Assembly: GCA_003489165.1 (NCBI GenBank)
Contig: DNJG01000077.1
Location: 1 to 38,201 of the forward strand
Length of the DNA stretch: 38,201 bases
Direction of reading: 5' to 3'
Origin: Nitrospinota bacterium
GTDB taxonomy: Bacteria; Nitrospinota; Nitrospinia; UBA9942
Below the pieces are notes generated by a model, which saw only the letters and a list, made by a program, of their open reading frames with translations, ran no database searches and had not been told where the DNA came from. How positions within the stretch are numbered: the first letter of the stretch is position 1; each line of letters opens with the position of its first letter. Of the stretch, positions 1-38,201 are shown piece after piece. A program made the position numbers and the translations under genes.

Positions 1-6
1 AGGCTG

Positions 7-660
7 ATGGGGTTGAATTATCGGTCTGAAAGGAAATTTAATAAAAATAATATTTATGTGGTTTTTCTAATTACGGTTGCAGGATTTGTTTTATACGAGC
101 TGTATTCTGTATTGGAGTTTGGTTCTCCTCCATCTCCCTCTATTCCTGCTGTAGATGAGGTTAAAAATGATGAAGCTGCTTTTATGCCCCTGACAGGAGA
201 GATAACTACACCACATTCAGAAGATGCTAAAGATAATCCTAAGAAAAGTCCTTCGCCGGTTGATAATGAGGATATGATAAAAAGTAAGGAAGAAGTAATA
301 AAAAGCGGAGCTGTTATCAATACTCCTGCCGTTCCTTCTCCAAAAGTTGAAGAGGACCCACATCTCATCACATCCATGGCAGTAAAAAAAGAGAAAAAAG
401 AGGCTTATCACGGAGCATATATTATAAGGGTGGCAACATGTGTGCTTAAAGAGAGTGCGGATGTTGTGCAAAGAGATTTAAAAGAAAAAGGTTTTTTATC
501 CTATCAGAAGATAGCTCCTGGCTACATAAAGGGGAAGGTTGCAAATCTTCATAAGGTATATGTGGGGGATTACAACAGCAAAAAAGAGGTATTATTAGTT
601 GTAGATAAACTTAAGGCAAATGGTTTTTCAGCTATTATAGAGGAGAGAAAAGATGGTTAA
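7..660 (+). CDS. SPOR-domain membrane-anchored protein (frame is open to the window edge, so the start is uncertain)
   Basis: 217-aa ORF. N-terminal hydrophobic helix (IYVVFLITVAGFVLYELY), a Pro/Ser/Lys/Glu-rich linker, and a C-terminal ~75 aa with a SPOR-like pattern (YIIRVATC...VYVGDYNSKKEVLLVVDKLKANGF). Confidence 0.6.
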   Translation: MGLNYRSERKFNKNNIYVVFLITVAGFVLYELYSVLEFGSPPSPSIPAVDEVKNDEAAFMPLTGEITTPHSEDAKDNPKKSPSPVDNEDMIKSKEEVIKSGAVINTPAVPSPKVEEDPHLITSMAVKKEKKEAYHGAYIIRVATCVLKESADVVQRDLKEKGFLSYQKIAPGYIKGKVANLHKVYVGDYNSKKEVLLVVDKLKANGFSAIIEERKDG

Positions 661-943
661 GGATGATATAATTGATATTGTGTATAAGAAGGTAGGATTT
701 ACGCATAGTGAGGCTGTTGCCGCTGTAGAACTTATATTTGAGACAATAAAAGAGAGATTGACGGCAGGTGAGGATGTAAATATAGTTGGTTTTGGGAAAT
801 TCTGTTTGAGGAATAAGAAAGAGAGGACGGGGCGAAATCCAAAGACAGGCCAGGCGTTTAAGATTACAGCCCGGCGAGTGCTTACATTTAAACCGAGTAA
901 AAATATGAAGGAGGTTGTAAATGGTGGCAAAGGAAATACCTGA
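653..943 (+). CDS. ihfA: Integration host factor / HU-family DNA-binding protein, IHF-alpha-like
   Basis: 96 aa. Beta-arm motif GFGKFCLRNKKERTGRNPKTGQAFKITARRVLTFKPS is typical of IHF/HU. Overlaps the upstream ORF by 8 nt. Confidence 0.85.
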   Translation: MVKDDIIDIVYKKVGFTHSEAVAAVELIFETIKERLTAGEDVNIVGFGKFCLRNKKERTGRNPKTGQAFKITARRVLTFKPSKNMKEVVNGGKGNT

Positions 944-1277
944 TAAATTATTCTTTAAAATAGGAGAGGTGGCAGAGATTACAAAGGTAGAGCCTCATGT
1001 CCTGAGATACTGGGAATCTGAATTCGGTTTAATAAAACCGGACAAGAGCGAGGCTGGACAGCGAGTTTACAGAAAGAAAGATATTGATACAATCCTTGAA
1101 ATAAAAAAACTGCTTTATGAGGAGAGGTTTTCAATTGAAGGCGCAAAAAAAAGGCTTTTTAAAAGATATAAGATATCGGATAACAGCGAAAGGGTCATGG
1201 AGACCTTTAAAGAGTTAAAGAAGGATTTGCTTGACATATCTTTCATGTTAGATAAATCAACTACCTCCCATAAGTAA
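921..1277 (+). CDS. MerR-family transcriptional regulator
   Basis: N-terminal helix-turn-helix FKIGEVAEITKVEPHVLRYWESEFGLIKPDKSEAGQRVYRKKDI matches the MerR signature. 118 aa. Confidence 0.8.
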   Translation: MVAKEIPDKLFFKIGEVAEITKVEPHVLRYWESEFGLIKPDKSEAGQRVYRKKDIDTILEIKKLLYEERFSIEGAKKRLFKRYKISDNSERVMETFKELKKDLLDISFMLDKSTTSHK

Positions 1278-2010
1278 GCCTGTCAATCAAGTATTCAGGA
1301 AGCCCCTCTCTTCTCATCTTCTCCTGTGCTGATTTAATATCATACGGAACCCTCTTAAACTCTATAGTCATATCTTTACTATCGTAAACAACAAATGAGG
1401 CATCGGGATTTCTGTCCCTTGGTTGTCCGACACTTCCATCATTGATAATATATTTTGAGGTGCTTTTGAGTTTTATAAATTTATCCTTTAAGATATTTAT
1501 TCTGTTAGAAGCATCGCTCTCTATAACAACTGGATAATGAGAGTGACCTATAAAACATAAGGTGGTATTAAAATATTCAAGATTTTCCATTGCATCAAGG
1601 GTATTTATAATGTAATGCCACATCAGCGGCTCTTTAGGTGAAGAGTGGGCTAATGTAATATTATCTGCAACCATAGTTACAGGCAGTTTTTTGAGATATT
1701 CTTTATGCCCTTTAGTTAATATCTCTTTTGTCCAGAGGACAGCCTCTTTTGCATGTGGATTAAAATAATTAATGTCTGTCATATCTACGGCGGCATAGTC
1801 ATGATTGCCTGCCAGTATTATATCGGCAGCGGGGTACCCATCCTTTAGATGGGTCGTGAGCATATCTATTGCCTCATTGGGATTGGCACCATAGCCTACA
1901 ATATCGCCGAGGAAAAGCCTTTGGTCTATATTCAGTTTCTCAATTTCTTTCAGGACAGATTGAAAAGCCTCTATGTTGCTATGAACATCTGAAAATATGG
2001 CGTATCTCAT
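1261..2010 (-). CDS. Metallophosphoesterase (calcineurin-like, YfcE/MJ0936-type)
   Basis: Motifs MRYAIFSDVHSN, LGDIVGYG, GNHD and GHSH. The tracked ORF runs to 2067, but its first 19 codons lie in a heptamer-repeat spacer. The ATG at 2010 gives the canonical D-x-H start. Confidence 0.8.
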   Translation of the reverse strand: MRYAIFSDVHSNIEAFQSVLKEIEKLNIDQRLFLGDIVGYGANPNEAIDMLTTHLKDGYPAADIILAGNHDYAAVDMTDINYFNPHAKEAVLWTKEILTKGHKEYLKKLPVTMVADNITLAHSSPKEPLMWHYIINTLDAMENLEYFNTTLCFIGHSHYPVVIESDASNRINILKDKFIKLKSTSKYIINDGSVGQPRDRNPDASFVVYDSKDMTIEFKRVPYDIKSAQEKMRREGLPEYLIDRLTYGR

Positions 2011-2020
2011 TTTGCAGTAA

Positions 2021-2097
2021 TGACTATTGACTATTGAAGTTTGATAAATTAATACAATCCTTATCAATCGTCATTCGTCAATTTTCAATCTTCAATT
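2021..2097. repeat. Inverted pair of degenerate heptamer arrays (TGACTAT TGACTAT TGAAGTT TGATAAA ... ATCAATC GTCATTC GTCAATT TTCAATC TTCAATT)
   Basis: Read directly. 7-nt period on both arms, with complementary cores ATTGA/TCAAT. Fills the spacer between the 2105-2662 ORF and the phosphoesterase start. Confidence 0.8.
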
Positions 2098-2104
2098 CTA
2101 TAGG

Positions 2105-2662
2105 TTATCCTTCAAGGACTATCTGATGCCTTTCCTTAAAAGTTTCCACAGAGTGTCTCATCAGCCTGTTTAACATTAAAAATCTTCTCTTATCCTCTTC
2201 TGCTATCTTTACTGTATAATCACTCTCTGATAATTGTATTTTGCTGAATCCATTTAAGATGCCTTCAACCATATCTACGGCTATCCTGTTATATTCTGAA
2301 TCTGACACCTCTTTTATGCAGACAGAGATGCCAAAGTTTTTAACCTTCATCCTCTGGACAATATCTATAATGCTTGAAAATATGTATAAGAGTTTTGGTG
2401 AATTGAGGTTGGCCGCCTTCCCGAACCCGACTAAGAGTATTTTTTCTGTCGGCAATTTATTAAGGCTTGAAAGGAGGACGGTCTCTTTAAAATTTCCAAA
2501 AACTTTTTTTTTCTTTATAAGATTTGATATCTGCCCGTTCAAAAACCAGTCAATATTGCCTGCATTGCCTTTGAGAGGTATGACATCTTTGAAAAGTGAT
2601 ACAACGATTAGGTCGGTTTCGATTTTCAGGAATTCATCTGGCAGTGTTTTAATCTTTAACAT
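2105..2662 (-). CDS. Hypothetical protein, resembles the N-terminal (macro-like) domain of M17 leucyl aminopeptidases
   Basis: 185-aa ORF co-directional with nusB and overlapping it by 14 nt. The pattern DLIVVSLF...GNFKETVLL...ILLVGFGK resembles Peptidase_M17_N. No catalytic domain is present. Confidence 0.45.
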   Translation of the reverse strand: MLKIKTLPDEFLKIETDLIVVSLFKDVIPLKGNAGNIDWFLNGQISNLIKKKKVFGNFKETVLLSSLNKLPTEKILLVGFGKAANLNSPKLLYIFSSIIDIVQRMKVKNFGISVCIKEVSDSEYNRIAVDMVEGILNGFSKIQLSESDYTVKIAEEDKRRFLMLNRLMRHSVETFKERHQIVLEG

Positions 2663-3080
2663 TTTTCTTTTTATCGCATTTTAATTCCTTTTTTATCCTA
2701 TCAAGGATACCATTCACAAAATGACCCGAATCTTCTGTGCCGTATTTTTTTGCAATATCAATTGCCTCATTTATAGTGACATTGGAAGGTATCTCATCTT
2801 CATACAATAATTCATATACTGCGCTCCGCATTATATTTTTATCTATTTTGTTTATCCTGCCCAGAGTCCAGTGTTCACTGAATCTTTCAATGGTTGAATC
2901 AATCTCTTTTATGTGATTATAGGTGCCTTCTGCCAATTTTGTAGTAAAGGATTGAATATCATCAGGGGTTGGATTGTACTTCCAGAAATCCTCAATCTGA
3001 GATTTAATATCGTCTTTCTGAATATCCCACTGATACAGGATTTTCAGACACAATTCTCTTCCCCTTCTTCTCTTCTTCAT
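2649..3080 (-). CDS. nusB: Transcription antitermination factor NusB
   Basis: 143 aa. RRGRELCLKILYQWDI start and NusB-like helices (RSAVYELLYEDEIPSNVTINEAIDIAKKYG). Classic position downstream of ribH. Confidence 0.9.
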   Translation of the reverse strand: MKKRRRGRELCLKILYQWDIQKDDIKSQIEDFWKYNPTPDDIQSFTTKLAEGTYNHIKEIDSTIERFSEHWTLGRINKIDKNIMRSAVYELLYEDEIPSNVTINEAIDIAKKYGTEDSGHFVNGILDRIKKELKCDKKKNVKD

Positions 3081-3090
3081 TTGTCAAAAA

Positions 3091-3188
3091 ACAGAAAAAC
3101 AGAAAGCAACCACAGAGGCACTGAGACACCGAGATTAAGAACTTTAAAATAATTTATATTTCCTCTGTGACTCTGTGTCTCTGTGGTT
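3091..3188. repeat. Inverted pair of octamer arrays (CACAGAGG CACTGAGA CACCGAGA ... CTCTGTGA CTCTGTGT CTCTGTGG)
   Basis: Left arm 3108-3133 and right arm 3162-3188, with an AT-rich loop. Preceded by ACAGAAAA ACAGAAAG. Lies in the nusB-ribH spacer. Confidence 0.85.
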
Positions 3189-3193
3189 AAAAT

Positions 3194-3664
3194 CTATTTT
3201 TTTAGTTGTTTATACAGGTTCACCATCTCAATGGCATTGATTGCCGCATCCCATCCCCTGTTGCCTGATTTTGTGCCGCACCTTTCAATGCCCTGCTCAA
3301 TATTTTCAACTGTAAGGACGCCGTAAATTACCGGGACTCCTGTCTCAAGTGAAATCGCTGCAATTCCCTTTGTAACCTCTGAAGATATATGCTGATAATG
3401 AGGCGTATCCCCTCTTATTATTACACCAAGGCATATCAATGCATCATATTTCTTTGATGATGCTAATATACTGGCAGCGTATGGAATTTCAAATGATCCC
3501 GGAACCCTTACTATTTTGATGTCTCCGTCTTTGGTGCCGTGTCTTGTAAGAGCATCCAATGCCCCCTCTATAAGCTGTTTTGTTAAAAAATCATTAAACC
3601 TGCTTGCCACTATCCCAACCTTTAAGCCGCTTCCATCCAGTTTTCCCTGAATTGTCTCAGGCAT
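3194..3664 (-). CDS. ribH: 6,7-dimethyl-8-ribityllumazine synthase
   Basis: 156 aa. Motifs VGIVASRFN, VRVPGSFEIP, GVIIRGDTPHY and G(N)RGWDAA. Confidence 0.95.
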   Translation of the reverse strand: MPETIQGKLDGSGLKVGIVASRFNDFLTKQLIEGALDALTRHGTKDGDIKIVRVPGSFEIPYAASILASSKKYDALICLGVIIRGDTPHYQHISSEVTKGIAAISLETGVPVIYGVLTVENIEQGIERCGTKSGNRGWDAAINAIEMVNLYKQLKK

Positions 3665-3683
3665 AAGACCTCCCCTTAAAAGA

Positions 3684-3768
3684 CAGTAGGCAGTAGATAG
3701 TAGGCAGTAAGCAGTAACTCCCCTCTGTCTCTGTTTTCTTTCTACTGCTTACTCCTTACTGCTTACTG
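3684..3768. repeat. Inverted pair of heptamer arrays (CAGTAGG CAGTAGA TAGTAGG CAGTAAG CAGTAAC ... CTACTG CTTACTC CTTACTG CTTACTG)
   Basis: Five units at 3684-3718. The complementary arm at 3742-3768 runs across the ribBA stop codon (3749-3751) into its last codons. Confidence 0.88.
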
Positions 3769-4969
3769 ATGTTATTATGTGCCCCAGCTTTTTCCTCTTT
3801 GTATCAAGATATTTGACATTGTCCTTTTTAGGATGTATCTCTATCGGAACCCTATCTACTATGTGAAGCCCATATCCGTCTAATCCTACAATCTTTCTTG
3901 GATTATTTGTTATTAATCTTAAATTTTTTACTCCGAGGTTTGCAAGTATTTGGGCTCCTATACCATAATCTCTCAAGTCAGGTTTAAAGCCAAGTTCTTC
4001 ATTTGCCTGAACAGTATCTCTCCCCTGGTCTTGTAAGGCATAAGCCTTCAGCTTGTTGACAAGGCCAATGCCCCTCCCCTCCTGATAGAGATATAAGAGG
4101 ATGCCTGTCCCCTCTTTTTCTATCATCTCAAGTGCCTTATGCAGCTGCTCACCGCAGTCGCATCTGTGTGAGCCGAATACATCGCCCGTAAGACACTGTG
4201 AATGAACCCTTACAAGTATATTCTTATCAGGTGTGATTTCTCCTTTTACCAAGGCGAGGTGTATAAAATCGTTCAGTGTATTTTCAAATGCAATTACCTT
4301 AAATTCGCCGTAGTCTGAAGGAAGTTTGGTCTCTGCAGCCCTCTTGACAAAAGACTCTCTTTTCATCCTGTATTCAATGAGGTCTTTTATTGTGATAACC
4401 TTTAAGCCGAACTCCTTTGAAAATTCCATAAGCTGGGGAACTCTTGCCATAGTCCCGTCATCATTCATAATTTCACAGATAACTCCTGCCGGATATAAGC
4501 CTGCAAGCCGTGCCAAATCTACCGAGCCCTCTGTCTGACCGCTTCTAACTAAGACGCCCCCCTCCTTTGACCTGAGAGGGAATATATGCCCAGGGCTTAC
4601 AATATCGTCTTCCCTTGTCTTTGGATTGATTGCTGTAAGTATGGTAGTTGCCCTGTCATGGGCTGATATACCGGTAGTTACTCCATGCCTTGCCTCTATT
4701 GAGATTGTAAATGCAGTCCCAAATCTTGCCTCATTATTTTCAACCATCATAGGAAGATTGAGTGCTGCTACCCTTTCAGGCGTTAGAGAGAGGCATATAA
4801 GCCCCCTCCCATGCTTTGTCATAAAGTTTATTGCCTCCGGAGTGGTCTTTTCGGCAGCAATCATCAGGTCGCCCTCGTTCTCCCTGTCCTCATCATCAAC
4901 GAGGATGATCATCCTGCCTTTTTTAATGTCTTCTACCGCCTCTTCAATTGAATTAAATTTTATATCCAT
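3749..4969 (-). CDS. ribBA: Bifunctional 3,4-dihydroxy-2-butanone-4-phosphate synthase / GTP cyclohydrolase II
   Basis: 406 aa. DHBPS motif [16 protein letters not shown] zinc cluster [18 protein letters not shown] and GRGIGL. The last ~6 codons lie in a heptamer array. Confidence 0.95.
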
Positions 4970-5603
4970 GTTTTTTCAAAAAATCAGTGTTAAGTGTTGA
5001 GTGTTTAGTGTCAGTAGTCAGGTTAACAAACCTCTCTATATATTTGCCAATTATATCACATTCTATATTTACCTTCTCTCCAATTGATTTTTCCTTTAAG
5101 TTTGTCATCTCAATCGTGTGCGGTATCAATGCAATAGCAATAGAGTTGCTATCTACATTTGCTACTGTAAGACTTATGCCGTCTATTGCTACAGAACCTT
5201 TGTATATCATATATCTAATTGTATCTTCTGATGCTTTTATACCAAGATAAGCTCCATCAACTGTCCTGTCAAATTTTACTATCTCACCTATCCCATCAAT
5301 ATGTCCTGTAACAAAATGTCCGCCAAGGCGGTCACTAATTTTTATAGCCCTTTCAAGGTTTACTTTTCTTCCTGGCTTAAACCCGCCGATGGTAGTTTTC
5401 TTTACCGTTTCTTCTGAAATCTCCACCTCAAATGCATTGTTGGTATATTTTACAACGGAAAGACATGTGCCATCTATAGCTATACTTGAGCCCATGCTTA
5501 TATCATCCATTATCTTATTCGCAGCCAATGTAAGCCTAAGATTATCCCCCTTCTTAGAAATCCCCTTAACTACCCCAACTTCTTCAATCAGTCCAGTAAA
5601 CAT
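4953..5603 (-). CDS. ribE: Riboflavin synthase (alpha chain)
   Basis: 216 aa. Canonical [10 protein letters not shown] start and duplicated lumazine-binding halves ([13 protein letters not shown] / [12 protein letters not shown]). The 3-prime end overlaps the ribBA start by 17 nt. Confidence 0.93.
4985..5022. repeat. Single heptamer array (CAGTGTT AAGTGTT GAGTGTT TAGTGT CAGTAGT CAGG) within the 3-prime end of ribE
   Basis: Read directly. I found no complementary arm nearby. It encodes the ribE tail ...[12 protein letters not shown] on the minus strand. Confidence 0.75.
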
Positions 5604-5608
5604 AAGAA

Positions 5609-5675
5609 GATTTTAGATTTATGATTTACGAATTACGATTTAAAATCCTAAATCCAAAATCGTAAATCGTAAATT
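5609..5675. repeat. Inverted pair of heptamer arrays (GATTTTA GATTTAT GATTTAC GAATTAC GATTTAA / AAATCCT AAATCCA AAATCGT AAATCGT AAATT)
   Basis: Fills the whole ribD-ribE spacer. The arms abut with almost no loop, and the cores GATTT/AAATC are complementary. Confidence 0.88.
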
Positions 5676-6783
5676 ATTTCAGGTATCCTTCAACAACAAT
5701 ATCATTTCCACACCTATCCACAGTTACATCGCGGATATTCAGAGAATCACTTAGTTTTTCAAAACCCCTTCCACCCACAGCAGGTACACTCTCTTTACCG
5801 CCAATTATTTTTGGTGCAATAAAGAATATTACCTTATCAACTATACCTGACTCTAGTGCGGCAGAATTGAGTTCTGAGCCCCCTTCTATCATTATACTTG
5901 TAATCTCCATTTTGCCCAGTTCTTCCATTAAATTTGGCAGATTAATCCTTTTGTTTTCTTCCTCTATCTCTATAACATTAATCCCTTTTTCTCTCAATAT
6001 ATCTGCCTTTTTTGCATCTGCCTTCTTTGTTGCAGCAATTATGACTTTTGATTTTTGTGCCTTGCGGGAGGCAGATGCAGATTTAATAATATTGGAATCC
6101 ATTGGAATCCTTAACTGGCTGTCAACAATTATACGAATAGGGTTTTTCACATTGCCTCTTTTTAAACTTACTGTGAGATTTGGATTATCCTGTAAGACAG
6201 TCCCTATACCAACCATTACTGCATCTACCTCATCTCTTAAATTGTGGACACGTTCCCTTGAAGGTTCGGATGTTATCCATTTGGATTCTCTTTTACAGGT
6301 TGCAATCTTTCCGTCAAGGCTCATTGCAATCTTTAAGAGGACAAATGGTTTTTTTGATGTGATATATTTTATATATACCTCATTGAGCCTCTTGCATTCT
6401 TTCTCCAATAAGCCTGTAGACACCTGAATCCCCGCTCCATTCAGCTCCTCTATGCCTTTACCTGAGATTATTGGGTTGGGGTCAACCATTCCGATAACAA
6501 TTTTTTTTATTCCGCTCTTTATAATGGTTTTTGTGCATGGGGGAGTTCTACCCTTATGACAGCACGGTTCAAGGGTCACATACATTATTCCGTCTTTTGC
6601 GTTTTTACCTGCCGAATTAATTGCATTGACTTCGGCATGGGGTGTCCCTGCCTTTTTATGGCAGCCTTCCCCGACAATCTTGCCCCCCTTTATAATTACA
6701 GCCCCCACCACAGGGTTGGGGCTTGTTCTCCCCTTTGCTGTCAGGGCTAAATCAATAGCCCTTTTCATATATTTTTCAATCAT
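5674..6783 (-). CDS. ribD: Bifunctional diaminohydroxyphosphoribosylaminopyrimidine deaminase / 5-amino-6-(5-phosphoribosylamino)uracil reductase
   Basis: 369 aa. CDA zinc motifs HAEVNA and PCCHKGRTPPC, with a C-terminal RibD reductase domain (MSLDGKIA..., EGGSELN). Confidence 0.95.
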   Translation of the reverse strand: MIEKYMKRAIDLALTAKGRTSPNPVVGAVIIKGGKIVGEGCHKKAGTPHAEVNAINSAGKNAKDGIMYVTLEPCCHKGRTPPCTKTIIKSGIKKIVIGMVDPNPIISGKGIEELNGAGIQVSTGLLEKECKRLNEVYIKYITSKKPFVLLKIAMSLDGKIATCKRESKWITSEPSRERVHNLRDEVDAVMVGIGTVLQDNPNLTVSLKRGNVKNPIRIIVDSQLRIPMDSNIIKSASASRKAQKSKVIIAATKKADAKKADILREKGINVIEIEEENKRINLPNLMEELGKMEITSIMIEGGSELNSAALESGIVDKVIFFIAPKIIGGKESVPAVGGRGFEKLSDSLNIRDVTVDRCGNDIVVEGYLK

Positions 6784-6805
6784 AGGAAATTATAAAATTT
6801 TGTTT

Positions 6806-7618
6806 TTAAACAGCTGTTATTGATACCCCATTTTCCTCTGCCATCTTTATCACCTTATCAATGTCCACAACCATAGTCTTTTCTGCCTCTATTGCAAGGG
6901 CGGACACCTTCCCGGCAATTATATTTTCAATTGTTCTTATCCCTATTGTAGGGACATCAAATCTTGGATCCTGTTTCGGTTTTGCTACCTTTACAACAAC
7001 AGCCCCCTCTTTACAAAGACTGCATCCCCTTTTAATTGCCTCATCAGTCCCTTCAATTGCCTCTACTGCCAATATAGCCCTGTCTTTTACAATTACAGTC
7101 TGGCCAATGTCAAGCCCTGCAATCTCTTTCGCAATCTTAAAACCATATTCTATATCACTATTTTCTCTTCTATCAGGTTTATATTTTGTCAGATGCCCTT
7201 TTGAAGGAAATAGTCTTTTTAAGAATGAAATCTGGTCTAAAACCCTCATCCCTTCTTTTTCTAATTCACTTATAATGGCGAGCATGATTGTATCATCATT
7301 TTTATTTTTGATTTTGCTCAAAATCTTTATTGCTTTTAAATCAAATTTCAGATTTTGAAATAAAAGCCTCTTTTCTACCTTCCCAGCCATTGCTATATCC
7401 TTAACCCCTTCATTTTTTAAAGACTTGATTATCTTTCCTGCCTCTCCAACACCATATTGATATACAACTGTTGAAAAGGGTTTGAGTGATTTTGCCGATT
7501 CTTCCGTAAAGGCAATTGAGATTACATTTAGCCCTTTTGAATTTGCCTCATTGGCAAGCAAGACAGGCAGTTCGCCGCTCCCTGCAATCAACCCCAATCT
7601 CTTGATATTGTCTGCCAT
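6806..7618 (-). CDS. lpxI: UDP-2,3-diacylglucosamine pyrophosphatase LpxI (DUF1009 family)
   Basis: 270 aa. LGLIAGSGELP N-terminus and DIGQTVIVKDRAILAVEAIEGTDEAIKRG core, as in LpxI. Sits in a cluster with lpxA. Confidence 0.8.
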   Translation of the reverse strand: MADNIKRLGLIAGSGELPVLLANEANSKGLNVISIAFTEESAKSLKPFSTVVYQYGVGEAGKIIKSLKNEGVKDIAMAGKVEKRLLFQNLKFDLKAIKILSKIKNKNDDTIMLAIISELEKEGMRVLDQISFLKRLFPSKGHLTKYKPDRRENSDIEYGFKIAKEIAGLDIGQTVIVKDRAILAVEAIEGTDEAIKRGCSLCKEGAVVVKVAKPKQDPRFDVPTIGIRTIENIIAGKVSALAIEAEKTMVVDIDKVIKMAEENGVSITAV

Positions 7619-7646
7619 TGTTTTTAATAGGTGATAGGTTTTAATG

Positions 7647-8618
7647 CTACCGCTGTGAATTTTTCTGTTTTTTAAATTTATCTAATACTTCAAGGGCAAT
7701 CTGGAGGGAATATATCTCTTCATCTGCCGGGACCATTCTGTCTGCTCCATTTATGGCACAATCAATTAGGTGGTTGAGCTCAAGTTTTAAAGGATTATCT
7801 CTATGAACGAATATCCTCTCAGTAAATGATTCCTGTTTGTAACGAAGTTCTTTCTTTGTAAGGAAATGTTCAGAGGATGCTTGTCTGTGAATATGTATAT
7901 CCTGATTTGAATAATCAAGAAATATATATTTATCCTTCTGTGTTATGGCGAGTGTCCTTATTTTATGTTGTGTTACCCTGCTTGCAGTGATATTTGCAAT
8001 ACACCCATTTTCAAACTCCATCTGCACATTACAGAGGTCGTCCTTATCTGAAAAAATAGAGTTGCCGATTACATTTAATCGTTTTACCTTTGAATTTACA
8101 AGGCTGAGAATTATATCTATATCATGTATCATGAGATCCACTACAACGCCGTCATCCTGAATCCTTGAGTCATAAGGACCAAGCCTCCTGCATTCTATAA
8201 AGAGGGGATTGTCAACTATCTTTTTTAATTCATGAACAGCGCCATTGAATCTCTCCACATGTCCTACCTGAAGAGTCAGCCCTTTCTTATCTGCAATTTC
8301 AAACAACTCCATTGCCTCCTTGATGCTCTTTGTCATTGGTTTTTCCACAAGGACATGAATACCTGCCATAAGAAAGTCTTTTGTGGTTTTATAATGATGA
8401 GAGGTTGGGACTGCGATGCTGATTACATCCGCTTTATTAAATAGCTCCTTATAATTCTTATAGAAGATAGTATTATATTTTTCTGCAATCTCTCTGCCTC
8501 TTGTCTCGTTAAGGTCTGATACGCCTACCAATTTGACATTTGGTATCTCGGAATATACCCCCACATGGTAACGCCCCATGTGTCCCACACCGACTACACC
8601 TGCCCTTACCTTTTTCAT
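7647..8618 (-). CDS. Gfo/Idh/MocA-family NAD-dependent oxidoreductase, possibly a GnnA-like UDP-GlcNAc 3-dehydrogenase
   Basis: 323 aa. Rossmann motif VGVVGVGHMGRYH and the EKP motif (LVEKPM). Located between lpxA and lpxI. Family assignment is confident; substrate assignment rests on context only. Confidence 0.8.
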   Translation of the reverse strand: MKKVRAGVVGVGHMGRYHVGVYSEIPNVKLVGVSDLNETRGREIAEKYNTIFYKNYKELFNKADVISIAVPTSHHYKTTKDFLMAGIHVLVEKPMTKSIKEAMELFEIADKKGLTLQVGHVERFNGAVHELKKIVDNPLFIECRRLGPYDSRIQDDGVVVDLMIHDIDIILSLVNSKVKRLNVIGNSIFSDKDDLCNVQMEFENGCIANITASRVTQHKIRTLAITQKDKYIFLDYSNQDIHIHRQASSEHFLTKKELRYKQESFTERIFVHRDNPLKLELNHLIDCAINGADRMVPADEEIYSLQIALEVLDKFKKQKNSQR

Positions 8619-8632
8619 ATAAAAACCTATTT

Positions 8633-8700
8633 AAGCCGCAGACTTTCACTGACTAAAATAAACTGAATTATTTTTTTATGGTCTATGTAAGTCTGTGGCT
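8633..8700. repeat. Imperfect inverted repeat (AAGCCGCAGACTTTCACTGAC ... GGTCTATGTAAGTCTGTGGCT) in the lpxA / oxidoreductase spacer
   Basis: ~21-nt arms with 16 of 20 compared positions complementary and a ~26-nt AT-rich loop. The left arm is part of the 35-nt leader also found at 15876-15910. Confidence 0.75.
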
Positions 8701-8705
8701 AATTC

Positions 8706-9485
8706 TTATTTTATAACTCCCCTCTGTGATTTTTCTATAAATTCAATGAGATGGTTTATCTCTGCACCACCTTCAATTTCTTTCTTTATAGTTTCTACTG
8801 CCTGAGAGATATTAAATCCTGATTGATAAAGCAGCTTAAAAGACTTTTTTAAGCTATCCCTTGTCTTTGGCGTAATTCCACCTCTTCTCAAACCAATCGT
8901 ATTCAAACCTATAAGTTCAGCGGGATTTCCCTCCACTAAAAAATATGGAGGAACATCCTTTACAACCCTTGACATCCCGCCTATCATTGACATACTTCCA
9001 ATCTTTACAAATTGATGGATTCCAGCAGCACCGCCTATTACAGCTTTATCTTCCACAACTACATGCCCTGATAGCCCTGCATAGCTTGTAATAATGGTAT
9101 CATTCCCAATCTGACAGTCATGAGCAATATGGGCATAAGTCATTATATAATTGTTATCTCCAACCACCGTTGCCCCATTTTCTTTCATAGAGCGGTGAAT
9201 TGTTACAAACTCCCTTATAATATTGTTATTGCCTATCTTTACATAGGATGGGCAGTCATTATGTTTTAAGACTTGAGGGGTGCCGCCTAAAACTACACCC
9301 TGAGAAATCTTACAGCCTGTCCCTATCTCAACCCAATCCAGACATACATGAGAGTCTATCTCAGCATTGTTTCCAATTATAACATGCTCTCCGATTACTG
9401 CAAATGGTCCTATCTTTACATTTTCCCCTATCTTTGCATCTTTATGGACAACTACTGTTCTATGCATGCTGTTCACTATGTTCAA
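8706..9485 (-). CDS. lpxA: Acyl-ACP--UDP-N-acetylglucosamine O-acyltransferase
   Basis: 259 aa. Long left-handed beta-helix hexapeptide repeats (IGENVKIGPFAVIGEHVIIGNNAEI...) and a C-terminal helical domain with GLNTIGLRRGG. An alternative start at Met7 (9467) is possible. Confidence 0.9.
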   Translation of the reverse strand: MNIVNSMHRTVVVHKDAKIGENVKIGPFAVIGEHVIIGNNAEIDSHVCLDWVEIGTGCKISQGVVLGGTPQVLKHNDCPSYVKIGNNNIIREFVTIHRSMKENGATVVGDNNYIMTYAHIAHDCQIGNDTIITSYAGLSGHVVVEDKAVIGGAAGIHQFVKIGSMSMIGGMSRVVKDVPPYFLVEGNPAELIGLNTIGLRRGGITPKTRDSLKKSFKLLYQSGFNISQAVETIKKEIEGGAEINHLIEFIEKSQRGVIK

Positions 9486-9535
9486 TTTTTACATGATTGT
9501 AGCTTAAAAATCAAGAACAAAGGGATAAAATGGAC

Positions 9536-9564
9536 TTGAAAAATTGTATGAAGTAGCATACTAT
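9536..9564 (+). promoter_or_regulatory. Candidate sigma70-type promoter for folE (TTGAAA - 17 nt - TACTAT)
   Basis: TTGAAA at 9536-9541 and TACTAT at 9559-9564, in the 116-nt divergent lpxA/folE spacer. Sequence resemblance only. Confidence 0.3.
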
Positions 9565-9601
9565 AAAATAAATTCGTATAAATTTAAAATTTTGGGATAA
9601 A

Positions 9602-10156
9602 GTGTTTTATATGAAAAATATTATTAAAGAACTTTTAATAAACCTCGGTGAAGACCCTGAAAGGGATGGACTAAAAAGGACCCCTGAGAGGGTTGAGAAA
9701 TCGTTGGGATTTCTGACAGAGGGATATGGAAAAGACATAAAAAAGATAGTAGAGAAGGCTGTCTTTGAGGAAAAATGTGATGAGATGGTGATATTGAAGG
9801 ATATTGATATCTTTAGCATGTGTGAACATCACCTGCTCCCTTTTTATGGTAAGTGCCATGTTGCATATATTCCCGATGGGAGGATAATTGGTTTGAGTAA
9901 GATACCCCGTATAATAGAGGTCTTCAGCAGGAGGCTTCAGGTTCAGGAGAGATTGACAAACCAGATTGCAGAATGCCTTACGGATGCCCTGAAACCAAAA
10001 GGAGTGGCTGTTGTTATTGAGGCGCTGCACCTGTGTATGTGTATGAGGGGAGTAGAAAAGCAGAATGCCATAACAATAACAAGCTCAATGCTCGGTGTTT
10101 TTAAGAGAGATTCAAGGACACGGATGGAATTTATGGGTTTCATAAAAGGAAGGTAA
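9602..10156 (+). CDS. folE: GTP cyclohydrolase I (FolE type 1)
   Basis: 184 aa. Motifs [30 protein letters not shown] and [10 protein letters not shown]. The tracked start is a GTG at 9602; the ATG at 9611 is an equally plausible start. Confidence 0.92.
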
Positions 10157-10158
10157 AA

Positions 10159-10629
10159 ATGGACATAAAAAAAATCCTTTTTGTCTGCACGGCAAATATA
10201 TGCAGGAGCCCAATGGCTGAGACCATTCTGAAAGAAAAGCTCAAAAACAGTGGCATGGCAGATATATCGGTCTCTTCGGCAGGGCTCATGGATATGAAGG
10301 GCGGAAAGGCAAGGGAGGAGGCACTAAAAATAATAGGAGGGCTTGGAGTTGATATATCAGAACACAGGTCAAGGCATCTCGCGGGGGAGATGGTAAAAGA
10401 TGCTGATTTGATAATTGTCATGGAGTCAGACCATAGGGATAAGATACTGAGTGAATATTCTGAAGTAAAAGGCAAGGTTTTTTTATTGAGCAGTTTTGGA
10501 AATCAAAAAGGGATGGAGACCGATATTGCAGATCCTTATGGCGGTTCTATCTTTAATTACAGGGTGGCCTTCAGGGATATAAACTTTCATATAGAAGGAC
10601 TTATGAGGTATTTAAGGGGATTACCCTGA
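10159..10629 (+). CDS. Low-molecular-weight protein-tyrosine phosphatase
   Basis: 156 aa. P-loop ILFVCTANICRSPMAE (C-X5-R-S) and the general-acid DP motif (IADPYG). Confidence 0.85.
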   Translation: MDIKKILFVCTANICRSPMAETILKEKLKNSGMADISVSSAGLMDMKGGKAREEALKIIGGLGVDISEHRSRHLAGEMVKDADLIIVMESDHRDKILSEYSEVKGKVFLLSSFGNQKGMETDIADPYGGSIFNYRVAFRDINFHIEGLMRYLRGLP

Positions 10630-10866
10630 TAGATTTTTAAACTTTTCTAAACATTTATTGCTGCAGAAATAAACTGTCTTCCCTCCTATGACTTCCTTGA
10701 CTGCATCTGATTCAGGGATATAAATATTACAGACAGGGTCCTTCATCATGTTTTCACCTGCAAGTCCTTTTGAATTTTCTTTTTTTACAGATGGAGAGTG
10801 TTGGAGTGATTTCCTGATTGTGTAAATAATTAAAAATAGCAATATTAAAACTATTATCTGTCTCAT
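10621..10866 (-). CDS. YHS/TRASH-domain small membrane protein
   Basis: 81 aa. N-terminal TM helix, then DPVCNIYIPESDAVKEVIGGKTVYFCSNKCLEKF, which fits the YHS pattern (DPVC...YFCS..C..F). Confidence 0.7.
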   Translation of the reverse strand: MRQIIVLILLFLIIYTIRKSLQHSPSVKKENSKGLAGENMMKDPVCNIYIPESDAVKEVIGGKTVYFCSNKCLEKFKNLSG

Positions 10867-10976
10867 CTGTTTTTATTTGCGAATTTTCAAAAGCTTCCAG
10901 CCTAAAATTTAGAAGATTGTATAAAAGATTATTGTGTGATAGTATATCATAAAATCATTTAATAATCAGGGATTAA

Positions 10977-11052
10977 GCGGGCGTAGCTCAGTTGGTAGAG
11001 TGTCAGCTTCCCAAGCTGAATGTCGCGGGTTCGAGTCCCGTCGCCCGCTCCA
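10977..11052 (+). tRNA. tRNA-Gly (anticodon CCC), CCA encoded
   Basis: Hand-folded cloverleaf. Acceptor GCGGGCG/CGCCCGC, D arm GCTC-AGTTGGTA-GAGT, anticodon stem TCAGC/GCTGA with loop TTCCCAA, T arm GCGGG-TTCGAGT-CCCGT, then discriminator T and CCA. 76 nt. Confidence 0.93.
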
Positions 11053-11057
11053 AAAAT

Positions 11058-11151
11058 CAGTGAACAGTGACCAGTGCTCAGTACACAGTAAAAAATGAAT
11101 TTTAAATTCTGACTACTGACCACTGATTACTAACTACTGACCACTGTAACT
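11058..11151. repeat. Inverted pair of heptamer arrays (CAGTGAA CAGTGAC CAGTGCT CAGTACA CAGTAAA ... TGACTAC TGACCAC TGATTAC TAACTAC TGACCAC TGTAACT)
   Basis: 5 units at 11058-11092 and 6 units at 11110-11151, ending exactly at the PHP gene ATG. Starts 6 nt after the tRNA-Gly. Confidence 0.9.
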
Positions 11152-12027
11152 ATGTATGCTGATTTGCATATTCATACGACCTATTCTGACGGTTCTTTCC
11201 CGCCTGCCGTAATTATTCGTCATGCTGTAAGAAATAATCTTAAAATCATATCTATTACAGATCACGATTCAGTAGATGGTATTGCAGCCTCAATTGAGGA
11301 AGGGGAGAAAAGTGGTGTTGAGGTTATACCCGGGATTGAGATCAGTACGACTGTAGATACTGGAGAGATACATATACTCGGTTATTTTATTGATTATACA
11401 GATGAGTATTTTTTGAAAAGCCTGAAGAGGATTCAGGAGATAAGGGTTAAAAGGATGTCTGTAATGGTTGATAAATTGAAAACGGTGGCAGTAGATATTG
11501 ATTTTGATGAGCTTATTGGATATGTCTCAAATAATTCAATCTGTAGACTCCATTTAGCCCATTTTTTAAAAAAGAAGGGATTTGTAAGCTCTGTATATGA
11601 GGCATTTGATAGGTATATCGGTTCTGGAAAACCTGCATATGAAAAGATGAATGCGCTCACCCCAGAGGAGGGAATAGAGCTTATATCAAACGCAGGCGGA
11701 ATTTCTGTTCTGGCACATCCCGGGCTTACAAGAAGGGATGACCTTATAGATGTTATGATTTATGCAGGTCTTAGGGGGTTGGAGGTTTATCACAGCGGGC
11801 ATTCCGAAGAGGATACGAACCGCTATTTTCAAATGACAAAGGATAAAGGGCTTTTGGTGACAGGCGGCTCTGACTGCCACGGCGAGAAAAAACTCAATAT
11901 AATGATGGGAAGGGCAAAACTTCCGATTCAATATGTGGACAGATTGAAGGATGAGGTATCAAATATTAAATTCATAAATCAAAATGAAAACATTAAAGGC
12001 ATGTCTCAGAGTTCAAAGACAATTTAA
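11152..12027 (+). CDS. PHP-domain metal-dependent phosphoesterase (TrpH/YciV-like)
   Basis: 291 aa. Motifs DLHIHTTYSDG, ITDHD, LAHPG and GGSDCHG are typical of the PHP family. Confidence 0.85.
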   Translation: MYADLHIHTTYSDGSFPPAVIIRHAVRNNLKIISITDHDSVDGIAASIEEGEKSGVEVIPGIEISTTVDTGEIHILGYFIDYTDEYFLKSLKRIQEIRVKRMSVMVDKLKTVAVDIDFDELIGYVSNNSICRLHLAHFLKKKGFVSSVYEAFDRYIGSGKPAYEKMNALTPEEGIELISNAGGISVLAHPGLTRRDDLIDVMIYAGLRGLEVYHSGHSEEDTNRYFQMTKDKGLLVTGGSDCHGEKKLNIMMGRAKLPIQYVDRLKDEVSNIKFINQNENIKGMSQSSKTI

Positions 12028-14053
12028 TCTTTGGTTTTTATTATTTCTGCTTTTTATATCGCCCCCCCCAGTTTACCCTTCAAATACAGATATCCTTCAG
12101 CCTGAGAATAATGCTTTTACGCTTGCAAAAGGTCTTTATAATGATGGATTGTTTGACTTGTCTGCAAAACAATTTAATCTCTTTATAAAAGATTATCCTG
12201 ACAGCCAATTAATTTCAGATGCCTATTTCTATTCAGCAGAAGGATTATATAAGGCAGAGAGATATAACAAGGCAGTTTTACAGTATGGGAAAATATTAGA
12301 GATGTTTCCTGATTTTTTAAAATCGGATGATGTTATTAAAAGGATAGGAGAGTGTTCTAAATATATTGAAGAAGGTGAGACAGTAATTAAAGTCTTTGAA
12401 ATAATATTTGAGAGGTATCCGGAAAAAGGTTATTCCAGTGGTGCTGCATACTATTATGCAAACATCCTTTATAAAAGACAGAGATACAATGAATCACTCT
12501 GGATATTTGAGAGGCTTGCTGAGAAGATACCCCATGGTGTCCCGGAAGATGAGCTTTATTATAAATTAGGGGAGTGTCTATATAGGACCGGAGATTTAAG
12601 GTTGGCATCGGAGAAGTGGTTTCATGTAATAAAGAAATATCCAAAGTCAAATTTAACAGAGAGTGCCCTATATAATTTGGGTGTCCTGTATTTTGCAGAG
12701 GGGGATTATAAGGAGTCAAGGGTGAGATTTGAAAAATTAGCAAATAGCTATCCCAAAAGCAGTCTCTATGTCAGGGCTGTATATGGTGTTGTTTGGTCTC
12801 TGTGGAGGGAGGAGATGTATAAAGAGGCAGGGCAGTATCTCATGGCTTATGAAGAAAAAGAGGGTGCTTATGAGAGAGATATTGTTTCTGCTATGGAGTT
12901 TTTAAATGGAGAGAACTTTGCGGGTGCATATGATAAATTAAAAAAAACTATTGAAGACAGACCTGATGGTAAGTTTAAAGAAGATATTCTGTGGCTTATG
13001 GTGAAAAGCACTGATGAGATGGGAAATTTAAAAGAATCTCTATCGATTTACCTCCAATTGATAAACGAGTTTCAGGGTAGTAAGCGTATTGGTGAGGCAT
13101 ATATAAATGCAGGAAAGGTATATCTTGATTTAAAGGATTTGAATTCCGCAGTGAATATTTTAAAAACCTATACCGAGAAATATCCTTCTGCTGACCTCAA
13201 CTTTGGTAAAAGTGAAGGGAGGGAGGACTTATGGGATATTATCCAAAGTGCTGATAATTATCTGAAATCAGGTGAAGATGATGAGGCAGTAGTTTTGTAT
13301 AAGGAATTGCTTGAGAATACTTCTGAACCTCTTTTGAAGCTGTTAATAAAAAATAAATTGAAAGATATTTATCTTAAAAAGGGTATATATAAGGAATATG
13401 TTGAACTCTCCTCTTATTTTATGGATTATGAGCCTGTGATAATGGAAGAGGAGAAAAAAAATTTTATCACTGAAAACGATGAAAAGTATAAAAAAATAAA
13501 TGTGTCCTCTGCGCCCTCTGTGGCAGAAGGTTCAGGTGCAATTTCTTTATATATGACTGCCGATATATTGGCAAAATCAGGAAAGATTGATAAGGCTTCT
13601 GAGTTTTTTAAGAGGGTCATTGATGATTATCCCAATGAAAAAGGATTTGATGCCGAGAGGGTAAACATAGGACTTTTCTTTTTGAAAGAAAAGGAGTATG
13701 ATTTATCAATAAAATCTTTTTCTCAGGTTATAAACAGTGTAGAGGACAATAAACTTAAGGCTGAGGCGCATTTCTGGTTAGGAGAAGCTTTACAAAATTC
13801 AGGAAGATTGGAGGATGCAATTATAGAATATCTTAAGATTTCCTATTTATATCCTGATAATGATATGTGGACAGGGACTGCAAGGTTTAGAGTAGGGGAG
13901 ATATTTGAAATGCAGGGGAGAATAGATGAGGCAGTCCTTATGTATCAAAAACTTGCAGTAAAGTATAAGAATGACGAAAGAGGTAGGTTTGCTGTAAAAA
14001 AATTAGAGGAGATAAAAAAAGGCAAGAATCAGGAGGCAAGCATTAAAAAATAG
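11984..14053 (+). CDS. Secreted or periplasmic tetratricopeptide-repeat protein (YbgF/BamD-like TPR architecture)
   Basis: 689 aa. Hydrophobic signal-like N-terminus (WFLLFLLFISPPPVYP) and many 34-aa TPR-like units (A.Y..A..LY....Y..A...F..I...YP.S). Overlaps the PHP gene by 44 nt. Confidence 0.75.
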   Translation: MKTLKACLRVQRQFNLWFLLFLLFISPPPVYPSNTDILQPENNAFTLAKGLYNDGLFDLSAKQFNLFIKDYPDSQLISDAYFYSAEGLYKAERYNKAVLQYGKILEMFPDFLKSDDVIKRIGECSKYIEEGETVIKVFEIIFERYPEKGYSSGAAYYYANILYKRQRYNESLWIFERLAEKIPHGVPEDELYYKLGECLYRTGDLRLASEKWFHVIKKYPKSNLTESALYNLGVLYFAEGDYKESRVRFEKLANSYPKSSLYVRAVYGVVWSLWREEMYKEAGQYLMAYEEKEGAYERDIVSAMEFLNGENFAGAYDKLKKTIEDRPDGKFKEDILWLMVKSTDEMGNLKESLSIYLQLINEFQGSKRIGEAYINAGKVYLDLKDLNSAVNILKTYTEKYPSADLNFGKSEGREDLWDIIQSADNYLKSGEDDEAVVLYKELLENTSEPLLKLLIKNKLKDIYLKKGIYKEYVELSSYFMDYEPVIMEEEKKNFITENDEKYKKINVSSAPSVAEGSGAISLYMTADILAKSGKIDKASEFFKRVIDDYPNEKGFDAERVNIGLFFLKEKEYDLSIKSFSQVINSVEDNKLKAEAHFWLGEALQNSGRLEDAIIEYLKISYLYPDNDMWTGTARFRVGEIFEMQGRIDEAVLMYQKLAVKYKNDERGRFAVKKLEEIKKGKNQEASIKK

Positions 14054-14063
14054 GAGGATTTAG

Positions 14064-14345
14064 ATGCGCTTGAAGGAAGATATGATTAATTATGTATCAA
14101 CAATGATCGTTGATGATTTATTAAAAAATGGACTTATAGAGATAGATTGTGCAAAGGAAAAGATTGTTGACTCAATTGGGAAAATAATTACTGATGAACT
14201 GTTATTGGAAGACCGGCTTAATGACGAAGTAAAAGAATTACTTAAGAGCCATGAGATGGAGTTGGACAAAGGGAATATAGACTACAGGAGGATGTTTCAG
14301 ATGGTAAAACAAAAGCTGGCAAAGGAGAGGGGGATGGTATTGTGA
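14064..14345 (+). CDS. Small conserved protein, DUF507-like (paralog 1)
   Basis: 93 aa. Good SD (AGGAGG) upstream. Clearly paralogous to the next ORF (MRLKEDMINYVS... vs MRLGRDKINHLS...). Family name is recalled from memory and was not searched. Confidence 0.6.
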   Translation: MRLKEDMINYVSTMIVDDLLKNGLIEIDCAKEKIVDSIGKIITDELLLEDRLNDEVKELLKSHEMELDKGNIDYRRMFQMVKQKLAKERGMVL

Positions 14346-14620
14346 GATTGGGCAGGGATAAAATAAATCATCTTTCAAAATTAATTATTACAGAACTGGC
14401 AGGAGATGACAGGGTAGAGTTCTTTGATGAGGAGAATAAAATAAGATTAGAGATTGTAAGGGTTGTTACTGATGTTCTTAAAGTTGATGATGAGATTGAT
14501 GAGGCAGCAAGAAAGACATTGGCATCCTATTCAAAAAATATAAGAGAGGGGACACCTGAGTGGGAGGTATTATATAACAAGCATTATAATGAAGAGGCAA
14601 AAAAGAGGAGGGGATTTTAG
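14342..14620 (+). CDS. Small conserved protein, DUF507-like (paralog 2)
   Basis: 92 aa. GTG start overlapping the paralog 1 stop by 4 nt. Same length and charge pattern as paralog 1. Confidence 0.6.
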   Translation: MRLGRDKINHLSKLIITELAGDDRVEFFDEENKIRLEIVRVVTDVLKVDDEIDEAARKTLASYSKNIREGTPEWEVLYNKHYNEEAKKRRGF

Positions 14621-14720
14621 CCAAGAAGCAGTTATATTTTACAAATAAAATGATTTCCCTGCCCAAGTATCTAGCCATTTTCCAATTACAGAGATTCCTT
14701 GCAGATAGAAGGCAATATAA

Positions 14721-15830
<1,110 letters not shown>

Positions 15831-15875
15831 AGGCTGAAGAAAAACAAGATGAAGGTAAATCTCAAGCCTTTTTTT

Positions 15876-15910
15876 AGTGAAAGTCTGTGGCTTAAATAGG
15901 GTTTTAGATG
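15876..15910 (+). repeat. 35-nt leader copy (AGTGAAAGTCTGTGGCTTAAATAGGGTTTTAGATG) ending at the anmK start codon
   Basis: 32/35 identical to the minus-strand sequence of 8616-8650, which ends at the oxidoreductase ATG. Confidence 0.85.
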
Positions 15911-17068
15911 AAAAAGATTATAAAGGCAATTGGTTTAATGTCAGGGACATCGGCAGATGGTGTTGATGCTGCAATTGTAGAGATAAAAGGGAAGGGGCTT
16001 GACTATAAAGCAAGTCTAATAACCTTTAAAAAATTCCAGTTTTCAAAAGATTTAAGGGAGTTAATCCATAAAGTATCCACACCTGAATATGGAAGGGTAG
16101 ATTTAATTTGCCAATTGAATTTTTTGATAGGTGAGCTGTTTGCAAAGGCTGCAATAGGGGTTGTAAAAAAGGCAGGCTATAAGATGAGGGATATTGATTT
16201 AATAGGCTCACATGGGCAGACAATCTATCATATGCCCAAGGGGAAGCCCCCCTCAACTTTACAGATAGGCGAGCCTTCTGTTATTGCTGAGAGGACAGGT
16301 GTAACTACTATAGCTGATTTTAGAACAATGGATATAGCTGCTGGAGGGCTTGGTGCACCACTTACTCCATTTGCCCACTATATACTTTTCAGAAAAAGAT
16401 GGAGAGGAATAGCAGTCAATAATATTGGAGGCATAAGTAATGTAACATTTATCCCTGCTGGAGGGGATATAAATGATGTAATTGCCTTTGACACGGGGCC
16501 TGGAAATATGCTCATAGATTCTGTTATGCATATAATTACAAAAGGAAAATATGGGTATGATAAAAATGGTGAGATGGCAAGAAAAGGGAAGGATAGCGAG
16601 AGATTTCTGGAGAAACTTATGAAACATCCTTTTATAAAGGCACGACCACCAAAATCTACAGGTAGGGAGGAATTTGGTTATAATGAGGCATTGAAGTTTT
16701 ATAAATTTGCAAAGAGGGATAGGCTATCCGATGAAGATATTGTAGCAACTACAACAAGATTTACTGCGAAGTCAATTGTGGAAAATTATAAGAGATTCAT
16801 TTTATGCAAGCATGATGTATCAGAGGTTATTGTCTGTGGAGGCGGAGCAAAAAATCCTATTTTAATAGATATGATATCACGGGAGATAAAACCTATTAAA
16901 GTTAAAACATCCGATAGTTACGGCTTCCCTCCTGAAACAATCGAAGCAATAGTATTTGCTATTTTAGGATATGCTGCAATATCTGGCATCCCTGCAAATC
17001 TCCCTCATGTAACGGGAGCCGGGAAGCAGGTTGTTCTAGGGAAAATAATTCCCGCGAAGACAGGATAG
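15908..17068 (+). CDS. anmK: Anhydro-N-acetylmuramic acid kinase
   Basis: 386 aa. GLMSGTSADGVDAA N-terminus, FDTGPGN, and a C-terminal GG...GG ATPase-fold motif (VCGGGAKN). Confidence 0.9.
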   Translation: MKKIIKAIGLMSGTSADGVDAAIVEIKGKGLDYKASLITFKKFQFSKDLRELIHKVSTPEYGRVDLICQLNFLIGELFAKAAIGVVKKAGYKMRDIDLIGSHGQTIYHMPKGKPPSTLQIGEPSVIAERTGVTTIADFRTMDIAAGGLGAPLTPFAHYILFRKRWRGIAVNNIGGISNVTFIPAGGDINDVIAFDTGPGNMLIDSVMHIITKGKYGYDKNGEMARKGKDSERFLEKLMKHPFIKARPPKSTGREEFGYNEALKFYKFAKRDRLSDEDIVATTTRFTAKSIVENYKRFILCKHDVSEVIVCGGGAKNPILIDMISREIKPIKVKTSDSYGFPPETIEAIVFAILGYAAISGIPANLPHVTGAGKQVVLGKIIPAKTG

Positions 17069-17089
17069 AAGCATTAATTAAAAAATTTG

Positions 17090-17117
17090 TTGACAAAAAA
17101 AATATATTGTGTAAAAT
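17090..17117 (+). promoter_or_regulatory. Strong sigma70-like promoter upstream of rho (TTGACA - 16 nt - TAAAAT, TG-containing spacer end)
   Basis: Perfect -35 TTGACA at 17090-17095. TAAAAT at 17112-17117 is preceded by TGTG. It would give a ~160-nt leader before the rho ATG at 17285. Confidence 0.5.
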
Positions 17118-17284
17118 TAATCATAGTTAAGTTCCGCTTTAGCGGTTTAAACCTCTCATGAATATCCTGAACGCTGTACCGGGCTTGTTTAGGTATTATT
17201 TCAGGATATAATTAAAGCAAACCTTAAATGCTTCATATTTAACTTTCATGAGTTTAAAATCTTTTACCACATTATGGAGTTTCT

Positions 17285-18532
17285 ATGAATATTGCTGAAT
17301 TAAAGGATAAAACTATATCTGAGCTAAATACAATTGCTAAAGACCTTGGTGTTCAGGGTGCTTCAGGCTTGAGAAAGCAGGAGCTTATATTCAAGGTCAT
17401 TGAGGCTCAAACTGCAAAGAATGGACTTATTTTTGGCGAAGGAGTCCTTGAGATACTCCCTGACGGGTTTGGTTTCTTAAGGGCACCAAGCTATAATTAT
17501 CTGCCGGGCCCCGACGATATTTATGTATCGCCATCCCAGATAAGAAGGTTTGATATGAGGACAGGCGATACGGTATCTGGACAGGTAAGGCATCCGAAGG
17601 AGGGTGAGCGGTATTTTGCCCTCATTAAAGTTGAGGCAATAAATTTTGAAGACCCTGAGGCTGCAAAGGAGAAAATACTCTTTGATAATCTAACACCTCT
17701 CTATCCAATGGAGAGGGTAAGGCTTGAAGCAAATAATGGAGACCTTTCTACCCGTGTCCTTGACCTTGTAGACCCTATCGGTAAAGGGCAGAGGGGGTTG
17801 ATTGTTGCACCGCCAAGGACCGGAAAGACAATGCTCCTCCAGTCTATAGCGAATAGTATAACTGCCAATCATCCTGAGATTGTCCTGATAGTCTTACTTA
17901 TTGATGAAAGGCCTGAAGAGGTTACAGATATGCAGCGTTCAGTCAAGGGAGAGGTGGTAAGTTCTACCTTTGATGAGCCTCCACAGAGGCATGTTCAGGT
18001 GGCAGAGATGGTTATAGAGAAGGCTAAGAGACTTGTTGAGCATAAAAAGGATGTGGTTATTTTGTTGGACAGTATAACCCGTCTTGCAAGGGCATATAAT
18101 ACAATTGCCCCTCCAAGCGGGAAGGTGCTCTCAGGAGGTATAGACTCTAACGCCCTTCAGAGACCAAAGAGATTTTTTGGTGCTGCAAGAAATATAGAAG
18201 AGGGTGGAAGCCTTACAATTATTGCTACAGCCCTTGTTGATACAGGAAGCAGGATGGATGATGTTATATTTGAAGAATTTAAAGGAACAGGCAATATGGA
18301 AGTCCATCTTGACAGGAGACTTGTGGATAAGAGGATATTCCCTGCTATTGATATTCATGCTTCAGGGACAAGAAAAGAGGAGCTTTTACTGGCAAAAGAG
18401 GAATTGAACCGCATCTGGATACTTAGAAAGGTTTTACAGCCTCTCGGACCTGTGGAGAGCATGGAATTACTGCTTGAAAAGATGAGAGAGGCAAAGACCA
18501 ATAAGAAATTTTTAGAATCAATGAATGCATAA
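17285..18532 (+). CDS. rho: Transcription termination factor Rho
   Basis: 415 aa. N-terminal [18 protein letters not shown]-binding GFGFLR, Walker A APPRTGKT, and [11 protein letters not shown]. Confidence 0.97.
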
Positions 18533-18540
18533 TTTAGTTT

Positions 18541-18619
18541 CAGTGGACAGTGTCAGTGTCAGTAAATTTGGATATATATATTTTTCTTTTACTGACACTA
18601 TTCACTGAAACTGTCACTC
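18541..18619. repeat. Inverted pair of 6-7-nt arrays (CAGTGGA CAGTGT CAGTGT CAGTAAA ... TTACTGACACTATTCACTGAAACTGTCACTC)
   Basis: rho-rpmE spacer. Cores CAGTG/CACTG are complementary and the loop is AT-rich. Confidence 0.85.
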
Positions 18620-18635
18620 TTTAAAGGGAGGAAAA

Positions 18636-18872
18636 ATGAAAGAGAGAATTCATCCGAAGTATGTAGAAGCTACAATTAGCTGTGCCTGTGGTGCAGTATA
18701 TAAAACAAAAACCACAGTAGGGAATATGTCAGTCGAAATATGCTCCAATTGTCATCCTTATTTTACGGGGAAACAAAAACTTATTGATACTGCGGGAAGA
18801 GTGGAGAAGTTTCATAAAAAGTATAAAAGGATTAAGAAAGCAGAAACGACACCCGCTGAAACAACTGCATGA
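18636..18872 (+). CDS. rpmE: 50S ribosomal protein L31 (Cys-containing, zinc-binding type)
   Basis: 78 aa. IHPKY, C-x-C and CSNCHPYFTGKQK motifs. Strong SD GGGAGG upstream. Confidence 0.93.
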   Translation: MKERIHPKYVEATISCACGAVYKTKTTVGNMSVEICSNCHPYFTGKQKLIDTAGRVEKFHKKYKRIKKAETTPAETTA

Positions 18873-18892
18873 TTGTAAATTAAATGAAAATT

Positions 18893-19028
18893 CGAAATAC
18901 GAATATCGAAATCCGAAACAAATTTAAAACTCAAATGGCAGAAATCCAAAACCCCATACTGTCAGCTTGTTTTGGTATTTAGATTTTGGTCATTGTTTCT
19001 AATTTCGTACTTTGAAATTCGGATTTCT
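18893..19028. repeat. Large nested palindrome: outer heptamer arrays (CGAAATA CGAATAT CGAAATC CGAAACA ... TTTCTAATTTCGTACTTTGAAATTCGGATTTC) and an inner pair (AAATCCAAAACC ... GTTTTGGTATTTAGATTTTGG)
   Basis: rpmE-prfA spacer. The right arm overlaps the spurious TTG-initiated extension of the prfA ORF. Confidence 0.8.
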
Positions 19029-19035
19029 AAAGTGT

Positions 19036-20172
19036 ATGTTTGAAAAAATAGATTTAATAGTAGAGAGATATAACGAGATTACTGAGTTGATAAGCCGTCC
19101 TGAGATTATCTCAAGGCAGCAGGAATATCTGCGTCTTGTAAAAGAGCATGCAGAGTTATCTGATATTGTAAAAACATATCAGGGATATAAGAAGATAGTT
19201 AAGGAGACACAGGAGAGTGCTGCTCTGTTGAAAGATGAAGTTGATAAGGAATTAAGGGAACTGGTGGCAAGGGAGTTGGCTGAACTTGAGTTGAAAAGGA
19301 GTAAGTTGGAAGATGATTTAAAGATGCTCCTTATTCCAAAAGACCCTAATGATGAGAAGAATATCATTCTTGAGATAAGGGCTGGGACAGGTGGTGAAGA
19401 GGCGGCACTCTTTGCGGCTGACCTGTTTAAAATGTATTCAGCATACGCACAGAAACAAGGATGGAATGTGGATGTAATGAGCAGTAATGTTACAGGAAAG
19501 GGCGGTATTAAAGAGGTAATAGCGATGATAGAAGGCAAAGGGGTTTATAGCAAGCTGAAGTTCGAGAGCGGAATTCATAGGGTTCAGAGGGTTCCCGAGA
19601 CAGAGGCATTAGGTCGGGTGCATACATCTGCCGCAACTGTTGCAATACTCCCTGAGGCTGAGGAGATAGATGTAGTTATAGATATGAAAGATATTAGGGT
19701 TGATGTTTTCAGGTCTGGCGGACATGGCGGGCAGAGTGTAAACACAACCGACTCTGCCGTAAGGGTTACTCATATATCTACAGGAATAGTTGTATCCATG
19801 CAGGATGAAAAATCACAGCACAAAAATAAAGATAAAGCATTTAAGATACTCAGGGCAAGGCTTAAAGAAAGACAGGAAAAAGAGCAGTTTGATGCAAGGG
19901 CACTGGAGAGAAAAACTCAGGTTGGAAGCGGTGACAGGAGTGAGAAGATAAGGACATATAATTTTCCCCAGAATAGGGTTACCGACCATAGAATAGGATT
20001 AACTCTCCATAGACTTGATTCAATTTTAAAAGGTGATTTACAGGAGATAATTGATAAATTGATTATTGCCTACCAGACAGAGGCACTGAATTCAAAAGAG
20101 GATTCAAGGGTTCAAGGAGTCAAGGGATTGAGCGAAAAGAAAAGTCAAACACTTGAACCCTCGATCCCTTGA
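19036..20172 (+). CDS. prfA: Peptide chain release factor 1
   Basis: RF1 P-x-T motif (RVQRVPETE) and GGQ motif ([10 protein letters not shown]). The ATG at 19036 is preferred over the tracked TTG at 19012, which lies inside a repeat arm. The last ~25 codons are encoded by an octamer array. Confidence 0.93.
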
Positions 20173-20184
20173 CCACTTGACCAC
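20102..20184. repeat. Inverted pair of octamer arrays (ATTCAAGG GTTCAAGG AGTCAAGG GATTGAGC ... ACTTGAAC CCTCGATC CCTTGACC ACTTGACC)
   Basis: The left arm encodes the PrfA C-terminal tail. The right arm spans the prfA stop (20170-20172) and the putative prmC start. Confidence 0.88.
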
Positions 20185-21148
20185 TATAATTTTAAGAGAT
20201 ATTCTTAATTGGGCAGCAGAATATCTCAAAAGTCATAATATCCCCTCTGCCCGCCTCGATTCAGAAGTCCTCCTTTCTTTTGTCTTGAATAAAGACCGCA
20301 CATATCTCTACGTAAATTCAGAAACCAGAATACAGAAGTCAGAAGTCAGAAGATTCAAAGAATTTATTGAGAGAAGGGGGATGATGGAGCCTGTAAGCTA
20401 TATTACAGGGGAGAAAGAATTCTGGTCACTCAAATTTAAGGTAACAAAGGATACCCTTATACCAAGACCAGAAACAGAGGTACTCGTTCAGACTGTTCTG
20501 GATATAATCAGAAGCCAGAAGTCAGAAGTCAGAAGTCAGAAGTCAGAAGCATGCCTTGAGCGAAGTCTAAAGGTTAAAAATCTTCAATCTCCAATCTTCA
20601 ATCCCATACGCATCCTTGACATTGGGACAGGTTCTGGAAATATTGCAGTTAGTATTGCAAAAGAGAGCCCGGAGTCTCATGTTTTTACAGTAGATAAGTC
20701 AGATAGTGCATTATCTGTTGCAAAGGAAAATGCAATAATTCATAATGTAGCAGGAAGGATTATCTTCTTAAAGGGTGATTTATATATTCCATTTAATCCT
20801 CCTGGCCCCCTTTTCATAAAGGAGGGTAAGGAGAGATTATTTGATATTATTGTATCAAATCCGCCTTATATACCAACATGTGATATAGAGGGATTAATGC
20901 CTGAGGTAAGGGACTGGGAGCCGAGATGGGCTCTTGACGGCGGAAAAGACGGATTGGAGATTATACAGAAAATAATAAAAGATGCGCCACTGTTCTTGGA
21001 ATCAGGTGGTTTTATAGCAATGGAGATAGGTTTTGGTCAGTATGAGGAGGTATCTCGTATTATTTCAGACATAGATAAATTTCATAATATAAAAACGATA
21101 AAAGATTTATCAGGGATTGAAAGGGTTGTTACTGCATGGAAAAGATAA
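20153..21148 (+). CDS. prmC: Release-factor glutamine N5-methyltransferase PrmC (HemK)
   Basis: SAM motif ILDIGTGSG and catalytic VSNPPYI. The start is uncertain: no ATG, only TTG candidates at 20153 and 20177, both inside a repeat arm. Contains in-frame heptamer arrays. Confidence 0.88.
20319..20353 (+). repeat. In-frame heptamer array in the prmC N-terminal domain (CAGAAAC CAGAATA CAGAAGT CAGAAGT CAGAAGA)
   Basis: Read directly. Encodes [12 protein letters not shown]. Confidence 0.85.
20509..20601 (+). repeat. In-frame composite element in prmC: CAGAAGC (CAGAAGT)x4 CAGAAGC, a 30-nt spacer, then TCTTCAA TCTCCAA TCTTCAA
   Basis: Six units at 20509-20550 and three units at 20581-20601. Encodes [31 protein letters not shown] immediately before the SAM-binding ILDIGTGSG motif. 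Confidence 0.9.
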
Positions 21149-22389
21149 TTATTGAAGGGGGTGTAAAACTTAACGGGACTGTAAAGATCAGCGGGGCAAA
21201 AAATGCTGCCCTTCCTATTCTCCTATCATCTATCCTGACGGATAAAGAGAATAAGATACATAATGTCCCGAATCTAAAAGATGTAGATACAACATGCCAG
21301 CTACTAAAAGGGGCGGGTGTAAAAGTAGAAAGAAGCGGAGATGGGCAGGTCATTGTTGATGCATCAAGGATAAATAATACTGAAGCCTCGTATGATCTTG
21401 TGAGGACAATGAGGGCATCGGTTATGGTGCTTGGTCCGTTACTGGCAAGGCTTGGAAAGGCGAAGGTATCCCTGCCCGGAGGATGTGCAATTGGTGCAAG
21501 GCCTATAAACCTCCATTTGAAAGGTTTTGAGGCACTCGGTGTAAATATAAAACTTGAGCATGGATATGTTGTAGCGGAGGCAAAGAGGCTTAAGGGGAAC
21601 AGGATATATTTTGACATAGTAACAGTAACCGGGACAGAGAATATTATGATGGCAGGAGTCCTTGCCGAAGGGAAGACCATTATTGAAAATGCTGCAAAAG
21701 AGCCGGAGGTTGTCAATCTGGCTAACACGCTAAATTCTATGGGGGCATCAATAAAAGGGGCGGGGACCGATATTATAGAGATAAATGGTGTATCAAGACT
21801 GAATGGCGGAGAGCATACTGTAATACCTGACAGGATTGAGACAGGGACATTCATGGTGGCTGCAGCAATCACAGGTGGCGATGTTAAGATAACAAATTGT
21901 ATCCCTGAATATATTGAACCTGTAATTGTAAAACTGACTGAGGCAGGTGTAAATATAGATACATGGAAGGATTTTATAAGGGTGAAAGCAAATGGGAAGA
22001 TAAAAGCAGTAGATATTAAGACTTCCCCCTATCCTGCATTTCCAACAGATATGCAGGCACAGTTCATGTCACTCATGTCCATATCGGAAGGGATGAGCGT
22101 TATAACCGAGACAGTATTTGAAAACCGATTTATGCATGTTGCAGAACTTAGAAGAATGGGGGCTAATATAAAGGTAGAGGGGAATACTGCGGTTATAAAG
22201 GGTGTTCCGAAGTTGAGTGCGGCGCCTCTTATGGCAACGGATTTAAGGGCAAGTGCATCATTAATACTTGCAGGACTGGCGGCTGAGGGGGAGACAGTTA
22301 TAAGCCGTGTCTATCACCTTGACAGGGGATACGAGGCAATTGAGAAAAAATTATCGGTACTGGGGGCAAAGATAAGGAGAGTAAAATAG
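21136..22389 (+). CDS. murA: UDP-N-acetylglucosamine 1-carboxyvinyltransferase
   Basis: 417 aa. Motifs [20 protein letters not shown] (active-site Cys) and FPTDMQAQ. Confidence 0.97.
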
Positions 22390-23027
22390 TGGATAAAATA
22401 ACTATAGCAATTCCAAAAGGCAGGAATTTAAAACCGTCTGTGGAGCTTTTTAAGTCAATAGGCTTAGATGGCTCTCCTATTTTAGAAGATACAAGAAGGC
22501 TTTTATTTGACCTTTCAAGAGAGAATGTGAAATTTCTTGTGATAAGAGATACTGATATACCCACCTATGTGGAGTATGGGGCTGCTGATATTGGTGTATC
22601 AGGAAAAGATGTCCTGACGGAGCAGGGGAGAGATATCTATGAACCTCTTGATTTGAAATTCGGTTTCTGCCGAATGGTGCTTGCTGAGCCTAAAGAGTTG
22701 AGGGCAGAGGATGACCCCTCCAAATGGACACATATAAGGGTTGCAACGAAATTTCCAAAAATCACAGAGAATTATTTCAGGAATAAGGGGATACAGGTGG
22801 AGATTGTAAAACTCTACGGCTCTATTGAACTCGCTCCGATAGTAGGGCTGTCAGAGAGGATTGTTGACCTTGTTTCATCAGGGCAAACACTAAAAGAGAA
22901 CGGCCTTGTAGAGGTTGAGGAGATTATGAAGATTACAGCGAGGCTGATAGTCAACAGGGCAAGCCTTAAGACTAAATATGAGAGGATAAATAATGTAATT
23001 GAGGAATTGAGGAGTATTATATCGTGA
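22389..23027 (+). CDS. hisG: ATP phosphoribosyltransferase, short form
   Basis: 212 aa. Motifs IAIPKGR, ADIGVSGKD and DLVSSGQTL. The GTG start overlaps the murA stop by 1 nt. The short form normally partners HisZ, which is not in this window. Confidence 0.92.
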   Translation: MDKITIAIPKGRNLKPSVELFKSIGLDGSPILEDTRRLLFDLSRENVKFLVIRDTDIPTYVEYGAADIGVSGKDVLTEQGRDIYEPLDLKFGFCRMVLAEPKELRAEDDPSKWTHIRVATKFPKITENYFRNKGIQVEIVKLYGSIELAPIVGLSERIVDLVSSGQTLKENGLVEVEEIMKITARLIVNRASLKTKYERINNVIEELRSIIS

Positions 23028-23134
23028 AAACCGTTTTTTTCGCTTCCGTTATTTTTCTTTTGCTTTACTCTGTCAGATTTTTACATTAAGGAACAAAAGA
23101 AAGAATAAAAAGTCGCTCAAAAAAGATTTTCACG
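23023..23134. repeat. Long imperfect inverted repeat (T-rich arm CGTGAAAACCGTTTTTTTCGCTTCCGTTATTTTTCTTTTG / A-rich arm CAAAAGAAAGAATAAAAAGTCGCTCAAAAAAGATTTTCACG)
   Basis: hisG-hisD spacer. Arms are ~40 nt with a ~31-nt loop. The left arm starts within the last hisG codons. The 7-nt period is not obvious here. Confidence 0.7.
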
Positions 23135-23157
23135 ATTTGGTGTTGAGGTGATAGCAG

Positions 23158-24441
23158 ATGAAAATAATTAAATCATGGGAAGATGGATTTGATGAAGCCC
23201 TCAATAGGATTGTAAATAGGGGGAGAATTGGCAGGGCAGATGTAGAGGCTTCTGTCCGGAATATCATAAATCAGGTGAGGGAAAAAGGCGATGAGGCGGT
23301 CATAAAATTTACAAAGAAATTTGATAATTACCATCTTTCACCTGAAAATATAAAGGTATCAGGAGAGGAGATTGAAAATGCCTATGCATCAATAGACAAG
23401 AAGATTTTAGAGCATTTAAGATTTACTGCCGAGAGGATAAAAAAATTTCATGAGCATCAGGTGGAGAAGTCTTGGAGTTATAAGGAAGAAGGCATACTGC
23501 TCGGACAGGTTATAAGACCACTTGCTATTGCCGGGGTATATGCGCCTGGCGGCAAGGCATCATATCCGTCTTCTGTATTAATGAATGTCATTCCTGCAAA
23601 AGTTGCCGGTGTAAAAAAAGTTGTTATGTGTACACCTGCATCGGCAGGAAGGCTGAATCCGTATGTGCTTATAGCGGCAGATATAGTTGGTGTTGACGAA
23701 ATATTCTGTATTGGAGGTGCACAGGCAATAGCTGCTATGGCTTACGGGACAGAAACTATTCCAAAAGTGGATAAGATTGTTGGGCCTGGCAATGTATATG
23801 TGGCAGAGGCAAAGAGGATGGTTTTTGGGGATGTAGATATTGATATGGTGGCAGGACCAAGCGAGATACTTATTATAGCTGATAAAAGTGCAAGGGCTGA
23901 TTTCATTGCAGCAGACCTTCTCTCTCAGGCGGAGCATGATGAACTATCATATCCTCTGCTCATAACAGATTCTTTGGATTTAGCCACTGATGTAGTAAAG
24001 GAGCTTGATATTCAGAAAAAATCACTTAGCCGTTCTGAAATTATAGATAATTGTCTAAAGAACAATTGTATCTGTTTTATAGTGAGAAATATTGAGGATG
24101 GTATAACCCTATCAAATAAGATTGCCCCTGAACATTTAGAATTGATGATAGAAGACTCTGATGAGATGATTGATAAAGTCAAAAATGCTGGTGCCATATT
24201 TCTTGGCAAGTTTACACCTGAGGCAGTCGGTGATTATGCGGCAGGGCCCAATCATGTATTGCCGACAGGAGGGACTGCGAGATTTTTTTCGCCTCTTGGG
24301 GTTTATGACTTTGTGAAGAGGTCAAGCCTCATATCCTTTAACGAGAAGTCTTTAAAGGATATTGCACCTACTGTAAAAGGCATAGCTGAGGCAGAGGGTT
24401 TAACAGCCCATGCAAAGGCGGTAGAGATACGCCTTAAATAA
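23158..24441 (+). CDS. hisD: Histidinol dehydrogenase
   Basis: 427 aa. Motifs [27 protein letters not shown] and GPNHVLPT. Confidence 0.97.
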
Positions 24442-24566
24442 CCAAACACCAATACTAATCACCAAATAAACTCCAATTACCAATAATCAAAAGGTTATAT
24501 GTTTGGTTATTGGTGATTGAATCATTGGTTATTATTTGGCTTTTGTGATTTGGGTATTGGTTATTA
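24441..24566. repeat. Inverted pair of heptamer arrays (ACCAAAC ACCAATA CTAATC ACCAAAT ... CAATAAT / GTTTGGT TATTGGT GATTGA ... TGGGTAT TGGTTAT)
   Basis: Fills the hisD-hisC spacer. The cores ACCAA/TTGGT are complementary. Confidence 0.88.
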
Positions 24567-24575
24567 TTTTGAGTT

Positions 24576-25634
24576 ATGATTGACATCAAAAGTTTTGTAA
24601 AAAAAGAGGTCAAGGAGCTCAAGCCCTATCACATAGAGAATACCCCATGCAGAATCAAGCTTGATGCAATGGAGAATCCTTATCCTCTGTCTGAGGCTCT
24701 GATGAAAAAGGTTGTGGAAGGTATTAAGGGGATAAAGATAAACCGCTATCCCGACCCTCTTGCATCAAGACTTAAAGACATTATCTCATTGCATGTTAAA
24801 ACTCCTGTAGACAATATAATAATAGGAAATGGTTCTGACGAACTCATTCAGTTAATTCTGACTGCATTTGGAGGGCATGGGGATAGGGTTCTTTTACCAA
24901 TTCCCACATTTTCTATGTATGGGATTATTGCAATGTCTCTGTCCCTTATGCCTGAAGGTGTCTCTTTGGGTAAGAATTGGGCACTTCCGTTGGACAAATT
25001 CTTATCCAATATGGAGAGAATTAAACCGAAGGTTATTTTTATCAGCTATCCAAACAATCCTACAGGAAACTCATTTGATAAAGAATCAATTTTAAAGGTA
25101 TTGGAAAAAACGACTGGCATTGTTGTAATAGATGAAGCATATTATGATTTTTCAAGGAAGACATTTTTGCCATATCTGAAAGAGTGTAAGAATTTAATCA
25201 TTTTAAGGACTCTTTCAAAAATAGGAATGGCAGGCTTGAGGGTTGGATATTTGATGGCGGATAAGGAGATTTGCCAAGAGCTAAATAAGGTTAGGCTTCC
25301 ATATAATTCCAATGCTCTTTCACAGGAGATATCAAGTATAATTTTAGAGAACAGAACAGAAATTCAAAAACAGATAGGAGCTATTATATCGGAAAGAGAT
25401 AAGCTTATGGAGGGGCTTAAAGAAATTGAGGGTATTGAACCATATCCTTCAGAGACAAACTTTATCCTGTTTAAAGTAGATAGAAACAGCAAAGAGGTCT
25501 TTGATAGATTATCAGACAATGGTATACTTATCAGAAATTTTGGCAATGACAATTATCTGAAAGATTGCTTGAGGGTTACAATAGGCACTCCGGAAGAGAA
25601 TAATGAATTTTTAGATACAATAAGAAAATTATAG
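24576..25634 (+). CDS. hisC: Histidinol-phosphate aminotransferase
   Basis: 352 aa. Motifs NENPYP, YPNNPTG and the PLP-lysine motif TLSKIGMAGLRVGY. Confidence 0.95.
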   Translation: MIDIKSFVKKEVKELKPYHIENTPCRIKLDAMENPYPLSEALMKKVVEGIKGIKINRYPDPLASRLKDIISLHVKTPVDNIIIGNGSDELIQLILTAFGGHGDRVLLPIPTFSMYGIIAMSLSLMPEGVSLGKNWALPLDKFLSNMERIKPKVIFISYPNNPTGNSFDKESILKVLEKTTGIVVIDEAYYDFSRKTFLPYLKECKNLIILRTLSKIGMAGLRVGYLMADKEICQELNKVRLPYNSNALSQEISSIILENRTEIQKQIGAIISERDKLMEGLKEIEGIEPYPSETNFILFKVDRNSKEVFDRLSDNGILIRNFGNDNYLKDCLRVTIGTPEENNEFLDTIRKL

Positions 25635-25648
25635 CATAGGAGGACAAA

Positions 25649-26236
25649 ATGGAGAGGAAGGCTGAGGTTAAAAGAAAGACGAAAGAGACAGATATTAGCG
25701 TTTGTTTAAAATTAAATGGCAGGGGTGAATATAAGGTAAATACTGCTGTCCCATTTTTAGACCACATGCTTTCTCAGATTGCAAAGCATGGTCTTTTTGA
25801 TATGGAGATTAATGCAAAGGGTGATACGGATGTAGATTTTCATCACACTGTTGAAGATGTAGGGATAGCACTCGGAGATGCATTTAAGAAAGCACTTGGA
25901 GAAAAGGTGGGTATAAAAAGATATGGGCACGCAGTGATACCTTTGAATGAAGCGCTCTCAATGGTTTCAGTGGATATAAGCGGGAGACCATTTATTGTCT
26001 ATAATGTCAAGATGCCAAAAGAAAAGGTTGGAGAATTTGATGTAGAGTTGACAGAGGAATTTTTCAGGGCATTTGCAAATAGCAGCGGTATGAGTCTGCA
26101 TATAAATATGATATATGGGAATAATCTCCACCATATAATTGAATCAATCTTCAAAGCAGCAGCAAGGGCATTAGATGAGGCCACCTCCTTAGATGAAAGA
26201 GTAAAGGGGATACCCTCTACGAAGGGAAAACTGTAA
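25649..26236 (+). CDS. hisB: Imidazoleglycerol-phosphate dehydratase
   Basis: 195 aa. Motifs [24 protein letters not shown] and NLHHIIES. Confidence 0.97.
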
Positions 26237-26243
26237 AAGCAGG

Positions 26244-26310
26244 GGTTAGGGATTAGGGGATAGGGGTTAGTAAAAAAACTAATCCCAAGTCCCTAACTCC
26301 AAGTCCCTAA
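26244..26310. repeat. Inverted pair of heptamer arrays (GGTTAGG GATTAGG GGATAGG GGTTAGT ... ACTAATC CCAAGTC CCTAACT CCAAGTC CCTAA)
   Basis: hisB-hisH spacer. The G-rich arm also satisfies a G-quadruplex motif (see findings). Confidence 0.88.
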
Positions 26311-26314
26311 TTCT

Positions 26315-26986
26315 ATGATTGCAATAATAGACTACGGAATGGGTAATTTGAGGAGTGTCCAGAAGGGGTTTGAGAGGGTTGGACATGAAGCTGTTGTAAC
26401 AAATAATCCCCAAGAGATACTTTCTGCTGATGGAGTTGTCTTGCCCGGTGTTGGTGCATTTAAAGACTGCATGAGGAATTTAGAAAATGGCAGATTGATT
26501 GATACTGTATATAAGGTTATAGAAAATGGTAAACCCTTCCTTGGCATCTGTCTTGGTCTTCAGCTTTTGTTCACAGAAAGTGAGGAATTTGGTATTCATA
26601 AAGGTTTGGATATTGTTAAGGGTAGAGTTGTAAAATTCTCTTTTAATACTCCGAACTCCGAACTCCAAACTCCGAACTTTAAAGTTCCCCACATGGGATG
26701 GAATAGCATAAAAAAGAGTGGTCAGTGGTCAGTGGTCAGTGGTCAGAAAAACCAATTTTCATCTATTTATGAAGGGATACCTGACAACTCCTTTTTTTAT
26801 TTTGTCCATTCCTATTATGTAATACCGGAAGATGATGATGTTATAGCATCCACGACTGACTATGGGGTTGAGTTTGTTTCAAGCATCTATAAGGATAATA
26901 TCTTCGCCTGCCAGTTTCATCCCGAGAAGAGTCAGGAAGCCGGCTTAAAGTTGCTAAAGAATTTTGGAGATTTTTGTAAATGTTAA
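26315..26986 (+). CDS. hisH: Imidazole glycerol phosphate synthase, glutamine amidotransferase subunit
   Basis: 223 aa. Motifs IAIIDYGMGN, nucleophile elbow GICLGLQLL, VPHMGWN and QFHPEKS. Two in-frame heptamer arrays flank VPHMGWN. Confidence 0.95.
   Translation: MIAIIDYGMGNLRSVQKGFERVGHEAVVTNNPQEILSADGVVLPGVGAFKDCMRNLENGRLIDTVYKVIENGKPFLGICLGLQLLFTESEEFGIHKGLDIVKGRVVKFSFNTPNSELQTPNFKVPHMGWNSIKKSGQWSVVSGQKNQFSSIYEGIPDNSFFYFVHSYYVIPEDDDVIASTTDYGVEFVSSIYKDNIFACQFHPEKSQEAGLKLLKNFGDFCKC
26648..26678 (+). repeat. In-frame heptamer array in hisH (ACTCCGA ACTCCGA ACTCCAA ACTCCGA ACT)
   Basis: Read directly. Encodes TPNSELQTPN just before the conserved KVPHMGWN. Confidence 0.92.
26718..26746 (+). 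repeat. In-frame perfect heptamer array in hisH (GTGGTCA x4 + G)
   Basis: Read directly. Encodes SGQWSVVSGQ just after the conserved VPHMGWN. Confidence 0.92.
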
Positions 26987-27720
26987 TAATTCCAGCAATT
27001 GATATAAAAGGCGGCAGGTGTGTAAGGCTCTTTCAGGGGAGGATGGAGCAGGAGACCGTGTATTCAGATGACCCTGTATCAGTTGCAAAGAGATGGGAGG
27101 ATGAGGGGGCTGAGTTTCTTCATATTGTAGATTTAGATGGTGCCGTATCTGGTGTCCCAAAAAATAAGGAGATAATAGAAAGCATAATAAAATCAGTAAA
27201 AATTCCTCTGGAAGTTGGCGGAGGAATAAGAAATATAGAAACTATAAAAGAGTATTTTTCCATAGGGGCTAAAAAGGTTGTAATTGGGACAGTTGCATGG
27301 GAAAATCCTATCCTTATTAGTGAAGTCTGCAAGGTGTTTCCTGAAAGGATTATCGTGGGAATAGATGCTAAAAATGGTAATGTGGCAGTGAGGGGGTGGG
27401 AAGATGTTACTGATACATCTGCCTCTGAATTGGCAAAAAGGTTTGAAGGTATGGGTATATCAGGTATTATATATACAGATATAAGCAGGGATGGAACTCT
27501 TTCAGGACCCAATATAGATTCAATTAAGTTTTTTGCAAAATCAATTAGCATTCCCGTAATTGCATCAGGAGGGGTGTCGGATATTAACGATATAAAAAAT
27601 ATTATGAAACTAAAAAAACATGGAGTGGATGGGGTGATAATTGGGAAGGCGCTTTACAGCGGTTCTGTGAATTTAAGAGAGGCAATTAAGTTAGTGGGTA
27701 GTGAAAATTTCGGTGAATAG
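26980..27720 (+). CDS. hisA: 1-(5-phosphoribosyl)-5-[(5-phosphoribosylamino)methylideneamino]imidazole-4-carboxamide isomerase
   Basis: 246 aa. Motifs IIPAIDIKGGRCVRL, HIVDLDGA, VGGGIR and ASGGV. The C-terminal ~9 codons lie in a repeat arm. Confidence 0.95.
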   Translation: MLIIPAIDIKGGRCVRLFQGRMEQETVYSDDPVSVAKRWEDEGAEFLHIVDLDGAVSGVPKNKEIIESIIKSVKIPLEVGGGIRNIETIKEYFSIGAKKVVIGTVAWENPILISEVCKVFPERIIVGIDAKNGNVAVRGWEDVTDTSASELAKRFEGMGISGIIYTDISRDGTLSGPNIDSIKFFAKSISIPVIASGGVSDINDIKNIMKLKKHGVDGVIIGKALYSGSVNLREAIKLVGSENFGE

Positions 27721-27767
27721 TCGTCAGTAAAAACTATTCACTATTCACTAACTACTAATGACTAATC
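27692..27767. repeat. Inverted pair of heptamer arrays (TAGTGGG TAGTGAA AATTTCG GTGAATA GTCGTCA GTAAAAA / CTATTCA CTATTCA CTAACTA CTAATGA CTAATC)
   Basis: The left arm covers the last ~9 hisA codons and its stop. The right arm ends at the hisF ATG. Confidence 0.85.
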
Positions 27768-28601
27768 ATGCTTACACGAAGAATAATCCCCTGTCTTGAT
27801 GTAAAGGATGGCAGGGTTGTAAAAGGGGTTAAATTTTTAAATTTAAGGGATGCAGGGGACCCTGTTGATGTTGCTGAGATTTATGACAGGGAAGGGGCAG
27901 ACGAGATTACATTTCTTGATATTACAGCCTCACATGAAAACAGAAATATTATTATTGATGTAGTTTATAGGACAGCAGAAAGGGTCTTCATGCCACTTAC
28001 AGTTGGCGGTGGCATAAGGACACTTGATGATATAAGAAATTTATTGAAGGCAGGTGCGGATAAGGTTTCAGTAAATACCGCAGCAGTTAAAGACCCTGAA
28101 TTTGTAAAGAGGGCATCTGAAAGATTTGGTAGTCAGTGCATTGTGGTGGCAATAGATGCGAAAAAAATACAGAAGACAGGAGACAGAAGACAGAAGGCAG
28201 AAAAAAAAGAAAATTTAAACTCCGAACTCCGAACTCCGAACTCCGAACTTTTAAGGTGGGAGGTTTTTACACACGGGGGTCGTAATCCTACAGGACTTGA
28301 TGCAGTGGAGTGGTCTCAAAGGATGGAAGAGTATGGTGCAGGAGAGATACTCCTTACAAGTATGGATAGAGACGGGACGAAAGAGGGATATGATATTGAA
28401 TTGACAAAAAACATATCAGAGACAGTCGGTATCCCTGTTATAGCATCAGGAGGGGCTGGCAATCTACAGCATCTTTATGAGGGATTTATGGAAGGGAAGG
28501 CAGATGCCGTCCTTGCCGCATCTATATTTCATTATCGTGAATATACAATTAAAGAGGCAAAAGAGTTTTTAAGAGGGAAAGGGGTTAATGTAAGGTTATA
28601 A
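27768..28601 (+). CDS. hisF: Imidazole glycerol phosphate synthase, cyclase subunit
   Basis: 277 aa. Motifs [33 protein letters not shown] and ASGGAG. It is longer than I recall for typical HisF (~250 aa) because of an internal double heptamer array. Confidence 0.95.
28170..28249 (+). repeat. In-frame double array in hisF: CAGAAGA CAGGAGA CAGAAGA CAGAAGG CAGAAAA, an A-rich spacer, then (ACTCCGA)x4 ACT
   Basis: Arrays at 28170-28204 and 28219-28249. Encode [27 protein letters not shown] between the conserved VVAIDAK and W.VFTHGG segments. Confidence 0.92.
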
Positions 28602-29255
28602 ATGGACATAAAAAATCTAAAATACGACAGTAACGGTTTAATACCAGCAATTATTCAAGACTGGAAGAATGGTGATGTGTTGATGCATGCCTATATGAAT
28701 GAGGAGTCATTAAAGAAGACTATTGAAACTGGCTATACCCATTTCTGGAGCAGGTCAAGGGGAAAGCTCTGGAAAAAAGGGGAGACATCCGGAAATGAGC
28801 AGATTGTCAAAGAAATAAACTATGACTGTGATAATGATACATTACTTGTAAAAGCAGAGCAAAAGGGTGTTGCCTGCCATACAGGTAATAGGACATGCTT
28901 TTTCGGTAAGTTATTTGAAAGTCCGAAATCCGAAGTCCGAAGTCCGAAGTCCGAACTAATTGACAAGATATATGAGGTAATTCTGGACAGGAAAAGAAAT
29001 ATGAGAGAAGGTTCCTATGTATCTTCACTATTTAAAAAAGGCAGAGATAAGATACTTAAAAAGATAGGAGAAGAGGCATCAGAGGTAGTGATAGGTTCTA
29101 AGAATGACAAGAAAGAAGAAATTATCTACGAGATAGCAGACCTCTGGTTTCACTCCCTTGTTTTGTTGGGGTATCATGATATAACCCCTGAAGATATTTA
29201 TAAAGAATTACAAAAAAGATTCGGCAAGTCAGGAATTAGAGATGAGAAAAAATAG
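28602..29255 (+). CDS. hisI: Bifunctional phosphoribosyl-AMP cyclohydrolase / phosphoribosyl-ATP pyrophosphatase
   Basis: 217 aa. HisI part ([26 protein letters not shown]) and HisE part ([19 protein letters not shown]). A heptamer array lies in the inter-domain linker. Confidence 0.95.
28921..28955 (+). repeat. In-frame heptamer array in hisIE (GTCCGAA ATCCGAA GTCCGAA GTCCGAA GTCCGAA)
   Basis: Read directly. Encodes [12 protein letters not shown] at the HisI/HisE domain junction. Confidence 0.92.
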
Positions 29256-29363
29256 CTGTTAGCAGTCCTTTCAATAGGTTGCTTATTCTTTAACCCCCTT
29301 TAATTCCTATTTATATTTTCGTAATTCATATCTATCGTTTCTCTCAGTAAAACTTCACACAAA

Positions 29364-29403
29364 TGTAACATAAGGTTAATAATCCTGTAACATAAAGGCT
29401 GTA
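29364..29403 (+). promoter_or_regulatory. Putative tandem Pho boxes (7-nt half-sites on an 11-bp period) upstream of the porin-pst operon
   Basis: TGTAACA at 29364 and again at 29386 (22 bp apart). Weaker half-sites lie on the same 11-bp register (GTTAATA at 29375, GGCTGTA at 29397). A TATATT -10-like hexamer follows at 29407-29412. Confidence 0.4.
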
Positions 29404-29445
29404 AAGTATATTATAAAAATTTATAATATAATTCAGAAGGAGGAA

Positions 29446-30636
29446 ATGAAAATGATTAAAATAAATTTAGTTGGCGGGTTATTTGCACTATTGCTTACTA
29501 TTCCATTTTCAGTAAATGCAGAAATAAAAGATCCTCTTCTCCAGAAATTAGTGGAGAAAGGGACTATTACAATGGAAGAGGCAGAAGACATTGCAGGTAA
29601 AAGTAAGGCTGAATTACCAAAAGGGCTTCAGGGAATAAGTATCGGAGGATTGGCTTACTTAGATTACTCAGCAGGAACAACAGGCCATGTTGAGACAAAC
29701 TATAACAAGTTCTCAATAACAAGGGGATATATCAATATAAAAAAGGATATAACGCCATGGTTCAAGGCAAGGGTTACTTCTGATATTACACAAATAACAA
29801 ATACATCAAATTCACAAAGAGGTGATATAGAATTAAGACTTAAATACTATTATATTGATATTCTAACTTCTGACTTTGGCATGCTTTCTGATAATGATTT
29901 AAGAATTGGGGTCAGTCAGACTCCCTGGCTCGACTTTCAGCAGAGTATAAATATTTACAGGATGCAGGGGGCAATGTTTCAGGAAAGGTTTAAGAATTTC
30001 AACTCTGCAGACATGGGCATAGGATTACTTGGTAATTTTGGCGGTAAGTTAAGCAAAGAATTGCAGGAAAATGTAGGCTATCACACCCCATATTCAGGCA
30101 GATACGGAAGTTACCATATTGGTATATACAATGGCGGAGGTTATTATGCGGCGGAGGATAATCAAAATAAGGTGGTTGAAGGAAGGATAACATTAAGACC
30201 TCTGCCGGACTTAATCCCTGGCTTACAGTTAAGCTATCTTGGTGTATCAGGAAAAGGGAATAAGTCAACAGACCCTGAATGGACGAATAATTCTGGTTTA
30301 TTAAGCTGCCAGAACAGGTATATAGTCCTTACAGGTGAATATACTCAGGCAAAGGGTCAACAGGACGGTTCTGACGAGAAGAAAAAGAGGGGATACTCTG
30401 TATTCGGCAACCTTAAGATTCCCTTATATGACAGAGTTGCCATTATGGGAAGATATGATGTGTGGGACCCTGATACAGATTCATCCAACGATACACAGAA
30501 TCTGTTAATAACCGGCTTAAGCTATAAGGTTCATGATAACAATTATCTGCTTATAGTCTATGAACAGCTGCATTATGAGAATGCCGGATACAAAGATGAT
30601 AAAAAGGGGCAGGTTGTATTTCAGGTGAGTTTTTAA
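29446..30636 (+). CDS. Outer-membrane beta-barrel porin, likely phosphate-selective (OprO/OprP-like)
   Basis: 396 aa. Signal peptide (LFALLLTIPFSVNA), alternating beta-strand pattern, and a C-terminal aromatic residue (VVFQVSF). Sits directly upstream of pstS. Strong SD AAGGAGG upstream. Confidence 0.6.
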   Translation: MKMIKINLVGGLFALLLTIPFSVNAEIKDPLLQKLVEKGTITMEEAEDIAGKSKAELPKGLQGISIGGLAYLDYSAGTTGHVETNYNKFSITRGYINIKKDITPWFKARVTSDITQITNTSNSQRGDIELRLKYYYIDILTSDFGMLSDNDLRIGVSQTPWLDFQQSINIYRMQGAMFQERFKNFNSADMGIGLLGNFGGKLSKELQENVGYHTPYSGRYGSYHIGIYNGGGYYAAEDNQNKVVEGRITLRPLPDLIPGLQLSYLGVSGKGNKSTDPEWTNNSGLLSCQNRYIVLTGEYTQAKGQQDGSDEKKKRGYSVFGNLKIPLYDRVAIMGRYDVWDPDTDSSNDTQNLLITGLSYKVHDNNYLLIVYEQLHYENAGYKDDKKGQVVFQVSF

Positions 30637-30656
30637 AATAAAGGGGGAGTAACAAT

Positions 30657-31652
30657 ATGAGAAAAATAGTTATAAGTTTATTAATTATGCTTGTATTATT
30701 ATCAGCAGTAATAGTTCATTCAGCCCAGCTTATAAAGGTAGACGGCTCTTCTACTGTCTATCCCATAACTGAGGCTGTAGCAGAGGAGTTTCAGAAGTCT
30801 GAAAAAGGGAGTACAAGGATAACAGTAGGGATATCCGGCACAGGTGGTGGTTTTAAGAAGTTCTGTAATGGGGAGACAGATGTAAGTAATGCCTCAAGGC
30901 CAATAAAGCCTACTGAGGTTGAACTTTGTAAAAAGAATGGTGTAGAATACATTGAACTTCCGGTTGCTTATGACGGCCTTGCTGTTATAATTAACCCAAA
31001 AAATAGCTGGGTTGACTATATGACTGTGAAGGAACTAAAAAAGCTCTGGGAACCTGAGGCACAGGGGAAGATTAAAAAATGGAATCAGATTCGTTCCAAC
31101 TGGCCTAACAAGGAGATACACCTCTTTGGTGCAGGAGTGGATTCAGGTACCTACGACTATTTTACTGAGGCAGTTGTGGGGAAGGAGCATTCAAGCCGTG
31201 GTGATTTCACATCCAGTGAGGATGATAATGTCCTCGTTCAGGGTATTTCCAGTGATAACTTTGCCTTAGGTTTTTTTGGCATGGCATATTATGAGCACAA
31301 TAAGGATAAGCTGAAGATTGTGCCGGTTGATGATGAGAATGATGCAAATGGGAAGGGGCCAATTATTCCTGAATATGAAAATGTAGTGAAAGGAATATAT
31401 CAGCCTCTGTCAAGGCCCCTGTTTATTTATGTTAGTAAAAAATCTGCTGACAAGCAGGAGGTAAAGAGGTTTATTGACTTCTATATGAAGGGTGCTGCCG
31501 AACTCTCCAAAGAGGTTGGCTATATTTCCTTACCCAATACAGCTTATGAGCTTGTGCTCAAGAGGTTTGAAAATCGTAAAGTCGGTTCTATATTCGGCGG
31601 CCACGGTTCTCAGGTTGGTGTAAAGATTGAAGAACTCTTGAAGAAGGAATAA
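30657..31652 (+). CDS. pstS: Phosphate ABC transporter substrate-binding protein
   Basis: 331 aa. Signal peptide, then [16 protein letters not shown] and SRP motifs of the PstS/PBP family. Confidence 0.92.
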
Positions 31653-32542
31653 TGCATAGAAATCTTCAGAAAATAAAAGAGAAGGCAATTGAGAAGGCGC
31701 TCTTTTTGAGTGCCTTCTTTTCTGTTTTTATTACACTTGGCATTGTAGGTGTCCTTATATTTGAGACTTTTGAGTTTTTCAAAGAGGTATCTGTTTTTGA
31801 TTTTTTAACTGACACCCAATGGACGCCGTTGTTTGCTGAAAAGCACTTTGGCATCATGACACTCTTTGCAGGGACATTATTGACAACTGTAATTGCAATG
31901 AGCGTATCATTACCGGTTGGGCTTATAAGTGCAATATACCTGAGTGAATACGCATCAAAGAAGATAAGGATAGCTATAAAGCCTGCCCTTGAAATACTTG
32001 CAGCGGTGCCAACAGTGGTGTATGGCTATTTTGCCCTTCTCTTTGTAACCCCCCTTCTTCAAAAGGTTATTCCAGAACTTTCTGGCTTTAATTCTCTTTC
32101 ATCAGGTATTGTCATGGGGATTATGATAATTCCTATCATATCGTCTTTAAGTGAAGACGCTTTGCATTCCGTGCCAATGAGTTTACGGGAGGGTTCAATG
32201 GCACTCGGGTCAACAAAGTTCCAAACATCAATAAAGGTGATTTTGCCTGCAGCACTTTCAGGCGTTGCCGCCTCGTTTATACTTGGCATATCAAGGGCAA
32301 TCGGGGAGACAATGATTGTGGCGATTGCAGCCGGGCAGCAGCCGAGGCTCACATTAAATCCGCTTGTCCCTGTAGAAACCATTACAGCATATATAGTTCA
32401 GGTGAGCCTTGGGGATACACCCACAGGAACGCTTGAGTATAAGACTATATTTGCAGCAGGGATGAGTTTATTTGTAGTTACATTTGGCTTAAACATGATA
32501 AGTTATTTTCTCAAAAAAAGGTTTAGAGAAGTATATGAATAG
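31652..32542 (+). CDS. pstC: Phosphate ABC transporter permease PstC
   Basis: 296 aa. Multi-TM protein with the EAA-loop region ALGSTKFQT...ISRAIGETM. The start overlaps the pstS stop. Confidence 0.92.
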
Positions 32543-32550
32543 AAAAGAAG

Positions 32551-32615
32551 CACCAAATCCCAAACACCAAATTCCAATAATCAAGTAGTTTGGAATTTGT
32601 TATTTGAAATTTAAC
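32551..32615. repeat. Inverted pair of heptamer arrays (CACCAAA TCCCAAA CACCAAA TTCCAAT AATCAAG / TAGTTTGGAATTTGTTATTTGAAATTTAAC)
   Basis: pstC-pstA spacer. Cores CCAAA/TTTGG are complementary. Same unit family as 24441-24566. Confidence 0.82.
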
Positions 32616-32618
32616 ATT

Positions 32619-33515
32619 ATGGATACAAAACTCAGAAATAGACTATATGATAAGTCGTTTTATATTGTTGGGCTTTTTGCAACACTATTTGGTCTCATAG
32701 TTCTTTTAACACTTTTAATTGATATAACCATTGATGGTTTTTCAAGGCTCGGCTGGCAATTCCTTACAAGTTATCCATCCCGAAAGCCAGAGGCGGCAGG
32801 TGTGCTTTCTGCATGGGTCGGAACTGTATGGGTTGCAGCCATGACAGTTGTGGTTGCCTTTCCTCTCGGTGTATCAGCGGCAACATATCTTGAGGAGTAT
32901 AGCAAAAAAAACTGGCTCAGGGAGTTTATAGAGATAAATATTTCAAATCTCTCTGCTGTCCCTTCTATCATCTACGGACTTCTTGGACTCCAACTTTTTG
33001 TAAGGGGGTTGAACATGGATAGGAGTGTGATTGCAGGGGCAATGACACTGGCGATACTGGTTTTGCCGCTTATAATTATTTCAACGAGAGAGGCTATCAG
33101 GGCAATACCAACAACAATAAGAGAGGCATCATATGCCCTCGGTGCAACAAAATGGCAGACCATAAGAAATCAGATATTGCCTGCCGCAATGCCGACTATT
33201 TTAACAGGAACTATTCTTGCCATATCAAGGGCAATAGGCGAGGCATCGCCCCTTATAACAATAGGGGCTTTAACCTATGTTGCATTTTTGCCGACAAGTC
33301 CCATATCATTAGAATTTCCTTATATAAGCCTTAAAGGGCTTTTTGACCCCTTCTCAGTTCTGCCAATTCAGATATTCAACTGGGTATCAAGGCCACAAAA
33401 GGGTTTCTGGATAGACGCCGCAGCAGGTATAATGGTGCTTTTGATAATTGTATTTTTTATGAATGGTATTGCAACATATTTGAGATACAGATATGAAAAG
33501 AGGATGAGATGGTGA
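32619..33515 (+). CDS. pstA: Phosphate ABC transporter permease PstA
   Basis: EAA-loop ALGATKWQT...[11 protein letters not shown]. The ATG at 32619 is preferred to the tracked TTG at 32604, which lies within a repeat arm. Confidence 0.9.
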
Positions 33516-34273
33516 CAACGGATACTGCCTTCAGGATTGAAAGATTAAATATATTTTATGGAGAGAAAAGGGCATTAAAAGAGGTAAATTTTAATATCCC
33601 GGCAAAGGCAGTAACTGCCGTCATCGGGCCATCGGGTTGCGGAAAGAGCACATTTATAAGATGCCTGAACAGGATGAATGACCTGATACCTGTGTTCAGG
33701 CTTGAGGGGAAAATAGAATATGATGGGATGGATATATATTCAAAGGAGGTTGATGTCATAGATATCAGAAGGCAAATCGGCATGGTCTTTCAGAAACCGA
33801 ATCCATTCCCAAAAAGCATATATGAAAATGTTGCTTATGGGGTCAGGATACAGGGCTTCAATAAAAAAGAGAGCCTTGATAATGCTGTAGAAACGAGCTT
33901 AAAAAAGGCGGCTCTGTGGGATGAGGTAAAGGACAGAATCCATGAGTCAGCCTTTTCCCTTTCAGGCGGACAGCAACAGAGACTCTGCATAGCGAGGGCG
34001 CTTGCCGTAGAGCCTAAGGTAATCCTCTTTGATGAGCCTTGCTCTGCCCTCGACCCGATTGCAACGGCAAAGATAGAGGACTTGATTACCGAATTAAAAA
34101 AAGATTATACTGTGGTTATTGTAACGCACAATATGCAGCAGGCAGCAAGGGTGTCAGAATATACAGGATTTTTTATGATGGGCGAGTTGATAGAGTTTGA
34201 TAATACTCAAAAGATATTTACAGCCCCGTCAAACAAGATGACGGAAGATTATATAACTGGGAGATTTGGATGA
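33509..34273 (+). CDS. pstB: Phosphate ABC transporter ATP-binding protein
   Basis: 254 aa. Walker [10 protein letters not shown], signature LSGGQQQRL, Walker B ILFDEP, and H-loop VTHN. Confidence 0.97.
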
Positions 34274-34288
34274 GGAGGAGGTGATAAA

Positions 34289-34474
34289 ATGAAAACAATA
34301 AAGGAAAATGTAATAGAGATGATAGAAAACTTGCCCGATGAGGCTGATTATGATGAGATTATGTCAAAGATATATTTTAGACAAAAAGTTGATAAAAGTT
34401 TAAAACAGATTGAAGAGGGTAAGGTTATCACCCATGATGAGGCAAGTAAAAGGATAGCCCGATGGATAAAGTAG
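34289..34474 (+). CDS. Putative type II antitoxin (small acidic protein upstream of a ParE/RelE toxin)
   Basis: 61 aa. SD GGAGGAGG upstream. Overlaps the downstream toxin ORF by 13 nt. The call rests on position and size; the family was not recognised with certainty. Confidence 0.55.
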   Translation: MKTIKENVIEMIENLPDEADYDEIMSKIYFRQKVDKSLKQIEEGKVITHDEASKRIARWIK

Positions 34475-34782
34475 AAAAGATTATTTGGACTGAAGATGGT
34501 ATCGGAAGTTTTGAAGAAGTCGTCCAGTATATTTCAAAAGATTCAGTTTATTATGCCAGTAATTTTGCAAAAAAGATATGGTTGTCTATAGAGAGACTAA
34601 AAGATTTTCCATATATGGGTAGAGTTGTGCCTGAATACAGTAACCCGGATATAAGGGAACTTATTTATCAAAATTATCGGATAGTTTATACAATAAGCAG
34701 CAATGTAGTTTATATAGTGTTAGTAATACATGGAAGTCATAAACTACCTACTATATTATTGAGTAAAGAGGAGGACAAATGA
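34462..34782 (+). CDS. Type II toxin, ParE/RelE superfamily
   Basis: 106 aa. Pattern W...A..D...I..YI........A..F...I...I..L..FP..GR.VPE......RE.I...YRIVY......V.I..V.H, typical of plasmid-stabilisation ParE-like toxins. The stop overlaps the phoU ATG (ATGA). Confidence 0.7.
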   Translation: MDKVEKIIWTEDGIGSFEEVVQYISKDSVYYASNFAKKIWLSIERLKDFPYMGRVVPEYSNPDIRELIYQNYRIVYTISSNVVYIVLVIHGSHKLPTILLSKEEDK

Positions 34783-35444
34783 CAAGAGAGGCGTATCACA
34801 AGTCATTGAAGGAACTTCAGGATGAGTTGCTGGAGATGGGTGACATGGTGGCTGCTGCTATAAAAAATTCTGTTGAGTCGCTTAAAAAGAGGGATATTGA
34901 GGCATCAAAGGAGATTATTAAGAATGACCTTTTAATAAATAAAAAGAGATTTGAGATAGAGGAGAAGTGCCTTCTTCTGATAGCCACACAACAGCCTATG
35001 GCTATTGACTTGAGGACCATCGCTGCCATATTGAGTGTTATAACAGATTTGGAAAGGATGGCTGACCATGCCGAGGGTATTGCAAGGATAAATGTAATGA
35101 TAGGTAAAGAGTCTCTTGTAAAGAAACTGGTCGTTATGCCGAGAATGGCAGAAAAAGGATTGCTGATGTTAGAAAGGTGTCTCAAGGCGTTTATGGGTCG
35201 CGATGCCGATGCTGCGAGGGCTATCTGTGATGAAGATACTGAAGTTGATGTCATGTATGACCAGGTTTACAGGGAATTACTGCTTATGATGATAGAGAAT
35301 CCAAAGATTATTGAGGGGGCGACCTATCTTATCTGGGTAGCACACAACCTTGAAAGGATTGCAGACAGGGTTACAAATATAGCAGAACGTGTTGTCTTCA
35401 TGGTTACAGGAAAAATGGAAGAGATAAATGTGTCAAAGTATTAA
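34779..35444 (+). CDS. phoU: Phosphate signalling complex protein PhoU
   Basis: 221 aa. Two PhoU repeats with conserved DLERMADHAEGIA and NLERIADRVTNIAE motifs. Confidence 0.93.
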   Translation: MTREAYHKSLKELQDELLEMGDMVAAAIKNSVESLKKRDIEASKEIIKNDLLINKKRFEIEEKCLLLIATQQPMAIDLRTIAAILSVITDLERMADHAEGIARINVMIGKESLVKKLVVMPRMAEKGLLMLERCLKAFMGRDADAARAICDEDTEVDVMYDQVYRELLLMMIENPKIIEGATYLIWVAHNLERIADRVTNIAERVVFMVTGKMEEINVSKY

Positions 35445-35447
35445 GGA

Positions 35448-35825
35448 ATGAAACTCATCTTCGTCTGTGTAGAAAACTCCTGCAGAAGTCAGATAGCTGA
35501 GGGGTTTGCGAGGTATTATGGCAAGGAAATCTCAGTTTACAGTGCAGGCTCAAGATCGACAGGTATTGTTAATCCAATGGCAGTTGATATAATGAAGGAA
35601 AGAGGAATTGATATCTCAAACCAAGAATCTAAAGGATTAGATGCATTACCAAAAGATAAATTTGATATTATAGTTACAATGGGATGTGGTGATAACTGTC
35701 CGACAGTTTCTGCAAAGAAGAGGATAGAGTGGCAGATTAAAGACCCAAAAGGTGCTTCCATAGAGGTATTCAGGGAAGTCAGAGACGAGATAGAGGAGAA
35801 GGTTTTGGAGTTATTGAGGAAGTAG
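35448..35825 (+). CDS. arsC: Arsenate reductase / LMW-PTP-fold phosphatase (thioredoxin-coupled ArsC type)
   Basis: 125 aa. P-loop FVCVENSCRSQIAEG (C-X5-R-S), a downstream Cys pair (MGCGDNCP) and DP (IKDPKG). The fold assignment is confident; substrate assignment is less so. Confidence 0.65.
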   Translation: MKLIFVCVENSCRSQIAEGFARYYGKEISVYSAGSRSTGIVNPMAVDIMKERGIDISNQESKGLDALPKDKFDIIVTMGCGDNCPTVSAKKRIEWQIKDPKGASIEVFREVRDEIEEKVLELLRK

Positions 35826-36613
35826 TGTTTATTGATATTTTAAAGGCAGTTATACTTGGTATTGTAGAGGGTGTTACAGAGTTTTTACCAATATCATCTA
35901 CAGGACATTTAATATTAGCAGGCAGCATTCTTTCTTTTACTGGAGAGAGGGCAAAGGTCTTTGAGATATTCATTCAGCTTGGTGCAATACTGTCTGTTGT
36001 ATGGATATACAGGGCTAAAATTTTAAATGTCATTTCTAATATCGGGAAAAAGGAGGCAAATAGATTTATAATTAATATCCTGATTGCATTTCTTCCTGCA
36101 GCATTAATTGGCCTTAAAATACATTCCTATATAAAGGTAAATCTTTTTAATCCTTTTACTGTTTCTTTTGCATTAATTTTTGGCGGCATTGCTATATTGG
36201 TTATTGAGAGGTTTGTTAAGAATTCTGATATTTCCGGAGTGGATAACATCTCACCCCGTTCTGCACTCGGTGTAGGCTTTGCCCAGGTATTATCCCTGTT
36301 TCCCGGCGTCTCAAGGTCAGGGGCTACAATCATGGGCGGTTTGGTTGCTGGTCTTGACAGGAAGACTGCAACGGAATTCTCTTTCTTTCTTGCAATCCCT
36401 ACAATGTTTGCAGCCACAACCTATGACCTTTTAAAAAATATTAAATATCTCTCTTTATCAGACTTTCCTCTCTTCGCAACTGGCTTTATAGTGGCATTTA
36501 TAACCGCCCTCATTGTCATAAAGGCATTTCTATCATTTATTACAAGGCATGATTTTTCCGCCTTTGCATACTATCGTATTATTTTTGGTATCATTGTTTT
36601 GTTGTTATTATGA
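35825..36613 (+). CDS. uppP: Undecaprenyl-diphosphate phosphatase (BacA/UppP)
   Basis: 262 aa. Polytopic membrane protein with the motifs EFLPISSTGHL and PGVSRSGATI. The GTG start overlaps the arsC stop. Confidence 0.92.
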   Translation: MFIDILKAVILGIVEGVTEFLPISSTGHLILAGSILSFTGERAKVFEIFIQLGAILSVVWIYRAKILNVISNIGKKEANRFIINILIAFLPAALIGLKIHSYIKVNLFNPFTVSFALIFGGIAILVIERFVKNSDISGVDNISPRSALGVGFAQVLSLFPGVSRSGATIMGGLVAGLDRKTATEFSFFLAIPTMFAATTYDLLKNIKYLSLSDFPLFATGFIVAFITALIVIKAFLSFITRHDFSAFAYYRIIFGIIVLLLL

Positions 36614-37296
36614 ACAAAAAGATTTTAATAGTAGATGATGAAGAAGATATTCTGACCCTGCTTGAGTATAATCTTGAAAATGCGGGATTTAAGGTTATCT
36701 CTGCAGATGATGGCCCAGAGGCAGTAAAGCTGGCTAAGAAAGAAAAACCTGCCCTTATTATTTTGGACATAATGCTTCCAAGTATGGAAGGGACTGAAGT
36801 TTGTAAGGCTATAAAGAGGGATAACACCACAAATCATATACCTATAATCATGCTCACTGCAAAGGGGGAGGAAGTGGACAGAATAGTTGGCCTTGAACTG
36901 GGGGCAGATGATTATATTACAAAGCCATTTAGCCCACGGGAACTTGTATTGAGGGTTAAGGCTGTTTTGAAAAGGAGGCATGGCGGAGAGGAGAATGAAG
37001 GCACTATTACAGCAGGCAATATTAGGATAGATTTAGAGAGGTCAGTAGTAATATCTTATGGGAAACCTCTGAAACTAACGGCTACAGAATTTAAGCTTTT
37101 AGTAGAGCTTGTAAAGGCAAGAGGGAAGGTTTTATCAAGGGATGACCTTCTGGATAGGGTAAGGGGAACAGATTATTATGTAACTGATAGAACCATAGAT
37201 ACTCACATAAGAAGACTAAGGGAGAAGCTTGGAAAATCTGCAAAACATATAGAGACTGTTAGGGGTTTTGGTTACAAATTTCTGGAGGAGGAGTGA
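36610..37296 (+). CDS. phoB: Phosphate regulon response regulator (OmpR/PhoB family)
   Basis: 228 aa. Receiver domain (ILIVDDEEDI, LDIMLP, TAKG) and winged-helix output domain (LTATEFKLL..., VRGFGYKF). The start overlaps the uppP stop (ATGA). Confidence 0.88.
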   Translation: MNKKILIVDDEEDILTLLEYNLENAGFKVISADDGPEAVKLAKKEKPALIILDIMLPSMEGTEVCKAIKRDNTTNHIPIIMLTAKGEEVDRIVGLELGADDYITKPFSPRELVLRVKAVLKRRHGGEENEGTITAGNIRIDLERSVVISYGKPLKLTATEFKLLVELVKARGKVLSRDDLLDRVRGTDYYVTDRTIDTHIRRLREKLGKSAKHIETVRGFGYKFLEEE

Positions 37297-38201
37297 AAGG
37301 TAGGCTATTAGAGGCGGTTGTGAGGGAGATGAAGATGGGTGTCATAGTCCTTAATCCGGATAAAGAAATACTATATGCCAACCCTTTTATATATACGAGC
37401 TTTCCATTGGATGAGGGTATAGAGGGAAAGAAGATTTCCGATATTATAAACGATAAGGCACTTCTGAAAACCATTGATACTGTCTTTTCTTTGAAGGGTA
37501 ACAATCCTCACGAGATTACAATAGAGGGGAAAGGGAATCAGATTCTGGAAGTAAGGCTTGTCCCTTTTTCCATTGAATCGGATTCAAATGTGCTTATTGG
37601 TTTTTTTCAGGATGTGACTGAGGAAAAAAGGGTTGAGGCAATCAAGAGGGATTTTGTTGCAAATGTATCACATGAACTAAGGACACCACTTGCAAGCATA
37701 AAGGGTTATACCGAGACATTGTTAGGCGGGGCATTAGACGATAAAGGGATACTTAAGAAATTCTTAACAGTAATTGACCGCCATGCAAACAGGATGACAG
37801 CGATTATCGAAGACTTGTTAACCCTTTCCAAGCTGGAGTCACACCAGATGCCTATGAGTTTTGAGCCATTGGATATAAGAAACATTATCAGTGGTGTCAT
37901 TCAAGGTTTTGAAAAGCAGGTAAAGGATAAAGGGATAGAAATTATTATGGATGTTGGAGATACCACACCAAAGGTTATGGGAGATAAGGGAAGGATAGAG
38001 CAGGTAATTGTAAATCTAATTGATAATGCCATAAAATATACAAATAGCGGTACCGTAAAAGTTTGGGCAGGCAAGAGGGATAATATGCTGCAGGTTGATG
38101 TGGAAGATACAGGCATTGGGATTCCTGAGAAGGATATACCGAGGATATTTGAGAGGTTTTACAGAGTTGATAAGGGGAGGAGCAGGGAGTTGGGCGGCAC
38201 A
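37293..38201 (+). CDS. phoR: PhoR-like sensor histidine kinase, 3-prime truncated by the window end (PAS-HisKA-HATPase; no TM segment seen)
   Basis: Not in the supplied ORF track because no stop codon is reached. I translated it by hand in the frame of 37293: VKGRLLEAVVREMKMGVIVLNPDKEILYANPF..., H-box FVANVSHELRTPLASIKGY, N-box NLIDNAIKYT, G1 box VEDTGIGIP. The GTG at 37293 overlaps the phoB stop (GTGA); the ATG at 37329 is an alternative start. Confidence 0.85.
   Translation, partial: MKGRLLEAVVREMKMGVIVLNPDKEILYANPFIYTSFPLDEGIEGKKISDIINDKALLKTIDTVFSLKGNNPHEITIEGKGNQILEVRLVPFSIESDSNVLIGFFQDVTEEKRVEAIKRDFVANVSHELRTPLASIKGYTETLLGGALDDKGILKKFLTVIDRHANRMTAIIEDLLTLSKLESHQMPMSFEPLDIRNIISGVIQGFEKQVKDKGIEIIMDVGDTTPKVMGDKGRIEQVIVNLIDNAIKYTNSGTVKVWAGKRDNMLQVDVEDTGIGIPEKDIPRIFERFYRVDKGRSRELGGT

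Follow-up and report, generated by a model that had tools for sequence, protein, structure and literature searches.

STRR-like repeat-armed palindromes at gene junctions and in-frame arrays within genes of a groundwater Nitrospinota genome

Introduction

Hairpins built from heptamer arrays (STRRs) have been described in Nostoc, Anabaena and Lyngbya, where they separate hupS from hupL inside an operon (PMC2670836), and inverted heptamer pairs are found between aligned ORFs in Xanthomonas (PMC4692102). Here, we analyzed similar arrays in a 38,201-nt stretch of contig DNJG01000077.1 (hereafter the window, whose numbering is used throughout), which belongs to a groundwater Nitrospinota MAG of ~39% G+C. 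An earlier note on this DNA had argued from its Rho and LpxI genes that the host was probably not a cyanobacterium; indeed, the host is not one, its nearest neighbours among genomes being groundwater Nitrospinota MAGs, and Rho is real and an LpxI gene lies at 6806-7618. The resemblance to STRRs that it pointed out holds for the period, some of the cores and the presence of hairpins inside operons, but tandem copies of a canonical STRR unit are absent from the window. The Nitrospinota arrays thus belong to a kind of repeat already known from cyanobacteria and Xanthomonas.

Results

Arrays were called with a sliding test requiring at least 3 units and a lag identity of at least 80%. The window contains 15 period-7 arrays versus 0.23 expected (maximum of 1 per shuffle in 30 block shuffles) and 4 period-8 arrays versus 0.2 expected, whereas periods 5, 6, 9 and 10 stayed at background. 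In spacers of at least 40 nt, self-identity at lag 7 reached 0.349 versus 0.283 (z = 8.2), with echoes at lags 14 (z = 4.6) and 21 (z = 5.8), and TRF returned rows of period 7 or 8 at most of the 12 loci listed first in Table 1. The array-hairpin build was found in 10 of the 16 co-directional spacers of at least 40 nt. A spacer of 37 nt shows it as well, as does a hairpin within the 3' end of prfA. It is missing from spacers 8619-8705, 15831-15907 and 23028-23157, so that the earlier description of almost every spacer as array-bearing was too broad. Nor does each locus have its own unit, as had been proposed, since cores recur among loci (CAGTG/CACTG at ~5, CAGAAG and CTCCG at 3 each, CACCAA at 2).

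In each of the 12 loci, one array is succeeded by another that is roughly its complement, and the two fold together into a single long hairpin on the transcribed strand. Using dinucleotide-preserving shuffles, as in all main fold scores, z was at or below -2.7 for 10 of the 12. Of the five spacers previously singled out as promoter-like and devoid of arrays, 9486-9601, 10867-10976 and 14621-14723 scored -0.80, -0.26 and -0.97, and 17069-17284 and 29256-29445 scored -1.2 and 0.0 (mononucleotide shuffles); the array-free spacer 23028-23157 scored +0.41. A role in attenuation, also suggested earlier, or in termination found no support: none of the array hairpins matched a terminator pattern, and the 14 terminator-like sites in 17000-33000 all lie outside array loci. 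The array hairpins are not transcription terminators.

The stems are closely placed relative to the flanking codons. Stem onset falls 0-6 nt past the upstream stop codon at 7 of 10 junctions measured (4 nt past it for the ribH/nusB stem, which spans ~30 bp with regularly spaced mismatches, and immediately 3' of it at ribD/ribE) and comes later at rpmE/prfA and pstC/pstA. At ribBA/ribH, one arm extends into the ribBA 3' end, the stem begins at the stop codon, and after the stem comes a Shine-Dalgarno sequence, GGAGG. The hairpin usually ends at or close to the next start codon, as in the one preceding the PHP-domain gene (5 nt upstream of the ATG) and the one adjoining the hisH ATG. A Shine-Dalgarno match is missing from 7 of 10 downstream genes at the measured junctions, including ribE, hisH and the PHP-domain gene, and is present at most array-free spacers. 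The prfA stop (20172) and the prmC start (20177) both lie within the prfA/prmC hairpin. At rpmE/prfA, a second inverted repeat is nested inside the outer arms.

Table 1. Array hairpins at gene junctions (first 12 rows) and arrays within coding sequences of the window
Location	Position	Strand	Arms or units	Fold z
M17-N-domain gene / metallophosphoesterase	2016..2099	-	TGACTAT-type 2016-2038; TCAATCG-type 2064-2099	-2.06 (weakest except 3681..3771)
ribH/nusB	3108..3188	-	8-nt units: CCACAGAG-type 3111-3134 (on +); CTCTGTGA-type 3160-3188	-5.00
ribBA/ribH	3681..3771	-	CAGTAGG / TACTGCT heptamers	-1.46 (dinucleotide); -2.7 (mononucleotide)
ribD/ribE	5607..5678	-	GATTTAC / AAATCGT heptamers	-4.34
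tRNA-Gly(CCC) to PHP-domain gene	11055..11146	+	CAGTGNN x4.5 / CTGAC(C/T)A x5.4	-5.51
rho/rpmE	18536..18619	+	CAGTG(GA/TC) and complement; A/T loop	-5.98
rpmE/prfA, composite	18888..19028	+	outer arms CGAAAT(N) / ATTTCG	-2.72
prfA/prmC, nearly all within prfA 3' end	20099..20186	+	8-nt units: GGNTTCAA / CTTGACCA	-5.46
hisD/hisC	24441..24569	+	degenerate CACCAA(N) and TTGGT(N)AT	-3.92
hisB/hisH	26241..26310	+	GGGGTTA x4.3 and CTAA(C/T)CC-type	-4.94
hisA/hisF	27692..27767	+	(G)TAGTG(N) and CTATTCA-type	-4.89
pstC/pstA	32551..32615	+	CACCAAA(T) and TTTGGAA-type	-3.03
ribE, in frame, C-terminal tail	4984..5011	-	AACACT(N) heptamers (coding strand), unpaired	
prmC	20318..20603	+	(A/T)CAGAAG 20318-20354; TCAGAAG x6 20508-20551; AATCTTC x3.6 20579-20603	
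hisH	26646..26748	+	ACTCCGA x4.4 26646-26678; AGTGGTC x4.3 26715-26748	
hisF, adjacent	28166..28251	+	ACAGAAG x4.9; AACTCCG x4.6	
hisIE, between PRA-CH and PRA-PH domains	28919..28958	+	AAGTCCG x5.3	

Nine further arrays, absent from the earlier note, lie in frame within coding sequences (one in ribE, three in prmC, two each in hisH and hisF, and one in hisIE). The two hisF arrays jointly encode a whole 29-residue insertion (residues 135-163) found in none of the solved HisF structures, and the hisH arrays, which show no mutual complementarity, map to sites at which the loops of solved HisH structures are shorter. Stop-codon avoidance does not force units to recur across genes, since, of all heptamers, 69% lack stops whatever the frame. 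Spacer arrays almost always come as inverted pairs, and coding arrays do not. The coding arrays also differ among relatives: in prmC, the three genomes L087, L088 and L089 have other unit types and copy numbers, each difference being a multiple of 3 nt; the hisF insertion site carries other units and other lengths in L087 and L089; and both of these genomes lack the second hisH array and the hisIE array. Since arrays also sit in frame inside genes, a local repeat-generating mechanism, raised earlier as an alternative, is a better fit than regulation alone.

The arrays are not an assembly artefact, since they recur unaltered in five assemblies made independently (L081-L085, 99.5-100% identical); none of their 145 differences falls in an array and no unit number changes, so that slippage is not fast. 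Nor are arrays confined to the window (0.5 per kb), as relatives at ~87% and ~77% identity hold 0.2-0.76 per kb; essentially none occur in the 9.3 kb upstream of it. Loci of other phyla were almost array-free over ~1.5 Mb, and a later count over 2.0 Mb of such loci gave 0.036 per kb (periods 7 and 8 together). CAGTGNN arrays, inverted pairs included, were nevertheless found in >120 contigs from many phyla, and the same build occurs in Acidobacteria. Together with the Xanthomonas pairs, these arrays show that other genomes share the architecture.

Comparison of orthologous spacers showed that the array at a given site may be retained, missing or entirely substituted in relatives. Two unrelated unit types occur at rho/rpmE among relatives: L086, L089 and L167-L169 carry, instead of the hairpin of the window, one of the GCAATGA type, whose 3' arm varies from 1.5 to 3 units. 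At least five unrelated inserts occupy the rpmE/prfA spacer among relatives; the hisD/hisC spacer is an unrelated 50-nt sequence in L087 and holds a MITE-like insert in L089; and the hisB/hisH spacer contains three different elements in three genomes, that of L087 being a different hairpin. The hisA and hisF genes, which overlap in L087 and L089, are split here by an 81-nt hairpin insertion whose 5' arm supplies HisA with a new C-terminus, with hisF starting at ATG instead of GTG; neither a target-site duplication nor a conserved terminus was found for this insertion.

Hairpin conservation is bimodal, near-identical or unalignable, against an identity of 75-85% at third codon positions. L088 matches the prfA/prmC hairpin at 101/101 positions, but L087 and L089 differ there; L087 shares 94% of the rho/rpmE hairpin, with its loop, versus 75% at third codon positions. 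Such conservation above synonymous sites could mean that hairpins are kept for a function rather than merely tolerated. However, it is not specific to hairpins, as the array-free hisG/hisD spacer is 128/130 identical. Antisense strands fold as well as sense strands (Wilcoxon p = 0.44), so that the folding is not RNA-specific; a role at the RNA level is possible.

In L089, the hisB/hisH spacer holds a gene of the PF05635 family ("23S rRNA intervening-sequence protein") between inverted arrays. Across phyla, inverted repeats, most of them with period 7 or 8, flank 47 of 76 PF05635 genes but 0 of 286 controls. No PF05635 gene lies in the window. The earlier view that the arrays are not copies of a conserved REP or MITE stands in part, since none of the 12 loci copies another within the window, but a MITE-like nature was dismissed too early: presence/absence and wholesale replacement occur at fixed sites across genomes, and the same architecture flanks a mobile gene cassette.

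Discussion

We consider it somewhat better than an even bet (roughly 55%) that the 12 loci, as palindromes of the STRR type with repeats for arms, were produced by insertion and expansion at the DNA level and are not conserved regulatory RNAs. Palindromes made of an array of 7-nt (sometimes 8-nt) units, a short A/T-rich loop and a roughly complementary array would arrive at gene junctions, or be swapped there, as whole units, through insertion or copying of modules, and would then grow or be trimmed by slippage in unit steps. Unit-step change is supported by the variable 3' arm of the GCAATGA-type hairpin and by coding arrays differing by multiples of 3 nt. Hairpins would persist where they are least harmful. 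Between co-transcribed genes, folding of the transcript would put the insert away and is probably what makes arrays tolerable; as the hairpin starts near the upstream stop codon and usually ends near the next start, cistrons would stay effectively adjacent and translational coupling could persist. Some upstream genes (hisA, prfA) read into or through the insert, and unpaired arrays of like kind persist in frame in enzyme loops and tails. The hairpins may also affect translation or mRNA decay.

Counted against insertion and expansion are the slow slippage, the lack of a target-site duplication or conserved terminus at hisA/hisF, the conserved orthologous hairpins and the difference in pairing between spacer and coding arrays, which requires that spacer arrays be selected for folding or that the two kinds arose separately. 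As a hypothesis only, the hairpins of the window would be cargo-less relatives of the elements flanking PF05635 genes. The link between repeat-armed hairpins and this small gene offers a new lead.

Period-7 and period-8 arrays fold into long hairpins

The tandem arrays of the window clearly exceeded shuffled controls. A lag-identity detector returned 15 period-7 arrays where 0.23 were expected, with a maximum of one in the shuffles, and four period-8 arrays against an expectation of 0.2; periods 5, 6, 9, and 10 stayed at background. TRF concurred at most of the 12 spacers listed in the earlier note (2021-2097 to 32551-32615), and across spacers of at least 40 nt the lag-7 match rate reached 0.349 compared with 0.283 (z = 8.2), and the signal recurred at lags 14 and 21. 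Being longer than composition predicts, with heptamers predominating, these arrays qualify as long simple-sequence repeats (SSRs). On the transcribed strand, each of the 12 loci folded into one long hairpin, with z scores from -1.46 to -5.98 relative to dinucleotide shuffles and of -2.7 or lower at 10 of the 12. The stems are A/T-rich and carry mismatches at regular spacing. The five promoter-like spacers were array-free, as previously described, and folded only weakly (z = -1.2 to 0.0): three of them, together with the array-free spacer at 23028-23157, gave z scores between -0.97 and +0.41 with dinucleotide shuffles, and the remaining two gave -1.2 and 0.0 with mononucleotide shuffles.

Two broader statements of the earlier note had to be narrowed. 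The build of array, A/T-rich loop, and roughly complementary array was present at all 12 listed loci, but it does not fill almost every co-directional spacer, as had been claimed, since only 10 of 16 such spacers of at least 40 nt have it. Nor does each locus have a unit of its own, as the cores CAGTG/CACTG, CAGAAG, CTCCG, and CACCAA recur. Extension of the sequence by about 9.3 kb on the upstream side and by 3.8 kb on the downstream side added almost no further arrays; the upstream 9.3 kb held essentially none, and its six spacers were without hairpins. In five independent assemblies of near-identical strains (99.5 to 100% identity), 0 of 145 differences lay within arrays and no unit number changed, which excludes the assembly artefact that had been considered and indicates that the arrays are not hypervariable on such a time scale. 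Unit-number differences were present among more distant relatives.

The spacer at 23028-23157, between hisG and hisD, is 130 nt long, array-free, and without a significant fold. It is identical at 128 of 130 positions in L087, a relative at about 87% identity in which third codon positions agree at only about 75%, and appears to be an unexplained conserved non-coding element.

Host and gene content of the window

The window has a G+C content of about 38% and a strong excess of purines on its coding strand. Over plus-strand genes the GC skew amounts to +0.2 to +0.35, over minus-strand genes it is negative, and the switch coincides with the change of gene orientation at about 9.5 kb. The Rho protein is genuine, with matches to Rho_N, Rho_RNA_bind, and the ATPase domain. 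Among species-representative genomes, the closest relatives of PrmC come from groundwater Nitrospinota MAGs (NC_groundwater_948 "39_25", 78%; RIFCSPLOWO2_12_39_16, 76%), and the host is therefore a Nitrospinota bacterium; Rifle-aquifer metagenome assemblies contain identical proteins. With these PrmC neighbors and Rho present, the earlier suspicion that the host is not a cyanobacterium proved correct. The gene clusters, the junctions compared among relatives, and the arrays found inside genes are collected in the table.

Gene clusters, compared junctions, and in-frame arrays
Feature	Position	Strand	Observation
ribD-ribE-ribBA-ribH-nusB	window	-	operon
Lipid A genes	window		include LpxI gene
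rho-rpmE-prfA-prmC-murA	window
hisG-D-C-B-H-A-F-IE	window
pstS-C-A-B-phoU	window
rho/rpmE junction			CAGTG-type hairpin in window, L087, and L088; GCAATGA-type in L086, L089, and L167-L169
rpmE/prfA junction			at least five unrelated inserts among relatives, one a long-armed MITE-like element
hisB/hisH junction			three genomes, three different elements
hisA/hisF junction, L087 and L089			genes overlap, hisF GTG start within hisA 3′ end
hisA/hisF junction, window			81-nt hairpin between genes; 5′ arm encodes new HisA C-terminus; hisF start ATG
prfA/prmC junction			hairpin almost wholly within prfA frame; prmC start 4 nt past prfA stop
RibE C-terminal tail	4984-5011		in-frame array
prmC	20318-20603		three in-frame arrays
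hisH	26646-26748		two in-frame arrays
hisF	28166-28251		two in-frame arrays
hisIE	28919-28958		one in-frame array

Two further features of the window were recorded. The pstB and phoU genes are separated by an insertion (34274-34782) that consists of a small antitoxin-like ORF and a gene for a ParE-family toxin; in the related contig L448, phoU directly follows pstB without the toxin insert. A 25-nt sequence, AGTGAAAGTCTGYGGCTTAAATAGG, occurs twice (8626-8650 on the minus strand and 15876-15900 on the plus strand), whereas chance predicts none. A start codon follows about 7 nt past the end of each copy, that of a GFO_IDH_MocA-family oxidoreductase gene and that of anmK, respectively, and the copy within 8619-8705 contributes to a hairpin (z = -4.1).

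Arrays within coding sequence

Nine arrays, additional to those listed in the earlier note, lie in frame within genes. The two hisF arrays together encode residues 135-163 of HisF, a 29-residue insertion that is missing from every solved HisF structure, and the hisH arrays map where solved HisH structures have shorter loops. Gene-internal arrays are not inverted pairs, with the GAAG/CTTC complementarity in prmC as a partial exception. At one and the same protein site, units and lengths vary among close relatives, always by multiples of 3 nt. Since 69% of all heptamers have no stop codon in any frame, avoidance of stop codons does not explain the recurrence of units across genes. It is unusual for core enzymes to contain in-frame arrays at such a density.

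Array hairpins differ in presence and type among relatives

We compared the window with L086 (about 94% identity), L087 and L088 (about 87%), L089 (about 77%), and the metagenome contigs L167-L169; a metagenome search with an L31 query gave about five useful relatives among the matches listed. Gain, loss, and rewriting of arrays had all been raised as possibilities, and the orthologous spacers revealed arrays that one genome has and another lacks, or that are wholly replaced, at fixed junctions. L087, for example, has plain spacers of 46-50 nt at rpmE/prfA and hisD/hisC. At the one site where filled and empty states were compared, hisA/hisF, no target-site duplication was evident. Conservation of orthologous hairpins was bimodal: some were near-identical (94% in L087, loop included, and 101/101 in L088, with third codon positions at 75-85%), and others were impossible to align.

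These observations lead us to favor, with a probability of roughly 0.55, the reading that palindromic modules and arrays are made and turned over at the DNA level and then filtered by tolerability. At gene junctions, folding would leave the stop and start codons adjacent or, alternatively, the upstream gene would read through the insert; within proteins, arrays would persist in loops and tails.

An alternative, which we consider unlikely, is that the arrays are long microsatellites produced in place by polymerase slippage favoring 7-nt steps, a proposal of Mrazek and colleagues (2007) as relayed in PMC4679880. Inverted pairs would then arise from a short ancestral stem-loop expanding on both arms via template switching within the quasi-palindrome. 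According to the summary of that work in PMC4679880, heptamers are the most abundant long SSRs in many bacteria, which agrees with a slippage origin, as do the occurrence of arrays in both coding and non-coding DNA, the 7-nt indels that separate Cyanothece strains, and the variation of arm copy number among relatives (1.5 to 3 units in the 3′ arm of the GCAATGA-type hairpin at rho/rpmE). However, slippage does not readily explain why close relatives have unrelated units at one site without intermediates, why an 81-nt block is inserted where relatives' genes overlap, or why identical cores recur at unrelated loci and across phyla. Repeated template switching should moreover perfect the stems, yet their regularly spaced mismatches persist, and the near-identical strains show no copy-number variation.

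The relatives also differ around these junctions in other respects. Compared with window 17074-18788, L086 encodes an identical Rho protein but has ligA upstream, where the window has anmK, and a GCAATGA-type hairpin downstream of rho that is unlike the window's; on sequence comparison, these differences point to probable recombination or rearrangement around a conserved rho. A MITE-like element occupies operon spacers in L089 (7296-7431, hisD/hisC) and L167 (2738-2900, rpmE/prfA), with termini of GGAC(G/A)CAGA(N3-4)ACGCAGA sub-repeats and an internal "gtcattccga" segment. Shorter hairpins with the termini of this element are found at L448:2755-2865 and L448:6816-6911.

Placement and conservation of the hairpins at operon junctions

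Hairpins are restricted to junctions between co-directional genes of the rib, his, pst, and rho-prfA operons, and are missing from the five promoter-like spacers. Of the 10 junctions measured, 7 have a stem that begins 0-6 nt after the preceding stop codon, and the far end of most stems falls at or close to the following start codon. A Shine-Dalgarno match is missing from 7 of these 10 downstream genes but present in most array-free spacers. This placement would suit selected intercistronic RNA elements that stabilize the upstream 3′ end, serve as RNase III or RNase E processing sites, or control translation of the next gene by masking its start region until a ribosome on the preceding cistron melts the stem; the repeats would be no more than the way in which this lineage builds stems. 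Such roles have a precedent in the STRR hairpins between hupS and hupL of Nostoc, Anabaena, and Lyngbya, which have been proposed to act in transcript stability or translational coupling (PMC2670836). Furthermore, orthologous hairpins are conserved above synonymous sites, arrays are paired in spacers and unpaired in coding sequence, and the finding of different hairpins at one spacer in different relatives suggests that some hairpin is kept.

Several observations nevertheless render a selected RNA function rather doubtful. Relatives manage without a hairpin, either through the hisA/hisF overlap of L087 and L089 or with the plain spacers of L087, and the six spacers upstream of the window are hairpin-free. 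The loops are as conserved as the stems, and the array-free hisG/hisD spacer is conserved equally well. The same repeat type enters coding sequence, where an intercistronic role is inapplicable. Sense and antisense strands fold equally (p = 0.44), so nothing indicates tuning at the RNA level, and there is no sense-strand preference for G-U pairs. Turnover at the DNA level filtered by tolerability and a function-first origin are not mutually exclusive.

That the hairpins are intrinsic (Rho-independent) terminators or attenuators within operons is very improbable, even if they share with these a stable stem-loop after a stop codon. Their stems are A/T-rich and regularly mismatched and lack a trailing U-tract; several extend into coding sequence or are located within it (prfA, hisA, ribBA), and the genes that follow are essential and belong to the same pathways. 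None of 14 terminator-like sites between 17000 and 33000 coincided with an array locus, and no array hairpin fitted the terminator pattern. The terminator reading was rejected on this basis, and the attenuation role suggested in the earlier note is unsupported. An Rfam search of the window returned one tRNA only and no RNA family at the hairpins.

Comparison with known repeat systems

Cyanobacteria have been known to contain tandem heptamer repeats since 1990, and other phyla were subsequently added; we know of no agreed origin or function for them. The STRR1-3 units of cyanobacteria, CCCCAGT, TTGGTCA, and CAACAGT, were reportedly described by Mazel and co-workers in 1990. Like STRR, the short tandemly repeated repetitive sequences of filamentous cyanobacteria, the window combines tandem 7-nt units at many intergenic loci with hairpins inside operons, and it has in common with Nostoc the unit strings ctgactactgac and G-rich units of the GGGGT type. 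The canonical STRR units were not found in tandem on either strand of the window, where only the related cores CAGT and GTGGTCA are present. The window further differs from STRR in its Nitrospinota host, in the many unit types within 38 kb, in the greater degeneracy of the units, and in the frequent in-frame arrays in housekeeping genes. The likeness to STRR that had been proposed thus stands for the period, the intra-operon hairpins, and the related cores, but not for canonical units in tandem or a cyanobacterial host. The architecture itself is already known and the Nitrospinota host is new; in the literature searched we found no paper connecting Nitrospinae with such repeats.

Convergent pairs of heptamer arrays are also known from Xanthomonas, in which each genome holds 70-75 pairs of GGGAATC arrays able to form stem-loops (Rehm et al. 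2015, PMC4692102). These arrays favor spacers between aligned ORFs, and between species the repeat length changes while the single or paired type is kept (PMC4692102). A G-quadruplex role has been proposed for the GGGAATC arrays of Xanthomonas, and Nostoc arrays consist of GGGGA(T/C)T (PMC4692102). The array at 26241-26270 in the window (GGGGTTA, 4.3 copies) has a G-rich unit of this general type, and it is the only one to have four units with G-tracts, the other 11 loci not being G-rich. Where Xanthomonas has one dominant G-rich unit, the window has many units, mostly not G-rich, including 8-nt units. TAACTGA arrays, in turn, occur in marine Beggiatoaceae, cyanobacteria, and Bacteroidetes (MacGregor 2015, PMC4679880). 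They lie immediately upstream of start codons without Shine-Dalgarno sites, essential operons included, and some overlap ORF ends or sit within ORFs; their patchy distribution suggests horizontal spread (PMC4679880). TAACTGA is a single unit with 169 direct sets against one indirect set, whereas the window has inverted pairs and many units, and it holds no TAACTGA in tandem.

In the intervening sequences (IVS) of 23S rRNA that carry an S23p ORF, inverted repeats at the two ends pair into a long stem whose loop contains the ORF (PMC4990558). Such IVS are regarded as selfish, horizontally moving elements whose stem is cut by RNase III (PMC4990558). Terminal inverted repeats that form a long stem are likewise the basis of the window hairpins, and an insert at hisB/hisH in L089 has the full IVS layout. 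Unlike IVS, however, the window loci lie between or within protein-coding genes rather than in rRNA, their stems are made of 7-8-nt tandem units, and the hairpins carry no ORF.

REP/BIME and MITEs are likewise small, palindromic, and intergenic; they accumulate where genes are convergent or co-directional, fold in mRNA, and are polymorphic for presence and absence. The window copies differ from them in having no conserved consensus, each locus being different, and in having internally repetitive arms. No gene for a RAYT-type or other transposase was present among the Pfam matches of the window. The earlier statement that the arrays are not a conventional REP or MITE is therefore accurate with respect to a common consensus, and has to be qualified by their presence/absence and replacement among relatives and by the like architecture at the PF05635 cassettes described next.

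Inverted arrays flank PF05635 genes

The hisB/hisH spacer of L089 (L089:9164-9580) contains a 117-residue ORF between inverted CACCAGNN arrays. Its product belongs to PF05635 (E = 8.5e-34; TIGR02436), the "23S rRNA intervening-sequence protein" family, is distantly Avd-like, and has the solved homologues 2gsc and 2rld. We fetched 80 loci (L367-L446) by homology to this protein alone, of which 76 were usable. Flanking inverted repeats scoring at least 13 were present at 47 of the 76 loci, compared with 0 of 286 displaced controls, and were distributed over many phyla; the best flank period was 7 in 37 cases and 8 in 14. Within 200 nt of the PF05635 ORF, array density reached 3.3 per kb; it was 0.23 per kb in the remainder of these loci and 0.036 per kb across 2.0 Mb of background loci. 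These density and displaced-window controls replaced a comparison between spacers, in which other non-coding spacers and PF05635-adjacent spacers of the same loci gave 6/20 and 5/21, respectively, a small sample in which ORF masking swallowed stop-free arrays.

The link also held in the opposite direction. A scan for four copies of CAGTGNN found more than 120 contigs where about one was expected by chance, as estimated from collection size and pattern, among them contigs of Acidobacteria, Planctomycetes, Chloroflexi, Cyanobacteria, Bacteroidota, and others; inverted CAGTGNN pairs of Terracidiphilus fold at -75 to -98 kcal/mol. Loci picked by CAGTGNN arrays alone held nine PF05635 hits in 0.87 Mb, compared with none in 2.0 Mb. 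In five sequence-checked loci (L314, L366, L327, L285, and L287), arrays directly flank or abut the PF05635 ORF, and in L255 and L278 they lie beside it by coordinates. The association of inverted 7-8-nt arrays with PF05635 genes is thus solid. Our literature search found no paper linking PF05635 genes with flanking tandem-unit arrays, though one may already exist.

Arrays and proteins are also matched at the level of subfamilies. CACCAGNN arrays are confined to the surroundings of a single PF05635 subfamily, with the plus orientation upstream and the minus orientation downstream in every case. These cassettes are present in at least four phyla (Nitrospinota, Nitrospirota, Omnitrophota, and Planctomycetia) and in different contexts, such as hisB/hisH in one genome and flgL/csrA in another. 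Close homologues have 8-nt units and distant ones 7-nt units, and one Ignavibacteria genome has four PF05635 copies with shared arrays. That each subfamily has its own unit and period suggests that the protein may recognize the arrays.

Against this background, the window hairpins may tentatively be placed in a family of mobile palindromic cassettes akin to the 23S rRNA IVS, as MITE-like members that have no cargo. By analogy with IVS, the full form would be a PF05635 gene (S23p/TIGR02436, encoding an Avd-like four-helix bundle) between inverted 7-8-nt arrays, and the stems would be RNase III substrates, as are the terminal inverted repeats of S23p-bearing IVS in rRNA (PMC4990558). Cassettes would enter transcribed spacers and be neutralized, or excised from RNA, via the stem. 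The exact layout at hisB/hisH in L089, the flank and density contrasts, the reciprocal CAGTGNN result, the tie between CACCAGNN and one subfamily across phyla and contexts, and the array-sharing copies of the Ignavibacteria genome are all consistent with this possibility, as is L370, where a cargo-less hairpin of the cassette's own unit adjoins the cassette. However, there is no PF05635 gene in the window, in about 9.3 kb upstream, or in 3.8 kb downstream, and the window units are unlike the CACCAGNN units of Nitrospinota cassettes. We saw no sign of a transposase, a target-site duplication, or a mechanism of transposition, and a small helical protein is an unlikely recombinase. PF05635 genes could instead insert into, or survive in, the loops of pre-existing hairpins. 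It is accordingly a possibility, at odds clearly below even, that heptamer and octamer array hairpins in general, those of STRR type included, are the cargo-less form of widespread, so far undescribed mobile palindromic cassettes.

Implications

The window extends heptamer tandem repeats to Nitrospinota, and its relatives reveal their dynamics, namely, insertion into overlapping gene pairs, wholesale replacement at junctions, and in-frame colonization of housekeeping enzymes. Such dynamics are relevant to the tolerance of operons for junk, to the survival of translational coupling across insertions, and to the origin of new protein loops. The link between arrays and PF05635 genes, found in both directions and across phyla, provides a concrete and directly testable hypothesis on the origin of the repeats. 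If the cassette hypothesis is true, it would offer a common explanation for STRR-type repeats and the "23S rRNA intervening-sequence protein" family, both long-standing orphans.

Follow-up and report, generated by a model that had tools for sequence, protein, structure and literature searches.

Two in-frame heptanucleotide repeat arrays in hisH of an uncultured groundwater bacterium, probably simple-sequence repeats expanded in place and filtered by the reading frame

Heptanucleotide repeats are over-represented in bacteria, and a slippage hypothesis has been advanced to account for them (PMC4679880, PMC4692102). The prokaryote survey of Mrazek and co-workers (2007), as summarised in those two papers, found long simple-sequence repeats with a 7-nt unit to be over-represented and proposed polymerase slippage with a 7-nt footprint. 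The STRR of the heterocystous cyanobacteria Calothrix, Nostoc and Anabaena, together with the G-rich GGGGA(T/C)T and GGGAATC repeats of Nostoc and Xanthomonas (PMC4692102), have a 7-nt unit in few copies (mode near four), occupy many loci per genome with period 7 alone over-represented, include some inverted stem-loop pairs, and vary in length between related strains; the published arrays are described as intergenic and under-represented in coding regions. In marine Beggiatoaceae and certain cyanobacteria, the TAACTGA direct repeats (PMC4679880) have 2–6 copies of one dominant unit and are abundant in one lineage; because this unit contains forward stop codons, which constrain its orientation when it overlaps an ORF, the arrays are almost all intergenic and lie upstream of start codons. 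A non-triplet repeat within an ORF, with copy-number changes between strains, is characteristic of phase-variable loci in Haemophilus and Neisseria (PMC2651432, PMC3315296).

The arrays described here were found in hisH and at other loci of the window, i.e., the whole stretch of 38,201 nt (38 kb) that was analysed, and each of the systems above is matched in part. As in the Mrazek survey, period 7 stands out, whereas here, in contrast to what the available summaries of that survey describe, the non-triplet unit persists in genes through three-unit steps. Unit size, copy number, multiplicity of loci, the enrichment of period 7 alone, the occurrence of some stem-loop pairs and length differences between related strains are shared with the STRR and the Nostoc/Xanthomonas repeats, and the AGGGGTT and AGGGATT units of the window resemble the GGGGATT of Nostoc; however, 10 of the 19 window arrays are translated inside housekeeping enzymes, and the host is neither a cyanobacterium nor a xanthomonad. 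Low copy number, abundance in one lineage and the constraint imposed by stop codons are shared with the TAACTGA repeats, but the window contains many units, and they are translated. Unlike the phase-variable loci, the present arrays showed no frameshifting variant, reside in core enzymes and are stable across strains that are 98–100% identical. The STRR2 unit, TTGGTCA, is similar to the GTGGTCA found here. Elhai and co-workers (2008) reportedly described small dispersed repeats lodged inside the tandem heptamer arrays of Nostoc, to which the short palindromic inserts that interrupt hisH arrays in two relatives (L087 and L089) may be likened; neither array of the window has such an insert. The repeat strings and peptides of hisH were not found in the literature searched.

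The two arrays lie in the hisH gene of an intact hisG-D-C-B-H-A-F-IE operon, at the following positions:

26315..26986, + strand: hisH, whose 223-aa product is the glutaminase subunit of imidazole glycerol phosphate synthase (ORF, TIGR01855 and PDB matches); both arrays lie inside it
26648..26678, + strand: site-1 array, ACTCCGA x4.4 (TRF period 7, 91% matches), encoding TPNSELQTPN(F), residues T112–N121
26681..26704, + strand: KVPHMGWN motif between the arrays, residues 123–130 (conservation in alignment A1, alignment with 1gpw_B)
26717..26746, + strand: site-2 array, AGTGGTC (GTGGTCA) x4.3 (TRF period 7, 100% matches), encoding SGQWSVVSGQ, residues S135–Q144

The original prediction of two in-frame heptamer arrays around KVPHMGWN was borne out by direct reading of the ORF and by TRF, both arrays being head-to-tail repetitions of a 7-nt unit in at least three copies. 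The sole variant base of the site-1 array is a G-to-A change at 26667, which makes its third unit ACTCCAA, and the motif lies one residue past the first array and four residues ahead of the second. The frame was also predicted to be kept, and the 223-aa ORF indeed scored 225.6 bits against TIGR01855 (cut-off 105.4) and matched PDB entries with E-values down to 3e-36; the best Foldseek matches of its predicted model were the HisH structures 4gud, 7ac8 and 1kxj (target-normalised TM-score 0.82–0.86). Residues C79, H202 and E204 pair with the catalytic residues of 1gpw_B, forming the Cys-His-Glu triad of class-I amidotransferases, and neither they nor the PGVG strand varied across A1, an alignment of HisH relatives. 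Within KVPHMGWN, K123, H126, G128, W129 and N130 were invariant and P125 and M127 almost invariant in A1. In a residue-by-residue alignment with 1gpw_B, W129 corresponds to W123 of Thermotoga maritima HisH, a residue known to contact HisF in the 1GPW literature. On these sequence comparisons, HisH carrying both arrays looks functional; indirect support for activity with the inserts in place comes from the survival of both alleles in natural populations and from the intact operon.

An assembly artefact was ruled out, since the window array sequence recurs in no fewer than 10 assemblies made independently from different samples, and the hisH arrays (30–31 nt) are far shorter than the k127/k141 k-mers suggested by the contig names. 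The sample names of the assemblies point to the groundwater metagenomes PRJNA268031 and PRJNA292723, and the window protein was also located on a contig of 155 kb.

Alignment with orthologues, proposed as a check on whether the arrays are true insertions, upheld that view: gaps lie opposite both arrays in the solved HisH structures 4gud, 1ka9 and 1gpw, and close relatives in A1 have no array or other arrays, the peptides at the two sites being very dissimilar or lacking. The predicted insertion size of about 10 aa, however, did not hold, each array being exactly 7 aa (21 nt, three units) longer than the one-unit alleles that share its flanks; the extra units encode TPNSELQ at site 1 (aligned as 26648–26668) and WSVVSGQ at site 2. 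Similarly, the assumption that HisH is normally short at both positions held for site 2 but not for site 1. Among 80 diverse HisH, the N130–Y162 span around site 2 measures 20 aa in 77 (31 in the window), whereas the V105–P125 span around site 1 ranges from 9 to 34 aa with modes of 11 and 16 (19 in the window); site 1 is thus length-variable in HisH at large, and site 2 only in this clade. In an AF2 model of HisH with an overall pLDDT of 83, both arrays fall in low-confidence coil (pLDDT 48–64 at residues 111–150), and values below 50 occur only at residues 112–118, which are the heptapeptide absent from the short allele. The location of the arrays in surface loops is thus a prediction that rests on predicted coil and low pLDDT.

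The origin of the insertions is most directly indicated by natural alleles. Relatives were retrieved through exact-protein look-ups; a scan of a genome collection gave a best identity of 66% among the matches listed. At site 2, relative L091 (...AAAAAGAGTGGTCAGAAAAACCAATTT) has one unit with the same immediate flanks as the window, which is longer by 21 nt, and L088 also has one unit. At site 1, L092 has one unit between flanks that align codon for codon with the window, again 21 nt longer, and the one-unit allele was also present in L213, L214 and L215. The array-less orthologues L085 and L091 (FSFSTQGLKIP) have the same length at site 1 as the one-unit state, which indicates that the array arose by amplification and is not an inserted element. 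L213 is 99.98% identical to the window over 4749 nt, differing by one SNP and the loss of 21 nt in the site-1 array. Within the 90% cluster to which the window HisH belongs, four proteins (P0122, P0125, P0127 and P0130) lack exactly TPNSELQ, and the short site-1 allele was also seen in sequence backgrounds sharing 99.4% and 94.7% identity with the window. Copy number therefore differs between related strains, both at site 1 (four units versus one at 99.98% identity) and at site 2 (window versus L091). The annotated full-length hisH genes examined contain only alleles differing by three units (21 nt, 7 aa); no intermediate with two or three units was seen among sequences retrieved by protein, a procedure that would miss frameshifted alleles. 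Hypervariability was ruled out by 10 strains at 98–100% identity to the window, none of which showed a further length change in any array, and the four-unit site-1 array is kept in relatives down to about 77% identity.

These arrays are probably simple-sequence repeats with a heptanucleotide unit, like the STRR of cyanobacteria, expanded in place by slippage or recombination, filtered by the reading frame and carried as near-neutral passengers in permissive loops. A resident single heptamer (ACTCCGA at site 1, GTGGTCA at site 2) would have been amplified to four tandem copies; as the 7-nt unit shifts the frame, only three-unit steps (21 nt, 7 aa) would leave HisH intact, and the extra seven residues would be tolerated in two loops around the PHMGWN strand. 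In genes, only in-frame arrays free of stop codons and placed in loops and linkers would persist; in non-coding DNA the arrays form complementary pairs that fold into hairpins. The hisH arrays would then be a local expression of a propensity, shared across the lineage, to form period-7 arrays. Candidates for the underlying process are slippage during replication, unequal recombination and ectopic conversion from one array to another; which way each copy-number change went, like near-neutrality at the protein level, we infer rather than observe. Simple slippage does not account for the first step from one unit to four, since misalignment presupposes two or more copies, and the stability of the arrays among the 10 strains most like the window also weighs against the proposed explanation.

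The window as a whole contains 19 period-7 arrays, compared with 0.1 in dinucleotide-preserving shuffles under one scoring scheme, which excludes chance as their source. Other periods from 3 to 13 gave 0–4 arrays each, none enriched, and period 14, the double period, gave 13; over-representation of period 7 at many loci is thus seen here as in the known heptanucleotide repeat class. The window has 0.5 arrays per kb, and loci of 5–7 kb from relatives have 0.15–1.1 per kb; in 464 kb surrounding hisH in 80 other species, the figure is 0.05 per kb. Ten of the 19 arrays lie entirely within genes (hisH, hisF, hisIE, prmC and others), in frame inside ORFs, so that the mainly intergenic distribution of the STRR, Xanthomonas/Nostoc and Beggiatoaceae repeats does not apply. 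The non-coding 10% of the window nonetheless holds 6–9 of the 19 arrays, a several-fold enrichment per base, as expected if selection acts against arrays in genes. One intergenic pair adjoins hisH:

26241..26310, + strand: hisB-hisH spacer, AGGGGTT-type array and complementary TAATCCC/AAGTCCC array, forming a hairpin (RNA fold, array listing)

The predicted hairpin has a folding energy of -35.8 kcal/mol (z = -5.75), and none of 200 shuffles was equally stable. Each intergenic pair has its own unit sequence. The statement that the two hisH arrays are not complementary to each other, unlike the intergenic pairs, was confirmed: the fold of 26640–26755 showed no pairing between them (z = +1.16 versus shuffles), whereas the intergenic complementary pairs fold with z = -5.8, -5.8 and -2.9. 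An Rfam scan of the whole window returned one tRNA (10977–11049) only.

Arrays also occur in two other genes of the histidine pathway, making five in-gene arrays across hisH, hisF and hisIE:

28166..28249, + strand: hisF composite in-frame insertion, AAGACAG x5 (28166–28202), an A-rich spacer and AACTCCG x4.6 (28218–28249)
28919..28955, + strand: hisIE in-frame array, AAGTCCG x5.3, in the linker that joins the PRA-CH and PRA-PH enzyme domains (array listing)

The second hisF unit, AACTCCG, is the site-1 unit of hisH, so that AACTCCG (or AAGTCCG) is found in all three genes. HisF residues 135–163 are unmatched in HisF structures, different units stand at the corresponding place of hisF in relatives, and no RNA pairing was detected between the two hisF arrays (z = +0.66). 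In HisIE, Pfam places PRA-CH at residues 28–101 and PRA-PH at residues 122–206; in-gene arrays other than those of hisH, for example these of hisF and hisIE, lie in linkers and loops. In L087, AACTCCG x4 falls at coordinates within the called hisIE gene (5873–6514), and in L081 and L215 GTGGTCA occurs beside AACTCCG in hisF; the peptides NSELRTP and SGQWSVV are likewise found in HisF and HisIE. A metagenome scan identified at least 120 contigs with (AACTCCG)x4, with GC contents from 33% to 71%, many of the arrays being within long ORFs, and in other lineages the AACTCCG arrays of ORFs have both orientations. A special, widely transferred AACTCCG unit was ruled out, since permuted heptamers were about as common in IMG/VR (15 for AACTCCG versus 14 and 7; 66 for GTGGTCA); this breadth therefore reflects heptamer arrays generally. 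The recurrence of both units elsewhere in the operon is not predicted by random in-place amplification.

The arrays are much better conserved at the nucleotide level than the rest of the gene that contains them: among four taxa, 1 of 10 third positions varies within the arrays, compared with 57% elsewhere in hisH (P = 0.003; P = 0.01 was also obtained). It is puzzling that the arrays remain nucleotide-perfect while adjacent synonymous sites diverge. Sequence carried purely as a neutral passenger would decay, so the proposed explanation has to be supplemented by homogenisation, recurrent re-expansion or selection at the nucleotide level; the comparison points to homogenisation or DNA-level selection. 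A stronger version, which we regard as unlikely, is an active process with a 7-nt ruler that builds and homogenises arrays, copies them between loci, makes the complementary spacer pairs and writes 7-aa loop segments by three-unit steps; if it exists, the lineage would possess a built-in generator of loop insertions in essential enzymes, not repeat noise.

The same conservation, together with the presence of AACTCCG or AAGTCCG in three consecutive his genes and the co-occurrence of GTGGTCA and AACTCCG in hisF of relatives, would also be consistent with a nucleotide-level role in the his transcript, the arrays serving as single-strand or RNA-binding sites or as recombination or replication signals and the peptides being a by-product; heptamer direct repeats have been discussed as possible binding sites of cold-shock-type proteins (PMC4679880). 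This alternative is improbable, as the site-1 array is dispensable in an otherwise identical strain, orthologues have unrelated units or none at these sites, no RNA structure was detected, and AACTCCG is neither fixed in orientation in other ORFs nor commoner than permuted heptamers. The conservation itself is also explained by homogenisation through repeated contraction and re-expansion.

Selection on the 7-aa insertions themselves, by which they would tune HisH-HisF docking or allostery or serve as a peptide tag shared by His enzymes, appears very doubtful. The arrays do flank the invariant PHMGWN strand with its W123-equivalent Trp, expansion of the otherwise fixed-length site 2 is unusual, NSELRTP and SGQWSVV are common to HisF and HisIE, and the four-unit site 1 is retained across considerable divergence (about 77% identity). 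Against this, alleles with and without TPNSELQ coexist in otherwise identical strains, the peptides of close relatives are very different or absent at both sites, and the model predicts disorder for the inserts, whose pLDDT is the lowest of the protein; moreover, each peptide is one heptamer read in three frames, with no visible structural motif.

The architecture of a non-triplet unit within an ORF is that of classical phase-variable genes (PMC3315296, PMC2651432), and five such arrays are concentrated in three genes of one pathway, so single-unit slippage might switch hisH (and hisF and hisIE) off and on and render histidine prototrophy phase-variable. We give this little credence: the sole length variant is an in-frame loss of three units (-21 nt), within a full-length-protein retrieval biased against frameshifted alleles, the unchanged arrays of the 10 further strains argue against hypermutability on that timescale, and the host genes serve housekeeping biosynthesis instead of surface structures or restriction-modification. 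An A_AAA_AAG run directly 5′ of the second array (26710–26716) looks like a -1 frameshift site; no structure was found downstream, and the -1 frame stops after about 20 codons.

That a tiny mobile or templated element, like miniature inverted repeats or small dispersed repeats, inserted heptamer cassettes at many sites, genes included, is hardly credible and for the two window arrays largely refuted by the +21 nt relation; one-unit and array-less alleles of equal length are impossible for an inserted cassette. Identical units do occur at several loci, TTTAA-like sequence lies on both sides of the AACTCCG arrays of hisH site 1 and hisF, and the palindromic insert of L089 resembles copies in L152, L127 and L087, but in about 150 AACTCCG arrays, drawn from many lineages, the flanks are unrelated, which rejects a cassette with conserved ends, each intergenic pair has a unit of its own, and of the genes annotated none close to the arrays looked like a transposase.

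Non-triplet repeats are usually held to be poisonous to essential genes, since single-unit slippage destroys the frame. In this lineage five such arrays lie in a core amino-acid pathway and persist across relatives 15–25% divergent in residues. At hisH, a one-unit allele, a four-unit allele and a near-clonal polymorphism were all observed, which supports the view that simple-sequence expansion can give rise to new 7-aa stretches of protein, and even a loop of otherwise fixed length (site 2) can take up such an insertion. For annotation, arrays of this kind explain odd low-complexity inserts in metagenomic proteins of many lineages. The nearest named relatives of this HisH, at 71–75% identity, are labelled Nitrospinota or Nitrospinae, and the window host is an uncultured groundwater bacterium of low GC content (38%).

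The hisH gene of the window encodes a protein that scores 225.6 bits against the equivalog model TIGR01855 (cut-off 105.4) and matches HisH proteins of solved structure with E-values down to 3e-36. In the surrounding his operon, hisIE was confirmed by Pfam and hisA and hisF by NCBIfam, and the full gene order, taken from precomputed Pfam hits to near-identical contigs, is hisG, hisD, hisC, hisB, hisH, hisA, hisF, hisIE. The nearest named relatives are labelled Nitrospinota/Nitrospinae, and the sample names point to groundwater metagenomes (PRJNA268031 and PRJNA292723). Frame reading and Tandem Repeats Finder confirmed the coordinates, units, peptides and intact frame that the original prediction had assigned to two heptamer arrays within hisH:

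26315-26986, plus strand: hisH, open reading frame of 223 amino acids
26648-26678: site 1, ACTCCGA x4.4, 91% matches
26717-26746: site 2, AGTGGTC x4.3, 100% matches

Site 1, in which a G-to-A change at 26667 is the sole deviation, is read as T112-PNSELQTPN-121, followed by F122 and K123-VPHMGWN-130, and site 2 follows SIKK and is read as S135-GQWSVVSGQ-144. When a single scoring scheme was applied to periods 3-14, the window was found to contain 19 period-7 arrays, against 0.1 in dinucleotide-preserving shuffles; the other periods from 3 to 13 yielded 0-4 arrays each, and period 14, the double period, yielded 13. The hisH-region sequence is unchanged in ten contigs encoding an identical HisH protein, which were assembled independently from different groundwater samples and share 98.2-100% identity with the window across 5-20 kb. 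The contig names suggest assembly k-mers far longer than the hisH arrays, and together these findings exclude an assembly artefact.

Aligned with the window protein, the HisH structures 4gud, 1ka9 and 1gpw show gaps at the positions of both arrays. In hisH translated from 80 species of a genome collection (51-66% identity), the span equivalent to N130-Y162 comprises 20 residues in 77 species, compared with 31 in the window, and the V105-P125 span ranges from 9 to 34 residues, with modes at 11 and 16 (19 in the window). Site 2 thus lies in a connection of normally fixed length, and site 1 in a loop that varies across the family, so that the prediction of only a few residues at both positions in other HisH proteins held for site 2 and failed for site 1. 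The proposed ortholog alignment also showed that, among relatives with 70-87% identity, HisH length varies at these two sites only. Comparison of the DNA of ten such relatives identified the following alleles:

Site 2, L091: AGCATAAAAAAGAGTGGTCAGAAAAACCAATTTTCA, one unit
Site 2, window: as L091 but with four copies of AGTGGTC, +21 nt, +WSVVSGQ
Site 1, L092: TTTGATACTCCGAATTTGAAG (FSFDTPNLKIP), one unit
Site 1, window: four units, +21 nt
Site 1, L085 and L091: FSFSTQGLKIP, no array, same length as the one-unit state

The 21-nt difference from the one-unit alleles, and the equal length of the array-less and one-unit states, indicate that each array most probably arose where it stands, by amplification of a heptamer native to the gene from one copy to four; an origin from foreign DNA is ruled out by the comparison with L091, L092 and L085. 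The original interpretation of two insertions of about 10 amino acids is accordingly upheld as to insertion and revised as to size, to 7 amino acids at each site.

Site 1 is also polymorphic between near-identical strains. Exactly TPNSELQ is missing from four of the 12 members (P0122, P0125, P0127 and P0130) of the 90%-identity cluster of the window HisH, and P0122 is otherwise the window protein. Over 4749 aligned bases, the contig L213 differs from the window by one mismatch and one indel, the loss of ACTCCGAACTCCGAACTCCAA, and the same short allele is present on L214 (99.4% identical to the window) and L215 (94.7%). Since the more distant relatives L081, L083 and L090 carry four units at site 1, and one unit inside the window array is a variant, the change would be most economically read as a recent one-step contraction from four units to one in L213. 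Long and short alleles both persist in nature, and the seven residues are therefore dispensable; a function at the protein level is considered a minor alternative. No other change of array length, in genes or spacers, was detected in ten strains at 98-100% identity, and the arrays are unstable on a moderate timescale only and not hypermutable; phase variation is likewise a minor alternative.

In the HisH alignment, C79, H202 and E204, which align with the catalytic residues of Thermotoga maritima HisH, are invariant, as are the PGVG strand, H126, G128, W129, N130 and Y162, and P125 and M127 are nearly so. An AlphaFold2 model of the window HisH, generated from a 34-sequence alignment, has a mean pLDDT of 83 and a pTM of 0.84, and its target-normalised TM-scores against the HisH structures 4gud, 7ac8, 1kxj and 1gpw are 0.77-0.86. 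Mapping of the arrays, as had been suggested, places both inside residues 111-150, to which the collapse in pLDDT is confined (10-residue block means 48, 64, 59 and 58) and which are modelled as coil except for a short strand, 128-132, carrying GWN. Residues 112-118 form the single segment with pLDDT below 50 and are the exact heptapeptide absent from the short allele; these predictions support the arrays as tolerated loop inserts.

Ten of the 19 window arrays lie fully within ORFs and in frame, three touch the end of an ORF, and the other six are intergenic. Arrays within ORFs are found in prmC (three), hisH (two), hisF (two) and hisIE (one), with one each near the 3′ end of a lumazine-binding-domain gene (Pfam Lum_binding) and near the 5′ end of a metallophosphoesterase gene. 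The window is 90% coding, and its non-coding tenth is enriched several-fold in arrays, as expected under selection against in-gene arrays. The window has 0.5 arrays per kb, compared with 0.15-1.1 per kb in 5-7 kb loci of relatives and 0.05 per kb around hisH of the 80 other species. The release-factor methyltransferase gene prmC (20153-21148) contains in-frame arrays at 20319-20352, 20509-20549 and 20579-20603; CAGAAGT is the unit of two of them, with up to 5.9 copies, and AATCTTC is the other unit. A 26-amino-acid composite insert in hisF (28146-28280), with no counterpart in solved HisF structures, consists of AAGACAG x5 followed by AACTCCG x4.6; in L081 (4807-4926) and L215 (1923-2042), GTGGTCA x4 takes the place of the first array, directly before AACTCCG x4, which gives HisF the same SGQWSVVSGQ and 11-letter peptides as the window HisH, and still other units occupy this position in L087, L088 and L090. 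The hisIE array is as follows:

28919-28955: AAGTCCG x5.3, in frame, located precisely in the linker that joins the PRA-CH and PRA-PH domains

One unit family, AACTCCG or, with one mismatch, AAGTCCG, is thus shared by hisH, hisF and hisIE, three consecutive his genes; in L087, AACTCCG x4 (6190-6217) has coordinates within the called hisIE gene. A period-32 tandem repeat (24493-24569; 2.3 copies, 80% matches) occupies the hisD-hisC spacer just 5′ of the hisC start at 24576.

The intergenic arrays form adjacent complementary pairs, each with its own unit (26241-26310, 11058-11146, 3681-3768 and 5608-5674), and folding was performed for the first three. Strong hairpins, scored as z relative to shuffled sequences, are predicted in the 78-nt hisB-hisH spacer (26236-26315, z = -5.75) and directly after the tRNA gene at 10977-11049 (11050-11150, z = -5.76), and a further strong hairpin on the minus strand at 3675-3775 (z = -2.86). 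In contrast, RNA folding detected no pairing between the hisH arrays (z = +1.16), in agreement with their predicted lack of complementarity, or between the hisF arrays (z = +0.66). Relatives also have complementary pairs inside genes and in frame, as in hisF of L087 (z = -5.7) and at hisH site 2 of L083, (GGGGTCA)n...(GAACCCT)n (z = -1.7). Rfam identified no known RNA family at the arrays. Directly 5′ of site 2, A_AAA_AAG (26710-26716) is placed in the zero frame as a classical -1 slippery site would be; no downstream structure follows, a stop closes the -1 frame after about 20 codons, and the run is probably a Lys-Lys coincidence of an A-rich genome.

Plain neutral slippage leaves several features unexplained, namely array conservation, recurring units, seeding and absent intermediates. 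Outside the array, 57% of the third codon positions of hisH vary among the window, L081, L083 and L090, compared with 1 of 10 in the site-1 array (binomial P = 0.003); between the window and L081, 1 of 20 varies across both arrays (P = 0.01). Any one of three processes would account for this conservation: homogenisation as arrays contract and re-expand, ectopic conversion, or selection at the DNA or RNA level. A function at the nucleotide level is regarded as a minor alternative. A one-copy heptamer cannot slip, so that either the first expansion needs another mechanism or every one-unit allele has arisen by contraction. Alleles of two or three units were not seen, although retrieval through full-length proteins would miss them. 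Delivery by a mobile element, also a minor alternative, is opposed by the 21-nt relation and by the unrelated flanks of about 150 AACTCCG arrays, which share no common sequence. A metagenome scan for (AACTCCG)x4 recovered at least 120 contigs with GC contents from 33% to 71%, many of the arrays lying within long ORFs and read as NSELRTP or SSEFGVR. AACTCCG as a special, widely transferred unit was rejected, because two permuted heptamers are about equally frequent in IMG/VR (14 and 7, against 15), and its wide spread is a general property of heptamer arrays. (GTGGTCA)x3 is 4-9 times commoner in IMG/VR viral contigs (L254, L255, L260 and L269 among others) than these three heptamers (66); some of the contigs have as many as six such arrays within 10 kb, a pattern suggesting that certain lineages or phages strongly favour this unit.

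STRR sequences constitute a lineage-specific family in heterocystous cyanobacteria. Heptanucleotides are over-represented in bacteria, for which slippage over a 7-nt polymerase footprint has been proposed (PMC4679880, PMC4692102); the GGGAATC repeats of Xanthomonas and GGGGA(T/C)T repeats of Nostoc prefer four units, occasionally form inverted pairs and are rarer in coding regions (PMC4692102), and a TAACTGA family is found in Beggiatoaceae (PMC4679880). The present arrays resemble these families in unit size, copy number, multiplicity, period specificity and strain polymorphism, but are frequently translated within core enzymes, change by three-unit steps and belong to an uncultured low-GC groundwater bacterium. 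The hisH arrays are a known sort of heptamer repeat and not a new kind of system; these repeat strings and peptides were not found in the literature examined. We consider it likely that heptanucleotide simple-sequence repeats would expand and contract in place, that the reading frame would filter which changes survive in genes, that inserts would be tolerated in permissive loops and that some form of homogenisation would keep the arrays perfect. Of moderate interest are the clean series of one-unit and four-unit alleles and the number of non-triplet repeats that an essential operon carries.

In relatives, hisH arrays are broken, with the frame kept, by short palindromic inserts (L087, 3341-3368 and 3447-3471; L089, 3441-3468), which resemble small dispersed repeats nested within heptamer arrays; copies similar to the L089 insert, CCCCCTCAATCCCCCTTTATTAAGGGGG, with up to four mismatches, are present in L127, L087 and L152, the last with three hits at two loci (4413-4440 and 7246-7273). 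Away from the arrays, a 20-nt deletion in hisF of L214 (window 28420-28439) splits the gene into 230 and 37 amino acids and could be a true pseudogene or an assembly error. L323 (98.2% identical to the window) has in-frame insertions of 27 and 30 nt, without heptamer arrays, at window positions 35527 and 36235, in an LMWPc phosphatase gene and a BacA-family gene, indicating that in-frame indel polymorphism extends beyond the arrays.

Follow-up and report, generated by a model that had tools for sequence, protein, structure and literature searches.

How does a conserved housekeeping enzyme come to carry a loop written in repeats of seven nucleotides? The question is raised by the hisF gene of an uncultured groundwater Nitrospinota bacterium. 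To its product, the cyclase subunit of imidazole glycerol phosphate synthase, two 7-base microsatellites would add a stretch of about 25 residues that is probably floppy. The gene lies in a his operon with the order hisB-hisH-hisA-hisF-hisIE, within the whole stretch of DNA analysed here (38.2 kb, 38.6% GC), which I will call the window. In what follows I consider what the protein is and where in its fold the insert falls, how the repeats are distributed in the window and among relatives of the gene, and which of several explanations best accounts for them.

The HisF Protein and Its Insert

The product of the gene is a bona fide HisF. A phmmer search against the PDB matches it to HisF-LUCA with an E-value of 1.7e-106, and the AF2 model of the protein (mean pLDDT 82.8, pTM 0.83) agrees with HisF structures at target-normalised TM scores of 0.92-0.95 (Foldseek). 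The protein has the (beta-alpha)8 barrel, the pair of catalytic aspartates, and the GGG and SGG motifs, and its gene is accompanied in the his operon by hisH and hisA. The catalytic residues D11 and D130 are invariant in the HisF alignment, as are the phosphate-binding residues G80-82 and S227-G229.

A preliminary description of this DNA had held the protein to be longer than a typical HisF, by virtue of an in-frame insertion of about 27 amino acids. Both statements stand: the 277 amino acids compare with 251-253 in solved HisF structures, and the phmmer match falls into two blocks (query residues 1-134 and 164-277), between which 29 residues replace 3 of HisF-LUCA. The description had also placed two heptamer arrays between the segments VVAIDAK and W.VFTHGG, and their coordinates, units, copy numbers, and encoded peptide were all recovered from the raw sequence, from TRF, and from translation of the open reading frame (Table 1). 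The raw letters from 28170 to 28204 are the heptamers CAGAAGA, CAGGAGA, CAGAAGA, CAGAAGG, and CAGAAAA; there follow the spacer AAAGAAAATTTA and then 4.4 copies of ACTCCGA (28219-28249). The reading frame of hisF crosses both arrays, from VVAIDAK to WEVFTHGG, and would yield a loop of 31 amino acids. The unit of array A, ACAGAAG, contains no stop codon in any frame, and three heptamer units read through all phases give the peptide a period of seven amino acids (TEDRRQK, NSELRTP).

Table 1. Coordinates of the hisF loop and of period-7 arrays discussed in the text. Positions are those of the window.
Feature	Position	Strand	Remarks
hisF ORF (imidazole glycerol phosphate synthase cyclase subunit)	27768..28601	+	277 aa; ORF list, PF00977 homologs
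Expanded beta5-alpha5 loop, 31 codons	28164..28256	+	Bounded by VVAIDAK and WEVFTHGG; usual length 5-10 codons
Array A (ACAGAAG) x4.9, imperfect	28169..28202	+	TRF period 7, 88% matches, score 54; encodes 11 aa
A-rich spacer AAAAAAAGAAAATTT, 15 nt	28203..28217	+	A8 run with preceding AGAA
Array B (AACTCCG) x4.6, perfect	28218..28249	+	TRF period 7, 100% matches, score 64; encodes 11 aa
Intergenic array (ACTATTC) x2.6	27733..27750	+	TRF; 18 nt upstream of hisF start
hisH in-frame array (ACTCCGA) x4.4	26648..26678	+	TRF; NTPNSELQTPN, directly before conserved PHMGWN strand
hisH in-frame array (AGTGGTC) x4.3	26717..26746	+	TRF, 100% matches; SGQWSVVSGQ, directly after PHMGWN strand
hisIE in-frame array (AAGTCCG) x5.3	28919..28955	+	TRF; 13 aa, PRA-CH/PRA-PH linker
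prmC (hemK) in-frame array (CAGAAGT-type)	20319..20352	+	TRF
prmC (hemK) in-frame array (CAGAAGT-type)	20509..20549	+	TRF
prmC (hemK) in-frame array (AATCTTC) x3.5	20579..20603	+	TRF

Repeats are prone to misassembly, and a segment of this kind might also be an intron or an intein that does not reach the finished protein. The same sequence, however, encoding an identical HisF, is found on 14 groundwater contigs, independently assembled from several samples with several assemblers, which excludes an artefact of assembly. No RNA family or intron in Rfam matches the hisF region (elsewhere in the window a tRNA, at 10977-11049, is the sole match). The 29 residues are far too few for an intein, the size criterion for which is more than 130 amino acids, nor are there splicing motifs, and all relatives keep the frame though their sequences differ. 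With all this, an artefact or a non-translated segment is scarcely credible.

In the AF2 model, residues 137-160 have pLDDT values below 50 and lie between one strand made of beta5 and an extension (residues 125-134) and another at residues 163-168, ahead of the helix at residues 179-188. The insert thus falls at the turn of a beta-hairpin inside the beta5-alpha5 loop. The loops that lead from beta strands to alpha helices in a TIM barrel are found on its catalytic (C-terminal) face. HisH docks on the face of HisF opposite the catalytic one, and ammonia tunnels across the barrel, an arrangement that fits the title of PDB entry 1gpw. The insertion, whose position relative to the barrel and to HisH the preliminary description had left to a structure model, is thus modelled as a disordered segment on the catalytic side of the barrel, with the docking face for HisH on the opposite side.

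Period-7 Arrays in the Window

The arrays of hisF belong to a larger population. A strict scan of the window found 7 arrays of period 7, as compared to 0.05 in Markov shuffles; periods 4-6 and 8-12 gave no arrays. Under lenient settings the count in the 38 kb rose to 19, where 0.5 are expected, with periods 4-6 and 9-13 remaining at background (0-2); the signal that appears at period 14 is a harmonic of 7. Eight of the 19 lie in frame within housekeeping ORFs (two each in hisH and hisF, one in hisIE, and three in prmC). The other 11 fall between genes or at their boundaries, although the window is mostly coding, and arrays outside of ORFs are typically a few to tens of nucleotides from a start or stop codon.

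The first array of hisH (ACTCCGA) is absent in L365, L366, and L083, and the second (AGTGGTC) is absent in these and in L081 as well. The unit of the second recurs, as array A of hisF, in L286, L368, and L081. The translation of hisH is predicted to include the peptide FSFNTPNSELQTPNFK. The product of hisIE has its Pfam domains at residues 28-101 and 122-206, and the linker joining them is hypervariable among relatives. The translation of prmC across its arrays includes LQSPIFNP, and one pair of these arrays lies within the linker between PrmC_N (residues 16-86) and the methyltransferase domain, which begins at residue 144. Within the his operon, units of the type A[CG]TCCGA are common to hisH, hisF, and hisIE.

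Arrays within and outside of ORFs differ in two respects. The units of all eight in-ORF arrays are free of stop codons on the sense strand in each of the three phases, as are those of only 3 of the 11 intergenic and boundary arrays, with 0.54 expected from base composition. Furthermore, the arrays of the intergenic pairs are inverted and form strong hairpins (z = -3.9, -2.9, and -4.8), whereas the in-ORF pairs of the window do not fold, with z of +1.4 for prmC, +1.2 for hisH, and +1.03 for hisF (MFE -12.2 kcal/mol). An RNA hairpin between the two hisF arrays of the window was considered as a candidate and is ruled out by the last of these values. The array at 4986-5011 lies, by its coordinates, inside the tail of the ribE ORF, and its consensus unit contains sense-strand stops.

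The density of arrays is 0.3-0.6 per kb in the relatives L081 through L084 and 0-0.1 per kb in most other genomes. The 2.57 Mb of retrieved loci contain 147 arrays built from 89 different units. Their copy numbers, when rounded, are 4 in 63 arrays, 5 in 51, 6 in 6, and 8 in 1, so that 114 of the 147 have four or five copies. Outside hisF, the sampled loci contain 95 arrays with 74 different units.

Turnover of the hisF Loop among Relatives

A profile-based search of contigs gave relatives of at most 70% identity only, and a query with the single protein was needed to reach the lineage. One metagenome scan gave two close relatives; further hisF alleles were retrieved individually. The nearest named relatives are groundwater Nitrospinota MAGs, for example NC_groundwater_948 and RIFCSPLOWO2. 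Matches to hisF of 1.15-1.24 kb in gammaproteobacterial loci were set aside, since in them tblastn had run on into the neighbouring hisA, whose C-terminal half is paralogous.

Loops shorter than 15 amino acids make up 128 of the 217 distinct hisF loops (typical ones read RVPGEDR or KVSGEGEPSR), and a period-7 array is present in one of these 128. At least one such array is present in 55 of the 89 loops that are 15 amino acids or longer. This distribution bears out the earlier contention that the extra peptide derives from repeat DNA and not from an ancestral loop. Related lineages with short loops are represented by P0107, P0061, and P0119, at 8, 9, and 10 amino acids, respectively.

Long loops differ even between the closest relatives. 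In the alignment of orthologs, relatives with HisF proteins 86-100% identical hold other heptamer units or other copy numbers at the site, and a tree constructed with the loop masked shows the window clade to have near-identical backbones and wildly different loops. Array A is replaced in relatives by arrays of CAGTGGT, AGTCAGA, GAGTCGA, or ATGGGTC, and the spacers between arrays vary as well. Within the window lineage, there were no orthologs with a similar loop of the same length that lacked the 7-nt periodicity, a finding that would have spoken against an origin in repeats.

The differences in loop length that I examined were 21 nt, or three units, each time. The hisF of L365 is that of the window minus three units of AACTCCG, with 1.6 units left in array B; L082 and L084 have a spacer in common and contain one and four copies of TTGCCCC, respectively; and the loops of L085 and L288 likewise differ by 21 nt. 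In the first two cases expansion in situ from a single unit is visible. The same step is found in hisH of L162, from the population of the window, which has three fewer units of ACTCCGA. Over 5,385 aligned columns (5.4 kb), L162 and the window differ by one mismatch and that one gap of 21 nt, and indels in arrays are thus frequent relative to point substitutions.

A length change may also be divided between the two arrays. L081 and L286 differ by 14 nt (two units) in array A and by 7 nt (one unit) in array B, and the 6-nt spacer AGAGAA that lies between them is read as (S)EK in one locus and as QRN in the other. Two arrays can therefore compensate each other's frameshifts. The gap at the loop is a multiple of three in all 249 hisF loci, and there is no locus among the 249 in which the halves of hisF are out of frame.

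These observations bear on whether hisF (and with it hisH, hisIE, and prmC) might be toggled by single-unit slips, giving reversible auxotrophic subpopulations. Contingency loci of this sort are tetra- to heptanucleotide SSRs in ORFs of Haemophilus and Neisseria. The arrays of hisF resemble them as tandem repeats inside an ORF with a non-triplet unit, the arrangement that is classical for phase variation, and in their high rate of insertion and deletion, as seen in L162; moreover, arrays that compensate each other imply past intermediates that were out of frame. They differ in that no off-phase allele appears, neither among the 249 loci, retrieved by tblastn, which tolerates frameshifts, nor among the 14 contigs with the exact protein. 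They differ also in that their tracts are short (4-5 units), in that only frame-preserving changes occur, and in that their hosts are housekeeping genes and not surface, antigenic, or restriction-modification genes. One Nitrospirota MAG (L101) has an in-frame TGA in the array region, but this is a substitution and not a slip. I consider it very unlikely that hisF is a contingency locus.

Recurrence in Other Phyla

A clade of Nitrospirota with 51-58% GC has a conserved hisF loop of 38-40 amino acids, nearly constant at 39. Its last 12-13 residues, at the position of array B just before WEV[FY]THGG, come from about 4.5 copies of AACTCCG, CACTCCG, CAATCCG, or similar. The units at this site are AACTCCG or close variants of the form [AC]A[AC]TCCG, they change in a coordinated fashion, and in some members of the clade the arrays have decayed. 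A few Nitrospirota orthologs have a loop of the same length with weak 7-nt periodicity; they are found among sisters that bear arrays, and their loops look like decayed arrays. L104 retains a period of seven amino acids though the periodicity of its DNA has decayed, and the persistence of the peptide period in decayed orthologs could reflect weak selection on the peptide. The motif is in no way confined to hisF. Many phyla are represented among the at least 120 stretches that contain AACTCCG arrays of 3.4 units or more. These arrays lie between genes as well as in many unrelated ORFs, and inside long ORFs they are often read as NSELRTP or, from the other strand, as GVRSSEF.

Could the element, then, be functional? 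The peptide might have been selected because it extends the beta5'/beta5'' hairpin above the active site; alternatively, the arrays might serve HisF or the his operon as mRNA or DNA, through sites that bind protein or RNA, through translational pausing, or through CUCC repeats resembling anti-Shine-Dalgarno sequences. In Beggiatoaceae and in Nostoc, heptamer arrays close to start codons have been suggested to take part in regulation (PMC4679880; bioRxiv 10.1101/2022.06.06.494920). The one unit type shared by three genes of the his operon points in the same direction, as does the Nitrospirota clade, where arrays of the AACTCCG type keep their position, their approximate copy number, and the coordination of their unit changes, and so do the loops of L370, L371, and L372, which are more conserved than the coding DNA that flanks them. 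Against a function, close relatives have unrelated units in place of array A, retain only 1.6 of the 4.6 units in array B, or lack arrays altogether and have a short loop. The segment is disordered in the AF2 model, its RNA is less structured than shuffled sequences, arrays elsewhere employ 74 different units, and AACTCCG arrays occur in the many unrelated settings just described. A function of the arrays or of their peptide is on balance improbable.

The conservation of the three loops just named deserves attention in its own right. L370 and L371 share a cassette of 87 nt, consisting of (AAAAGTT)n, a spacer, and (AACTCTT)n, in which 85 of 87 nt (98%) are identical. The flanks of L370 are 93-94% identical to the window, but L371 matches L370 in the flanks at only 71-76%. 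The pairing of this cassette with a backbone of the window type, as in L370, is confirmed by a second contig, P0037. In L372 the loop is 90% identical to the shared cassette and the flanks 72-79%. The L370/L371 cassette and the loops of some other relatives fold as hairpins (z from -2.0 to -3.3).

One might suppose from this that the loop was acquired as a cassette, either a small element, selfish or exchangeable and similar to an RPE or MITE, or a short patch of recombination, placed at the conserved loop site of hisF to be modified by slippage only afterwards. Besides the identity of loops within divergent flanks, the loop-masked tree favours such a view, with completely different loops nested among near-identical backbones, and the inverted arrays that make up several loops and all intergenic pairs fold as palindromic mobile repeats do. 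There is also precedent in the RPEs of Rickettsia, selfish DNA inserted in frame in housekeeping genes (PMC10969869). Like RPEs, the arrays add in-frame peptides to unrelated housekeeping proteins at positions compatible with the fold, and the cassettes of some hisF relatives are palindromic. RPEs, on the other hand, are about 150 bp in length and form dispersed families with a conserved peptide, whereas the hisF insert consists of site-specific arrays growing in situ. The 27-nt core of the L370/L371 cassette is present in 2 of 372 loci and has no exact match in 185,579 GTDB species representatives, nor were dispersed copies of a cassette found, so it does not belong to a dispersed mobile family. 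In the window itself the two arrays lack complementarity and form no fold, neither target-site duplications nor terminal inverted repeats appeared, and in-situ expansion is directly visible in the comparisons of L082 with L084 and of the window with L365. The origin of the hisF insert by acquisition of a cassette is unlikely.

For the cassette shared by L370 and L371, the options that remain are lateral replacement of a short patch or constraint at the level of DNA. In-situ neutral slippage alone does not explain it, with its 98% identity, nor does it explain the recurrence of array B. A broader proposal may be made: the tip of the beta5-alpha5 hairpin may be a long-lived cassette site in Nitrospinota, Nitrospirota, and neighbouring groundwater lineages, where paired arrays would persist in an essential gene because each buffers the frameshifts of the other. 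The arrays would evolve in concert, with length nearly constant, and patches of about 90 nt would now and then be moved between distant genomes. I offer this tentatively, as a possibility that I think rather doubtful.

Discussion

The reading I prefer, to which I would give a probability of about 0.78, is that a heptanucleotide microsatellite, driven by slippage and probably neutral, is tolerated in a surface loop of HisF. According to this account, the lineage (groundwater Nitrospinota of about 39% GC) would produce tandem arrays of 7 nt throughout its genome, which would lengthen and shorten most likely by slipped-strand mispairing during replication. Growth would take place in situ from one existing unit, as is visible in the pairs L082/L084 and window/L365. 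Since one unit of 7 nt shifts the frame, selection in an essential gene would pass net changes of 21 nt only, whether by three units in a single array or by slips in neighbouring arrays that offset each other, and a unit would have to be free of stops in all three phases. The expected outcome is a disordered loop on the catalytic face, polar and with prolines in it, that leaves the catalytic residues untouched. The peptide most likely has no function in itself and is carried as a tolerated passenger, considering its disorder in the model, the rapid turnover of the loop, the relatives with short loops, and the intact catalytic residues.

The insert has the defining features of heptameric SSR arrays and is not a new type of system. 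According to PMC4692102, and to Mrazek 2007 as cited in PMC4679880, heptameric SSRs are the commonest class of long SSR in many bacteria, with a preference for about four units, and are under-represented yet present in coding regions. Repeats of this class include the STRRs of cyanobacteria and the arrays of GGGNATC or GGGGAYT in Xanthomonas and Nostoc (PMC4692102), and arrays of TAACTGA are common to Beggiatoaceae, Cyanobacteria, and Bacteroidetes (PMC4679880). The arrays considered here share with these elements head-to-tail units of 7 nt, scattering through the genome, specificity for period 7, copy numbers mostly of about 4-5, variation in copy number between strains, and the location of many arrays, often in inverted pairs, next to start or stop codons. 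They differ in that about 8 of 19 lie in frame inside conserved housekeeping ORFs, in that their units are very diverse with no single favoured motif, and in the quantisation of their polymorphism at 21 nt and the compensation of frame by two arrays, both documented here. A literature search found no description of such arrays for the groundwater Nitrospinota lineage.

A further point of comparison is provided by the SDRs of Nostoc. These elements, which Elhai et al. reportedly described in 2008, are said to be dispersed, about 21-27 nt in length, associated with heptameric tandem repeats, and able to sit in genes without breaking the frame. The arrays of the window differ from them in that there is no conserved dispersed unit beyond the heptamers themselves.

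For a microsatellite whose unit is not a triplet to reside in an essential enzyme, three things are needed: a disordered loop that tolerates it, units free of stops in every phase, and changes in length that come in steps of 21 nt or are compensated. With hisF, heptameric repeats, so far seen mainly in cyanobacteria, Xanthomonas, and Beggiatoaceae, are extended both to coding DNA and to the Nitrospinota and Nitrospirota of groundwater. There is a warning here for annotation and modelling, in that insertions of 20-30 amino acids in the core proteins of such MAGs are derived from repeats, hypervariable, and poor markers of phylogeny or function. If the sharing of cassettes across lineages is real, then it would point to lateral exchange of very short patches inside conserved genes. 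And if the tip of the hairpin were indeed a long-lived cassette site, then microsatellites with a non-triplet unit, perhaps served by a dedicated mechanism that generates or exchanges 7-nt repeats, would be shaping the loops of core enzymes.

Heptamer Arrays in Other ORFs

The hisF loop is not the only coding segment of the window to be interrupted by heptamer arrays, and the coordinates of the others are collected in the table below, together with those of four intergenic pairs of arrays. The two arrays of hisH flank a conserved strand of the protein. The first of them is exactly three units shorter in L162, a strain of the same population, and both are absent from the relatives L365, L366, and L083. 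The array in hisIE falls in a linker that is hypervariable across relatives. The three arrays of prmC/hemK lie in an ORF of 331 aa with a TTG start (20153-21148), two of them as a pair in the stretch that links PrmC_N to the methyltransferase domain. The ribE ORF (4953-5603, minus strand) presents a different case, in that its array, found past the Lum_binding domains, has a consensus unit that carries sense-strand stops.

Selected heptamer arrays in the window outside hisF.
Location	Unit and copies	Window coordinates	Context	Hairpin z
hisH	(ACTCCGA)x4.4, in frame	26648-26678	One side of conserved PHMGWN strand	
hisH	(AGTGGTC)x4.3, in frame	26717-26746	Other side of PHMGWN strand	
hisIE	(AAGTCCG)x5.3, in frame	28919-28955	Linker joining PRA-CH and PRA-PH domains	
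prmC/hemK	Three arrays, in frame	20319-20352, 20509-20549, 20579-20603		
ribE	(AGTGTTA)x3.7	4986-5011	Within coordinates of C-terminal tail	
Intergenic	Reverse-complementary pair	5608-5674		-3.9
Intergenic	Reverse-complementary pair	3684-3768		-2.9
Intergenic	Reverse-complementary pair	11058-11146		-4.8
Intergenic	Reverse-complementary pair	2021-2096		-1.8

Another type of small in-frame insert, encoding …PPSPPF(D/N/S)KGG(M/V)GG…, is present in different genes and lineages, namely in the hisIE linkers of loci L081 and L082 and in the hisF loops of P0035 and P0072. Judged from the encoded peptide alone, its source would be a C-run/G-run palindromic repeat.

The hisF Loop in Other Genomes

A hisF loop cassette of 87 nt is 98% identical across backbones that, compared over flanks of 150 nt, are only 71-76% identical (L370, positions 3001-3792, against L371, 87-914, and L372, 3001-3828). 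The core of this cassette was not found in GTDB representatives.

In the window, the spacer between the two hisF arrays contains a run of eight A's (28201-28208), read in frame as GAA AAA AAA GAA. The run fits the slippery pattern A_AAA_AAA, a match that is probably incidental, because a -1 shift would lead to termination about 20 codons later. The Nitrospirota MAG MFD05442.bin.1.86 (L101, 10397-10516) has an in-frame TGA within the array part of its hisF loop (…SRLRAPHP*AHEPR); the gene could be a pseudogene, the codon could be read through, or the stop could come from a sequencing error.

Intergenic Arrays and Gene Order

Between genes, arrays occur as inverted pairs, for example (ACGATTT)n adjoining (AAATCGT)n, and all four pairs are predicted to form strong hairpins. 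These resemble REP or terminator elements whose stems are periodic at 7 nt. The pair at 11058-11146 directly follows a tRNA gene (10977-11049; Rfam, 71.6 bits) and ends 6 nt ahead of the start of a PHP-domain gene (11152).

At 45 nt upstream of hisH there is a G-rich array, (AGGGGTT/AGGGATT)x4.3 (26241-26270), similar to the GGGGAYT arrays of Nostoc, which form G-quadruplexes (PMC4692102). In a further strain (L161, 1-2212, compared with window 24768-26977), HisF is identical, and the DNA upstream of hisA differs, with opposite-strand sugar-nucleotide genes in place of hisB-hisH. This difference shows that the DNA has been rearranged where hisH meets hisA.

Distribution of (AACTCCG)n

At least 120 stretches, drawn from many phyla, carry (AACTCCG)n arrays of 3.4 units or more (loci L165-L244). 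The hosts among the matches listed include Cyanobacteria, Verrucomicrobiota, Bacteroidota, Omnitrophota, Planctomycetota, and Nitrospirota. Among these same matches, the copy number reaches 20 in some stretches, and many of the arrays lie within long ORFs, where they are read as NSELRTP or GVRSSEF.
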